Source of the DNA: a virus
Lineage: Duplodnaviria; Caudoviricetes
Strand: one strand, 5' to 3'
Length of the DNA: 46,834 bases
Virus record (IMG/VR): IMGVR_UViG_3300044296_000119
Coordinates: 1 to 46,834 of that record
Positions 1 through 46,834 of this stretch are shown piece by piece. The notes below the pieces were generated by a model. The model was given only the letters and a program-made list of their open reading frames with translations, made no database searches and was not told where the DNA came from. The position numbers and the translations under genes are program-made. Positions within the stretch are counted from its first letter, which is position 1. The number at the start of each line of letters is the position of its first letter.

Positions 1-127
1 TTCATCAACTACGAAGAAGCGCGACAAGCTTTGCGTAAATACATTCGTCAGATGGTGAAGAAAGGCAAGGCCAACACTGACCAGTTCGGCTACTGGGACA
101 GCATCAGCCGCAATCCGGCGCGGTTCA
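1..127. repeat. Terminal duplication identical to 46708-46834 (circular-assembly overlap)
   Basis: Exact 127-bp match between both ends; an ORF reads through the junction. Confidence 0.9.
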
Positions 128-176
128 CCCACATGGGCTTCACTATTCGTGGAGTCTAAACGTTCTTAGGAACAAC

Positions 177-251
177 TCCGAAGTAGCTCAGCGGTAGAGC
201 AAGCGACTGTTAATCGCTAGGTCGGTGGTTCGATCCCACCCTTCGGAGCCA
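177..251 (+). tRNA. tRNA-Asn(GTT)
   Basis: Canonical cloverleaf, anticodon loop CTGTTAA, GGTTCGATCC T-arm, encoded CCA. Confidence 0.93.
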
Positions 252-252
252 T

Positions 253-328
253 GCTGCGTTAGCTCAGTTGGTAGAGCAGCTCCCTTGTAAGGAGAAGGTC
301 GAGGGTTCGATTCCTTCACGCAGCACCA
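253..328 (+). tRNA. tRNA-Thr(TGT)
   Basis: Cloverleaf, anticodon loop CTTGTAA, GGTTCGATTCC T-arm, encoded CCA. Confidence 0.9.
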
Positions 329-360
329 CTGAAATACATTCCCAAGCAGCAGGAGAATGT

Positions 361-522
361 ATGAGCATTATCGAAATTGAAGAGTGCACTGATGGTTCTT
401 TCTTTATCCAGCAGCATATGAAAGACCCCATCACTGGTGAATACGAAACGGTATACACTGGCACTGAGGGCAGCTACATTGCTGCCGCAGCTATGGTGCA
501 GAAGTTGTTAAAACCAGATTAA
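361..522 (+). CDS. Hypothetical protein (53 aa)
   Basis: AGGAG RBS before ATG 361; the longer ORF call from 268 overlaps the tRNA. Confidence 0.65.
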   Translation: MSIIEIEECTDGSFFIQQHMKDPITGEYETVYTGTEGSYIAAAAMVQKLLKPD

Positions 523-553
523 AATAAAAAAGCCAGCATCACTGCTGGCTTTT
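523..553. terminator. Bidirectional intrinsic terminator near the point where the two arms converge
   Basis: AAAAAA-GCCAGCA-tcac-TGCTGGC-TTTT. Confidence 0.8.
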
Positions 554-567
554 ATAAGGAGAATTAA

Positions 568-867
568 ATGAGGTATATCTATGTCGGTGTTCTGCTACTT
601 GCTGGCTGTGTCACCATGTCTCCTGAAGCTAAGATGGTTCGCACCATCACCCCCGGTGTAGCCGTTGCTCAAAACTGTAAGCATCTAGGTGCAGCATCAG
701 TGTTTGCTCCTGCCCTTGAGGGCGGGATGAACGGCGCTCAGGTTAAGATTAGGAACAAGGTAGCTGCTGCCGGTGGTAATGCGATGGTTGTCACCAACCA
801 ACAATCGGACTACAACGGCGGAGCTGACATACAGGCGGATGCCTACCGCTGTCCCACTCAGGGATAG
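568..867 (+). CDS. Small outer-membrane lipoprotein, DUF4156/RcsF-like
   Basis: Lipobox LLLAGC; C..LG, RN..A..GGN and C-terminal AYRC pattern; AAGGAG RBS. Confidence 0.7.
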   Translation: MRYIYVGVLLLAGCVTMSPEAKMVRTITPGVAVAQNCKHLGAASVFAPALEGGMNGAQVKIRNKVAAAGGNAMVVTNQQSDYNGGADIQADAYRCPTQG

Positions 868-1244
868 AACACCCGCTTCCCACTTAGCGGGGGAACAATT
901 TGGACGTGGCACCACCCCTTCGTTGATGCGGGGTGTTCTTGCCACAGTCCAATCTTCTCAAGAATCTCTGGATGGGCTAGACACCACTCATCCAAATCCC
1001 CTTCAGGATCGTCCAGATCGACGGCCTGTCCCTTCATATGCTTGCTCTTAGGGGCAGCGTTAGGGGTGGCGGCATTTACTGCTGCTGGCCTCCACCCACT
1101 ATGCACCGCCCTGCTCCTGCCAAACTGAAGCAGGAGAGCATTAGCCCGTTGGACTGTAGTCAGGGCATTGCCCTCAATCTCTGCTGTCAGTTCACTGGCA
1201 TATTGTTTATCTCGGCCTTTATAGAAGTCTTGTAGAGTAATCAT
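858..1244 (-). CDS. Endolysin, peptidase M15 family
   Basis: SGWR...N, SKHMKGQAVD and WCHV zinc-peptidase motifs. Confidence 0.8.
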   Translation of the reverse strand: MITLQDFYKGRDKQYASELTAEIEGNALTTVQRANALLLQFGRSRAVHSGWRPAAVNAATPNAAPKSKHMKGQAVDLDDPEGDLDEWCLAHPEILEKIGLWQEHPASTKGWCHVQIVPPLSGKRVFYP

Positions 1245-3763
1245 TAGCCCTGATACTTACTCAAGAATCGCTGGATGTAAGGCAGTGTCTCTTCAGGCTT
1301 AGGCATGAACGCTACCCACTGGTCAGGGATTCCTAGCTTCGTGGCCTTGGCTATGGCCTTCTGCACGTTCCCCATCCCTGCATTGTATCCCGCTGCCACC
1401 TTGTTCATGTCCCCTTTGAACACGTCGTAAAGGCGTGACAGTTCTTTCCCTGCTGCAACCTCAGCTTTCTTGGTGTCACTACGCTCGTCTACCCCTGCTT
1501 TGGGATCAACAACCAAGCCGTGCTCTTTAGCTGTCGCTTCCATGAGTTGGTATTCACCACGCGCTCCTTTAGCTGAGACAGCTAATGGGCCGCTTTTCTC
1601 AGAAAACTTAACTGCTTCCAGAGCTTTAGGCAGGTTGATGGAGGTCTTCTCCGTGTTCTTAGGAACATTGCCACCGTTCGGTGTAGGCAGTGTCTCCCCT
1701 GTCAGCAACGACTGAGGATGCTCAGCCGACAGGTTCAACCCCACCCGTGTCCTTACCTCATCCACATTGAGCTTGTTGTCCAACAGGCGAGCACCCATTG
1801 TGAACACTTCAACCGACTGGTTGATGCGGGTAGCCAGAGCCTGTGCTTGCTTGATTGCATCCCGTCCATCTACGCCTTGGCTGTTCGGGCCACGGCCACC
1901 CATCCCACGAACACCACCCAAGAACGCACCACCACCTGTTTCAGCCGTAGCTGTAGCGGGTTGCTTTTGCGTAGCATCCACTTCAAACAAACCCGTCACC
2001 GGATTCTGCTTGAGCGTCATAGTCCAGCCTGAACGCTTCGTGATGGAGTCGCTGTTAAACGCCTCGATCTGGGCTTTGAGGCTGTCACTCAAACCACGGA
2101 CAGTGGACTCAGCTTGCATAACCAGCGGTGTCAACGCCTGTGCTTTCTCCTGCGGGGAGAGCTTGGCAACAAACGCTTGGAACGTGTCGCTTCCAACCAA
2201 CTCAGACGCCACCTTCAGGTCTTGACTGGTAGGATTGGACAGGTTGAGTGTGCTCCCAAGCTTGGCCATGTTATTCACCCACACAGTCTTACGCTCCTGC
2301 GTAGGCGCACCGTCCTTAGCCCACTCCTTAACGTTCTGAATCATGTCAACGGTGGCAATGGTGGCAAGGTTGCGATCTACCTGTGCCACTGCATTGATGT
2401 CGATGGGTTTACCTAGAGCAATCTGCGCCATGATGCCCGCATGTTGTGCGGGATTCTGTAACACTTGAGCCATTGCATCTGCCAATTGTGCACCTCCACC
2501 TCCGGGGATACGCTTTATGAACTCGTCCCTAGGCACTGTCATATACAACTCAAACAGCTTTGACGGCTGCATACCCAGAATGTTCATTGATTCGATGTAA
2601 GGATTGGCCAGTCGAATGGAGTTATCGAACAACTGAAGGTTGTTCTTGCTGTTCTCTGCCATCTTGAGAAGCATGTTCCGCCCTTCAATGGTTTTGACGC
2701 CTTCCTGCCACGTCTTCACCGTCGCGCGGATTTCACCAACACGCTTGGCAGCAGTGTCAGAACTGAGCGGATTGGTGGGAGATGCACGCATCTGACCAAT
2801 CTCAGCTTCCAGTTGCAAACCAATACTCTCAATCTTGCTGCTGAGTTGCAGTCCAAACTGTGCCGCATCGGCTGCTTTAGCAGGATCGGCATTGAGTGCA
2901 GTGAGTTTGTTCAGGTCTTGGTAGATACCGGCAAGGTGTTTGCCTTGACTGGTAGCAATTGCCTGACTCCACAGTTCGTCCGATTGTTCACGGCCAAGCC
3001 CATCCACCTTCAATTTGTTCTCGATGTTCTTGCGGGCAAACTCAAGCTGCTTAGCTTGGTAGTGCACCTGAAGCATCTGCGGTGTCACTTGATTGGGTAG
3101 CACACCCTGTTCAGCAGCAATCTGCTTGATGGCTTCCAACTGTGCAGCTTGCATCTGCTCAGCTTGCTTCTCTTGTGCACTCTTGGTGGTCAGGGCTTGA
3201 TGCACACCATACACATCCAGTCGATCAATGCCAGTCATATCCGCACCCAACTTGCGGAAATCAGACGCCCATCCCGGCATCATTGCCGAATACTTTTTGA
3301 CCGCTGCACTGACCCTCGTAAGAACTTCGTCACGAGTCATGATGCCTTGACGTTGCGCGTCAGCGTAACGCTTCACATCCTTCATGAAGTCTGCGCTGAT
3401 GGCACCATCATCAAGACCACCACTCTGCTCCTTAAGCATGGCCAACTGTTCAGCAGAGTTGGCAGCAAACTGATCGGAGCCGAGGTAGTCGAGGTTCTTC
3501 TGTGCTTGTGTAGCCTCAGTGCCTGAGCCTTGAAGCTTATCCAAACTCGAATTGATTTCCTTAGCTGCATCAGCTTCGAGCTTTCCCTTGCCAGCAGCAA
3601 TGAGTGATGTTCCTAGGAACGTTGTCATGTCAGCTTTCGCTTGACCTGCAATCTTGATCCCTCGTGCTTGGCTTTCACTGGCAGCAATCAGCGATTCACC
3701 TGCCCCACCTTTAACCGGAGCTTGGATGTCGGGGATTACTTTCGCGTAGTCTGGGCCTGCCAT
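1244..3763 (-). CDS. Internal virion protein with C-terminal lytic transglycosylase domain
   Basis: SAKGARGEYQLM, AGYNAG and ETLPY SLT motifs; position at the end of the virion operon. Confidence 0.8.
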   Translation of the reverse strand: MAGPDYAKVIPDIQAPVKGGAGESLIAASESQARGIKIAGQAKADMTTFLGTSLIAAGKGKLEADAAKEINSSLDKLQGSGTEATQAQKNLDYLGSDQFAANSAEQLAMLKEQSGGLDDGAISADFMKDVKRYADAQRQGIMTRDEVLTRVSAAVKKYSAMMPGWASDFRKLGADMTGIDRLDVYGVHQALTTKSAQEKQAEQMQAAQLEAIKQIAAEQGVLPNQVTPQMLQVHYQAKQLEFARKNIENKLKVDGLGREQSDELWSQAIATSQGKHLAGIYQDLNKLTALNADPAKAADAAQFGLQLSSKIESIGLQLEAEIGQMRASPTNPLSSDTAAKRVGEIRATVKTWQEGVKTIEGRNMLLKMAENSKNNLQLFDNSIRLANPYIESMNILGMQPSKLFELYMTVPRDEFIKRIPGGGGAQLADAMAQVLQNPAQHAGIMAQIALGKPIDINAVAQVDRNLATIATVDMIQNVKEWAKDGAPTQERKTVWVNNMAKLGSTLNLSNPTSQDLKVASELVGSDTFQAFVAKLSPQEKAQALTPLVMQAESTVRGLSDSLKAQIEAFNSDSITKRSGWTMTLKQNPVTGLFEVDATQKQPATATAETGGGAFLGGVRGMGGRGPNSQGVDGRDAIKQAQALATRINQSVEVFTMGARLLDNKLNVDEVRTRVGLNLSAEHPQSLLTGETLPTPNGGNVPKNTEKTSINLPKALEAVKFSEKSGPLAVSAKGARGEYQLMEATAKEHGLVVDPKAGVDERSDTKKAEVAAGKELSRLYDVFKGDMNKVAAGYNAGMGNVQKAIAKATKLGIPDQWVAFMPKPEETLPYIQRFLSKYQG

Positions 3764-6700
3764 TAGTCTTCCTTCTTAGGTTGCGTTACAACGAGGGGCT
3801 GTTTATATGTCTGACCTTTCCAGATATATTCGCCCAACAGCTTTTGCATTTGATTGTCGTAGGGATAGAGTTTCTCCCTGATACGACGCTTAACATCCAT
3901 CAAGTCACCTGTGTTCTCAGGCCACAACACATCGAGCAGCTTGTGTTGTTCATCAGCATATGCGTTGTCACCACGCATACGCGCTGTGATGATGTCCTTT
4001 TGAACTTTGACAATTGTTGATGCAATGTCATCCAAAGCTTCGTTGTGTTCTTTCTTACCTTTAATTAGGTTGGACACATCAATAGCAGCAGTAGGTTGAA
4101 AGCCAAGAGCTTGTCCCAATACTTCCATTGGTGTGAGTTGAGCAACAGCCAACCCTTTACCATCAATCATTTTGTTTTGATATTGCATATACAGATAAGC
4201 TTTAGTTACATTACGTAACGTTGTTACCTGTTCAGTTGTCATACGCGACAACCCTTCCATTACATCTTTGGCTGTCTTGTCAGGGTCACGGTAGAAGAGC
4301 GAAGCCACATCCCCAATGACACCAAGGCGTTTAGCTGTTGCAACACTAGGGCCACCGAGTGCCTCGAACACGTTCTTAGGATCGGTGAAGATTGCATCTG
4401 CTACTTGTTGGTAGTAGTTGAATGAACCCAGTCGAGAGCCTAGTGCGAGGTTGAGGGGCTTGCCCGTCATCCACTCACCAAACTGATTGAGCAATCCAGC
4501 AAGCAACCCTTGACCAAGGTATGCCTTCTGATCGACAGTCATCTTCGACTTCGCATCATCTGAGATCATCTCATCAACCAACCACGCCAAACCATTACCG
4601 GCTGCGCCATAGAGAATGACGTGACCCACCAGAAGCTGCAACGCTTCAACACGGGAGAACGAACGGCCACCGTGGCCAAGCAATGACGCCATGATGTTGG
4701 CACCGAGCTTGATGTTGTATTGTGCAAACTGAAGCGGGATGGATGCCGCACCTTCTTGGAATCGAGCGAGGTTGGCACGAGTCATGTTCTGTGTCAGATC
4801 ATCCATACGCACAACAATCTGGGCCAGTGCTTCTTTAGTGCTCCACTCTGCTCCCTTGTTAGCAGCCATCCATTCCCGGCGAGCTACGTCAAAAGAGACA
4901 AGCCGGGAGAATTCTTCACCACGATTGAAGAAGAATGTGTTCTGTCCAAGCACACGCGCGGGATAACCACCGAAGATGTTAAGCTTCCCATCCTCCAAGT
5001 TGTAGAGCGCAGTTGATTTGAGATTGTCAACAATACCTGTTTGACGAACCGCTTTGACCAGCTTCACAAACTCTTCCTTGCTACCGAAGAGTCCCTTCTC
5101 AACATTACCAAAGAAGTTCCACACTGACGGATTGTCCGACATCAACGCCATACGCAACAGCGGGAATGTCTTAGCCGCAGCCAGCCCATGCAACGGAGAC
5201 AAAATCATGGCAGTAGCTGCACCGTTCGCTTGAACAATGAGCTGCGCCGGATTGAACATACCCAGTGTCAGGTTGAAGTTGATGTTACGAATGAAGCCAA
5301 GCAGCCCCATCTTACGAACGGCAGCACCTGCTGTCTCAACAGTCTCATTACCTGTAAACCACTTCTCCGTCATACGACGTGTCATGGTTTGGTAGTAGCG
5401 TTCCTCTCCTGTCTTCAGTCCGATCTGGCGCATGATGTATTTGTGTGTGCGCTCAGCGAACATTGCCTCCGGTGTCGCCTTAGTAAACGATGCACCAGTT
5501 GCAGAGTAGAAGTCGTTGATGTCATTGCCTGTCCGATTGGGGATCATGTCACCGAACGTATTCATCCAACGGCGCACCATCTGTTCACGCCACTGGTTGA
5601 TGTTGCTTACTCGGCTGACATTTGTAACTTCAGCTTCAATTGATTCAAACACTCCAAGTGTATTAGGCCGAGAAGCATCGACGCTAAAGAGGCGCTCACT
5701 ACGTTTGGATGTGAATAGCCGCCCGTTAGCAAGGGCTTCTCCAACTGAACCATTAAGATATTCTTCTTTGTTTCTTGTGAAGTGGTAGTCGAGCTTTGAC
5801 AATCCATCAAAGTCACCTTTATCAAATGCAGCTTTGAAATCGTCAATGCTGAAGTAGCGACCAACCAGCTTCTCCAGTTCCCGATCACGAGCACCAGCAG
5901 CGCCGATGTTCTTAAGAACACCAACGGCACGAGTGACGTTATCTACAAACTCCTGTGCTTCTCTCACCGACTTGGCAGTGCGGATCGTGGATGTTATTTC
6001 CTCATTGATCCCATCAACCTTGCCTACACGCTTCATGGTGATGAAGTATTCATCTGTGTAGATGCGGCTGTATTCGCCCGGACGGTAGGACAAAGCTGTA
6101 ACAATGTCGCGTGTCTTGGCAGATTCATCTACCAACATGACACGACGCAGCTCCCCATCAATTTCGGTGGGGTGTGCGAGCTGCACAACACGCTTGCCTT
6201 CACCGTAGGCTTTCATGGCAGCCGGACTGTCCCAGTCCACCATTGTTTTAGTGGCTACGTCATAAAGCTGTTTGTTCTTAAGAACACTGGCTTCAACCAT
6301 AGACAGGTCTTTGCCAGCAGCTTTGATGCCATTCACTTCCACTTCCTTTAGCCCCATCGAACGCAGATGTTTAACCATCTCACCGTTACGGATGTGATAC
6401 ATCATCATGCGAAGCTGACGTGTAGCGAGATAAGCTTGCGCTTCGCGCTCGTTCAATCCCTTAGCCATTGCTTCGGAGAAGTTGAACTCCTTACCCAGAC
6501 CACCAGCATTGCTCATGGCATCGCCCTCTTCGAGCAACGCCTGCACTTTACGTGTGCCTTCCTTACCAAGCCCTTTGAAGTAGGGATCAATAAAGGATTG
6601 GAGAGCGTGACGTGTCTTGGCTTCAGCGTGCACACCAACCACACGAGCTTCCACTGCCTGTTCAGACGCAGCGTGCTTAGGGTCGATAGCAACTGTAGCC

Positions 6701-9700
6701 ATGCTGTCAATGTCTTGCTGACTAAACTTACCGATGGAGTCGTAGCTCAACGGATCGTTACGCACCTGCTTAACCAGCCATTCACCCGTAGGGCCGGGGG
6801 CTGTTGGAGTCGGGGGTGCGAGTGATGATCGCAGCAGTTCGATGCGCTTAAGCAAAGCTTCACGCTCAGCATCAGACAAGCCGTCTTTCAACAACTGTCC
6901 TTGAACCTTGCGAATCTCTTTCTCGATAGCTTGTGACATCGGAATGGAGTCCTTCTTCTTGAAGGCCACCTCACTACCGATAGTGTCCGATTGCTTAGCA
7001 GCAACCAACGCATCCCACTCACGCGGGTTGTCCAGATAACTCTTCATCAAATCGCGCACGTAGTCATTCGGCTTGGACACATCCACACCGAGTGCACGGG
7101 CTACTTGAACAAAGAACTCCTTAAGTTTCTGTGCGTGCTGAGCAAACCATTTCTCCAGAGCAGAGACAGGACGTGCATCTGTCAGCATGAACTTGGCAAA
7201 GTTTTCTGCCCAAAACTCACCGGCCGATCTATACCAAGATGTGTCCAAACCAAGCGACGTGGCTTCACGCGCCGGGAAATCGAACGCCGGTGCCGGGAAT
7301 CCTTTACGCAACTCATCATCGACAGGAACACGGAACAGTGTTTTAAACTGATCCCATGTAATGTCGCTGTTCATTCGCGCCTTATACCAATTCTTAAATT
7401 CATTGAAGAGGTCTTGTCGGATTTGCTGAGGTGCAGCAAGCAGCACTTCTTTCTCGAACGCATGACCAATCTCATGTGCCAGAGTGCTGACTTGTTTGCG
7501 AAAGCTACCGCTCAGTGAAGCGTCCCATACAATGAGATGGAACTTACCGACAGTGCTATTGACGCGCGTATAAAACCCATTGTTACTACCCGAACGGACG
7601 TAGCTCATCATTCGGTTGTAGTCGTCAATGTTGGCATTCAATCGCTTGAGCATATAAGGCAGCTCGTTCGATGACACGATGGCCATGCGTTGCTTACCGA
7701 AACGCAGGAGGTTGAGCCAATCACCAACCAAGCCTCTGATCTTGGGGTGAAGCTGATCGCCCATCTCCAAGTTGCGGCCAATGAACATAGGCTCGCCACG
7801 CGAGAACGGCGTTTGGGCTGTCGATTGATTGCGAACCTGATTGTCAATGAGCTTGCGCTCAATGGGTGTAGCTGCACTCTCAGCACCGTCTAGCTTGTTA
7901 AAGAACACCTCACCATCAATCTCGACGGGAGCTTCTTCAACAACTGTGCCTGCTTTGTTCTCTACAGCACGAGCGCCTTTGAACTTGGCATCCTTACCAC
8001 TGAACAGCATGTGCTCAGGGCCAGTGCCGTGCGGCCCACTGTGGCTGGCGTAGTTGCCGACAACCCCTTCCTTACGGAGAGCAGCAGCAGCTTTCTCTTC
8101 ACTGCCAAGCTTCTTAACCGCAGCACGATAGATGTCCTCGCCAGTCATACCAGCGACGTCTTTACCCAACACCTTGGATGCAGCCTTGGCTACTTCAGCA
8201 GGCTGGCTAGTCTCATACCAGTGGAGGAACTTGTTGTCTTCGGGGATCGACCACTTGCTAACCGTGTGGCCATACTTCTGAGCAAACGTATCAGCCAGTC
8301 CCTCAGCCTTGGACATGTAAAACCCTTTGCCCAATGCCGAACCACCTTGACCCGAACCGATGAACGAATCATCCAGTTTGCCGGTAGTTGTCCCACCGTG
8401 GTATGCAACCTGCGGTTGAACATCATCAATGATGTTCTTAGGAACAATCTCGAAGTTGGTTAGACCTTGCTCTTTGGCCCACTGCTCTGCCGCTTCACGC
8501 GACATGAAGGCACGGCCTTGCTTGCTCTGCCAGAACACAGTCATCTGCTGACCATCAGCAGACGCTTCACCGAAGATGACGTCGGCTACGTGTGGGTTGT
8601 TGGACGGAGCGTAGCTCTGTCTGATCTTGGCAGCCGCATCCTTAATTTCTTCCGGGGTCATACCCGATGAAGACAGACGCTCACGGAAGTTGTCGAGCAT
8701 CTTGTTCCAGCCGTCTACCAGTTCCTTCTGAGCAGCAGCATTCATGCCACGCAGGGCAGCAGGATCGGCGGTGAACGGATTGCCACCACTGGCGATGACA
8801 CGGCTAACCAGCTCAGCGTCGTTCAGACCTGAAAGCTTGGTTTGGTTGATGAGATCGGCAGCAGCAACCTTGCCTGCCTCTGTCTCACCAACTACATCCT
8901 TAACCGCTTTAAGCGGAACGCCCTTACGAGCCAGCGAGCCAAGCCCTTTGACAAGTGCGTAGACATCTGTGGCTTGCATTGCATCGAGAGCAAAGTCGAG
9001 GTTGGCATCCGACTTACTCAGCTCAAGCACTTGGCGAAGAACGTCGGCTTTGACTGCCGGATTGTCTGCAAGGTCTTTGACCAGATCACCCATCACGCGC
9101 TGACGCTCAGATGGATGCATACCCGACAGCATGTAACGCAGATCGGTTACGGCTGCGTATTTGTCGAGGTAGCGATTGGTGCCTGTTTGTTTGGAGATCG
9201 CATTGGTGATGGAGAGGGTGTCCCAATATGGAATCAGACTACGACCAAACTGAGAGATGTAGTCCCAGAGGTGGGCCTTGTCAGACTCCTCACCCGCTGC
9301 CTGAGCAATCATGTTACGGGTGGCAATGGCACCAGCCGCTTTGTCGAGGATGCCAGTAAAGGCAATCGTGTCTCGATAGAGTTTGGTTGTGTCTGTATTG
9401 GCCGACACACCTTCGAGTGCACGCTGAGCCAGCGCATCCTGCGCTTCAACCGGGTTGTCTACCGGGTTCTTCAGCGTCTTGTCAGCCTCGTTAGTGGCCA
9501 GCACTTGAGCTGCAAACCCAGTCCGTTCTGTTTCCCCTGCCGCAGCAAAGGCTTCAGCTTGTGCACGCGCAGCACGCACGTTGTCCTCGAAGTGCTGTGA
9601 CAGCACCTGCGATAGCAACGGAGTTGTTCCGTTGGCTTTGATGGCTGTGACGTTTTGAGCCAGCTTGTCCTTGAATGGACGAGTGTCTTCAATTGCCAGA

Positions 9701-9834
9701 GCTACTTGAGCCGCAACTTCTTCAACGTTCCTAGGAACACGCGCAGCCGGAACATCATCCGGCTGCGGGAGAAACGTTTGAACTTCAGGAGGAGTTTGAA
9801 CTTCAGGCAGTAACGAGGGAGCCTGATCTGTCAT
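3763..9834 (-). CDS. Large internal (ejected) virion protein, 2023 aa, with ART-like and HExxH domains
   Basis: Size and synteny; YHGG...G.GFY.S and LAHEIGH...EFWAE motifs. Confidence 0.75.
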   Translation of the reverse strand: MTDQAPSLLPEVQTPPEVQTFLPQPDDVPAARVPRNVEEVAAQVALAIEDTRPFKDKLAQNVTAIKANGTTPLLSQVLSQHFEDNVRAARAQAEAFAAAGETERTGFAAQVLATNEADKTLKNPVDNPVEAQDALAQRALEGVSANTDTTKLYRDTIAFTGILDKAAGAIATRNMIAQAAGEESDKAHLWDYISQFGRSLIPYWDTLSITNAISKQTGTNRYLDKYAAVTDLRYMLSGMHPSERQRVMGDLVKDLADNPAVKADVLRQVLELSKSDANLDFALDAMQATDVYALVKGLGSLARKGVPLKAVKDVVGETEAGKVAAADLINQTKLSGLNDAELVSRVIASGGNPFTADPAALRGMNAAAQKELVDGWNKMLDNFRERLSSSGMTPEEIKDAAAKIRQSYAPSNNPHVADVIFGEASADGQQMTVFWQSKQGRAFMSREAAEQWAKEQGLTNFEIVPKNIIDDVQPQVAYHGGTTTGKLDDSFIGSGQGGSALGKGFYMSKAEGLADTFAQKYGHTVSKWSIPEDNKFLHWYETSQPAEVAKAASKVLGKDVAGMTGEDIYRAAVKKLGSEEKAAAALRKEGVVGNYASHSGPHGTGPEHMLFSGKDAKFKGARAVENKAGTVVEEAPVEIDGEVFFNKLDGAESAATPIERKLIDNQVRNQSTAQTPFSRGEPMFIGRNLEMGDQLHPKIRGLVGDWLNLLRFGKQRMAIVSSNELPYMLKRLNANIDDYNRMMSYVRSGSNNGFYTRVNSTVGKFHLIVWDASLSGSFRKQVSTLAHEIGHAFEKEVLLAAPQQIRQDLFNEFKNWYKARMNSDITWDQFKTLFRVPVDDELRKGFPAPAFDFPAREATSLGLDTSWYRSAGEFWAENFAKFMLTDARPVSALEKWFAQHAQKLKEFFVQVARALGVDVSKPNDYVRDLMKSYLDNPREWDALVAAKQSDTIGSEVAFKKKDSIPMSQAIEKEIRKVQGQLLKDGLSDAEREALLKRIELLRSSLAPPTPTAPGPTGEWLVKQVRNDPLSYDSIGKFSQQDIDSMATVAIDPKHAASEQAVEARVVGVHAEAKTRHALQSFIDPYFKGLGKEGTRKVQALLEEGDAMSNAGGLGKEFNFSEAMAKGLNEREAQAYLATRQLRMMMYHIRNGEMVKHLRSMGLKEVEVNGIKAAGKDLSMVEASVLKNKQLYDVATKTMVDWDSPAAMKAYGEGKRVVQLAHPTEIDGELRRVMLVDESAKTRDIVTALSYRPGEYSRIYTDEYFITMKRVGKVDGINEEITSTIRTAKSVREAQEFVDNVTRAVGVLKNIGAAGARDRELEKLVGRYFSIDDFKAAFDKGDFDGLSKLDYHFTRNKEEYLNGSVGEALANGRLFTSKRSERLFSVDASRPNTLGVFESIEAEVTNVSRVSNINQWREQMVRRWMNTFGDMIPNRTGNDINDFYSATGASFTKATPEAMFAERTHKYIMRQIGLKTGEERYYQTMTRRMTEKWFTGNETVETAGAAVRKMGLLGFIRNINFNLTLGMFNPAQLIVQANGAATAMILSPLHGLAAAKTFPLLRMALMSDNPSVWNFFGNVEKGLFGSKEEFVKLVKAVRQTGIVDNLKSTALYNLEDGKLNIFGGYPARVLGQNTFFFNRGEEFSRLVSFDVARREWMAANKGAEWSTKEALAQIVVRMDDLTQNMTRANLARFQEGAASIPLQFAQYNIKLGANIMASLLGHGGRSFSRVEALQLLVGHVILYGAAGNGLAWLVDEMISDDAKSKMTVDQKAYLGQGLLAGLLNQFGEWMTGKPLNLALGSRLGSFNYYQQVADAIFTDPKNVFEALGGPSVATAKRLGVIGDVASLFYRDPDKTAKDVMEGLSRMTTEQVTTLRNVTKAYLYMQYQNKMIDGKGLAVAQLTPMEVLGQALGFQPTAAIDVSNLIKGKKEHNEALDDIASTIVKVQKDIITARMRGDNAYADEQHKLLDVLWPENTGDLMDVKRRIREKLYPYDNQMQKLLGEYIWKGQTYKQPLVVTQPKKED

Positions 9835-10379
9835 TAACCTACCATGCTAAAGAGGGTCTTGAATCCACCAGCCGCATCGAAGATGGTGCCGCCAAGTTTG
9901 CCGAGTGCACCAGCTTCAGCACTAGAAGCTTGCGCTTGTGCTGTCTTAACATTCGAGTTGGCTACGTCGATTTGATTTTGTGTGATGCCAGCATTGATGT
10001 CATTGCTCTGGTTGAAGAACGAGATGTTGGTGCGATTTTGACCTTCAACACTCTGAACACCACCCACTACGCCGGAACTAAACTGCGTGCCGAAGTTGGC
10101 ACCAGAGTTGACGATTGAGGCTGAAGCAATACGAGCCTGACGAACAGCAGAACGTAGAGCACGAGCATTAGCAATGTCAGCTTGCTTTTGCTGTAGCTCA
10201 GCTTGCCGTCGTTGTGCAGCAGCAGCTTCTTGTGCCGCTGCCACTTGCTGTTGCGAAGCGTCGTTCTGTTGTTGGGCCGCACCTAACGACGATCCCAAAC
10301 CAAAGCCAAGGGCAGCACCTACGGGGCCACCAACAGCAAAGCCAATTGCGCCACCAACGAAACCACCGAATCCACCCAT
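9834..10379 (-). CDS. Small internal virion (ejection) protein
   Basis: Gly-rich hydrophobic N-terminus, Ala/Gln coiled coil, synteny with podovirus core proteins. Confidence 0.65.
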   Translation of the reverse strand: MGGFGGFVGGAIGFAVGGPVGAALGFGLGSSLGAAQQQNDASQQQVAAAQEAAAAQRRQAELQQKQADIANARALRSAVRQARIASASIVNSGANFGTQFSSGVVGGVQSVEGQNRTNISFFNQSNDINAGITQNQIDVANSNVKTAQAQASSAEAGALGKLGGTIFDAAGGFKTLFSMVG

Positions 10380-10381
10380 TG

Positions 10382-10675
10382 CTACACCTCTATTGCGTAA
10401 ACGTCTAAGCCGTTATGTTCTGTTCGTTTTGTAAATCCCATGTGTTCAACAAACTTGCGCCACTTGTCGTCCTGATTGACGTTGTATGCACCAAGCAGGT
10501 CATATCCTTTAGTGCGAAGCCCTTCACGTATTAAATGAAGATTGAGATAGAGTTTTTTATAGACACGCAAATTCCATTGCCATAGTTCAAGGTGGATAAA
10601 CGGAACACCATCATTCATTTCCAGATGAATCAGCATGTCATCATCATCAATCAACTTAATCTTAGACATTGGCAT
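10382..10675 (-). CDS. Hypothetical protein, possible GNAT-fold
   Basis: KFVEHMGF resembles the GNAT C-terminal motif; follows tail tube B. Confidence 0.45.
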   Translation of the reverse strand: MPMSKIKLIDDDDMLIHLEMNDGVPFIHLELWQWNLRVYKKLYLNLHLIREGLRTKGYDLLGAYNVNQDDKWRKFVEHMGFTKRTEHNGLDVYAIEV

Positions 10676-12890
10676 TTCCTATGTAGGTGATCGCCCAACC
10701 GAGAAGCTGCATATCCTTGTTCTGATCGGCAGTAAACTTGAGATGCACAGCATGGCCACGTCCACGGATTTTGCTTTTGGTGATAACCACCGGGTAGCCA
10801 TCGTCAAACGTAGCTGATGGCACAGCAGGAAAGAACAAACGCTTGTGCCGATAAACTTCCTGACCTGTGCTCCACTTGTGTGCAGTTGATGTGTCTGTAA
10901 AATCCCAACGTGCTTGCAGTGTGCAGCTTGATGGAAGGATGGGTTCACCGCTGCCATCGACACCAGTCTCAGTGCGCCGCATCATTGTTGTGATGTAGAG
11001 CGCCTGAATCATTTTGTCACCACCTTGGTCTTCACCCATCTGGTAGCCCGTGACGATGTAGGCCGTGTAGCCTTGGCCAGTGCTGTCAACCGTATACCAA
11101 TCCTTGAACTTGGAAGCGGTTGTCAGTCCGTCTTCAAATCGACTAAACGTAGCTTTGAAGTTGGTAGTAGACACTACCGGCGCAACCGTGAAGAAGCGAG
11201 GCTCACTGTTGTGCAACGTAGACGGAGACAAATTGACATACAACGTGTCACTCGTAACCGTAATGAGTGTGTTGCCACTGTTGTCAACAACATCGAACGG
11301 AACTGAGATGGATGTCCGGTTCTTTGTCAACGCAATGTCTGTGACATATGGAGAGTTGGAAGCAAGCGAAGCCACACTAATTGTGTATAGCGCCTGCAAA
11401 CGCAAATCGAAACACAGCATCTGGTTTTTCTTGAACCGACGTGTGATTCCATCCTGTGAAGAATCGTTGTTATACAACCAGTAGATGGTTTTTCCTTCTA
11501 GGTAGTAACGACCACTTGCAAAGTTGCGCCCATAGATTGGGATGTGCGTATACAGCGATTGGATTGTGGTATTAGTCAGATTGAGAACGTCAAACTGCCC
11601 ACTAGCATTTGGCTTCATCAACCAGATACCGTCAGTTGACCAGTAGTAAATGGTGTTCTCTGCTTCGATGACAGTGCGAGGGCCAACACAACCAACGGCT
11701 GTGAGCTTCTTCACCTCATACGAAGTGGCTGAAAACACTGCGGCAGGGCCACCACTGATCTGCCATACGCCGTTATCGGCAAAGACCAGCAGGGTGTTGT
11801 AAGCAACCAGCAAGCGAGTAATGGTGCCTGCATCTTGGATCGGAATAACGCCGCCATCACTATCAACCAAGTCTTGAATGAATTCCGACGAAGGGTCGGC
11901 ATCCTGATAGCACTTGCCAAACTTGTCCGTGGAGGTGGCTACCTGACTAAAGAACACCCACGAACCAATCTTTGAACTTTGCGTTCCTGCATACCACGCA
12001 CGGCCAGCGTAGAACGCGCACACCGTGGGACGATAGGACTCGCTCTCTGTTGTCAGCCCTGCTACACCACTGACAGTAGAACGATCACGCTTCAGCGCAT
12101 TAAGAAGGAAGCGGCCCTTGGGTGCGGGACTAGTTCCAAAGTCCTGCTTGTCCAATAGGGACGGCGTGAAGTTGTCGCTCGAATCTTTACCTGCTGTCCA
12201 TGTCTGTGCATTGGACGGATAGACACCTGTTGCTGTCTGGTAAGTGGAGATTAGAGAGGTAGTCCACCCTTGATTGAGCAGGTTGTATTTGTGCGGATTG
12301 GAAAGTGTAGACGGCTTGTTGTCTACAGCATTGGTGTCTTCTGTGCTGCCATTCAAATCACGGATGTAGATGGTGATGGCAGCAACTGTGATGGTTGCCA
12401 AGCTCTCGTCGTATGTAACGAGTAAAGGTTCAGTGTCGGCGCTCGTGATGATGAGGTTGCCATAAGCACTGGTGCAGGAGATCGGGGCTGTGCCCGATAC
12501 ATTCGGATTGCCTGCGGCTTTCCATGCACTGAGGTCAATGGAGAAAGACTTCTCCGTAGAGCTGATGCCGTCGCCGGTGTTGTCGTAGAAGTTGACCCGG
12601 ACACCACGTTGGGTGACGATGAAGTTGCGTCCACCATTACCAGCAACACTGTTCCATTCACCAATGACAAACGCCCCATACTGTTCATCACTTGACGTGC
12701 TGACAACAGAAGACAGGGCGTAGTTGGTTTCGTAGTTGATGGCAGTGCGTTTATGCAAGCTGCCGTCAATCTGGGGAATTACATTGTCACCGTCCTGCCA
12801 TGTGTTGGGCGGATAGGTGAGAGGGCCAGCCTCAGTGTTGAGGCCAGCCACAAATGTGAAAGACTTTTTGTTGGAAACAGTCTTCGGCAC
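10662..12890 (-). CDS. Tail tubular protein B / nozzle
   Basis: 742 aa, beta-rich, N-terminal F..GL.TE, synteny. Confidence 0.75.
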   Translation of the reverse strand: MPKTVSNKKSFTFVAGLNTEAGPLTYPPNTWQDGDNVIPQIDGSLHKRTAINYETNYALSSVVSTSSDEQYGAFVIGEWNSVAGNGGRNFIVTQRGVRVNFYDNTGDGISSTEKSFSIDLSAWKAAGNPNVSGTAPISCTSAYGNLIITSADTEPLLVTYDESLATITVAAITIYIRDLNGSTEDTNAVDNKPSTLSNPHKYNLLNQGWTTSLISTYQTATGVYPSNAQTWTAGKDSSDNFTPSLLDKQDFGTSPAPKGRFLLNALKRDRSTVSGVAGLTTESESYRPTVCAFYAGRAWYAGTQSSKIGSWVFFSQVATSTDKFGKCYQDADPSSEFIQDLVDSDGGVIPIQDAGTITRLLVAYNTLLVFADNGVWQISGGPAAVFSATSYEVKKLTAVGCVGPRTVIEAENTIYYWSTDGIWLMKPNASGQFDVLNLTNTTIQSLYTHIPIYGRNFASGRYYLEGKTIYWLYNNDSSQDGITRRFKKNQMLCFDLRLQALYTISVASLASNSPYVTDIALTKNRTSISVPFDVVDNSGNTLITVTSDTLYVNLSPSTLHNSEPRFFTVAPVVSTTNFKATFSRFEDGLTTASKFKDWYTVDSTGQGYTAYIVTGYQMGEDQGGDKMIQALYITTMMRRTETGVDGSGEPILPSSCTLQARWDFTDTSTAHKWSTGQEVYRHKRLFFPAVPSATFDDGYPVVITKSKIRGRGHAVHLKFTADQNKDMQLLGWAITYIGNANV

Positions 12891-12896
12891 GGATCG

Positions 12897-13139
12897 TTAC
12901 GCAGCTTGCTTTTCATGCTCTGCCATGTAGTTCTCGATTGCGGCTTGCGCCAGTCGCTTCTGGGTGTATTTGCCTTTCAGTTCATCAGGCACTTCACCAC
13001 CAGCGGGTTGGTATTCAATGTGATAAAGACCTTCGTCTTCCATCACAGGGACTAAGCCCTTCTCTGCTTTACGCAGGTCTTTGGTTTGTTCTTCGGGTGC
13101 TTCGATCTGGTCAATGGTCTTGACAGGTTGGCGGCTCAT
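12897..13139 (-). CDS. Hypothetical protein
   Basis: Translationally coupled ORF in the virion operon. Confidence 0.65.
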   Translation of the reverse strand: MSRQPVKTIDQIEAPEEQTKDLRKAEKGLVPVMEDEGLYHIEYQPAGGEVPDELKGKYTQKRLAQAAIENYMAEHEKQAA

Positions 13140-13846
13140 CGTCTTCCGTAATTGATGTTAGAGTCTGTGCGAGGCTGTCCATCGCGTGCTTTAATTCCAG
13201 TGTTTTGAAATCGTGTGCGTCCATTCTTTGCGTAGGCTTCCTCTTTAGGATTGGCCTGTTGTTTCAGGCCGAGGAAGGCTGTGCCCTTGGCATCTGCGAG
13301 AAGTGTGGGGAACATCTTCTCCGGCAGTGTGGGTATGAAGCTGTCACTGTGTGTCCAACTTGCAGCTACCTGACAGTAGGCTGCACACTTGGACGACTGG
13401 AGCGTTGAGTCTGAACTCAAATCAATTGAATCAAAGATCACATACTGATCGTCATACGTCGTCCAGTAGAGTGGGTCGCGGTTGAGGATGAAGCCGTTGC
13501 TATCAACCACACTTGCCTGCACTGTCCGGTTGTCGAGCAGATACTTAAACTCGTGCGGATCGAGGTAGGTGACATCCTTCTTGTTGTATTTAATCCAGAG
13601 CACAGCATTAACTGTGTCCGGTATCTGCATCTTTGTCGGATTGCTGACATCAGCCAGTCCTGTAAGGCTGGTCAATGTTCTTAGGAACGGCCAGTCGTCA
13701 CGAGAACTAACCAACTTGAAGTAGCTAGTCTTGACAATTTGGGCGACTTGAACGGACTCAGGAGTATCGGAAATGGAGTTGACTACATCACTATCCATGT
13801 CGTTCATGATGTCCTGAACCATCTCAAGCAGTGTCATCTTGGCCAT
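13136..13846 (-). CDS. Tail tubular protein A / head-tail adaptor
   Basis: MTLLEMVQDI...VNSI..T.ES.QVA pattern, size, synteny. Confidence 0.75.
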   Translation of the reverse strand: MAKMTLLEMVQDIMNDMDSDVVNSISDTPESVQVAQIVKTSYFKLVSSRDDWPFLRTLTSLTGLADVSNPTKMQIPDTVNAVLWIKYNKKDVTYLDPHEFKYLLDNRTVQASVVDSNGFILNRDPLYWTTYDDQYVIFDSIDLSSDSTLQSSKCAAYCQVAASWTHSDSFIPTLPEKMFPTLLADAKGTAFLGLKQQANPKEEAYAKNGRTRFQNTGIKARDGQPRTDSNINYGRR

Positions 13847-13848
13847 GC

Positions 13849-14037
13849 TTAAACCTTAGTCAACTCAACAGGGACACACGTCCCAAGCGTTGTTGCCTTG
13901 TCTCCAATAGAACCAGCCATTTGCTGGACAATCTTTGTGCACTCTTGCTTGCTCCGTAATTGCGGGTGTTCTTCTGTCATAAACTGACACCCATTTGGTG
14001 TGCAAGCAAGAACAACGGCAACGAACAATTCAATCAT
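13849..14037 (-). CDS. Small Cys-containing protein with hydrophobic N-terminus
   Basis: Fills the gap in the operon; four Cys. Confidence 0.55.
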   Translation of the reverse strand: MIELFVAVVLACTPNGCQFMTEEHPQLRSKQECTKIVQQMAGSIGDKATTLGTCVPVELTKV

Positions 14038-14039
14038 TG

Positions 14040-14429
14040 TTATGTCCGATAGACGAAGAAGGAGTAGACTTCAGAAGCAGTGGGCGTAATGCCAGCAGCC
14101 GTGTTGTTCATGAACGTGATGGCAATTGTGTTGTCCGCTGTGACGCGCCAATTAACCAAGCCCAAACCAGCTTGATGTGTCGGCTTACGCACAGAGATGA
14201 CATCGTCAGTGGCAGCAACCACACCAGTTACGGTGAACGTCTGTTCAGACGTAGTGTTGGCATTGACAATGGCCGGAGTGATAGTTGCGGTGTAACGTTT
14301 AAGCCGAAGCTTCCAAGCACCGGAGCCTGCACCATCGGCTACATACATTGTGTCAGCAGCAGCCGAGGCAACACCTTTGCTCTCGTGGATGTTCGGATCA
14401 GTGAGGTCTTTGTGATTGACTGTTGCCAT
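14040..14429 (-). CDS. Putative virion structural protein
   Basis: H..L.DP.IHE.KG N-terminus, beta-rich. Confidence 0.6.
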   Translation of the reverse strand: MATVNHKDLTDPNIHESKGVASAAADTMYVADGAGSGAWKLRLKRYTATITPAIVNANTTSEQTFTVTGVVAATDDVISVRKPTHQAGLGLVNWRVTADNTIAITFMNNTAAGITPTASEVYSFFVYRT

Positions 14430-14442
14430 AACAAACCTTAAG

Positions 14443-14480
14443 AAAAAAGGGGCAGCAGGTTGTTGACACTGCCGCCCCTT
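14443..14480 (-). terminator. Intrinsic terminator after the capsid genes
   Basis: Minus strand AAGGGGCGGCAG...CTGCTGCCCC followed by TTTTTT. Confidence 0.75.
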
Positions 14481-14517
14481 GTTTGCTACTCACCCCATTG
14501 CAGGGCTAGTGGATTGA

Positions 14518-14991
14518 TTACTCGTATTCCACAACAATCGTTGCGTCACCTGCTGTGTAGGTGCCCGTGATTGTGAGGAACAGATCGGTGGCCGCTGCAT
14601 ACACTTTGGGAAAGCGCATTGCAGTCGTATCCGTGCCACCAGTTACGTAGACACCAGAGCCTACGATTTCCGCACCCGCAGTGAGGTTGGCGGTTGCCGC
14701 GTTGGTCGAGCTAACCCAACCACCGGCTGTCGTGCCGTCACCAAACTGAAGGTTGGTGCCACCCACCCACGCTGTGCCAACGTGCAGACGCACACGCCGA
14801 ACAGCACTACCTGCGGGAACAGTGATCTTCGCACCCGAAGCACCACTGGTAGATTGATATGTAACTTGAAGTCGAGCTTCTTTGATTGTGCCGAACTGCT
14901 TTGATACACCGGCTGTGTTACGCTCCGGTGCATTCGCACCGAAGCCAACAACCAGACCGTCCGAGTTCGTCCAAGTAGCTGCACGAGTCAT
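14518..14991 (-). CDS. Putative capsid decoration / minor capsid protein
   Basis: Directly after the MCP; WTNSDGL.V.FG start; Gly/Thr/Ala-rich. Confidence 0.6.
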   Translation of the reverse strand: MTRAATWTNSDGLVVGFGANAPERNTAGVSKQFGTIKEARLQVTYQSTSGASGAKITVPAGSAVRRVRLHVGTAWVGGTNLQFGDGTTAGGWVSSTNAATANLTAGAEIVGSGVYVTGGTDTTAMRFPKVYAAATDLFLTITGTYTAGDATIVVEYE

Positions 14992-15008
14992 AGTTCAGTC
15001 TCCTTTAA

Positions 15009-15989
15009 TTAGATTGTGTTCTTGGAGAGAACAGTGACCAGAGCTTCCGGGCGATACAGCTTGAGGCCGTAACGCGCGTTCATGACATACTCATCACGAC
15101 GCAGGTCTTTGTTGCGTTCAAACTCCACACGCGGCATTTGACGCCACGCGCCTTTGAACGGGGTTTCATCCCCACCAAAGCTGAAGAACAGGTTTGCTAC
15201 CGCACCGCTAGGCGAAGTAACCGAGCCACGGCTGTCCGCATTGATCGCTTCCGTGCCAGTGATAGTCGGCAGGTAGTTGGACACGTAGACGTCAAAACCG
15301 TATACGTTGCGGATAAAGCGCAGACCTGTGGTCGGGCCTTTGTCCGTCATACCAGTTTCGATGATGCCGTTGAACATCGGGTTGTTCTGCACCGAAGTCA
15401 GGTTGGTCAGCGTGTTGATGACATACTCTTGCGACGGATCAATGATCGCCACACGAGCTTGCGTCACCGCAGCTTTATCCAACGCAAATTTCGCTTGCGC
15501 GAAGTCCGACAGTTGCAGCGTAGTGTTGGTGTTACCCGACGCTACGAAGCGGTGAGCCGCACCGTTGATGCTGTTCGGGTTGGCCGCTGTCTGCGAGCTT
15601 TGCAGAGCAAAGATGTTGGTTTCAAGGTTTTCTTCGATGGCCCGCTTCATACGCGGGAGGAACGCTGCGATCAGTTGGTCAGCGTAGTAGCTGTCCTGTT
15701 TCGCTTTATCCGTGATATACGTTGCCGCTTCAACATACTGGTTGATGGTGAACGTAAAGTTACCAGTGCCGAGCGAATCGTATACAACCGGATCAGTTTC
15801 AGACACGTTCCGCATCGGAATATCACCGATAGACGGAATGTTGAATGTAGTGCCATCCGGGAAATTGGACATCCAGTTGACATACTTCTGGCCCATCAGC
15901 ACATCACGGAGAATCTCCTTGAGCTGATCCGACCAGAGATTGGCGCGAACGAGGTTAGTCGATACGCCGCTATAGTCCATTGCAGGCAT
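15009..15989 (-). CDS. Major capsid protein
   Basis: 326 aa, between scaffold and terminator, YGFDVYVSN and ARYGLKLYRPE motifs. Confidence 0.85.
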   Translation of the reverse strand: MPAMDYSGVSTNLVRANLWSDQLKEILRDVLMGQKYVNWMSNFPDGTTFNIPSIGDIPMRNVSETDPVVYDSLGTGNFTFTINQYVEAATYITDKAKQDSYYADQLIAAFLPRMKRAIEENLETNIFALQSSQTAANPNSINGAAHRFVASGNTNTTLQLSDFAQAKFALDKAAVTQARVAIIDPSQEYVINTLTNLTSVQNNPMFNGIIETGMTDKGPTTGLRFIRNVYGFDVYVSNYLPTITGTEAINADSRGSVTSPSGAVANLFFSFGGDETPFKGAWRQMPRVEFERNKDLRRDEYVMNARYGLKLYRPEALVTVLSKNTI

Positions 15990-16043
15990 TGTTACTTCCT
16001 ACCCTTATTATTTTTGTTGTCGTAGGATTGAACCGGGATGTTC

Positions 16044-16823
16044 TTAGGAACTTGCGCCGAAGAACTTTTCCTGATTGGCAATCGCCGCTTTGTGCATCTG
16101 TGATTGAACTGCTTGCGAGTAATACTCGTTCGGTTTGGTGCGACGGAGGTTGTCGTAAAACTCCTTGCAACCCGGATCGGCAACACGCCCCGATTGAGAA
16201 ATGGAACTCAGCGCAGCAGTGTTGACAGCAGTGGAGCCATCAACATGTGAACCAGTGGCCGCTTGCGCGGGCTGGAACACTGCAACAAACTTATCCGGGC
16301 TTACCGAAGCCAGCTCAGTCAGCGCCTTACGCAGTTCAGGAGTCGTAGCTGCTTTCGCAAAAACCTCAGCGGCTTTATCGCCGTAGAGTTTCTTCATTGC
16401 AGCATCCGAAGCCTGTAGATTGGCTTGGCGAATCTTGGCTGTTTCGTGGCCTGTGATAGCGTTGCTCACGATCTTGGCGACATCCTGCGCGGTGAGTCCT
16501 TGACTCTGGTCACTCCGGTCTTGAGTGCCTGCGCTCGGTTCGTCCTTCAACCGTTTCAAGACATCATCGAGAGTCTTGGCTTTAGTTAGCTCTTCACGAA
16601 GAGTTGCGTTCTCGCCTTTCAGCTTTTCAACGAACTCGTCCGCATTGAGATAGGCTTTAGCCAGATCATCAATCGTCTTATACTTGCGGCCTTCGCCAAC
16701 AAGTATTGCCACCGACTCTGACAGGGTGTCGCCCTGTTTAGCAGCAGCAGTTTGATTCGGGGTTTGGTTCAGGGTTGCCGATTGGTCGTCGGCAGAGAAG
16801 AGGGATTTGTCTTGGTCAGACAT
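16044..16823 (-). CDS. Capsid scaffolding protein
   Basis: Charged helical protein, VGEG.KY.T.DDLAK motif, between portal and MCP. Confidence 0.75.
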   Translation of the reverse strand: MSDQDKSLFSADDQSATLNQTPNQTAAAKQGDTLSESVAILVGEGRKYKTIDDLAKAYLNADEFVEKLKGENATLREELTKAKTLDDVLKRLKDEPSAGTQDRSDQSQGLTAQDVAKIVSNAITGHETAKIRQANLQASDAAMKKLYGDKAAEVFAKAATTPELRKALTELASVSPDKFVAVFQPAQAATGSHVDGSTAVNTAALSSISQSGRVADPGCKEFYDNLRRTKPNEYYSQAVQSQMHKAAIANQEKFFGASS

Positions 16824-16862
16824 GAAGTAAACCTAATTGAGAGTGAGGTTTACTTCGGAAAC

Positions 16863-16937
16863 TGGAAGCGGGTGATGGATTTGCACCATCGTCCTTCGGC
16901 TTATGAGGCCGACGAGCTGCTACTGCTCCAACCCGCT
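16863..16937 (-). tRNA. tRNA-Met(CAT)-like gene, atypical
   Basis: AGCGGGT acceptor stem, TCGGC-CTCATAA-GCCGA anticodon arm, CCA end; T-loop TGCAAAT and D-loop without GG. Confidence 0.75.
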
Positions 16938-16945
16938 ATAACCCC

Positions 16946-16972
16946 TTAGACAATAAAAGCTGAAAAAAGTTC
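16946..16972 (-). promoter_or_regulatory. SigmaE-type promoter
   Basis: GAACTT-16 nt-TCTAA directly upstream of tRNA-Met/scaffold/capsid. Confidence 0.7.
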
Positions 16973-16974
16973 CC

Positions 16975-17226
16975 TTACTTATCTAAAGAGTCAGGGAGTA
17001 ATGACAATATCTTATCAATCATTTGCTTCTGAGCTAGTTCATAAACAAGCTTTTCATAATGATTGGGAGTATTAAAGTCATCTGCTTTTATATTACCTAG
17101 TGATTCTTTAATGTTCTTAAGAACATCAGCCAGAGGCTGAAGAGTGTAAGTCTGGTTGTTCCAGTGTTTCTCCCACTCTTCAGGTGTAGTGTCCTTTGGC
17201 TTAAAGCGCATCAGTTGTGCATTCAT
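16975..17226 (-). CDS. Hypothetical protein (AT-rich gene)
   Basis: Coupled to the portal stop codon. Confidence 0.7.
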   Translation of the reverse strand: MNAQLMRFKPKDTTPEEWEKHWNNQTYTLQPLADVLKNIKESLGNIKADDFNTPNHYEKLVYELAQKQMIDKILSLLPDSLDK

Positions 17227-19004
17227 GCAGGCTCCTCAACAGGAGCCGGGGCATGGTCAGACGGTTGCAACTCCGACGGCATACCCTGCTCTGTTTGAAG
17301 TTGTTCGTGTGCCGCACCTTTGACACGCTCAGTTTCGGCAGCTTCCATGATGGCTACGTTGTCCTTGACGATGCCGAAGGTCTTCCAACCCATGACATCA
17401 GACAGAGCGTGAGCCACAGCCTTACCAGATACATGCACCTTAATCTCAGGGATTTGCTCAATGAGGTTGAGGGTTTGGTTGAGTTCCTGCACGAACATAG
17501 CTTGCTCAGCAAAGTGACGAGCACCTACCGCATAGAACTTACCCTTGGCTGTTACGTCTTCCTTGGTGATGTCTACGAATTGCTTGGTGCCATAGTCGGG
17601 GTCAGTAACTTCGATCTGATCCTTGGCAGACATGGTGCGGACAGCTTCCTCGAACATGGAGTTGAGAAGCGGCTCGATGAGGTTTTGTTCAAACCATCTG
17701 ACCTTCGATTGGAAGATACGGCCAGCGCCATTCTCCAATACCTGCACCTCATATTTGGTCTTTTCACCCGGAGTGCGGATACCCATAGCCTGCTTGGGCG
17801 CACCTGCCATCTCCTCCATCCGGTTCATGAGAATATCAATCTCATTGTCCGCAGACAGGGCAGCAGCATCGGGACGATCAAACTCCACGTCACCCTCATC
17901 CCCCATTTGAATCTGGACACCGGGGCCAAACTCAAATGCTTGGACAGTGGTGCCCTTGATCTTGGTGATCGGGTGAGCAATCTGGTCGAATACGTCAGCC
18001 TTCAGGTTTTCAAGGTGGTCAATCCGATATTGCATACCCACAAGCTGATCGAGCGGGCCTTGGGCCATCAGGTTGTCAGGGCGTAGACGCCAGCCACAAT
18101 GCTTGATGGGGCGTTCCCCAGTCCAGCTAGGATTGGGCATCATGCGTAAAATCCAACGCCGATCCACCACAGTGATGAGCATGTCGTTGTAGAACTGGCC
18201 GGTGGCTACATCGTAGATGTCGCCGTAGAAGTCGAGCAGTTCCACCATACCACTGGCAAAGTATTGCTGGATGTCACCGAAGCCATCCACCACCAAGCCA
18301 TCGCTTTTAATTGCGTCGATGGTGTCCGCCCCTGCTACACGGATGCCCTTAACTTTCTCAAGCGTAGCTTTCTCATACAGCAGTCCCGGCTTCTCAACGA
18401 TGTCTTTCTCCAGTTCACCGATGGACTTGAGCCGACGCACAATGCACGGGGCACGATCAAACGAGGACGCAGTGACGTCGAAGCAGATGTCGAGCGGACT
18501 GATACGAAAGGCACTCGGCCCTGTGTAGGTCACAATCTCTTCACCTGTAGCCGGGTCTTTCTTTGTTTCCTTAACCTGTTCGTGGCCAGCAAACACATTG
18601 CCATAGTCGATGTAGTCGAGGACTAGCTGGCTCACGACGGTTTGGAAGTCCATCGCCTTGAGCTTGCAACGCATGTAGGCTTCGATCTTTTCCTTCTTCG
18701 ATTTGTCTACCGATTCATCGTCATCCCCATTCCAAGTGAACCACTGGTCACGCGGGAAAAGCGCAGCCATGTAGTTGGCATGAAGGTTGTCTCTGATCTG
18801 CGTAAGCTTAGGAGTTACTGTGCTGTTTTTCCAAGGCAATTGCTTGTTCGTGGTTTCACGAGTGGAGGTAGCAAAGAGGTATTGACGCAGCTCTTTCTTA
18901 TCCTCAACCCAACGGTCACGAAGTGTGTTCCACACCACCCATTTGTTACTAACAATGGCGGCAATGTTGTCCTTGACAAAACGTTCGTCTAGCGTGTTCG
19001 GCAT
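17223..19004 (-). CDS. Portal protein
   Basis: 593 aa after TerL; LPWKN.T..PKL.QIRDNL and MGIRTPGEKT.EV motifs. Confidence 0.85.
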   Translation of the reverse strand: MPNTLDERFVKDNIAAIVSNKWVVWNTLRDRWVEDKKELRQYLFATSTRETTNKQLPWKNSTVTPKLTQIRDNLHANYMAALFPRDQWFTWNGDDDESVDKSKKEKIEAYMRCKLKAMDFQTVVSQLVLDYIDYGNVFAGHEQVKETKKDPATGEEIVTYTGPSAFRISPLDICFDVTASSFDRAPCIVRRLKSIGELEKDIVEKPGLLYEKATLEKVKGIRVAGADTIDAIKSDGLVVDGFGDIQQYFASGMVELLDFYGDIYDVATGQFYNDMLITVVDRRWILRMMPNPSWTGERPIKHCGWRLRPDNLMAQGPLDQLVGMQYRIDHLENLKADVFDQIAHPITKIKGTTVQAFEFGPGVQIQMGDEGDVEFDRPDAAALSADNEIDILMNRMEEMAGAPKQAMGIRTPGEKTKYEVQVLENGAGRIFQSKVRWFEQNLIEPLLNSMFEEAVRTMSAKDQIEVTDPDYGTKQFVDITKEDVTAKGKFYAVGARHFAEQAMFVQELNQTLNLIEQIPEIKVHVSGKAVAHALSDVMGWKTFGIVKDNVAIMEAAETERVKGAAHEQLQTEQGMPSELQPSDHAPAPVEEPA

Positions 19005-19021
19005 GTGTTCCTAGGAACAGA

Positions 19022-20551
19022 TTAGGCGGCAGCAACGCCGCCAAAACGCGATGAATAAACTACGTTGGTTGGCTTCCATGCCTGCTTCTTCATCGGGGGT
19101 TTGGCAATCTCAACCACCGCAGCAAGGCAGTCTTTAACGTCGTCGTGTTCCGGGTGCTCAACCATCAACTCGTCTTCGAGTGTTTGGCAGTTGCCACCTT
19201 TGTAGTGCCAGATTTGCAAGTTGGCATACCGAGGTTCGAGCGAAGCACGGATGCGTTCTTCTTTGTTACTTGTGGGACGGTGTTCGTCAATTGAGATGGG
19301 AAGGTTTTGCTTCCGCATATACTCTTTAAACTGACTCACAATCAACGACTGGGCAGCCGTCACCTCCGCTCGCAGCTTCCTGAATTGCCACTTCCGATAG
19401 CACTTGACGATGCGTTCATACATGTCGGAGATGCGGTTGGTGCGGAACCGATCTATGTCCAAGACATAAATTGATCCCTCTTCATCCACACCCACTGTGA
19501 CAATTGCGGTGTAGTCGGCGTGTTCACTTACGCTATAAGCAAAGTCCACCGCAGTGAACACATGCAACATCCTGTCACCCAGATACCAAACTCCACTCAG
19601 GTTGCGGAGGTTTTCACGCGAGTAGTATTGGAAGCGTCCCGCATCTATGTAGCTGTTCTCAGGACTGTTCGGGTTGTTGTAATACTGCGCGTAAAACTGT
19701 GTGACATCGAGGTATTTGGCTTTCTTACGTGCCAGTTCCCGTTCATCAAAGCCAAAGCTCTTGCCGTCTGATCGACGCTGCTTAGGCCATAGATATTCTC
19801 CGTTCACCTCAACCGCACGCTCGAACACCTCATACACTTCACGTTCGACATCCTCACTGGTTGTCTCGTCGTAGAAGTATTCACGCATATCAATCATGTC
19901 GCGGTAGATGTCAGACGGGTGGTAGCGTGTCCCTACAGCCCATTCCTTAGCTCCTGTCGTTTCAATGGAGCTAAGCTGCGAATAGAACGCTCGCGTCTGT
20001 TCTCGTCCCAGTTCAGTGTAGGCATTCTGGGGAACTACAATGTCATCGAGGATGGCAACATTGCAGTGCAGTCCAGTGGTGTTGGCAGTGAGTCCCACCG
20101 CTTTAACAGTGGGGTCACGCACGCCTTCAGCCTTCCTTTTGGGATGGTCTACTGCGATTTCATCGACACTCCAACGCTCCCGCATGTTCTCGTTCTTCTG
20201 CACCATCTCTGGCCAGTAGTAGCGATAGATGTCGGAAGTGAGAATGTCCTTGATAAACTTGAGCTGCTTCTCCGCTAGGTTGGCAGTTGCGCTCACATAC
20301 AAGACTGTTGTCTCTGGATGTTTCGTCACCCACCACGCTACGCGGTAGGCAATCATGGCGCTCTTTTGATGGTCGCGGGGGAGCAGGACGAGCTGGTTGT
20401 CCAGCGCATCGTCACGTTCCCACCAGCGAACTAGCTCCTCGTGCACAGCACCAATCATTCGGTGCGGTGCCACCAACCTAATGAAAGTTAGGAGGTCTGC
20501 TTCAGCGGCAGCTTTTACTTCATCAAGATGGTCGTGTTTCTTACCAGCCAC
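19022..20551 (-). CDS. terL: Terminase large subunit
   Basis: PRDHQKS Walker-A-like, ILDD Walker B, GTRY, VDFA and HDDVKD nuclease motifs. Confidence 0.9.
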   Translation of the reverse strand: MAGKKHDHLDEVKAAAEADLLTFIRLVAPHRMIGAVHEELVRWWERDDALDNQLVLLPRDHQKSAMIAYRVAWWVTKHPETTVLYVSATANLAEKQLKFIKDILTSDIYRYYWPEMVQKNENMRERWSVDEIAVDHPKRKAEGVRDPTVKAVGLTANTTGLHCNVAILDDIVVPQNAYTELGREQTRAFYSQLSSIETTGAKEWAVGTRYHPSDIYRDMIDMREYFYDETTSEDVEREVYEVFERAVEVNGEYLWPKQRRSDGKSFGFDERELARKKAKYLDVTQFYAQYYNNPNSPENSYIDAGRFQYYSRENLRNLSGVWYLGDRMLHVFTAVDFAYSVSEHADYTAIVTVGVDEEGSIYVLDIDRFRTNRISDMYERIVKCYRKWQFRKLRAEVTAAQSLIVSQFKEYMRKQNLPISIDEHRPTSNKEERIRASLEPRYANLQIWHYKGGNCQTLEDELMVEHPEHDDVKDCLAAVVEIAKPPMKKQAWKPTNVVYSSRFGGVAAA

Positions 20552-20950
20552 TTAGGTGCGCGTGCTCAGAAGGCCGTAACCAACAACCATCGAATCGCCA
20601 GCAGCAATACCTGCGGTGTCCAAAACTTTGAACGAGCCACCCGACGGAATCATCAGATCGAACGGAATAGGAACGTTTACTTCGCTGTTGACAAGCGCCG
20701 TTTCCCGTGTGATGCACGGCATGAAGTTGTAGCGATTGACTAAGCTGGCAGCCTGAACCAAACCGGCACTATGCTGCGCCAGCACGTTGTTGCTCGGATC
20801 AAGCACTTGAAGAACAATTTGCCGATTGCCCACCGTGGCATTGGATGTATAAGCCACTGAGACAAAAAGCAGATATGTATCTTCATTCACTGTGTTTGAT
20901 TGAAGCGAATTGGTCGCACCTGTTGTGCGTAAACTTTTCGATGAGGGCAT
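20552..20950 (-). CDS. Hypothetical protein (beta-rich)
   Basis: Coupled ORF in the late operon. Confidence 0.6.
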   Translation of the reverse strand: MPSSKSLRTTGATNSLQSNTVNEDTYLLFVSVAYTSNATVGNRQIVLQVLDPSNNVLAQHSAGLVQAASLVNRYNFMPCITRETALVNSEVNVPIPFDLMIPSGGSFKVLDTAGIAAGDSMVVGYGLLSTRT

Positions 20951-20958
20951 TGCAAACC

Positions 20959-21429
20959 TTACTTAACAATGGACAACCCAAGTCGCTTGGCGTCATCCCG
21001 TGCTCTTGCTGAATCTGCTTCTTCTTTTTGTTCTTTACGAGGACGGCCAATGTTCCTAGGAACAACACCGTTCTCAGCAAGCCACTTAGCAGCAGCCGTG
21101 CCTTTGTCGCTACGGCTTTGCTTCTTCATCTGTTCAATGGCTTCACTTCTAATTTTGACTTGAACCTCTGCACGCCACCCCGCAACCACACTGGCAAATG
21201 CTTGCTTATCCATGAGTAGGAGCCAGTGATCCCAGTCGCCAATGAGTTCCATCGCCGCCTTATAATCTGTCGGATCGGAGATGGCGATGTATTTCTTTTT
21301 CCATTCGGAGAGTTTGAACACCGGCTTGTATGCAGACGCCGGATCAGCCAGCTCCTCAAACAAACCTAGCGTCATCCTACGGCCCGTGCTGTCACACAGC
21401 AGGTGCTTGTTCTTTTCGTAGTCGAACAT
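20959..21429 (-). CDS. Putative terminase small subunit
   Basis: Helical 156 aa upstream of TerL, AAKWL..GRP C-terminus; function inferred from synteny. Confidence 0.5.
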   Translation of the reverse strand: MFDYEKNKHLLCDSTGRRMTLGLFEELADPASAYKPVFKLSEWKKKYIAISDPTDYKAAMELIGDWDHWLLLMDKQAFASVVAGWRAEVQVKIRSEAIEQMKKQSRSDKGTAAAKWLAENGVVPRNIGRPRKEQKEEADSARARDDAKRLGLSIVK

Positions 21430-21806
21430 TACTTGCCCACATTCGCCACGAGGCGGGTGCCAAACAAGAAGCCAAACACTGTAGACACAGCATCAATGGC
21501 AACGAGCTTGATGGGTTCGGGAATCTCAGGCATATAAGCCAGTGCACCGCCACCCACAATCACAACACCAGCCGCCACGTAGCGAGCTGAAGCACGGAGG
21601 TCAATCACCCACTGCGAGGGCGTGCCGCCCGGATTGTCAAGCGCAGCCACTGCTTTGAGTCGTTCAATTTCGTTGTTATCGAGTTGGATTTGTTCCTGCA
21701 CTGTCGTGGCTTTGACACCACCAAGCTTGTGCGAAATGAATTGCTTCGTGCCTTCAGTAAAGACCGGAACGAATGCGGAGATGAGAGCAGAGAGTAACGG
21801 CCCCAT
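21429..21806 (-). CDS. Putative holin / membrane protein
   Basis: Up to three hydrophobic segments, C-terminal FLFG.R. Confidence 0.55.
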   Translation of the reverse strand: MGPLLSALISAFVPVFTEGTKQFISHKLGGVKATTVQEQIQLDNNEIERLKAVAALDNPGGTPSQWVIDLRASARYVAAGVVIVGGGALAYMPEIPEPIKLVAIDAVSTVFGFLFGTRLVANVGK

Positions 21807-21988
21807 TACTTAACCTTTTTCTTTTTCTTATACCAATCGTAGATTTGTAAGCACGACCATGCGAAGGCAGCCAGCGAAGCAAGCACTGCCGTCACCGGCT
21901 GAAGCCAGCCCGCAATCGAAGAAACAATAGCTGTCCAAGAAAGCACGTCACCAGCCACCTTTGTATGTTGAGGGATGTTCTGAATCAT
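21806..21988 (-). CDS. Small membrane protein, holin-like
   Basis: Two hydrophobic helices and a Lys-rich tail. Confidence 0.55.
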   Translation of the reverse strand: MIQNIPQHTKVAGDVLSWTAIVSSIAGWLQPVTAVLASLAAFAWSCLQIYDWYKKKKKVK

Positions 21989-22338
21989 TTCGGTGTCCCT
22001 CGGAACGGCTCCTCAATAGATCGGACAGCATGGTTGGGCTGAAACAAACCAGTGAGCCAGTTGACAAATTTAAACTTAGGTGGGATTGGTTCACCACTTT
22101 CTACCCACCGACCAGTGTGTGAGCTGATGGTTTCACGCGGATCGCCGTCGAAATAGTCGGCATTGCACACACCATCCAAGCCTTGACCTGTGCGTGTAAC
22201 CCAGTCACGTTCTTTCTCATCACCCGTGATTGCATACTTGATGATGCCGAAGAACTGCTTGATGATGGTTAGGATGGTGCCTACACCAAACACCAGCCAG
22301 TAGAGGAAGCCGACAATGACAATCTTGAGTCGGTTCAC
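21985..22338 (-). CDS. Hypothetical membrane protein
   Basis: N-terminal TM segment, GD.RETISS..GR motif. Confidence 0.6.
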   Translation of the reverse strand: MNRLKIVIVGFLYWLVFGVGTILTIIKQFFGIIKYAITGDEKERDWVTRTGQGLDGVCNADYFDGDPRETISSHTGRWVESGEPIPPKFKFVNWLTGLFQPNHAVRSIEEPFRGTPK

Positions 22339-22748
22339 AGTTGGCTCCGCAGTTGTTGGATTGCAGCTTCTTGTTGCAGAGCTTTTTGGTAGAACACCGA
22401 CGCTTGTGCTTGCGGATAGGCTTGGCCAATGGCCAGCATCAACTCCCTAATTGCGCGTTGTGTAACTGGATTGGAGTTCTCTAGCGTAGCAATCTGATTG
22501 ATGACAGCAGCTTTAGTTCGAGCTGCAATGTCTTCAGGGCTGCGAGGGATTGCAGTCCATGTGCCATCACCGTTGTCACTAACCCAATACAGGTTGTCAT
22601 CAGGACGAGGCTGTTGCTCAACCTCCGTAATACCAATTGCCGCCTTCTCTTCTGGGGTTGAAAGGTTCAACCAATTGGACGGGTATTGAATGCCATCAAT
22701 TTCAAAGGGCACACCTTCAGGAAGATGCTTGCCATTAAGCAGGAACAT
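22335..22748 (-). CDS. Tail-fibre-associated (assembly-like) protein
   Basis: Follows the fibre gene; YP.NWL...EEK.AIGI motif. Confidence 0.6.
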   Translation of the reverse strand: MFLLNGKHLPEGVPFEIDGIQYPSNWLNLSTPEEKAAIGITEVEQQPRPDDNLYWVSDNGDGTWTAIPRSPEDIAARTKAAVINQIATLENSNPVTQRAIRELMLAIGQAYPQAQASVFYQKALQQEAAIQQLRSQL

Positions 22749-22750
22749 AG

Positions 22751-25099
22751 TTATCTCGCGTTAGAGTATTTGAACGGATTCTCAGCAAACGCTAAGTAGA
22801 TGTAAGTGTTTGCTTGGTTGTCTTGCCCTGTGTTCCGCAACTTAATTCCGTTGGCAAGGAAGTCCATTCGTGCAGTTCCAGCGCCAGCTTCAGTTGCTGC
22901 TGAAGATGCGTAGATGTATTGTTGCTCTGCGTTGTAAGCATCACGCGCTGAATCATGAATTACCCAGTCTTCAAGAGCACCAAGATTTTTGAGCATTACA
23001 AACCGTGGCCGGAAGCCTAGATAAATAAACGTGCCATCAACAGCGGCATTGCCGGTGTAGGTTCCAATCCTGCTAAAGCCCGGAATTTCAGCAAACAACC
23101 ACGCTACATACGTAGCAGTGTTTCCATTTACTGTCGCATTGGTGCCCAGTGAAAACACACTACTTGTCGGTGCAGTGCTGTTCCACACGGTCGCATCCGC
23201 CGTCGATCCATTTGTCGTGTTGAGCGAAAGGTAGTTGCCTGCACCAGCTCCTGCACTGTAGACATATGGGGCTATTGCTCCGCTACGCCCCTTTACAATG
23301 ATTAGAGATGGGGCAATACCAAGGGAATGGTTGACTGTTCGATTGACCCCCGTGCCGGTGTAGGTAACGATGTCGAGGCCGGATGTCGCCCCTTTCTTCA
23401 TGCACCAAGCTACTTCAGAATCACCACTAACTGCCAAGTTGGATGTTGATGTATACGTGAAGCCGTTACTATTGAACGACGAAATGCGGTTGTCGTTCAG
23501 TTCCGCGTTTGTAAGATTGGGAAACAACGTAAAACCAACACCGCGCACACTGTCGTAGATTTCATGGTTGCGGGCGACACTACGGCATTTGGGCCACAAC
23601 AAATCAGGCTGAAAGTTCAGACCTGTTACAGTTGCACCACCAGTGACTCCAGTAAAAGTAAGGACATCAAAGTAGTTGCTGCCCTTTTTAATTGAAGGAA
23701 CACTGAGATTGGGAGCGCACAGCGCAACAAATCCAGACGGCGGAGTAAAACTAAATGTCTGCTGACCAAAGTTGGCATTGCAAGCATTGGTAGCTGCACT
23801 TGACACCATGCCAATGTTGAACGGTGCGCGAGCAGTCGAGATAGTGAAGGTTGGATTGAGTCCGTTCGCAGGATCGCCAGTTGTTCCAAACGACGAGTCA
23901 TACCAAGTGTTGTTGCGTCCAATCCAGAATTTGCCATTAGTTGCATCAGCAGCAAATTGAATTGTTCCTGCGGGAAGAAATCGTGTCGCACCTAATGACG
24001 CACCAAATCCACCGCCATCAGAACTTACAAATATTCCACCGCCATTGTCATAGGCTTCCCATAAGCCTGTTGCAGTAGTCGAGCCACCACCAATAGATAC
24101 AGGCGATGCCAAGTTGTCTGCGAGAATACACATACCAATGGAGGCATACGCTGCGGTGTTGGTGAACTCCGCATAATATTTCCCATTGAAGAACGGCATC
24201 GTAGAGATAGACATACTTGCCGATCCCCCGAAAGTGTTTGTCAAACCGCCATTACTGATAGCAGAAGCTGATCCTTTCCAGAGCTGGTTTAAAACAGCAT
24301 AGTTGCCGCTAGGCTGTGTCCCGCTGGCTTGGCCTGCACAATAAGGGACGTCCAATACTGAGTCATAGTTGGAACCTGCCGACAAGCTGATTCCATTAGG
24401 AGTCCAGTTGTTGCCATTGCCGCTTGTGTCTTTAACAAGATTGGCTGTGCTGCTGGTGTCGGTGAACGGGCAAAATTGACCATTGATTCCAAACGCCCCT
24501 GAGTATTGAATTGGAACCCATGCACCAGTTGTTGCATCGGTTTGAGCAAACGACGACGGTGTTAGCACCTGTCCATCTACAAAAATCAGATTGGCTGAGT
24601 AGCCATCAAACGGATTGACCAAACCAACACGATTGGCGAAATAGTGAACACGGTTGGAATTGATGAACACATCACTTGCAGTTGGTGCCGTGCCTGTAAG
24701 TGTTAGTGTTTGGTTGTTGACGTATAATGTGACGGTAGTGCCGTTCTTAGAAACCACAACGTGATACCACGACGATGGATCACGAAACACTTGATTGGAC
24801 ACACGAGAGCCGTGGTCTGCGCCACCCGAACGAACAAAGTATGTCAGCCTATCGCTCGAATCAAACGAGATGTCAGTGTAATTGTTCGAGTCAGTAACAG
24901 CATTAAACACACCCTGCGTAGCACCCAGTGTTCCACGCTTCACCCAAACACTGAGTGTCCACTTGGTGTTGTCTGTTGGTGATCCAAACGTCCGGTTGAG
25001 ATAGCCGGTAGCAGAGCTTCGCGTGCGAAGTGAGCGTGTGATTTGATAGCCGACGTTGGGGCCACCGCCACCGATGTTAGGGATACCCGGAGCAAACAT
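22751..25099 (-). CDS. Tail fibre / receptor-binding protein with LamG- and SPRY-like lectin domains
   Basis: WTLSVWVKR, FRDPSSWYHVV, NFGQ, FQPDLLW.K.R, GFRPRFVM.K, YIYLAFAE motifs. Confidence 0.75.
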   Translation of the reverse strand: MFAPGIPNIGGGGPNVGYQITRSLRTRSSATGYLNRTFGSPTDNTKWTLSVWVKRGTLGATQGVFNAVTDSNNYTDISFDSSDRLTYFVRSGGADHGSRVSNQVFRDPSSWYHVVVSKNGTTVTLYVNNQTLTLTGTAPTASDVFINSNRVHYFANRVGLVNPFDGYSANLIFVDGQVLTPSSFAQTDATTGAWVPIQYSGAFGINGQFCPFTDTSSTANLVKDTSGNGNNWTPNGISLSAGSNYDSVLDVPYCAGQASGTQPSGNYAVLNQLWKGSASAISNGGLTNTFGGSASMSISTMPFFNGKYYAEFTNTAAYASIGMCILADNLASPVSIGGGSTTATGLWEAYDNGGGIFVSSDGGGFGASLGATRFLPAGTIQFAADATNGKFWIGRNNTWYDSSFGTTGDPANGLNPTFTISTARAPFNIGMVSSAATNACNANFGQQTFSFTPPSGFVALCAPNLSVPSIKKGSNYFDVLTFTGVTGGATVTGLNFQPDLLWPKCRSVARNHEIYDSVRGVGFTLFPNLTNAELNDNRISSFNSNGFTYTSTSNLAVSGDSEVAWCMKKGATSGLDIVTYTGTGVNRTVNHSLGIAPSLIIVKGRSGAIAPYVYSAGAGAGNYLSLNTTNGSTADATVWNSTAPTSSVFSLGTNATVNGNTATYVAWLFAEIPGFSRIGTYTGNAAVDGTFIYLGFRPRFVMLKNLGALEDWVIHDSARDAYNAEQQYIYASSAATEAGAGTARMDFLANGIKLRNTGQDNQANTYIYLAFAENPFKYSNAR

Positions 25100-25956
25100 T
25101 AAGCTTTGCCTGTGTCCTGAGCGTAGGACATCAGTTCGAGATTGGAACCATTTACCCGGAACAGCAGAGCGTCTGTCTTACCAGCAGTGGCTGTCGGAGT
25201 GTATTGAGCTACGTTCTTGTAGTTGGCACCGAAGGCTACGGTGTTGGACGTAGTGAACGTGATGTAGATGGCAATATAGGTTTTGTCAGTGACAGCCGAG
25301 GGGTTGGCAATGGTGAACGTAGAGCCGTTGACATTAACAGTCCAATGCTGGCCTGCCGTAAAGTCGGAAGACGCACCACTCGTCAGAGCCTGATCGCTGG
25401 CCTTTTGCGTTCCAGTCCAAGCGTTCTTGCTGGCGAGGTTGACATCGAGGGTGGAACCCGTAACACCCAGTGTCGAACCAACTGTCAGCTCCGTCGGAGG
25501 AGAACCAGCTCCTGTAGCAGAGCTACCAAGGAGCTTGCTGTTGGCTGAGACATTTTGCATCTTGGCATAGGTCACTGCTCCATTAGCCAACTCTGTGGCA
25601 GTGATGGAACCAGCAGCTACTGTGGCAACAACCGACTGCCACGAAACAACCGTGCCATTTGTTCCTAGGAACTTTCCAGCATTGCCAGTCTGGGAAGGGA
25701 TGACGAGGGTGGAGACACCAAGCCCGCTTTGCAGATCGACAAGGCGAACAGCATCACTGGAGTTCACCGGGGATGCGAGGTTGATTAGCCTGTTGGAGTT
25801 CATATCCAACGTCGCACTCATAGTGTTGGGCGACGTCCCATCACGGGACAGGGTGTTGTCTATGGCTGCCGCGATTGCGGCGAAGTTGGCGTTGATGGTA
25901 GCTACAGAAGAGTAGCTACTAACAATTGTTGAAAGAGAGAGTTTGGCCATTCCCAC
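25099..25956 (-). CDS. Tail fibre / adaptor protein
   Basis: N.LSRDG..PN.M...LDMN..R..NL..P N-terminus; Q.G.AGKFL.TNG...SW. Confidence 0.7.
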   Translation of the reverse strand: MGMAKLSLSTIVSSYSSVATINANFAAIAAAIDNTLSRDGTSPNTMSATLDMNSNRLINLASPVNSSDAVRLVDLQSGLGVSTLVIPSQTGNAGKFLGTNGTVVSWQSVVATVAAGSITATELANGAVTYAKMQNVSANSKLLGSSATGAGSPPTELTVGSTLGVTGSTLDVNLASKNAWTGTQKASDQALTSGASSDFTAGQHWTVNVNGSTFTIANPSAVTDKTYIAIYITFTTSNTVAFGANYKNVAQYTPTATAGKTDALLFRVNGSNLELMSYAQDTGKA

Positions 25957-26027
25957 TTATTCTTATTGTTGGTGCAACACATGTTCCTAAGAACACGTTG
26001 CGTGGGTGAGAATGTGATTCTGAAAGC

Positions 26028-26054
26028 TTAGACAGCTAAATTTGAAAAAAGTTC
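26028..26054 (-). promoter_or_regulatory. SigmaE-type promoter at the head of the structural arm
   Basis: GAACTT-16 nt-TCTAA about 70 bp upstream of the first late gene. Confidence 0.7.
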
Positions 26055-26716
26055 AATTTGCTCCTTGCGTTCTATGGTTGGTGTTTAGTAAAGTCAGATT
26101 GTCACAATTGAGGGGTTGTGACAATTTTTGTTAGCGACTTTTAAGGTGCAAGTGCACTGTGAGCGTTGACCCCCTACCCCCTGGGGTGGGGTTGCCACGC
26201 ATTAGCTGCTAATAATTAATAATAAGATGTATATATATTAATAATAAGTTGTTCAGGGACTGTATATATGTTCTTAAGAACATTGGCATTAGAACCACTT
26301 CCCGCATATGTAGTTGTTATTAGTAGTTGTTGTTTATATTCAAGCAGCAACTGCTGTGCCAGCCGCCGTCCTTTAGGACGCCGTTCCAATTCGCCACCAA
26401 TAGCTTTAGCTATCCGATCAGGGTAGCTGGAGGGGTCTAGCAGCTATGCTGCTGACCCCCGGTAGTTGGGCGATCAGCCAAAAGTTGGCGTAAGCCAAAA
26501 GCCGTGCCAGAGCAGCTCAACATGTCTTTAGACACGTTGGTTGGAGCAGTGTTGCCGCTTGGCATGGTGGTTGCTACGCGCCCGCGCCGTTCTAAGAGCT
26601 TAAATAGCTTCTCGAATGACAACAGCTTTATCGTTGGCATGAGAGAAGCAAGCTCTTAGAACAATAAAAACCTTTCTCTTAGAGCATTAAAAGCTCTGCA
26701 CTCAGAAAGGTTCTAC

Positions 26717-26831
26717 CTCAAAGTCACATCTAGTTTCTCCTATAGGGGAAATTCACCCCCTACACGAAGTGAAGGGGGATGAATTCCCCCCAACAACATA
26801 GGAGAAACAAAAACCAGATGTGACATTTGAG
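26717..26831. repeat. Long imperfect inverted repeat
   Basis: CTCAAA, GTCACATCT, GTTTCTCCTAT, GGGGGAATTCA and CCCCCT each pair with mirrored blocks. Confidence 0.85.
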
Positions 26832-27596
26832 TGCAGAACCCAAAGGGCGGCCAGCGTCCTTCGGAATCGGCACTCACAGGGCGACAGCGCATCACTGTCG
26901 CTACGGAGAATTGGGCATGTGACCAGAGCACAACACAGCCTCACCACGGCGAAATTGGGTCGGCTCCAGCGGGAAGCGGAGCTAGCTGCCAGTCGAAAGA
27001 CTGCCACCAGCAGCAGGGTAAGTATCCCAACGTCTAGGTGTAGCCCAATGGGGCTAGTCGGAAAGTTGTGACGTTCCTAGGAACAAAATCGGGAATCGGC
27101 AGAACTGCCTCTCACACTCAGCGCAAACCACGTTCGATGGTTGCTGGCTGTGAAACAGAGCCGTGTAGCAATCCGTATTCTAGGTCGAGCATTCTGCTCA
27201 TGATAAGTCGTCGCAATCATCCGGCTGGCTTTGTCCGAAAGGACTTAGGGACGGAAGGTGAGCGAAAAAGTGCGACATCGCTACCCTGCATAGCAGGTTC
27301 AACGTAAGCCTTCCCACAAGTGATGTTTGCTTGTGAAAGCGGACATGTTCCCACTCGACTAGTCATCTGCGATGACATTTGAACGAGTCCGCTTCCTCAA
27401 GCGAACGGAGGTTGTATGCAAATGCGAGGCAAGCCAGTGAAGGTGAGCGGTATACACGACAACGTCTACCGGGACACCCGACGTAAGTCGGATCGTCCAC
27501 GCTACTGGTCGTGGCAACCGCCCAAGCGTAGCAAATGTGTGCGAATACCTGTCAGCCAATACTTGGCTGAACAGCAGCAGTCCGTGGCCTAGCACG
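26828..27596 (+). ncRNA. Candidate large structured non-coding RNA (family unassigned, ends approximate)
   Basis: Continuous nested helices, GNRA tetraloops and G-U pairs on the plus strand, no credible ORF. Confidence 0.65.
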
Positions 27597-27625
27597 TTCC
27601 TAGGAACATCATCAGGAGAGCACGA

Positions 27626-28114
27626 ATGAACGAACAATTCAAAGCGGCAGTGCTTGCGGTGAAATCGCTGGACAAAAAGACGGGTGGCCTATGGCGTGCC
27701 CTCGTGCAGTTCATCTGCACGGACAGCGAACCCGTTGCCAAAGGCGAAGCCAAAGGCACGGACATGAAGCCGGTGTTCAAAGCGGCGGAGCAAACCGCAT
27801 TGGCTGAGATGAAAGTCAAGATGGCGGACAACTCCACCTATCGCGTGCAGAAGAACCTGATCTGCAACTGCGTGAAGGCGGGCATCGCACTGATGGACGA
27901 GAAGGGCCAGCCGCGTGGCAAGTCCGAGCTGGAAGCGGAGCTGGACGAAACCAAGGTGCCGAAGACCGAGCTTGAGAAGTTCAAGCTCGCAGTGAACACG
28001 CTCACCAACATCGGCAAGAAACTCGATGCAAGCGAGCGCCTCATTGCCACCGCATTGGTGAGCGATGTGCTGAAGGACATGACTGCCAGCATGGAACTGA
28101 AGGCGGCAGCCTAA
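27626..28114 (+). CDS. Hypothetical early protein (paralogue of 31468-31995)
   Basis: AGGAG RBS, first gene of the arm. Confidence 0.8.
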   Translation: MNEQFKAAVLAVKSLDKKTGGLWRALVQFICTDSEPVAKGEAKGTDMKPVFKAAEQTALAEMKVKMADNSTYRVQKNLICNCVKAGIALMDEKGQPRGKSELEAELDETKVPKTELEKFKLAVNTLTNIGKKLDASERLIATALVSDVLKDMTASMELKAAA

Positions 28115-28131
28115 CAGGTAACGAGTGAGAG

Positions 28132-28202
28132 GGCTGCGTAGTTTAAAGGGAGAACTCCGCCCATTAGGGGCGGCAGTGCGGGTTCGATTCCCGCCGCACC
28201 TC
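28132..28202 (+). tRNA. tRNA-like element with TTA at the anticodon position (pseudo-tRNA or suppressor)
   Basis: D-arm, CCGCC-CATTAGG-GGCGG arm, GCGGG-TTCGATT-CCCGC T-arm; C-C acceptor mismatch, A33, no CCA. Confidence 0.55.
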
Positions 28203-28222
28203 TAATTACAGGAGCATGAACG

Positions 28223-28441
28223 ATGAACCTGATTGATCTGCCACCCGCAGACAAGGGTAGCGCAGTGGAAGACACGGACTCTCCCCATGCCACGCATTGG
28301 CTGATGCGGACACGAGAAGGCACGGAGTTCGTGACCAAGCACCGCTATACATGGGAGCAAGTGCAAAACTGGGAGTGCAGCGAACCTGTGATGCCTCTGA
28401 CTGCATCCATGCTCCCGTGCGCGAAGACCAACCGTTCCTAG
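28223..28441 (+). CDS. Hypothetical protein
   Basis: AGGAG upstream, operon position. Confidence 0.5.
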   Translation: MNLIDLPPADKGSAVEDTDSPHATHWLMRTREGTEFVTKHRYTWEQVQNWECSEPVMPLTASMLPCAKTNRS

Positions 28442-28463
28442 GAACAACTTAGCAAGGGAGCAT

Positions 28464-28661
28464 GTGATGTTCGAGCAATTGGATGGCAAGACCAAGGCAG
28501 TGACTGAGCGGCGCTATTCAAAACTATTGGAGCACGACTACAACCATGTGCTCTTGTCCAGTGAAGAGCGCAGCGTCTGTGACATCTGCCGCAAGCGGAA
28601 GCACACCACGGTGAATGGCGTGTGTCTCGACTGCGCCATGAGCAAGAAGCGTGTTCACTAA
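28464..28661 (+). CDS. Small zinc-finger protein
   Basis: CDIC...CLDC; GGGAG RBS. Confidence 0.6.
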   Translation: MMFEQLDGKTKAVTERRYSKLLEHDYNHVLLSSEERSVCDICRKRKHTTVNGVCLDCAMSKKRVH

Positions 28662-28672
28662 GGGAGATACGA

Positions 28673-28894
28673 ATGGCCAAGCAGAAAGGCAGCGCAAAGA
28701 TCGGACGCAGCAAGCGTTCCCCTTCCCACTCCTACTACAACTCGGTAAAGAAAGCCGAGTTCAACAAAGCACGTAACGTGGAGAAGGAGAAGGCACGTCA
28801 GGACAAGGCGAAGAACAAGCACATCGCTGTGCCTCGTGGCACTGCCCGTGCCAAGCGCCGCGCTGCATTGCAACCTGTAAGGGAGGCAGCGTGA
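28673..28894 (+). CDS. Small highly basic protein
   Basis: GGGAG RBS, MAKQKGSAK..., Lys/Arg-rich. Confidence 0.65.
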   Translation: MAKQKGSAKIGRSKRSPSHSYYNSVKKAEFNKARNVEKEKARQDKAKNKHIAVPRGTARAKRRAALQPVREAA

Positions 28895-29052
28895 ACGCAC
28901 CCGACCTCAGCAAGCTGAGCAAGGAGCACATCTATGAGAGCGGGTTTAAAGCATGGCTCGCTGCTCACAAGCGTGCTCTTGGCTGGCGTGCTGTTGCACT
29001 CGTATCAATGGCAGGCAATGTGGTGCAGTGGCTGGCCAGCACGGTGCGGTGA
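28891..29052 (+). CDS. Hypothetical protein (53 aa)
   Basis: GGAGG RBS, GTGA coupling; absent from the ORF track. Confidence 0.5.
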   Translation: MNAPDLSKLSKEHIYESGFKAWLAAHKRALGWRAVALVSMAGNVVQWLASTVR

Positions 29053-29282
29053 TGCGCTTGCCCAACCTACCCAACCATCGTTGGATTGCGATGGATGAGA
29101 ACGGCAGATGGTATGCCTACACACAGCAACCTGTGGTGGGCACTGCTCAGTGGATAGTGGACTCCGACTACACACCACTGCTCAAAAGTGTGGACACCAG
29201 CATTGTGGCAGACAACTGGAAGGAGAGTTGCATTGACCTCGACGCCATTGAAGAAACACCGCCGTCCACCGATCCCGCGTAG
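29052..29282 (+). CDS. Hypothetical phage protein
   Basis: TGATG coupling; WIAMD.NG.WY.Y...P...WKES motif. Confidence 0.6.
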   Translation: MRLPNLPNHRWIAMDENGRWYAYTQQPVVGTAQWIVDSDYTPLLKSVDTSIVADNWKESCIDLDAIEETPPSTDPA

Positions 29283-29348
29283 CACTCCGATGCGGGACAG
29301 GAAGAATGATTACCGCCGTAAATCAAAGCATCCTAACAAGGAGACAAC

Positions 29349-29720
29349 ATGCTTGCACCAGTCAAGAAACATTCGGACGAACGTGCCGAACATCTGCGCC
29401 GCCTCGCTGATCGCAAGGCACAGACGCAGCGCCTCACTGCCAAGCACAAGCTACGGTTTGTGCATGTCCGTCATCGTGATGACAACCTCGATAAGACACC
29501 GCACGCCGGGGCAACGATTGCCTATTCATTCCCCTCCCCAACTGGCGATCTGATTCGGGTGGGTGTGGCGTTGTGCCACAAGAATGATCGTTACTGCCGT
29601 GCCGATGGCCGCTTCAATGCTGCCCTGCACTTCGACATGGGTGACACCGTGTTGATCCGTGTTCCTAAGAACATGGTGCCGAGCGATCTGATTCAACGCA
29701 TGTTCTTCCACGTAGCGTAA
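29349..29720 (+). CDS. Hypothetical protein (paralogue of 31108-31458)
   Basis: AAGGAG RBS. Confidence 0.75.
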   Translation: MLAPVKKHSDERAEHLRRLADRKAQTQRLTAKHKLRFVHVRHRDDNLDKTPHAGATIAYSFPSPTGDLIRVGVALCHKNDRYCRADGRFNAALHFDMGDTVLIRVPKNMVPSDLIQRMFFHVA

Positions 29721-29729
29721 GGAGAAAGC

Positions 29730-30089
29730 ATGGTCGAGTTACCAGCAGGCACACCGACAGGTGCCGAACACAAACCGAAGGTGGTGTTCAGTGAGATGTA
29801 TCTCATCACCATCGACGGTGATCCTCTGATGTTTCATCAGGAGGAAGTCAGTCGTGTGATTGACTTGGTTCGCAAAGGTGAACACGTCAATGCAATCAAA
29901 GAGATTTGCGCTATTACTGGCACCAGTTTGGTGATGGCCAAGCACGCTGCCGATGCCATCAAGTATCAGATGGAGAAGCACGAAGAGATTGAGAAAGCAA
30001 TCAAAGCCCTCCGCAAACTGGTGGAGGACGAGGTGCCGAGCAAGGGGAGTGAGGCGGCAACATCGGACGGTGAAGTAAAAGCTGCGTAA
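29730..30089 (+). CDS. Protein with ribosomal L7/L12 C-terminal-like motif
   Basis: VNAIKEICAITGTSLVMAKHAAD; AAGGAG RBS. Confidence 0.6.
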   Translation: MVELPAGTPTGAEHKPKVVFSEMYLITIDGDPLMFHQEEVSRVIDLVRKGEHVNAIKEICAITGTSLVMAKHAADAIKYQMEKHEEIEKAIKALRKLVEDEVPSKGSEAATSDGEVKAA

Positions 30090-30146
30090 GGCAGAGGCGT
30101 TTCACTCCCACCCATTTGTAGTTTAACAACCAAGGAGAAAGACAGC

Positions 30147-30344
30147 ATGAAGAATATCGCAACCAAGATCGAAGGCAACATGCTCTGGCTAGGTATCGAC
30201 CTGACCCAGAAGCAAGGCCGCACCAAGGGTGACAAAGGCACGGTCATTGCAGCGACGGAAGGATTCCGTCAGGTGCCCGATGCACCCCGCATGAACATGA
30301 CGTTCATGCTCTACGAACGTGACGCGAAAGGAGCTGCGAAGTAA
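30147..30344 (+). CDS. Hypothetical protein
   Basis: AAGGAG RBS. Confidence 0.7.
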   Translation: MKNIATKIEGNMLWLGIDLTQKQGRTKGDKGTVIAATEGFRQVPDAPRMNMTFMLYERDAKGAAK

Positions 30345-30880
30345 TGACAACCGAAGTGGCTGTTCCTAAGAACGTTGTGCAATTGCTCAGAGATCATGTA
30401 TCTGTGCCGCAAAGCGAGCATTGCCAACTACCCAAGTATCGGATGCGTTGGTTGTTTGAACACCTGCTCCCTACCCTTGGACTGGGTAAGGTGGTGTGCA
30501 CTCCCGTCAACATCGACGGACGTGACTACTACCGTGTATCCATCAAGGTGCCGGGTCGCTCGATCAACGTGACGCTCACTCCGGTGGGTGCCTACTACCT
30601 AGGCATGGGGATATTCCAAGGGATGGCCAGCAATCCCAATGCTGACGGTGCAATCATCACCAACAGCGCCGACGATACGAAGATGGGTGACTTGATGGGC
30701 ACCGTCTTCGTTCCTCGTTGGGCGCTAGTTGAAACGCTCGACAACCTCACCTACATCTGCCGCAAGCATGAAGATCACATCAAGCTGGTGGTTCGTGAGA
30801 TTCACCGCCTCATGCAACCGCAGGTTGCAGAAGAGGCAGGCATCGAAGACGCAGAAGAGGAACAACCGACGCTGCATTAA
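30344..30880 (+). CDS. Hypothetical protein
   Basis: TAATG coupling. Confidence 0.7.
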   Translation: MTTEVAVPKNVVQLLRDHVSVPQSEHCQLPKYRMRWLFEHLLPTLGLGKVVCTPVNIDGRDYYRVSIKVPGRSINVTLTPVGAYYLGMGIFQGMASNPNADGAIITNSADDTKMGDLMGTVFVPRWALVETLDNLTYICRKHEDHIKLVVREIHRLMQPQVAEEAGIEDAEEEQPTLH

Positions 30881-30895
30881 CGAGGACAAACTCGT

Positions 30896-31210
30896 ATGAG
30901 TTACATCATCCATTCGCCAACACTTGGCCTCTACCTAGTCAGAGTCAGTGTGTGGACTGTGTTCCCGACTCGCAGGAAAGCGATGGCCACAGTGTTTGCG
31001 ACTAAGGGTGAGGCTCAAGCTGCATTGCAACAGACATTCAAGAGCACTGAGACTCGTGGAATGTTCGAGGTAAAACGACAAACACCTGATGTTACAGGGA
31101 GCAGGATATGTCGAACATCGACAACACGCAAGACCAAGCGCGCATCACATTCATCCACCTCAGACAACGCCACAACTCCATCGCATCGGAGAAAGGCGGC
31201 TACACGGTAG
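30896..31210 (+). CDS. Hypothetical protein
   Basis: GAGGA RBS, but overlaps the next gene by about 100 bp. Confidence 0.4.
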   Translation: MSYIIHSPTLGLYLVRVSVWTVFPTRRKAMATVFATKGEAQAALQQTFKSTETRGMFEVKRQTPDVTGSRICRTSTTRKTKRASHSSTSDNATTPSHRRKAATR

Positions 31211-31458
31211 CAGTAAGGGAGCGGGACAATGGATTGTTCTCCGTGTCCATCTGCCAATGCAACACCAACCAACGCTATGACGACAAGCTTGGTGAAAAGA
31301 TTGCAGCACAACGCATCAATCGTGGCCAATTCTTTGTGCAGAATAAAGACGAACTCGTGGCTACGTTGAACACACTCCATTCCAAACTGTGCACCGGCAC
31401 GGTGCCGAGGCTGGCACTCGATGGCCTGCCGTTTGATACGGAGAAACTCGCAGCTTAA
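31108..31458 (+). CDS. Hypothetical protein (paralogue of 29349-29720)
   Basis: GGGAG/AGGA RBS; shared F.H.R...G.T.A...C....Y....G...A pattern. Confidence 0.75.
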   Translation: MSNIDNTQDQARITFIHLRQRHNSIASEKGGYTVAVRERDNGLFSVSICQCNTNQRYDDKLGEKIAAQRINRGQFFVQNKDELVATLNTLHSKLCTGTVPRLALDGLPFDTEKLAA

Positions 31459-31467
31459 GGAGAGCGT

Positions 31468-31995
31468 ATGCATCCCGATGATGGGACTGTAGCGGCGGCA
31501 GCGGCAGTGGAACTAGCCGATGGCCACGCTCTGTATGACGCAGGTGTGGGATTCCTCGTTAGCAAAAAGACTGATGAGGACAGTTGGGCAAAGGTTGCCA
31601 ACTACGTGGGTTCATTGGCACAGAAGGAAGTGCCAGTGGACACCATTAGCAAGGTGTTCAAGGCAGTCGAAGCGCAGTTGAAGAAGGACTTCGGTGTTAC
31701 GTCTATGCCTACGGCATGGCGCACTGCCAAGGCCACTGCCTTCGGCGCTCTTGAGAAGGGTGTGCCCTTGCTGGCTGATGGTGCAGCCCGTCCTAAGACG
31801 GAAGTGAGTAAGCAATTGAAGGGTGCACCAACACCCACGTCAAAGCATGAGCAGTGCTTGAACGCTTTGGCGAGAGCTTCCTATCTCATCAATGAACTGG
31901 CCGCAGAGAAACTACTGGACAGGTCTGAGTGGGAAACGTTGGCGTCGATGCACAACCTAGTGAACGAATCAATGGCCAAGTTAAGGTGGGCGTGA
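31468..31995 (+). CDS. Hypothetical protein (paralogue of 27626-28114)
   Basis: AAGGAG RBS. Confidence 0.75.
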   Translation: MHPDDGTVAAAAAVELADGHALYDAGVGFLVSKKTDEDSWAKVANYVGSLAQKEVPVDTISKVFKAVEAQLKKDFGVTSMPTAWRTAKATAFGALEKGVPLLADGAARPKTEVSKQLKGAPTPTSKHEQCLNALARASYLINELAAEKLLDRSEWETLASMHNLVNESMAKLRWA

Positions 31996-33803
31996 TGCTG
32001 AACATGTTCGAGATGCAACGCTACATCGCAGCGACTGCGAAGCGTGCCGATCTGAAGGTGGTGTGGGAGGAGGTGAACATGCCTCGCACAGATCGCAACA
32101 CCATGTATCTACCCAAGATCAGGGCGCGCACCACGCTCGAAGAGTATCAGATGCTACGCCATGCAGTGACGCATGAGGTAGACCATCAGTTGTTCTCCGA
32201 CTTCAAGCTGCTGAACGAGAAGAAAGTGGGTGCAACCAACTCACTGCTCGGCCTGATTTGGAACATGCTGGAAGACCATCGCATCGAGTTCCTAGGAACA
32301 TTGGACTACGAAGGTGATCGCCTCTGTTCCAACGATGTGTATGTCCGGTTGGTAAGCCAGCTCCTGTCTGCTCCGATTGCGAAGAGTGAGATGGCTGTGC
32401 CTGTCATGCCGCTCTATGCATGGCTCAACCCTATAACTGCGGACTTCTATCCGAACGCACACTCAGTCCAAACCAAGATCGAGGCGACAGTCCCGAAAGA
32501 GGGACAAGTGTATCTCGACAAGCTACAGGCTGGTGACTATGCAGAGGTGTTGCGTGACATACGCACCATCGACAACCGTAAGGCAGGCACCAAGGCCACG
32601 TTCGATTTGGCTTGCCGCATCTTCGAGGAAGTGTTCGAGCAGAACGCAGAGGATGAAGTGAAGCGTTGCCAAGAAGAAGCTAAAAACAAGGGCAAGAAAG
32701 GTAAAGGTGGTTCGCCTTCAAAGGATGGTGAGCTGGGTGATGGTGGCGGCAAAGAACAGGGTGAAGACGGTGGGGGTAAAGAGGGCGAGCAGGAAGGCAA
32801 GGCCAAGGGTAGTAAGAAGGGTGATGGCAAGCCCGATGGTGATGCCGAAGGCAAACAGAAAATATTTGCTAACAACTACAAAGACCTTGTGGTTGACGCA
32901 CACGAACCTACTGGTTTGCACAGCGAGGGAATGGAGATCGACTATGGGAAGTATTCCATGCATGGCGACTACACTCCCCCTCCCGCCTCTGAGTTCAAGG
33001 AGATAGACCTCACGAACAGGGCGTTGTCTACCAATGATTACTCACACTCCATCGGTGAGGCTTTGGCTGAAACGTCCCCTGCCTTTGCTCACAAAGTCAG
33101 ATCAATCCTTCAGATCAGGGCACGGGACAACTACCAGTATGGCACCAAGCAAGGCAAGCTCCATCAAGGTGCACTGCATAAGCTGTGTGTGAAGAACGCA
33201 CCGGCTGGCTATCAACAACGTGTGTTCAAGAAACGTCAGGTTAATGACGTGCTTGATGCAGCAATCACATTGCTTGTCGATTCATCTGGCTCGATGAACG
33301 GTAGCAAGTATGACCATGCGTCTGCTGCTGCCATCATGATGAGCGAGGTGATGGGCAATCAGTTGCACGTTCCCGTTGAAATCATCGGGTTCACTGACCG
33401 TGGTGCACCCACCATGCTGGTGCATCGTAAGTTCAGCGACAAGCTGGTGCAGAAGGATGACCTGCTCAAACGCTTTGGCTATGGCGGTGACATGCTGTGC
33501 CATAACGGTGATGGTGATGCCGTGATGTTTGCGTTTGACCGTCTGATGAAACGCAAGGAGAAGAAGAAGCTGTTGCTTGTGTTCAGTGATGGCCAGCCTG
33601 CTGGTTGGAGTGGATACGGCGATGGTGTGTGGCATCTGAAGCACGTCGTCAACAAGATTGAAACGGAGAGTCCGGTTGACATCATGGGCATCGGACTTGA
33701 GAGCGATTCAGTCAGGATGTTTTACAAGCAGAACTGCGTGATTAACAACGCCGACCAGATCGAAGAAGCGTTGCTGACAATCATCGAAGATAAGTTGCAG
33801 TAA
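31995..33803 (+). CDS. CobT-like vWA-domain protein with HExxH motif
   Basis: HEVDH and NMLED.RIE, G/E/K-rich linker, DSSGSM MIDAS, SDGQP; ATG 31995 preferred over 31929. Confidence 0.8.
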   Translation: MLNMFEMQRYIAATAKRADLKVVWEEVNMPRTDRNTMYLPKIRARTTLEEYQMLRHAVTHEVDHQLFSDFKLLNEKKVGATNSLLGLIWNMLEDHRIEFLGTLDYEGDRLCSNDVYVRLVSQLLSAPIAKSEMAVPVMPLYAWLNPITADFYPNAHSVQTKIEATVPKEGQVYLDKLQAGDYAEVLRDIRTIDNRKAGTKATFDLACRIFEEVFEQNAEDEVKRCQEEAKNKGKKGKGGSPSKDGELGDGGGKEQGEDGGGKEGEQEGKAKGSKKGDGKPDGDAEGKQKIFANNYKDLVVDAHEPTGLHSEGMEIDYGKYSMHGDYTPPPASEFKEIDLTNRALSTNDYSHSIGEALAETSPAFAHKVRSILQIRARDNYQYGTKQGKLHQGALHKLCVKNAPAGYQQRVFKKRQVNDVLDAAITLLVDSSGSMNGSKYDHASAAAIMMSEVMGNQLHVPVEIIGFTDRGAPTMLVHRKFSDKLVQKDDLLKRFGYGGDMLCHNGDGDAVMFAFDRLMKRKEKKKLLLVFSDGQPAGWSGYGDGVWHLKHVVNKIETESPVDIMGIGLESDSVRMFYKQNCVINNADQIEEALLTIIEDKLQ

Positions 33804-33838
33804 ATCATGTTCCTAGGAACACACAACAAGAGGACAGT

Positions 33839-34951
33839 ATGACTACAGCAGGAAGCCCTTTGGATATGAAAGTTAAAGAAGCCCTTCGCCAGCAACTCAT
33901 GGCTCGTAACGCAGCCCTCGAAGCCAATGCCAAGGAAGCAGCAGCCGCTGCACCTGCGGCTGAAGAAGAGAAGGAAGTGGAGGTAGTGTGCGGTGCCAAT
34001 CAGGTGCTGTTCAGTTCCCTCATTCCCGATGGCAAGCGTGCATTGAAGAAGCGCAAGCTCATCGACTTCGCCGTTACCGTATTCAAACCGGAGGATGCAC
34101 CGGCACAGATTCGTGCCTTCATCCCGACGGTTGACTCGTGCTATAACATCCAGATCGAGCAAGCACACTCGTTGCTGTTCGGTTGGGAACTGGGTGAGAA
34201 GGTTCTTATCACCGGCCCGACGGGTTCAGGCAAGTCGTCACTGGTGCAGTATGCCTGTGCCGTGACTGGTCGTCCGTTCATTCGTATCAACATGACCGGC
34301 GACATGGAGTCGTCCACTCTCATGGGTTCGCTAATCGTTGAGAGTGGTGCCACCATCTGGAAGGATGGCCCTGTCACTGAAGCGTGCCGCTACGGTGCGG
34401 TGTGTCTGATTGACGAGTGGGATGTGACGCCTCCCGAAATCCTGTTCTCGATGCAGTGGCTGTTCGAGGAAGACGGCAAGCTCCTGCTCAAAGAGATGCC
34501 GGGTGACTCGGCGTCCAAGTTCATCACTCCTGATGCCAACTTCCGGTTGGTTTGCGGTGGTAACACCGTCGGTCAAGGTGATGATACTGGCCGTTACTCC
34601 GGCACCAACGTGCAGAACAATGCGTCGATTGACCGTTTCCAAACGACAATCAAGCTCGACTACCTTGAGCAAGCGCATGAAGTGAAGCTGATCTATGCCA
34701 AGTATCCGAAGCTGAAGGCTGGCATTGCGGAGAAGATGGTGAGCTTCGCCAATCTGGTGCGGACTGCGTGCCAACAGAACAACATCAACCTCACCATGTC
34801 ACCTCGCACTCTCCTTAGCTGGAGCAAGAAGTCGGTGGCGTTCAACAATGTGAGCTATGCATTGCAGCTTGCGTTCATGAACAAGCTTCGTGACTCCGAC
34901 CGCAAGGTGGTGGCTGAGTTCTACAAGAAGGTGTTCGGAGCATCCATCTAA
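33839..34951 (+). CDS. CobS/MoxR-like AAA+ ATPase
   Basis: GPTGSGKS, LIDEWD, NT.G.GD..G.Y.GT, DRF, SPR motifs. Confidence 0.85.
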   Translation: MTTAGSPLDMKVKEALRQQLMARNAALEANAKEAAAAAPAAEEEKEVEVVCGANQVLFSSLIPDGKRALKKRKLIDFAVTVFKPEDAPAQIRAFIPTVDSCYNIQIEQAHSLLFGWELGEKVLITGPTGSGKSSLVQYACAVTGRPFIRINMTGDMESSTLMGSLIVESGATIWKDGPVTEACRYGAVCLIDEWDVTPPEILFSMQWLFEEDGKLLLKEMPGDSASKFITPDANFRLVCGGNTVGQGDDTGRYSGTNVQNNASIDRFQTTIKLDYLEQAHEVKLIYAKYPKLKAGIAEKMVSFANLVRTACQQNNINLTMSPRTLLSWSKKSVAFNNVSYALQLAFMNKLRDSDRKVVAEFYKKVFGASI

Positions 34952-35157
34952 TGACACCCACTGAACAAGCCACTGCCCTTGACAGGGCACTCAACATGAT
35001 TAACCACGCCAAGTTTTACATTGGCCTCGGTGAACATGCATCTGCTGCTGCACTCTCTGCCGAAGCTGGCAAGAAGTGTGATTCAGTAGCGCAGTTCAAC
35101 TTCGACAGATCGCAACCTGACACTGCGGTTGCTGCCGATGTTCCTAAGCCCGCATGA
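34951..35157 (+). CDS. Hypothetical protein
   Basis: TAATG coupling. Confidence 0.6.
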   Translation: MTPTEQATALDRALNMINHAKFYIGLGEHASAAALSAEAGKKCDSVAQFNFDRSQPDTAVAADVPKPA

Positions 35158-35362
35158 ACTTGCGGAACTTACTGGTGTAGAGAAGAAGAAGCCACTGCAA
35201 ATAGAGTGGCTGAAGAATAACAACTTCCCCTACACCATCAAGCACACGGGGGAAATCAATGTGCTGCGTGCTCTCGTTGAACAGAGACACGGGATGTCAT
35301 CGGCTGTTCCTAAGAACACCGATGCTCCCAACCTTGGTGCCTTTCCCAAACGGAGAAACTGA
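35138..35362 (+). CDS. Excisionase-like protein (DUF4224 type)
   Basis: MFLS..EL.ELTG......Q..WL......Y.....G...V and PNL tail; upstream of the integrase. Confidence 0.75.
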   Translation: MFLSPHELAELTGVEKKKPLQIEWLKNNNFPYTIKHTGEINVLRALVEQRHGMSSAVPKNTDAPNLGAFPKRRN

Positions 35363-35526
35363 TGGCTAAGTGGTTGTGTAAAGAGTTCGATGAAGAGTTT
35401 GTTATTGAGGCAGCGACTCAAGCAGAGGCTGCTGTTGCTGCTCGGATATATGGCGGCAGGGTGATTGGTGAAGTAAAGGATGACGATGGGCAAGAGAGCA
35501 CCGCTGAGTTCTCAACATCCCGCTGA
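35362..35526 (+). CDS. Hypothetical protein (54 aa)
   Basis: GGAG RBS, TGATG coupling; absent from the ORF track. Confidence 0.5.
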   Translation: MAKWLCKEFDEEFVIEAATQAEAAVAARIYGGRVIGEVKDDDGQESTAEFSTSR

Positions 35527-36490
35527 GCGGGTCTACTGGAAGAACGGTGCATTCCACTACGTTGACAAGAGCAACAAGTGGCACCGCTTAGGTGAGCACT
35601 GGGACAGGGGTGCACGAGAGAAATGGGCTTCCCTCTCCACCCTTGCTCCCGGTGCAGGCACTGTTGCCCAGATGTTGGACAACTACCTCGACTACCTCCG
35701 TGCTGAGAAAGCACGGGGTGCAATGAGTGCACGTCACGTTGAAGATAGAGAGCGTGACGCTGCCATGCTGAACAGAATGTTCGGCAAGATGGACAAGCTG
35801 AAGGTGCGACGTGAACATGTCGCCCTATATCTAAAGAACAGGACGGACAAAGATGGCAACCATGCGCCAGTCAGGGCCAACAGAGAAGTGAGTTTACTAA
35901 GTGCTGCCTTCAATCGGGACGTCACTGTTGACGTCAATCCCTGTCTCGGCGTTCCTAGGAACAAAGAACATGGAAGAGAGCGTTACGTCGAAGGGTGGGA
36001 GCTGCGAAGGTTTGCCAAGCGATGCTGTCCCCCTTGGCTCCGTGGATATATTCTCATCAAATACCTCACCGGGTTACGTATGGCTGACATGCTTAGGCTG
36101 CACGATCCGGCTGAAGGTGAGCGAGGACTTGTCGTCCGAATCGGTAAGAGTAGAAAGCGTAAGGTTTTGGAATTCAGATGGACATGGGCGTTACGAACCG
36201 CAGTTGGATTCGTTCGTAATGTTAGGCACGGACAAGCTGGCGGAGTTGCACCAGACCTACGACCACTCTTCGGGATTACCCCATCGGGCCTTAAAAGTGC
36301 ATGGCGTAGAGCCTGCGCCAAGTGGGCCGCACAGGGGAATACTCCGTTCTGGGAGCATGACATTCGAGGCAAAACCGGAAGCGACTCTAAGACACTCACC
36401 GATGCACAGCATCGACTGGGACACGATAGGTCTACTACCACCGCTCGGCATTACCGACGAGGTGTTAGTAAAGTCGATAGCCTCAGATAA
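35480..36490 (+). CDS. int: Tyrosine integrase
   Basis: TGLR.ADML, HDIR, LGH and HY catalytic residues. Confidence 0.9.
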   Translation: MTMGKRAPLSSQHPAERVYWKNGAFHYVDKSNKWHRLGEHWDRGAREKWASLSTLAPGAGTVAQMLDNYLDYLRAEKARGAMSARHVEDRERDAAMLNRMFGKMDKLKVRREHVALYLKNRTDKDGNHAPVRANREVSLLSAAFNRDVTVDVNPCLGVPRNKEHGRERYVEGWELRRFAKRCCPPWLRGYILIKYLTGLRMADMLRLHDPAEGERGLVVRIGKSRKRKVLEFRWTWALRTAVGFVRNVRHGQAGGVAPDLRPLFGITPSGLKSAWRRACAKWAAQGNTPFWEHDIRGKTGSDSKTLTDAQHRLGHDRSTTTARHYRRGVSKVDSLR

Positions 36491-36508
36491 GTCGAAAGAG
36501 GTGGCGAA

Positions 36509-36625
36509 ATGAGCGATTCAGGAATGTTTGCAGCAGTAGCGATTGTGATGTTTTCACTCGGGCATGTATGGGGCGGCATAACCGCTCTGGGGCTTTGCCT
36601 TTTTTCGGGATGGTTTGGGAAATGA
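36509..36625 (+). CDS. Small hydrophobic protein (38 aa)
   Basis: GAGGT RBS, ATGA coupling to the next gene. Confidence 0.45.
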   Translation: MSDSGMFAAVAIVMFSLGHVWGGITALGLCLFSGWFGK

Positions 36626-37146
36626 GCACGCCGAGGACGGATGCCGCATACAGGGCACACGGATATGACGGACATATCACTGTTCTAGGTTTGTGCCGCC
36701 AACTCGAAACCGAACTCAGCGCCGCAGAAAAAGCAAGGGATTTTGAGCATTGTCGTGCCGACACCAATGAATATAAGTTAGACATGGCATCAGCCGAGCG
36801 GGATGCGCTGAAGGCGGAGCTTGCGGAAGCGAACAAACGCCTTAGTTACGTTGACAAACTGCCAGAGCTTAATGAAGCAAAAGCTTCCGCTGAAGTTGTT
36901 GTTGGCATCCGCAACGGCGATTTGAAGCGCGCATTAGCTGGATTCGATGCCTACAAGACACACGCATTTAGGCTTGGCGAACGCGCCGAGCAAGCCGAAG
37001 CCGAGTCCGCCGCGCTGCGGGAGGCGCTTTACAGAATCAATACCGTGGCTGTTGCGCTTCCAACATTTCAAGTTATCCATGAAGGCGGCGAGGAGGCTGT
37101 CGTCAAAAACATCATTGAAGCAATCGACAAAGCGAGGCGCGCATGA
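36622..37146 (+). CDS. Coiled-coil hypothetical protein
   Basis: MSTPRTDA start, heptad-like LE.EL/AERDALKAEL. Confidence 0.7.
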   Translation: MSTPRTDAAYRAHGYDGHITVLGLCRQLETELSAAEKARDFEHCRADTNEYKLDMASAERDALKAELAEANKRLSYVDKLPELNEAKASAEVVVGIRNGDLKRALAGFDAYKTHAFRLGERAEQAEAESAALREALYRINTVAVALPTFQVIHEGGEEAVVKNIIEAIDKARRA

Positions 37147-37319
37147 AGCGGTTACTGTTTTGGGCTTTTATCTTCCCCGTATATACCGTTCCGACGATTT
37201 TCATAGCGATGGCTCTAAATTTCGTTGATGTGTGGGGACTCGTTCTATGGGGAAGTTTGGTAACGGCTTTCGGGGTATGGTTTATGGAAAGCAAACAAGA
37301 TGTGGAGGGGCGCGCATAA
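37143..37319 (+). CDS. Small membrane protein (58 aa)
   Basis: GAGG RBS, ATGA coupling, two hydrophobic segments. Confidence 0.5.
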   Translation: MKRLLFWAFIFPVYTVPTIFIAMALNFVDVWGLVLWGSLVTAFGVWFMESKQDVEGRA

Positions 37320-37320
37320 G

Positions 37321-37480
37321 TGTTAGACACCTACTCTGTTTGTTAGACAGGTAGGTGGCCGACACTACGTAAGTTGTTGATTGTTGGCGGAGTGGACGGG
37401 ACTCGAACCCGCGACCCCCGGCGTGACAGTCCGAGCGTTTGTCCTTTGTTCCTAGGAACTTACGTCCATTCTGTCTAACA
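37321..37480. mobile_element. attP region with tRNA-Asp 3'-half core (37385-37429, minus strand)
   Basis: Reverse complement CTGTCACGCCGGGGGTCGCGGGTTCGAGTCCCGTCCACTCCGCCA; TGTTAGACA at 37321 and 37341 and inverted at 37472; IHF consensus AATCAACAACTTA at 37370-37382. Confidence 0.85.
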
Positions 37481-37534
37481 GAATGTTACGACATCCAGCT
37501 AGAAACGTCAATTACTTAGAAAGGCGCATTAGAC

Positions 37535-37699
37535 ATGAACTACGTTGAAGAAGCTCTGCTTGAATACTTCGGCCCGCGTTGCCGTGACTACGTTGTAGGG
37601 TGCTGCGTGTGTGCAGCGTATAAACAGTATGACGCATTGGTGAAACGCGGTAAGAAAGCACCGGCAAAGAAACGCAAGTCTGCTCGCAAGAAAAAATGA
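37535..37699 (+). CDS. Small Cys-rich protein with basic tail (54 aa)
   Basis: MNYVEEALLEYFGPRC...GCCVC...; absent from the ORF track. Confidence 0.5.
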   Translation: MNYVEEALLEYFGPRCRDYVVGCCVCAAYKQYDALVKRGKKAPAKKRKSARKKK

Positions 37700-37703
37700 C
37701 ATT

Positions 37704-37730
37704 GAACTTTTTGCAGGTTTCGTTGTCCAA
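37704..37730 (+). promoter_or_regulatory. SigmaE-type promoter upstream of the replication genes
   Basis: GAACTT-16 nt-TCCAA, 47 bp before the primase start. Confidence 0.6.
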
Positions 37731-37777
37731 CAACCACCTGCCGAGAACTACAACTACAACGCAGCAGGGAGCATCCT

Positions 37778-38620
37778 GTGCTGATCCCATATGCACACGT
37801 TAAAGAAGCAGCCAAGCTGCTCGAAGTAGGGAAACAAACTCGTATCAATCATACGCAGTGTTCAGCCGGTGCTGACACTCGTCGTCGTCTGTATGTAAAG
37901 CGAACTAACAACGCTGTGCTTAGCTACTGCCACAACTGTGGCGGTCATGGTGTCGCTCCGCAGAAGCGTGGACTGATGAGTGAGGATGTGATGCGCCGCA
38001 TCCTTGCCGATCAAGAAGCGGAAGAACAGACACGGGAGATAGTAGAACTGCCCGATGACACTTGTTTCTTTCCGAGCCTGTGGCCAGCGGAAGCCAAGGC
38101 ATGGCTCTACAAATACCACATCACAGATGAAGACATCACCAACTACAGCATTGGTTACTCCGAATCATGGGGCCGTGTGATTCTGCCAGTGTATGAGAAC
38201 GGTAAGCTGGTGTTCTGGCAAGGACGCTCCATTGATGGGGCTGAGCCTAAGTATGTCAGTGTTCGTGGTGCAAAGAAACCTGTGTTCATTACACACACTA
38301 CTCGTCCGTGGTTATCTGGCCTGCGTCGGGTGGCTGTTGTTGAAGACTATCTCAGTGCGATACGTATTGCACGAGACACAAGCATGGACGCAATTGCTTT
38401 GCTTGGCACCGTCGAACCTGATGACATTGTTGATAAGCTAGAGCCATACAGCTATGCCTTTATATGGCTAGACGCTGATGATGCCGGACGTGATCGTGCG
38501 CTTAAAGTTAAAAGCAGATTGAAACTGCTGTCCTCTCTCAAGCATGTGTCGAGAACAAACTATAGAGACATGCAACCGAAAGAAGTAAACCCGACAGAAC
38601 TGAAAGATTGGTGCGGGTAA
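37778..38620 (+). CDS. DNA primase (zinc finger + TOPRIM)
   Basis: H..C...CHNC, WQGR, VVED..SA, WLDAD.AG. Confidence 0.85.
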   Translation: MLIPYAHVKEAAKLLEVGKQTRINHTQCSAGADTRRRLYVKRTNNAVLSYCHNCGGHGVAPQKRGLMSEDVMRRILADQEAEEQTREIVELPDDTCFFPSLWPAEAKAWLYKYHITDEDITNYSIGYSESWGRVILPVYENGKLVFWQGRSIDGAEPKYVSVRGAKKPVFITHTTRPWLSGLRRVAVVEDYLSAIRIARDTSMDAIALLGTVEPDDIVDKLEPYSYAFIWLDADDAGRDRALKVKSRLKLLSSLKHVSRTNYRDMQPKEVNPTELKDWCG

Positions 38621-38623
38621 CAA

Positions 38624-39880
38624 TTGGATTTGGATTTACTGGCATTGCTCAAGAGCAAGGCTACGTTCCAGCGATTCAAACCTTACATTAAGGAACATGT
38701 CCTAGCTAAAGAAACACAACTCATCATCAACACAATGGACGCCTACTTCAAGGCGTTCCCTGCTGTCACCGATCTGGATTGGTCGGCGTTTGAATCCTAC
38801 TTCTTCGTTCTTAGGAACGCTCAAGTTAGGAAAGAAACTGCCCCCAACTACCGCATCGTGTTCGACAAGCTGAAGACATACAGCCCCTCGGTTGCAGCCG
38901 AGAATGTGCTGGAACATTTCGTAACACAAGACTACGCCCACCGTATAGCAGACGCTGCCCTCCGTGTGAAGGAAGGTGATGCCACCATTGACGATGTTCA
39001 CGAGCTAGTCAAGCAACACGACAAAGAACTCAATCGTGCCATCAATACCAGTGACCTATTTGTTATGGGTGGTATTGCTGGTGCTATCGCTGATGTCAAT
39101 GCACCCGGACTTGAATGGCGACTGGAAGAACTGAACGTTGCCCTTGGCCCGCTGCGTAAGGGTGACTTCGTTCTTGTCGCAGCCTACGTTGAGACAGGTA
39201 AGACAACGTTTGCTGCATCTGAGGTCAGTCACATGGCCACCCAGATTAAGGACGACAGGCCCGTTGTCTGGATTAATAACGAGGAACGTAGCGACAAGGT
39301 GAAGCTACGGATTGTGCAAGCTGCCCTTGGTCTAACCAACAAGGACATCTGTGCCGATCTGAAGAAGGCGGAAGCTGACTACGAGAAACTGATGGGCAAT
39401 CCCAATCGGATTCTTGTGCAGCTCAACGACATCTCGATGAACAACGCACAGAAGCTGACGCCTCTGTTCCGTGATTTGAACCCTGCCCTGATTGTGTTCG
39501 ATCAGTTGGACAAGGTGGGTGGGTTTCAGAACAGGGACGAAGGTGAACACGTTAGGTTGGGCAAGCTATACAAGTGGGCACGAGACTTGAGCCATGAATA
39601 TTGCCCTGTCATTGCGCTGTCGCAGTGTGATGCCAGTGCCGAGGGTTCGCAATACATTCACCTGAATCAGCTACGTGGTTCCAAAGTGGACAAACCGGGT
39701 GAGGTGGATGCCTGCATCACCATTGGCAAGAGCCACGATCCGGCATTGATGAACACCCGTTACCTTCATGTTCCTAAGAACAAGCTAACTGGTGGCCCAC
39801 GTAGTGAAGAGAAAGAACGACATGGCTACTTCGAGGTGCAGATAAAGCCGGAGATTGCAAGGTATGAAGGAACCAGATGA
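38624..39880 (+). CDS. DnaB-like replicative helicase
   Basis: ETGKT Walker A, NEE, VFDQLDK, SQ, KNK. Confidence 0.85.
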   Translation: MDLDLLALLKSKATFQRFKPYIKEHVLAKETQLIINTMDAYFKAFPAVTDLDWSAFESYFFVLRNAQVRKETAPNYRIVFDKLKTYSPSVAAENVLEHFVTQDYAHRIADAALRVKEGDATIDDVHELVKQHDKELNRAINTSDLFVMGGIAGAIADVNAPGLEWRLEELNVALGPLRKGDFVLVAAYVETGKTTFAASEVSHMATQIKDDRPVVWINNEERSDKVKLRIVQAALGLTNKDICADLKKAEADYEKLMGNPNRILVQLNDISMNNAQKLTPLFRDLNPALIVFDQLDKVGGFQNRDEGEHVRLGKLYKWARDLSHEYCPVIALSQCDASAEGSQYIHLNQLRGSKVDKPGEVDACITIGKSHDPALMNTRYLHVPKNKLTGGPRSEEKERHGYFEVQIKPEIARYEGTR

Positions 39881-41876
39881 CGCAGTAGCACTGGTGGTTG
39901 ATGTTGAAACCACTATGAAATGCCCAGTGGGTAACAACAAAGCCAACCCGTTCTGGCCTGAGAACAAGATAGTGCTGTTAGGTATTCGCCGCATCTTAGG
40001 TGGGACAGCGGTTGGTGCCTATGCCGCACCTCGTCCAGAAACCAAGTTTGCCAGTGACAATCGGCTGCTCATTGGACACAACATTGCATTTGATCTGTTT
40101 TACCTACTCAATGGTGGGCACATCACAAAGGACAGGCTAGCAACCTGCACCGTTTGGGACACGCAACTTGCTGAATATCTATTAAGTGGACAGCAGGATA
40201 AGTTTCCCTCGCTTGATGAAGTGGTGAAGAAGCGTGGTGTTGGCACACTCAAAGATACCCGTGTGTCTGACATGTTCAAGGCAGGCATGGGTGCTGATGA
40301 AGTTCCAGCCGACATGCTGAAGGACTATCTGAAAGCCGATGTTGAGAACACTGAGTTGGTGTTTTGGTCGCAGTATGCCGAGGCACAAGAGAATGGGATG
40401 CTGCCACTGATTCTGTCACAGATGGATGCACGTATGGCAACCATTGAGATGATTTGGAATGGACTGGCCGTTGACAAGAAGTTCCTAACCGATGGCATTG
40501 ATCGACTGAACAAACAATACAATGAGTTGACGACAGAATTGGGGACACACATGCTGATGCAGACAGGCATACCCTTGTCCCCTACCAGCGGTAAGGACTT
40601 GTCGTTGTTCCTGTTTGGCGGTGACTTCACTTACACCGAACGTGAGTGCATTGGCAAATACAAGAACGGCAAGGACAAGTTCAAGAACGTAGAGAAGTCA
40701 CGGCGTATTCCCATGATGTTCACTCCGTTGGATTCATGGAAACAATCACGAGGCTACTCAACTGACGACAAGGTGCTCGATCACATTGCCAACTTCACAA
40801 CCGATCCTGCATTAGTTCAGTTTTGTTGGAAGCTGCAAGAACTGCGTGATGTGAGCAAGCAACTGTCTACGTATTACGAGGGCATCGACAAGCTCATCAT
40901 GCCTGATGGCTTGGTGCACCACGACTTGAATCACTGTGTCACTGTGACTGGCCGACTGAGTTCGTCCAATCCCAACTTGCAGAACGTCACTGATGGTGCG
41001 AAGGGAGACATTAAGAAAGCGTTTGTGTCTCGCTTCGGTGATGCTGGTGTGGTGTGTGAAGCCGACTACAGCCAGCTAGAGATGGTGATGCTGGCCGTGT
41101 TGAGCGGTGACACGCAACTCATCGAGGACATTCGCACTGGCACTGACATGCACAAGGCGCTGTTTAAGGCGCTGTATGGCAGGGAGATGAAGCCGGAGGA
41201 ACGCAAGAAGTTTAAGCGTTGCAGCTTTGCCTTGGTGTATGGAGCAGGTGCTAAGGGTATATCGGAGCAGAGCGGCCTATCAGTTGATGACGCACGTAAG
41301 TTTATCCGTGTCTTCTATGACCGCTATCCCGGTGTGAAGCAATGGCACGACGCTGTGTATGAAGCAGTGAAGGCAGGCCGTGAATACAAGGGACGCAAAG
41401 ACCCTGACACCAGCCTTCCGATGGGTGACTCCGTGTATGTCAGCCCGTTCAGCCAACGGCGCTTTGTGTTCCATGAGTATCCGAATAGTCCAGAGGTTCA
41501 GAAGTGGAAGGGAACTGTGTCTTCGTTCTCTCCCACTGAAACTAAAAACTATCCGGTGCAAGGCGGAGCGACAGGAGACATTGTGCCGCTGGTTCTGGGC
41601 AAGCTCTATCGTGTTCTTAGGAACAACCCTCGCCTCAAAGACAAGTGCCTCATGATTAATACAGTGCATGACAGTGTGATGTTCGACATACATAAAGACG
41701 TGTTGGACGAAGCACTCGTCGTCATTAAGCAAACTATGGAAAGTGCGCCACAGCTAATTAAAGAAACGTTCGACTTCACGTTCCCTCTCAAGCTCAACGT
41801 TGGTGTGAGCTGTGGGCCTACGTGGTTCGATCAAACCGAAATTGATTTCAGTTATTACGATAAGGAAGCAGCATGA
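39864..41876 (+). CDS. polA: Family A DNA polymerase with 3'-5' exonuclease
   Basis: DVET, HNIAFD, TGRLSS..PNLQN, DYSQLE, R...K...F...YG, NYPVQ, VHDS. Confidence 0.92.
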   Translation: MKEPDDAVALVVDVETTMKCPVGNNKANPFWPENKIVLLGIRRILGGTAVGAYAAPRPETKFASDNRLLIGHNIAFDLFYLLNGGHITKDRLATCTVWDTQLAEYLLSGQQDKFPSLDEVVKKRGVGTLKDTRVSDMFKAGMGADEVPADMLKDYLKADVENTELVFWSQYAEAQENGMLPLILSQMDARMATIEMIWNGLAVDKKFLTDGIDRLNKQYNELTTELGTHMLMQTGIPLSPTSGKDLSLFLFGGDFTYTERECIGKYKNGKDKFKNVEKSRRIPMMFTPLDSWKQSRGYSTDDKVLDHIANFTTDPALVQFCWKLQELRDVSKQLSTYYEGIDKLIMPDGLVHHDLNHCVTVTGRLSSSNPNLQNVTDGAKGDIKKAFVSRFGDAGVVCEADYSQLEMVMLAVLSGDTQLIEDIRTGTDMHKALFKALYGREMKPEERKKFKRCSFALVYGAGAKGISEQSGLSVDDARKFIRVFYDRYPGVKQWHDAVYEAVKAGREYKGRKDPDTSLPMGDSVYVSPFSQRRFVFHEYPNSPEVQKWKGTVSSFSPTETKNYPVQGGATGDIVPLVLGKLYRVLRNNPRLKDKCLMINTVHDSVMFDIHKDVLDEALVVIKQTMESAPQLIKETFDFTFPLKLNVGVSCGPTWFDQTEIDFSYYDKEAA

Positions 41877-42385
41877 GAATCGAAAGCCAAACAGTTGAGC
41901 AGATTGGTAGCAAAGATGTGAACACCCGTTTCGGTGCCAAGAAAACCTACAGCTTCAAGGTGGGTGGTGCATGGTATAGCACGGGGTTCAAAGACCCGAA
42001 GGTGAATGCCGGTGATGTTGTGTCGTTCGACTACAACACTGGTAGTTATGGCAACGAAGCCGATCCCAAATCCATTACAAAAGGGAGCGCCCCTGCTGCG
42101 GCGTCGAGTCCGGTAACTCGCGTAATTCCGGCAGTGTCGAGTGGCAAGGGCGTCTTCCCAATCCCTGCTCTTGATGGACAACGTTCCATCATTCGTCAGA
42201 ACGCACTGACCAATGCTCGTGAGTTGTTTGTCGGTGCGGCTGGTGGCAAACCGATGGCTTGGGATGAGTCGGCAATGTGCGATTCCATCATCAACATGGC
42301 TCGTAAGTTCGAAGCGTATTCGGCTGGCGATTTGGACGCAGAAGAAGTAGCGGCAGAGATGGCAGCAGAAAAGAAAGCCGCGTAA
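41873..42385 (+). CDS. Putative ssDNA-binding protein
   Basis: OB-like N-terminal half, position after PolA. Confidence 0.45.
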   Translation: MRIESQTVEQIGSKDVNTRFGAKKTYSFKVGGAWYSTGFKDPKVNAGDVVSFDYNTGSYGNEADPKSITKGSAPAAASSPVTRVIPAVSSGKGVFPIPALDGQRSIIRQNALTNARELFVGAAGGKPMAWDESAMCDSIINMARKFEAYSAGDLDAEEVAAEMAAEKKAA

Positions 42386-42471
42386 TGATTTGCCCCAAGT
42401 GTAACAACTTTACATCGTGGCGTTATAAGAAGTGCCCCCATTGCGGGGCACTGTTGGAGAAACCTGCATGA
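42385..42471 (+). CDS. 28-aa zinc-ribbon microprotein
   Basis: CPKC...CPHCG; coupled at both ends (TAATG, ATGA). Confidence 0.6.
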   Translation: MICPKCNNFTSWRYKKCPHCGALLEKPA

Positions 42472-43397
42472 CTAAAACAATCGACACCCTTGTTGATGAC
42501 ATTCAACAGTTGTTCACGGACACACTCAGTGGCAAGTCTGCTGAGTTTGACGTGGACAATCTGTCGCGGTTCAGCGTGAACATGGCCAACCATGTCATGC
42601 AAGACCTCACTGCACGGCACAACAAACGCAAACCTAAGACGCTCTACATGAGTGAGATTGGTAAGCCTTGTGTCCGTCAGGTGTGGTATGGCGTGAACAA
42701 GCCGGAGCTTGGTGAGAAGATGGAAGGACACACCCTTCTCAAGTTTCTTTATGGCGATTGCGTGGAAGAACTGGTGCTGATGCTTGCGGAGCAGGCAGGG
42801 CACAAGGTGGAGAAACGCCAAGAGCGTAAGGAATGGGACTTGGGCGATGGCTGGAAAGTCAGTGGTCGCATTGACGCCGTCATTGACGGGGTGTTGGTTG
42901 ATGTAAAGAGCTGTTCCCCCTACGCCTTCGACAAGTTTAAAGACGGACTCACTGATGCGAACGACAGCTTTGGCTACCGTGCTCAGCTTGCTGGCTACAA
43001 CCTAGACGACAAGTATAAGCGCATGGGTTTTCTTGCTGTTGACAAACAGAACGGACGCATCGGCTTCTTTGAATTGCCTTTGGGTGAAGGGATGGAAGCG
43101 TCTAGTAAGATGATTGCTGTCCGTAATGCCTGTTCATCAAGCGGCAAGCCGGTGCGCCACTTCGAGCTGGTGCCTGAAGGCAAGAGCGGGAACATGAAGC
43201 TTTGCACTGAGTGTTCCTACTGTCCTTATAAGTGGGACTGCTGGAAGGATGCCAACGATGGGAAGGGGCTGCGAGCCTTTGCCTACTCAACTGGCCCGGT
43301 GTTCCTAGGAACAGTGGCTAAAGAACCGAAGGTGCCTGAACTACATCCGAAACGTAAGACGGAGGTAGTTGAGGATGACATCATCACGGCCACTTAA
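42468..43397 (+). CDS. Cas4-like PD-(D/E)XK exonuclease
   Basis: S.IGKPC.RQ.WY, G.ID...DVKS, Q..GY, C.YC.Y...CW. Confidence 0.8.
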   Translation: MTKTIDTLVDDIQQLFTDTLSGKSAEFDVDNLSRFSVNMANHVMQDLTARHNKRKPKTLYMSEIGKPCVRQVWYGVNKPELGEKMEGHTLLKFLYGDCVEELVLMLAEQAGHKVEKRQERKEWDLGDGWKVSGRIDAVIDGVLVDVKSCSPYAFDKFKDGLTDANDSFGYRAQLAGYNLDDKYKRMGFLAVDKQNGRIGFFELPLGEGMEASSKMIAVRNACSSSGKPVRHFELVPEGKSGNMKLCTECSYCPYKWDCWKDANDGKGLRAFAYSTGPVFLGTVAKEPKVPELHPKRKTEVVEDDIITAT

Positions 43398-44217
43398 CGT
43401 TCTAGTTGTTGGCGATGCACACGTTGACGAGGATCAGAACCTTGATCGGTTCCTAGCCCTCGGCAACAAGATCAGGATAGAGAAGCCTGACTACGTAATC
43501 ATCATCGGGGATTTCTTGTCGCTCAATTGTCTCAGTGAATGGGATAAGAATAAACGCAAGAAGATGGAGAACAAGCGGTATAAGCTAGAGATTGAGGCCG
43601 GTAACGCAGCCCTCAACATGATGGGACTGGACGGTTCACAAGACTGTGAAGTGATCTACGTCGAGGGCAACCATGAAGATCGGTTGACTCGCTACCTCAA
43701 TCAAGACCCCACGTTTGAGGACACGGTTTCAATTCCAAAAGACTTGAAACTGGTAGAGCGCGACATCACATGGGTTCGATATAAGGATGTGTTTACCATC
43801 AATGGTGTGTCGTTCACACACATCCCCATCAACTCGGCTGGTAAAGCCATTGGCAATCCCAACGTAGCACAAAAAGCATTGCGGTTGTTCTCCAACTCTG
43901 TAGTGTTTGGACACACCCACACGCTGGACACGTCGGCTGAGCATCGCCACGGTGCTGCACATCTCAATCAAGCGTTGGCTGTTGGTTGTTTCTTTGAGCA
44001 TGTCGATGACTACGCCAAGGGAAGCATGACCAACTACTGGCGTGGTGTTGTTGACCTAGTGATATACGACACCAATCGCTTTGACTTCTCAACCCAGTCG
44101 ATGCGTCAGCTCTACAACGAGTATGGGGTAAAGCGCGGTATACCTTCAACTAAACTGAAAGTATCCCGCCATGCGGTTGCAAGAACTGAAAGACGTAGCA
44201 TCCCGTCAAGCCGATGA
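43375..44217 (+). CDS. Calcineurin-like metallophosphoesterase
   Basis: GDAH, GD, GNHE, GHTH. Confidence 0.85.
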   Translation: MTSSRPLNVLVVGDAHVDEDQNLDRFLALGNKIRIEKPDYVIIIGDFLSLNCLSEWDKNKRKKMENKRYKLEIEAGNAALNMMGLDGSQDCEVIYVEGNHEDRLTRYLNQDPTFEDTVSIPKDLKLVERDITWVRYKDVFTINGVSFTHIPINSAGKAIGNPNVAQKALRLFSNSVVFGHTHTLDTSAEHRHGAAHLNQALAVGCFFEHVDDYAKGSMTNYWRGVVDLVIYDTNRFDFSTQSMRQLYNEYGVKRGIPSTKLKVSRHAVARTERRSIPSSR

Positions 44218-44329
44218 ACACGAGCTGGTTGACCTGCTCGAACTCACTGTTGATGACATCCTAGATCGGTTTGCTGACCGACTCCTTGAATTCAAGGAAC
44301 GGTTTGGTGTTGTCGATCCTGATGACTAA
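44171..44329 (+). CDS. Hypothetical acidic protein (52 aa)
   Basis: DE..LVDLLEL..DDI.DRF.D pattern; fills the gap between genes. Confidence 0.55.
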   Translation: MRLQELKDVASRQADEHELVDLLELTVDDILDRFADRLLEFKERFGVVDPDD

Positions 44330-44693
44330 ACGCAACGGTGGGTTGTGGACAGAGTCTCGCTTCAAGTCGTTCGTCATTAGCAAGCTGCGGGCCGGTCTAA
44401 GGTGGTGGCCTCCGAAGTTTCGTGTTCTTAAGAACGCTGCAACGGAGCGCCGCATCAACCCCAAGTCCGGCAAGCTTGCCATGCACTATCGCTGCGCTAA
44501 ATGCAAAGGCGAGTTCCCACTCAAAGAAGTCCAAGTCGATCACAAGCAACCTGTCGTTGACACCAAGACTGGCTTCGTCAGTTGGGATGTCTACGTCGAA
44601 CGCATGTTCGTTGAAGACAAAGCACTACAGGTCTTGTGCAAACCATGCCACAAAAATAAAAGCGACAAAGAAAGAGCGCAACGACGTGGATAA
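44322..44693 (+). CDS. HNH endonuclease
   Basis: Y.CAKC, VQVDH..P, LQVLC..CH..K. Confidence 0.8.
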   Translation: MTKRNGGLWTESRFKSFVISKLRAGLRWWPPKFRVLKNAATERRINPKSGKLAMHYRCAKCKGEFPLKEVQVDHKQPVVDTKTGFVSWDVYVERMFVEDKALQVLCKPCHKNKSDKERAQRRG

Positions 44694-46377
44694 AAGTCGT
44701 TTCAAGACCCCATTTGCCGAACACATCTTCAAACAAAAGTATGCACTGAGTCCTGCTGACAGTTGGGACAACCTTGCACACCGAGTTGTTGATGATGTGT
44801 GTGGCACACGAGGCGGCACCGAAGCTCCGCTGATGAGTAAAGAGGACAGGCAACAGCTTGTTCAATTTATCGCAGAGATGAAGTTTATTCCCGGTGGCCG
44901 TTACCTCTACTACGCTGGTCGTCCATTCAAGGCATACAACAACTGCTATCTGTTGAAGTGTGAAGAAGACACGAGGGAAGAATGGTCGGCTGTCACGCAA
45001 CGTGCAATGGCCTGTCTCATGACGGGCGGAGGTATAGGAATTGATTACTCTGTTCTGCGTCCTAGTGGGCGTCTTCTTGGTAGGACTGGGGGTAAGGCTA
45101 GTGGCCCGCTCCCGCTCATGTCCACCATCAACGAAGTCGGACGAAACGTCATGCAAGGAGGTTCGCGTCGTTCGGCCATTTACGCATCGCTACACTGGCA
45201 ACATGAGGACGCGCCGGAATTCCTCGTTGCGAAGAACTGGCACAACAAAAAGATAGGCGACGCAACCAAGCGTATTGTTGGCATTGGTGCACAAGACTAC
45301 ACGTTGTGGGATGCAAAGCAGGCAGACTTCAACTTCCCTGCCCCGCTGGACATGACCAACATTTCGCTGAACTACGACGATGCGTTCTTAGGAACGCCCG
45401 ATCACCCAACGTTCATTGCCAATGTGCGACAGGCAATGATGACAGGGGAGCCGGGGTTCAGCTTCAACTTTGGAGACAAGCAGAATGAAACTCTACGAAA
45501 CGCCTGCACTGAAGTTTGCAGCGCAGATGACAGCGATGTTTGCAACTTGGGTTCTGTCAATCTCGGAAACATTGACACAATTCAGGAACTTCAGTCGGTT
45601 GTCGAACTCGCCTCCAAGTTCCTTGTCTGCGGAACTGTCCGAGCTGACCTCCCCTACGATAAGGTCAAGCGAGTCAGAGAAAAGAACCGACGACTCGGCC
45701 TAGGCTTGATGGGAATGCACGAGTGGTTGTTGAAGAGAGGGCACAAGTATGAAGTCACTACCGAACTCCACCGTTGGTTGGCTGTATATAGGGACAGCAG
45801 TGAACGCGCTGCTAACGAGCATTGTGACCGCTTGTTTCTTTCACATCCTGTCGCATACCGAGCCATTGCTCCAACAGGAAGTATTGGTATTCTGGCCTCT
45901 ACTACAACTGGTATCGAGCCTCTCTTTGCTGTCGCTTACAAGCGTCGTTACCTCAAGGATGGGACGCGATGGCACTACGAATATGTAGTGGATGCGACAG
46001 CCGATCACATCATCAAAGAGTTTGGTGTGAAGCCGGAAGCAATTGAGACAGCCAAAGCGTTGTCATCCGATCCAGAACGTCGAATCAAATTCCAAGCTGA
46101 TGTGCAGGACTACGTGGACATGTCCATTAGTTCGACTATCAACCTGCCTCAATGGGGCAGTAAGGAAAACAATGAGAGCCTTGTTCCTAAGTTTGCAGGT
46201 GTGCTTGCTCATTACGCTCCTCGCCTCCGTGGGTTCACATGCTACCCCGATGGCAGCCGTGGTGGACAACCCATCACTGAGGTTGCGTATCAAGAAGCAA
46301 TGAAACACAAAGGAGTTGTGTTTGAGGAGAACGACGTGTGCCTCATCACAGGAAAGGGAGGGACGTGTGGAAGCTAG
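44686..46377 (+). CDS. nrdJ: Class II (B12-dependent) ribonucleotide reductase
   Basis: PGGR, NNC, GGG.G, RRSA, NACTE, CNLG, APTG, C-terminal Cys pair; no beta subunit seen; GTG 44686 is the likely start. Confidence 0.8.
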   Translation: MDKSRFKTPFAEHIFKQKYALSPADSWDNLAHRVVDDVCGTRGGTEAPLMSKEDRQQLVQFIAEMKFIPGGRYLYYAGRPFKAYNNCYLLKCEEDTREEWSAVTQRAMACLMTGGGIGIDYSVLRPSGRLLGRTGGKASGPLPLMSTINEVGRNVMQGGSRRSAIYASLHWQHEDAPEFLVAKNWHNKKIGDATKRIVGIGAQDYTLWDAKQADFNFPAPLDMTNISLNYDDAFLGTPDHPTFIANVRQAMMTGEPGFSFNFGDKQNETLRNACTEVCSADDSDVCNLGSVNLGNIDTIQELQSVVELASKFLVCGTVRADLPYDKVKRVREKNRRLGLGLMGMHEWLLKRGHKYEVTTELHRWLAVYRDSSERAANEHCDRLFLSHPVAYRAIAPTGSIGILASTTTGIEPLFAVAYKRRYLKDGTRWHYEYVVDATADHIIKEFGVKPEAIETAKALSSDPERRIKFQADVQDYVDMSISSTINLPQWGSKENNESLVPKFAGVLAHYAPRLRGFTCYPDGSRGGQPITEVAYQEAMKHKGVVFEENDVCLITGKGGTCGS

Positions 46378-46615
46378 TCTCATCCTGCCGGAACATGAGC
46401 AACGTAAGCCGGGTGTTCGAGTCTTCAACAACTATGCGTTGATTGGGTATGAAGTTCCCAACCGTCGCATCTTAAGTGGTGAAGGTCAGATGCCCACATC
46501 GTTGCAGCCCACTGAGGTGGTTTACTTTGAACGCAGCAAATACAAGCCACACATTGGGAAGAAACAAATAGCAAAGGAGTTAAAGCGCCGTAAACAACCC
46601 ATTGCTAAGGAGTAG
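46367..46615 (+). CDS. Hypothetical protein
   Basis: GGGAGG RBS, GTG start, SKY.PH.GKKQ..K motif. Confidence 0.6.
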   Translation: MEASLILPEHEQRKPGVRVFNNYALIGYEVPNRRILSGEGQMPTSLQPTEVVYFERSKYKPHIGKKQIAKELKRRKQPIAKE

Positions 46616-46617
46616 TT

Positions 46618-46834
46618 ATGTATCAAGTATTCAAGAACGGTAAGCCGCTGGCTGGTGTGAACAACACGTTTGGTTATGCATCAGTTGGTAAAGCCAACCA
46701 ACTCACCTTCATCAACTACGAAGAAGCGCGACAAGCTTTGCGTAAATACATTCGTCAGATGGTGAAGAAAGGCAAGGCCAACACTGACCAGTTCGGCTAC
46801 TGGGACAGCATCAGCCGCAATCCGGCGCGGTTCA
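46618..46834 (+). CDS. Hypothetical protein (82 aa) that wraps the contig end and stops at 157-159
   Basis: AAGGAG RBS, ATG at 46618, MYQVFKNGKP...GFTIRGV open across the overlap. Confidence 0.75.
   Translation, partial: MYQVFKNGKPLAGVNNTFGYASVGKANQLTFINYEEARQALRKYIRQMVKKGKANTDQFGYWDSISRNPARF
46708..46834. repeat. Second copy of the 127-bp terminal duplication
   Basis: Identical to 1-127. Confidence 0.9.

Follow-up and report, generated by a model that had tools for sequence, protein, structure and literature searches.

The window, meaning the whole stretch of DNA analysed here (46,834 nt), carries 31 exact matches to the 12-bp palindrome GTTCYTARGAAC between positions 162 and 45395, forming an evenly spaced grid that has, in our estimation, about an even chance of being the docking sites of an early protein of a new family coating the phage chromosome. 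The grid is probably read by a phage-encoded dimeric binder, and two paralogous early proteins, e175 and e162, are narrowly favoured as the candidates for this binder. Judged by its gene content, the window is the complete genome of an ICP2-like (Zobellviridae-type) podophage that encodes an integrase; it has a two-arm plan, a T7-like portal and terminase, and PolA, but no RNA polymerase.

The preliminary description of this DNA had reported the 31 copies, their cores (CCTAGG in 13, CTTAGG in 8, CCTAAG in 5 and CTTAAG in 5), the extension of 27 of them to the 14-mer YGTTCYTARGAACR, and a split into 21 intragenic sites, two over stop codons and eight non-coding, all of which were reproduced. 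It had also called the copies perfect palindromes; the consensus is indeed symmetric, but just 18 sites are perfect palindromes, whereas 13 pair two unlike half-sites. The half-sites span 6-7 bp, with no spacer and a centre fixed as YTAR. Dinucleotide shuffling yielded no copies in 100 of 100 shuffles, and the codon-preserving check that had been proposed, in which synonymous codons were resampled with the proteins fixed (2000 runs), gave a mean of 0.39 and a maximum of 4 copies, compared with 22 matches in the coding sequences (one of the 21 intragenic sites is counted twice there, in overlapping ORFs). Furthermore, all 12 V[PL][KR]N peptides in genes longer than 300 nt are encoded as the motif, where codon use predicts 0.26. 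These codon tests rule out a protein-level cause, and selection acting on the sites at the DNA level is supported, as are the dimer-type form of the site and the genome-wide marking proposed earlier. The site is sharp, since near-miss copies are few: four with two mismatches and two with one, the latter being possible decayed sites in the large internal virion gene (4372-4383) and within the largest gap between sites (24743-24754). Gaps between sites have a coefficient of variation of 0.63, compared with 0.96 under random placement (P=0.005 linear, 0.003 circular), and no helical phasing of the 31 sites was detected at 10.5 bp (P ~0.58). A hairpin or cruciform role was rejected, given the weak DNA folding of the 20-mers (-1.1 to -6.3 kcal/mol, 7/31 sites) and the 13 imperfect palindromes.

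The sites, given here without strand, occur on both arms and in genes of very different products, being read as V-P/L-K/R-N in 15 intragenic cases and as F-L-G/R-T in six. The first lies 3 nt ahead of tRNA-Asn (162-173) and is followed by two in the gene for an SLT-domain internal virion protein, at 1655-1666 (VPKN; the aligned site is kept in relative G004) and 3609-3620 (FLGT; same codon in four of five relatives at 29-42% protein identity), and by four in the large internal virion gene, at 5908-5919 and 6274-6285 (both VLKN), 8434-8445 (VPKN) and 9727-9738 (VPRN). Further sites lie in the tail adaptor gene (13677-13688, FLRT, kept in five of seven relatives), on the stop codon of a putative scaffold gene directly ahead of the major capsid gene (16040-16051), in an 83-aa gene (17113-17124, VLKN), in the terminase-portal gap, 3 nt away from where the portal gene starts (19007-19018), in a 156-aa gene (21052-21063, VPRN) and in a tail-fibre-like gene (25661-25672, FLGT). 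Non-coding copies mark the head of the late arm (25983-25994), the region between the divergent arms (26270-26281) and the early leader (27073-27084), and another starts 30 nt upstream of the e162 gene (27596-27607). Further along, the motif overlaps the stop codon of a 72-aa early gene (28434-28445) and is found in a 123-aa early gene (29661-29672, VPKN), a 178-aa early gene (30362-30373, VPKN), the CobT-like gene (32288-32299, FLGT), the CobT/CobS gap (33809-33820), and the excisionase (35306-35317, VPKN) and integrase genes (35951-35962, VPRN, kept in three of four relatives). A non-coding copy lies 18 nt from the putative attP core (37448-37459), and the remaining sites fall in the genes for the helicase (38807-38818, VLRN; 39770-39781, VPKN, kept in five of seven relatives, with a variant motif in two of these), DNA polymerase A (41613-41624, VLRN), a Cas4-like exonuclease (43301-43312, FLGT), an HNH protein (44424-44435, VLKN) and ribonucleotide reductase (45384-45395, FLGT).

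Grids of this 12-mer, or of a clade-specific 12-bp variant, characterise a large clade of uncultured phages, with about one site per 1.5-2 kb. Sites hold their position within proteins of just 29-70% identity and then turn over while density persists, so that the question of whether they persist in orthologues has a divided answer: intragenic sites are kept at the aligned codon in some relatives (13/15 in G001, 12/16 in G004, 9/13 in G009 and 6/13 in G002), but such sharing is near nil in G006 (0/11), G026 (1/13) and G008 (0/5). As 10-26 sites are still present in these last three genomes, position turns over and density stays. Spacing is even in the window and in eight of 11 relatives tested; in G006, G026 and G028 it does not differ in this way from random placement. 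At least five motif classes were distinguished (the motif search output for G016 was a codon-periodicity artefact), the central YTAR being fixed while the outer arms vary between phage clades, as expected of a phage-encoded reader.

The search of related phages proposed earlier showed that the grid tracks the early/replication module, e175-CobT-CobS-primase-helicase-PolA, and follows neither the virion genes nor the integrase nor the HNH nuclease; accordingly, a role as packaging or ejection signals, also suggested before, is weakened, as the grid does not follow the capsid and terminase genes. A motif variant was found at 45 of 46 CobS loci of at least 11 kb, the 46th having the 8-bp core (13 copies vs 1.1 expected), and at 52 of 54 e175 loci of at least 10 kb, the remaining two, with scores of 6.0 and 6.7, falling short of the cut of 7, although these loci are not independent, many being near-identical relatives. 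The e175 gene was found at 40 of the 46 CobS loci, and the six misses end no more than 3.3 kb upstream of CobS. By comparison, the motif was absent from all 30 capsid-gene relatives outside the clade, neither e175 nor the motif family occurred in nine GenBank records, among them ICP2 and CRP-810 (first 50 kb), both with CobT/CobS, and tblastn with e175 and one relative's homologue gave no match among GenBank phages.

The candidate family comprises proteins of about 160 aa, predicted to be all-helical, encoded upstream of CobT/CobS and represented in the window by e162 (162 aa; 27626-28114, + strand) and e175 (175 aa; 31468-31995, + strand, directly upstream of CobT; all-helical model with pLDDT 81). 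It includes 656 clusters at 50% identity, with no matches in Pfam, PHROG or PDB; the e175 model had no Foldseek match, and no resemblance to a known DNA-binding fold was found. A DUF3102 identity from Atlas was discarded, its score of 0.82 being a level often reached by chance. The family is predicted to form a homodimer, the model scoring 0.70 vs 0.00 for the best of three controls, with a mark that 20 of 30 true homodimers and one of 23 monomers reach; at least 99% of contacts are shared between the model runs, and pLDDT is at least 89. Neither sequence nor Foldseek searches returned a solved complex resembling this model, in which the most conserved basic residues (R73, K76 and K99) are predicted to fall outside the named interface residues. 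Against the candidate as the binder stand its near-neutral net charge and the lack of any site conserved at a constant spacing ahead of the e175 gene.

Our proposal is that, in lytic growth, an e175/e162 dimer would sit on the phage chromosome at intervals of 1.5-2 kb and so coat it, each subunit reading one GTTCYT half-site, probably through a near-invariant R-S-A-K helix and a G-K motif. Such coverage may organise incoming and replicating phage DNA and mark it as self, with local repression possible where sites lie at gene starts. Whether coverage, and not promoter control, is the main role of the grid we regard as evenly balanced. Among the earlier candidates, organising sites survive best, although the presumed protein belongs to no known family and is not the ParB, MatP or SlmA suggested as analogues. 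The CobT-like vWA protein (31929-33803, + strand) and the CobS-like AAA+ ATPase (AAA_5, CbbQ_C; 33839-34951, + strand), whose genes stay linked to that of the candidate binder throughout the clade, are possible motor partners; that the dimer marks the genome as an adaptor or client of a CobT-CobS motor pulling in, remodelling or clearing the marked DNA is conceivable, but we think it unlikely.

The sites could instead be stoperator-like road-blocks or operators, at which the binder, perhaps e175/e162 itself, would be a missing repressor silencing or timing transcription genome-wide. Integrase, excisionase and a putative attP are present, yet none of the 50 scanned ORFs matched repressor families in Pfam or PHROGs; gene boundaries hold ten of the 31 sites, some of them 3-30 nt ahead of a start codon; early long genes are about 1.4-2.5 times denser in sites than late ones in six of eight genomes; and one clade has a site at a constant place within the binder gene. 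However, the grid is kept in six relatives (G008, G023, G024, G026, G027 and G028; 97-100% complete) in which a profile built from four sequences found no integrase homologue, site positions turn over across clades, and the symmetric, mostly intragenic sites differ from the asymmetric, oriented and intergenic stoperators described in PMC9283540. This reading, raised in the preliminary description, is therefore weakened, and we consider it improbable. Nor are the sites integrase arm sites, an idea rejected because the grid exists without an integrase and the putative attP core (37385-37429, - strand), which does not belong to the grid and is the 3' part of a tRNA gene that we read as tRNA-Asp, is flanked by a different, TGTTAGACA-like repeat.

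It is less probable still that the reader is another protein of the module (the N-terminal part of CobT, the 170-aa protein after PolA, the primase or the helicase), with the sites serving, for example, in replication loading or restart. Because e175 is always accompanied by CobT in sufficiently long loci (54/54), linkage is unable to separate it from its neighbours; the genes of these proteins show as tight a co-occurrence with the motif as e175 does, and the motif classes agree with their trees. Motif distance correlates better with e175 distance (Spearman 0.70) than with that of neighbour proteins (0.33-0.49), but this advantage is due to a single divergent clade, that of motif NWTAYTARTAWN, in which the e175 branch is very long (4.85) and those of CobS and helicase are ordinary; once it is removed, the e175 correlation (0.59) falls below the neighbours' (0.64-0.75). 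What counts against these proteins is that ICP2 shares the gene order CobT, CobS, primase, helicase and PolA yet lacks both the grid and e175. As for the primase in particular, enzymes of the T7 type recognise short, strand-specific sites and not 12-bp dyads.

Recruitment of a host protein, either LexA or a nucleoid or segregation protein, seems to us very unlikely. The 14-mer fits TGTTC-N4-GAACA, which we take to be the LexA box of Verrucomicrobia, and the outer arms agree with that presumed consensus. A paper on the Verrucomicrobia LexA motif is cited in PMC8565304, which does not print the consensus itself. However, the centre is fixed as YTAR and the outer arms vary by phage clade, the free spacer and promoter location of a LexA site are not seen in these mostly intragenic copies, and the putative attP best matches proteobacterial DNA (Ralstonia 96-98%, Legionella 96%). 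The motif was absent from two betaproteobacterial secondary replicons totalling 3.5 Mb, a weak test as this is not host DNA. Prophages with host flanks were found neither in genome contigs (two loci, both resembling stray phage contigs in metagenome-assembled genomes, MAGs) nor in metagenome contigs (one locus). Programmed nicking or recombination by a phage nuclease is the most improbable reading, and was rejected for the HNH gene (44271-44693), whose family occurs in just nine of the first 26 genomes, all with the exact motif, since this HNH occurs without a grid in CVT22, 4E8 (40 of 76 kb) and MW202697 (52-57% identity), a variant grid is present but this HNH absent in G006, G023 and G024, and 53 of 54 e175 loci (partial loci) gave no HNH match.

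Ever since Cluster O, dispersed dyad repeats in phages have posed a puzzle, with neither binder nor function. The present clade supplies natural variants: each of the at least five motif classes has its own version of the candidate protein, so the pairing of protein and site is testable by cross-binding, with no need of a host. Large as it is, without a named relative or fold match, the candidate family may represent a new sequence-specific DNA-binding fold, and the sites show a phage altering its own virion and replication protein sequences so as to maintain a mark in the DNA. The passages of PMC8651126 on phage CobS/CobT pairs read them as cobalamin-synthesis helpers and draw no link to DNA sites; if the marker-motor reading were true, it would give these presumed vitamin B12 helpers a DNA-directed role in addition to a new DNA-binding fold.

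The closest published case is that of the Cluster O mycobacteriophages, whose dyad repeats are 17 bp long. According to the sections of PMC4351075 on these repeats, Corndog has more than 30 near-invariant copies within and between genes, mostly far from promoters, proposed as sites of a dimeric protein that is not named there. Both sets thus comprise about 30 near-invariant dyads genome-wide (here 31, 21 of them intragenic, with two single-mismatch copies), and both have outer arms beginning TGTTC. In contrast, the Cluster O repeats combine 7-bp arms with a loose 3-bp centre and cluster at the right end of an unrelated siphovirus, whereas the sites described here are 12-14 bp, with a fixed YTAR and no spacer, and are evenly spaced in a podophage with a candidate binder family and clade-specific variants. 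Cluster A stoperators, as portrayed in PMC9283540, likewise provide more than 20 sites for one phage protein across the genome, but they are asymmetric, transcription-oriented, intergenic 13-mers bound by an HTH monomer, the L5-type repressor, unlike symmetric, largely intragenic sites kept in relatives without an integrase. Vibrio phage ICP2 (Zobellviridae) shares the two-arm plan and the CobT-CobS-primase-helicase-PolA order, but neither the e175 gene nor the grid; its repeat GGNCC-N4-GGNCC was dismissed as a grid, being confined to the tail-fibre genes at 24.5-25.6 kb and reading as Gly-Pro-X repeats. The likeness extends to KorB-OB of plasmid RK2 and ParB-parS, where, in the account of PMC11790492, palindromic, promoter-distant loading sites serve a dimer acting at a distance; the symmetric 12-14-mer likewise has the form of a palindromic site for a dimer, and the candidate is predicted to be a homodimer. 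No ParB/KorB domain was found by Pfam or PHROGs in the 50 ORFs, nor the motif G-[EHN]-R-R-x-x-A, which we take to be the ParB signature, in ORFs of at least 40 aa. KorB, as presented in PMC11790492, is a CTPase sliding clamp on 16-bp sites, unlike the helical candidate of about 160 aa, which does not match it.

The 12-bp palindrome (half-site GTTCYT, centre YTAR) occurs in 31 copies, and the counts of the preliminary description proved exact: the four cores are the same, 27 of the 31 copies extend to the 14-mer, and 21 lie within genes, two over stop codons and eight in non-coding DNA. Not one copy arose in 100 of 100 shuffled sequences, and synonymous resampling that preserved codons and kept the proteins fixed gave a mean of 0.39 against 22 hits observed in coding sequences, which bears out the earlier claim of selection on DNA. 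In genes longer than 300 nt, all 12 V[PL][KR]N peptides are encoded by the motif (0.26 expected), and this peptide is about 20-fold commoner than amino-acid composition predicts. Given this codon and peptide excess, the proteins carry a DNA site written into them. Only two one-mismatch copies occur in the window, a near-absence that points to a strict reader. The gaps between sites are evener than random (CV 0.63 vs. 0.96; P = 0.005 linear, 0.003 circular), and no helical phasing was found among the sites of the window.

Both persistence and turnover, which the preliminary description had left to be distinguished, were observed in orthologues. Four relatives have in-gene sites at the same codon (13/15 in genome G001, 12/16 in G004, 9/13 in G009 and 6/13 in G002), even in proteins only 29-42% identical; the same-codon share is lower in G006 (0/11), G008 (0/5) and G026 (1/13), where 10-26 sites are kept at other places. 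Spacing was evener than chance in 8 of the 11 relatives tested, the exceptions being G006, G026 and G028. Individual sites are under purifying selection, but coverage, not site position, is what persists over long times.

The grid formed by these sites is real and clade-wide. Among 29 records, selected for the 14-mer or a capsid homologue, exact copies number 6-27 in 11, three in 8.6 kb in one, 1-3 in eight and none in nine. Several low-count records have motif variants in place of exact copies, namely GTTCCYRGGAAC in G006, G[YT]TMYTARKA[RA]C in G023 and G024, and GYYCYTARGRRC in G027. With a profile of CobS, an AAA+ ATPase (33839..34951, +), the best 80 of 351 relatives were taken and the 46 loci of at least 11 kb analysed, shorter ones being dropped; in 45 of these 46 a 12-bp variant scores at least 7 in -log10 P, and the remaining one, L282, has the core TAYTARTA 13 times against 1.1 expected. 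The variants segregate by phage clade. The capsid-relative loci of at least 10 kb (n = 33) comprise two high-scoring loci in the positive clade, one from G006 and 30 that all score below 7. Since the grid is kept in G008, G023 and G024 with quite different virion genes, and is absent from G013-G019 despite the window's capsid family, it moves together with the early module.

A second repeated palindrome type, largely confined to the early and replication arm, was seen in G013 (L227-L229; GTAGTCTRYAGACTAC, 14 copies), G027 (L224-L226; TTCTAA-N4-TTAGAA, about 10) and QDWS535 (L336; TCCTAAYRTTAGGA, 10). These resemble ordinary operators, and G027 has both types. The distant capsid relatives L139, L143, L134 and L152 show further dyads: TAGG-N8-CCTA (7 in 10 kb), AGCT-N5-AGCT and GTTC-N8-GAAC.

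The phage record that makes up the window is complete, its ends overlapping by 127 nt. Its left arm holds the virion genes (terminase, portal, capsid, tail and internal proteins), and its right arm small early genes, the vWA protein CobT (31929..33803, +), CobS, excisionase, integrase, primase, helicase, PolA, a Cas4-like exonuclease, HNH and ribonucleotide reductase. Among cultured phages, ICP2-like Vibrio phages have the closest polymerases (37%). A putative attP (37385-37429), the 3' part of a tRNA, is 96-98% identical to DNA of Ralstonia and Legionella, which makes a proteobacterial host plausible; contig searches of genomes and metagenomes yielded no prophage with host flanks. TGTTAGACA-like repeats on both sides of attP may be integrase arm sites, and a short insert of different style between integrase and attP (36568-37330; a 192-aa ORF and small genes) is missing from relatives. 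An early leader of about 750 nt without convincing genes (26820-27560) has several short inverted repeats; it could encode a non-coding RNA or mark where the genome ends. ARAGORN placed among the early genes a tRNA with anticodon TTA, which would read the ochre stop (28131-28203, +); its anticodon loop looks non-canonical, which may point to a tRNA-like decoy or a pseudogene. Genes for tRNA-Asn, tRNA-Thr and tRNA-Met lie at 177-328 (+) and 16863-16937 (-), the first starting 3 nt past a motif site. Half of the six-base palindromes (32/64) are absent from the window, and GTAC, expected about 128 times, occurs 0 times against 94-261 in relatives, a loss that reflects recent restriction avoidance.

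The best candidate for the binder of the motif, which is not a result, is e175, a 175-aa early protein (31468..31995, +), with its 162-aa paralogue e162 (27626..28114, +). The run e175-CobT-CobS-primase-helicase-PolA-170aa is common to all grid carriers; the cultured Vibrio podophage ICP2 has the same order minus e175 and no grid, and none of nine GenBank records (4E8 and CRP-810 covered in part) has e175 or grid. The family consists of stand-alone proteins of 145-185 aa (656 clusters at 50% identity), with no match in Pfam, PHROGs or PDB sequences or by Foldseek against PDB, and matches in BFVD and Atlas only to uncharacterised phage proteins. The structure model (pLDDT 81) consists of helices apart from one small hairpin, and the family shows conservation in a P-x-x-W-R-S-A-K-S helix and in a G-K motif. 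In an alignment of 52 sequences, K76 and K99 are invariant (52/52) and R73 nearly so (50/52); the two exceptions carry T and match G027 and L282, both with relaxed motifs, and G008, outside that alignment, has S at this position and keeps the exact motif. For e162 a homodimer is predicted with confidence (0.70 vs. 0.00 for the best control), contacts agreeing to at least 99% and pLDDT being 89 or higher; the mark applied is passed by 20 of 30 true dimers and by one monomer out of 23. R73, K76 and K99 are not among its named interface residues. Of the e175 loci of at least 10 kb, 52 of 54 lie above the motif cut, the majority from one clade and all with CobT. Motif distance tracks e175 distance better than that of any neighbour, yet one clade is responsible and the trend reverses without it; the assignment thus stays that of a candidate. 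In the NWTAYTARTAWN clade (L267, L276, L295 and kin), the gene of the candidate binder itself contains a conserved site, at +249 in e175.

Two other readers were rejected. The HNH gene fitted perfectly at first; it occurs without the grid in three GenBank phages and is lacking from three grid-bearing genomes, and with this separation in both directions the nicking idea of the preliminary description, followed through this gene, falls. No integrase was detected in six near-complete grid-bearing genomes.

The symmetry, intragenic placement, presence on both arms, even spacing, density-keeping turnover and independence from integration favour a coverage role during lytic growth over a lysogeny switch. 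A dimer of e175/e162, encoded among the first genes, would coat the phage DNA at regular steps, and this coating could organise the DNA and mark it as self. The fixed neighbourhood of vWA protein and AAA+ ATPase suggests CobT/CobS as a putative motor partner. The main rival is a road-block or timing role, consistent with the 10 of 31 sites at gene boundaries and the higher site density in early genes. The grid lacks defining properties of stoperators (PMC9283540), an earlier candidate.

The motif resembles a LexA box. PMC8565304 points by citation only to the source paper of the LexA-box motif, and in PMC8651126 phage CobST are treated as cobalamin helpers. No paper was found for the motif strings in the phage literature, where supplementary repeat tables of genome announcements could contain them, or for evenly distributed palindromic sites inside coding regions, in a search that most subscription papers lay outside; the accessible literature on Zobellviridae repeats and phage CobS/CobT yielded nothing on the present system. 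Defining properties of KorB-OB (PMC11790492) are likewise lacking from the grid. Among published systems, the one most like the grid is the 17-bp dyad repeat of Cluster O mycobacteriophages (PMC4351075, PMC6439249). The phenomenon is of a kind known yet unexplained, and the candidate binder family is new.

Follow-up and report, generated by a model that had tools for sequence, protein, structure and literature searches.

The early operon of a freshwater phage is headed by an uncatalogued, covarying plus-strand RNA structure of ∼570 nt (26846–27415). The window, that is, the whole stretch of DNA analysed, is a complete 46.8-kb virus record of 46,834 nucleotides. The first-pass annotation had drawn a 770-nt stand-alone non-coding RNA across 26828–27596. 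The structured RNA is real, but it is shorter than claimed and not ORF-free to its end. The proposed 5′ border falls within the right arm of a longer hairpin (26695–26841), ∼180 nt at the 3′ end are protein-coding, and no plus-strand terminator separates the RNA from the early genes. The broader claim of a structured plus-strand RNA outside Rfam has held, on the strength of the strand bias of its tetraloops, an independent covariance-model match and covarying helices.

The phage is approximately placed as Zobellviridae-like (SIO1/cobavirus-related) by capsid homology, with a major capsid protein ∼50% identical to those of SIO1 and ICBM1, and by its division into a replication and a structural arm. 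Structural (late) genes occupy the minus strand up to 25956, and plus-strand replication and metabolism genes run from 27416 onward, including a CobT/CobS-like pair, an integrase-like protein, primase, helicase, DNA polymerase and ribonucleotide reductase. No RNA polymerase was matched among the 47 ORFs scanned in the window. Phages of the SIO1/cobavirus type are described, in the accessible part of the source, as having two arms with direct terminal repeats at their outer ends (PMC6775973). Since cobaviruses carry their repeats at this place, the divergent gap 25957–27415 probably holds the physical genome ends; the contigs of two relatives end within it. Non-coding motifs at 26040–26200 and 26290–26400 (a GC-rich run, ACCACTTCCC...TAGTTGTTGTT) are common to the relatives L002, L013, L014, L015 and L019 and are probably the terminal repeat and origin region.

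Several other features of the genome were recorded. The integrase-like tyrosine recombinase (35480–36490; phrog_1, E 7e-19) is present despite the lytic, T7-like layout, and no prophage relative was found in genome contigs. An HNH endonuclease ORF (44271–44693) overlaps the start of the ribonucleotide reductase frame in another frame, and the early arm holds a second ORF that is small and very basic (28673–28894, 73 aa), without a Pfam match. The tRNA gene at 28131–28203 is assigned an ochre-reading TTA anticodon by ARAGORN and scores 44 bits in Rfam with an odd anticodon arm. Because TAA is the commonest stop codon (26 of 40 genes), recoding is a less plausible reading than a mis-set anticodon or a tRNA-like decoy.

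The second early gene (27626–28114, plus strand) served as synteny anchor for collecting relatives. It encodes an all-helical 162-aa protein whose family has 120 representatives at E≤0.001 and whose structural model is confident (pLDDT 91). Its fold matches were significant only to uncharacterised or unnamed viral proteins, and comparison with solved folds gave nothing clear (best Z 6.0). A profile of this family retrieved 7 viral and 11 metagenome loci. Five of these 18 carry a long leader and represent four distinct phages, L019, L020, L012/L013 and L014; L015/L021 and L022 have a short leader, and the remaining loci are distant or lack context. A further 80 loci, reached with a profile of the first late gene, comprised duplicates and the short-leader L033 and L046, with zero new long leaders. 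Zero matches were returned by tblastn of the 162-aa protein and by blastn of 26700–27700 against 50,697 phage records, and genome contigs searched for its gene held no relative. Each of 16 pattern matches in genome contigs lacked the other motifs, and scans of viral contigs by a single protein or motif gave few or no relatives. Sequences from four DNA sequencing runs were near-identical, with zero variants in the block, and therefore supplied no extra covariation; among the runs listed as containing the sequence, none was of RNA.

Folding of 26828–27596 yielded −301 kcal/mol, with z-scores of −4.47 (plus) and −3.17 (minus) against 20 dinucleotide shuffles each. For the non-coding block as now delimited, the plus/minus values are −3.3/−2.9 in the window, −2.6/−1.5 in L019, −2.4/−2.0 in L020, −3.1/−2.1 in L013 and −4.0/−3.9 in L014, the plus strand being only slightly better in the window, L020 and L014. 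The plus-strand preference put forward earlier was supported by GNRA/UUCG hairpins with stems of at least 4 bp. Seven such hairpins occur on the plus strand of 26828–27596, against 0.59 expected (0 of 500 shuffles), and one on the minus strand (0.52 expected). Two of the seven overlap each other and three lie in or on the small ORF described below; the non-coding block by itself has four on the plus strand against 0.39 expected (0/500). The background over the 46.8-kb genome is 36 on the plus and 46 on the minus strand, and the excess is not significant in any single relative.

No Rfam 15 model matched the block in a search of the window at gathering score. Searches at E≤10 over 26000–28400 and 26840–27420 gave no family for it either, and searches at E≤5 returned nothing in L013, L014, L019, L020 or the distant relative L028. 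The literature searched, outside which most subscription papers lie, contained no description of the block motif, and no match occurred in six supplementary files of a large viral structured-RNA screen, whose files 1, 2 and 4, outside that search, could hold it (PMC10690425). L028 has, at 1830–2735, its own ∼550-nt non-coding leader with GAAA loops, which matches neither Rfam nor the covariance model described below; it also carries several sigma-70-like promoters and a variant palindrome, CTCTTAAGAG.

Homology among the long leaders is patchy. Local alignments made free of a recurrent palindrome (see below) were better than all 200 shuffles for window–L019, L019–L020 and L020–L013, and L019–L013 was matched by 3/200; the other six pairs were not significant. 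The L014 leader has no significant sequence homology (12/200 shuffles at best). What homology can be aligned is found mainly in the 5′ and middle parts of the block; much of the 3′ half has none. There, a GAAA hairpin (27233–27244) and the multibranch domain P8 (27253–59/27308–14) are predicted on the plus strand (27233–27314) with pair probabilities of 0.78 and 0.98, and L019 has a closed domain at the equivalent place, a likeness of position.

The conserved core begins with the P1/P2 domain (26942–27040, plus strand), in which 26942–45 pairs with 27037–40 and, across a 2×2 internal loop, 26948–51 with 27031–34. It encloses variable hairpins, including the GAAA hairpin at 26990–27003. This 4-2-4 architecture occurs once each in the window, L019, L020 and L013, and arose in 35, 56, 26 and 53 of 2000 shuffles, respectively. 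P1/P2 is placed identically by the covariance model R1 and appears in both the minimum-free-energy (MFE) and the centroid structure once the upstream hairpin H1 is excluded. Changes within it either replace both bases of a pair (C-G/U-A/A-U at one position in P2, G-U/C-G at a second) or remain G-U-compatible on the plus strand. Because L019 and L020 share one arm, they are not independent for P1/P2.

The P3 hairpin (27041–27056, plus strand) follows, and its 3′ strand can swap to extend P4. An equivalent hairpin with a competing extension is present in L019, L020 and, by inspection, L013. In the window, L019 and L020 the predicted P3 and extended P4 use a common strand, which suggests a conserved strand exchange. 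The P4–P5–P6 domain (27048–27234, plus strand) is formed by 27048–62/27220–34, 27065–73/27209–17 and 27076–82/27178–84. P4 has 15 bp, six of them G-U, and differs in sequence in each phage. In an anchored test on the plus strand, duplexes as strong as P4 arose in 5, 59, 138 and 14 of 1000 shuffles for the window, L019, L020 and L013, the best duplex in L020 differing from the assigned one; the test was negative in L014 (752/1000). P5+P6 is weak singly, with 84, 76, 130 and 259 of 1000 shuffles as strong in the same four phages. All of these helix tests were designed after inspection of the sequences.

The covariance model R1 was built from L019 and L020 only, and its top match was the window at 26940–27086 (38.3 bits; rough E 1.9e-8), the next best of 32 matches in 114 kb scoring 18.9 bits. 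The L013 core scored 18.1 bits in the same helix register, no better than palindrome-only matches, and the L014 block was undetected by R1. Over 60 of the 80 late-gene loci, with duplicates and loci with little upstream DNA omitted, the best score was 15.1 bits. Between L019 and L020, 23 of 23 pairs are kept with four double and two single changes. P1 and P2 covary in four phages; the pair counts were matched by 23/500 shuffles for L019 against L020 and by 58/500 for a four-sequence MAFFT alignment in which L013 is misaligned. The core has only three firm homologues (the window, L019 and L020) and one probable homologue (L013), and its base-pairing is conserved by compensatory changes in related phages.

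All eight hairpins and six long-range pairings named in the first-pass annotation are complementary where they were placed (14/14). The six long-range helices can thus form, but four of them (26929–34/27065–70, 27225–31/27431–37, 27180–86/27586–92 and 27175–80/27543–48) compete with helices supported in relatives and find no support there themselves, and three of the four pair into coding sequence. It could be argued from the modest z-scores, the weak single-helix tests and the small number of homologues that pairing is incidental, the block being untranslated, GC-rich spacer sequence with no real structure beyond local hairpins. We regard this as highly improbable in the face of the independent model match, the 4-2-4 architecture in 4/4 phages and the tetraloop excess.

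Within the core, at 27073–27084, lies one copy of a 12-bp palindrome, GTTCYTARGAAC, which P6 uses and which occupies the same relative place in L019, L020 and L013. The palindrome occurs in 31 exact copies in the window, from 162 to 45395, and in 33 copies with at most one mismatch against 0.26 expected. Its mean spacing of 1.5 kb is more even than random (CV 0.63; 47 of 10,000), 20 of the 31 copies lie inside listed genes, and it recurs in 26 of 32 loci examined. It resembles a docking site, spread over the whole genome, for a dimeric protein; the literature searched held no description of it. A palindrome-plus-P1 pattern hit 34 loci, in which the core was present only in two L013-type copies.

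Upstream of the block are two promoter-like sites of the sigma-54 (−24/−12) type, scored against the consensus TGGCAC-N5-TTGCW. One, at 26346–26361 on the minus strand, faces the late arm, and the other, at 26560–26575 on the plus strand, faces the early arm and predicts a transcript start near 26586. Both are putative promoters matching 11 of 12 consensus positions, and they are two of only three sites of this quality in the window. Same-sense sites at 11–12/12 occupy the same gap in L002, L012/L013, L015, L022, L033, L039, L050 and L051; L019 has no plus-sense site at ≥10/12 and L014 only one at 10/12. Divergent sites of this type cluster in the terminal gap family-wide, up to four per phage (L015, 3158–3253; L022, 979–1293; L019, 2920–3100). 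Sigma-54 requires an enhancer-binding activator, according to the portions available of PMC8657755 and PMC4428206.

Directly behind the predicted start is H0, a long imperfect hairpin (26589–26662, plus strand) with z-scores of −7.3 (plus) and −7.0 (minus). A hairpin occurs at this place in all six phages folded, with equal or better energy on the plus strand in each. It is followed by H1 (26695–26841), a 60-bp branched hairpin that is assigned to the minus strand (z −10.2 plus, −11.6 minus) and consists of one arm with two tandem alternative partner copies, a T run lying behind each on the minus strand. H1 has more G-U pairs on the minus than on the plus strand in the window (6/1), L019 (4/1), L020 (4/1), L014 (7/0), L013 (3/1) and L015 (4/0), and its energy is lower on the minus strand in five of six phages, with one tie. 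Its arm motifs are conserved in four of five aligned leaders; a pattern made from the arm gave three matches, one being L014 again and two lying in unrelated context. A TGCACT word resembling that of H1 is also found near 26153, in the conserved terminal motif. On its minus-strand preference, H1 was rejected as a 5′ domain of the plus-strand RNA, and it is read as an antisense-terminator-like hairpin, or as one acting at the level of single-stranded DNA, outside the plus-strand core.

These properties bear on the idea that the entire block is a DNA-level structure near the genome end, single-stranded or cruciform and concerned with ejection, replication or duplication of the terminal repeat, or else the decayed remains of a mobile or intron element. 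Cobaviruses have their terminal repeats in this gap, in the available text of PMC6775973, and the contigs of two relatives end in it; H0 and H1 fold on both strands, and the block includes a copy of the genome-wide palindrome. In the block, however, both the GNRA loops and the helices rich in G-U pairs favour plus-strand RNA, and against a relic or intron there is no Rfam intron match and a simple screen for group II domain V was empty in 6/6 leaders. We therefore hold this explanation to be quite unlikely for the block, while for H1 alone a DNA-level reading may apply.

The claim that the region has no credible ORF did not survive. The first early gene (27416–27592, plus strand) lies within it, encoding a 58-aa Arg/Lys-rich protein (13 K+R against 4 D+E) with a W-x-W-x-P motif, and has a GGAGG ribosome-binding site five bases upstream (27407–27411). 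Basic ORFs of 53–61 aa occupy the same place in L019, L020 and L013, and in L014 a 72-aa small ORF is placed in front of the block, so that the order is swapped. The five proteins have in common an Arg/Lys-rich stretch and a Trp motif, which takes the form W-x-W-x-P in four of them, and when 72 candidates were searched with a profile of the five, 14 proteins, counting those of the query set, reached E≤0.001. The 58-aa protein has no Pfam family, gives only sub-0.9 leads in the ESM Atlas, and is modelled at low confidence as mostly unstructured (pLDDT 67, pTM 0.23). A codon-position test over 18 codons was mildly informative, with a third-position excess for the window against L019 only; the case for coding is based on protein-level homology and the ribosome-binding site. 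Three of the hairpins (27412–27427, 27478–27491 and 27552–27570) overlap the ORF, and L020 has an equivalent of the GUAA hairpin at 27478–27491 in which the stem differs. RNA structure may thus overlap the small gene, although Arg-Lys codons alone supply the GUAA loop.

A long hairpin (27316–27415, plus strand; long-stem pair probabilities 0.93–0.98) runs up to the small ORF's ribosome-binding site and ends on it; L019, L020 and L013 likewise have a long hairpin abutting this site, which makes 4/4 phages of the main layout. In predicted ensembles the initiation region is largely paired in the window, L019 and L013 and partly paired in L020 and L014, with partners that differ between phages. 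A complementary strand lies just 5′ of a GACAUAA-like motif in the window, L019 and L013 (matched by 22, 18 and 56 of 700 controls); the motif is absent from L020, and L014 fails the complementary-strand test. The small ORF accompanies the long block in 5/5 long-leader phages. The block is missing altogether from the short-leader L015/L021, L022, L033 and L046, and G006, a complete short-leader genome, has neither block nor small ORF; G007 has only an E 0.001 match to the small protein, lacking the motif.

The block lies downstream of the promoter-like site and ahead of the first early gene. Because no plus-strand terminator was found in a scan of 25900–28500, it is continuous with the early genes, and by its position behind the sigma-54-type site it is therefore a 5′ leader. 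Given also the hairpin abutting the ribosome-binding site, the paired initiation region and the co-occurrence of block and small ORF, we favour, with a confidence just short of even, a cis-acting leader of the first early transcript that restricts how much of the small basic protein is translated and serves as its binding site. In such a scheme, while the genome end is entering the cell, host RNA polymerase would initiate near 26586, at the sigma-54-type site, and in the transcript H0 would fold ahead of the core. Most of the 58-aa gene's initiation region would be paired, and the P3/P4 strand exchange would provide two states. Binding of the basic peptide to the leader would then shift the equilibrium between them, giving feedback akin to that of lambda N, which represses its own translation from ∼200 nt upstream within a structured leader, as described in the accessible text of PMC5725501. 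Points against a leader gate include the small ORF of L014, which precedes the block, an order for which a gate acting purely in cis on translation offers no explanation, and the length of ∼570 nt, which exceeds the structure needed for translational gating.

The same two features lend weight to the proposal that the block represents a new class of stand-alone ornate RNA, excised from the early transcript at the flanking hairpins in an RNase III-like manner and acting in trans, possibly within a particle that also holds the small basic protein. The proposal is kept alive by the swapped order in L014, the all-or-none presence expected of an accessory module and the size of the block, to which its multibranch fold, GNRA loops and long flanking duplexes may be added, with GOLLD and ROOL as phage precedents (PMC12286853, in the part available). 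The lack of a plus-strand terminator tells against it, as do the continuation of hairpins into coding sequence, a last hairpin that always ends on a ribosome-binding site, the preference of upstream H1 for the other strand, and patchy conservation with a largely unalignable 3′ half, unlike the conserved 3′ region of GOLLD. We consider a stand-alone RNA a serious proposal, though rather unlikely. A similarly subdued chance attaches to its fullest form, in which the block founds a new class of large phage RNAs, made first on infection from the sigma-54 promoter, excised, assembled into a ribonucleoprotein with the W-x-W-x-P peptide and carried as an accessory module by some Zobellviridae-like phages while absent from others.

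The leader, through H0, the core or both, might instead act as a processive antiterminator for the ∼21-kb early arm, alone in the manner of HK022 put or with the small protein in the manner of lambda N. The absence of a phage RNA polymerase among the scanned ORFs, the position of H0 directly behind the predicted start in 6/6 phages, the depletion of sigma-70-like promoters in the early arm (3 against 12.5 expected) and the basic, mostly unstructured nature predicted for the small protein are in keeping with this possibility. However, the early arm has about as many intrinsic terminators as chance predicts (23 on both strands against 19.2), and short-leader relatives transcribe the same arm without the block. 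A narrow GAA[A/G]AG screen for boxB was empty in 6/6 leaders; boxB loops vary between phages, and GNRA tetraloop hairpins are present. A boxA-like word, by the consensus taken from the part available of PMC5725501, occurs only in the window (26652) among the four main-layout leaders, and the match in L014 is the palindrome itself. Since boxA is not conserved and early-arm terminators are at chance, antitermination ranks below the cis-acting leader, and we judge it decidedly unlikely. The regulatory leader that the first-pass annotation gave as its alternative, in the form of an antiterminator, fits the anatomy better than the RNA it preferred, but a lambda-type nut site is not conserved.

How T7-like podoviruses without an RNA polymerase of their own start and tune early expression has been little studied. 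The present locus brings together, as one unit, a putative sigma-54-type promoter, a covarying leader with a predicted strand exchange and, travelling with this leader, a small basic protein, and its RNA motif is absent from Rfam 15. As a regulatory leader, the block would carry N-like feedback into a remote phage group, and do so through a far larger RNA that lacks a nut site. As a released RNA, it would represent a new ornate class whose protein partner is named, unlike ROOL, for which the available part of PMC12286853 gives no identified partner.

Among known systems, GOLLD and ROOL were rejected because neither the window nor the relatives match their Rfam covariance models, and the membership suggested earlier is not supported (no match at gathering score or at E≤10). 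The block resembles them in being large, multibranched and phage-encoded, with a tRNA gene ∼700 nt downstream; GOLLD and ROOL too often lie near tRNA genes, a feature that is not specific. Their hallmarks include an abundant, discrete transcript that assembles into an RNA-only nanocage. GOLLD has a 3′ region conserved in all its members and is often over 800 nt long, according to the accessible text of PMC12286853. The block, in contrast, is ∼570 nt long with homology mainly in its 5′ and middle parts and no GOLLD-type conserved 3′ region; it is contiguous with coding sequence, lacks a terminator, has a poorly conserved 3′ half, and is known from a handful of genomes only. Group I and II introns were likewise rejected, there being no Rfam intron match and no domain V-like expression in 6/6 leaders, a result that covers recognisable forms.

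The early leader of T7 resembles the present one in lying at a non-coding left end of a phage of a related supergroup and in having long imperfect hairpins before ribosome-binding sites. The T7 leader carries RNase III processing hairpins. It differs in that here a conserved multibranch core lies between the hairpins, no phage RNA polymerase was found and processing is hypothetical. HK022 put is ∼70 nt long, has two short stems and needs no phage protein; the likeness is to H0, as stem-loops directly behind an early promoter, and the difference is that the present leader is without any Rfam match. Lambda N is a small Arg-rich RNA-binding protein, and the first gene product here, which has no sequence family match, is likewise small, basic and, by prediction, largely unstructured, which is a likeness only. 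The lambda pL–nutL–N region shares with the present locus a structured early-operon leader, a small basic first gene whose product is a candidate RNA binder, and, as predicted here, the use of host RNA polymerase. It differs in the size of the RNA, a leader of ∼200 nt in lambda against a ∼570-nt multibranch block and two long hairpins here, and the present locus has no conserved boxA, no boxB-like loop by the narrow screen used, a putative promoter of the sigma-54 rather than the sigma-70 type, a family-less W-x-W-x-P peptide and a T7-like podovirus layout. Set beside these systems, the block would appear closest in action to the early regulatory leaders of phages, although it is neither a nut nor a put element.
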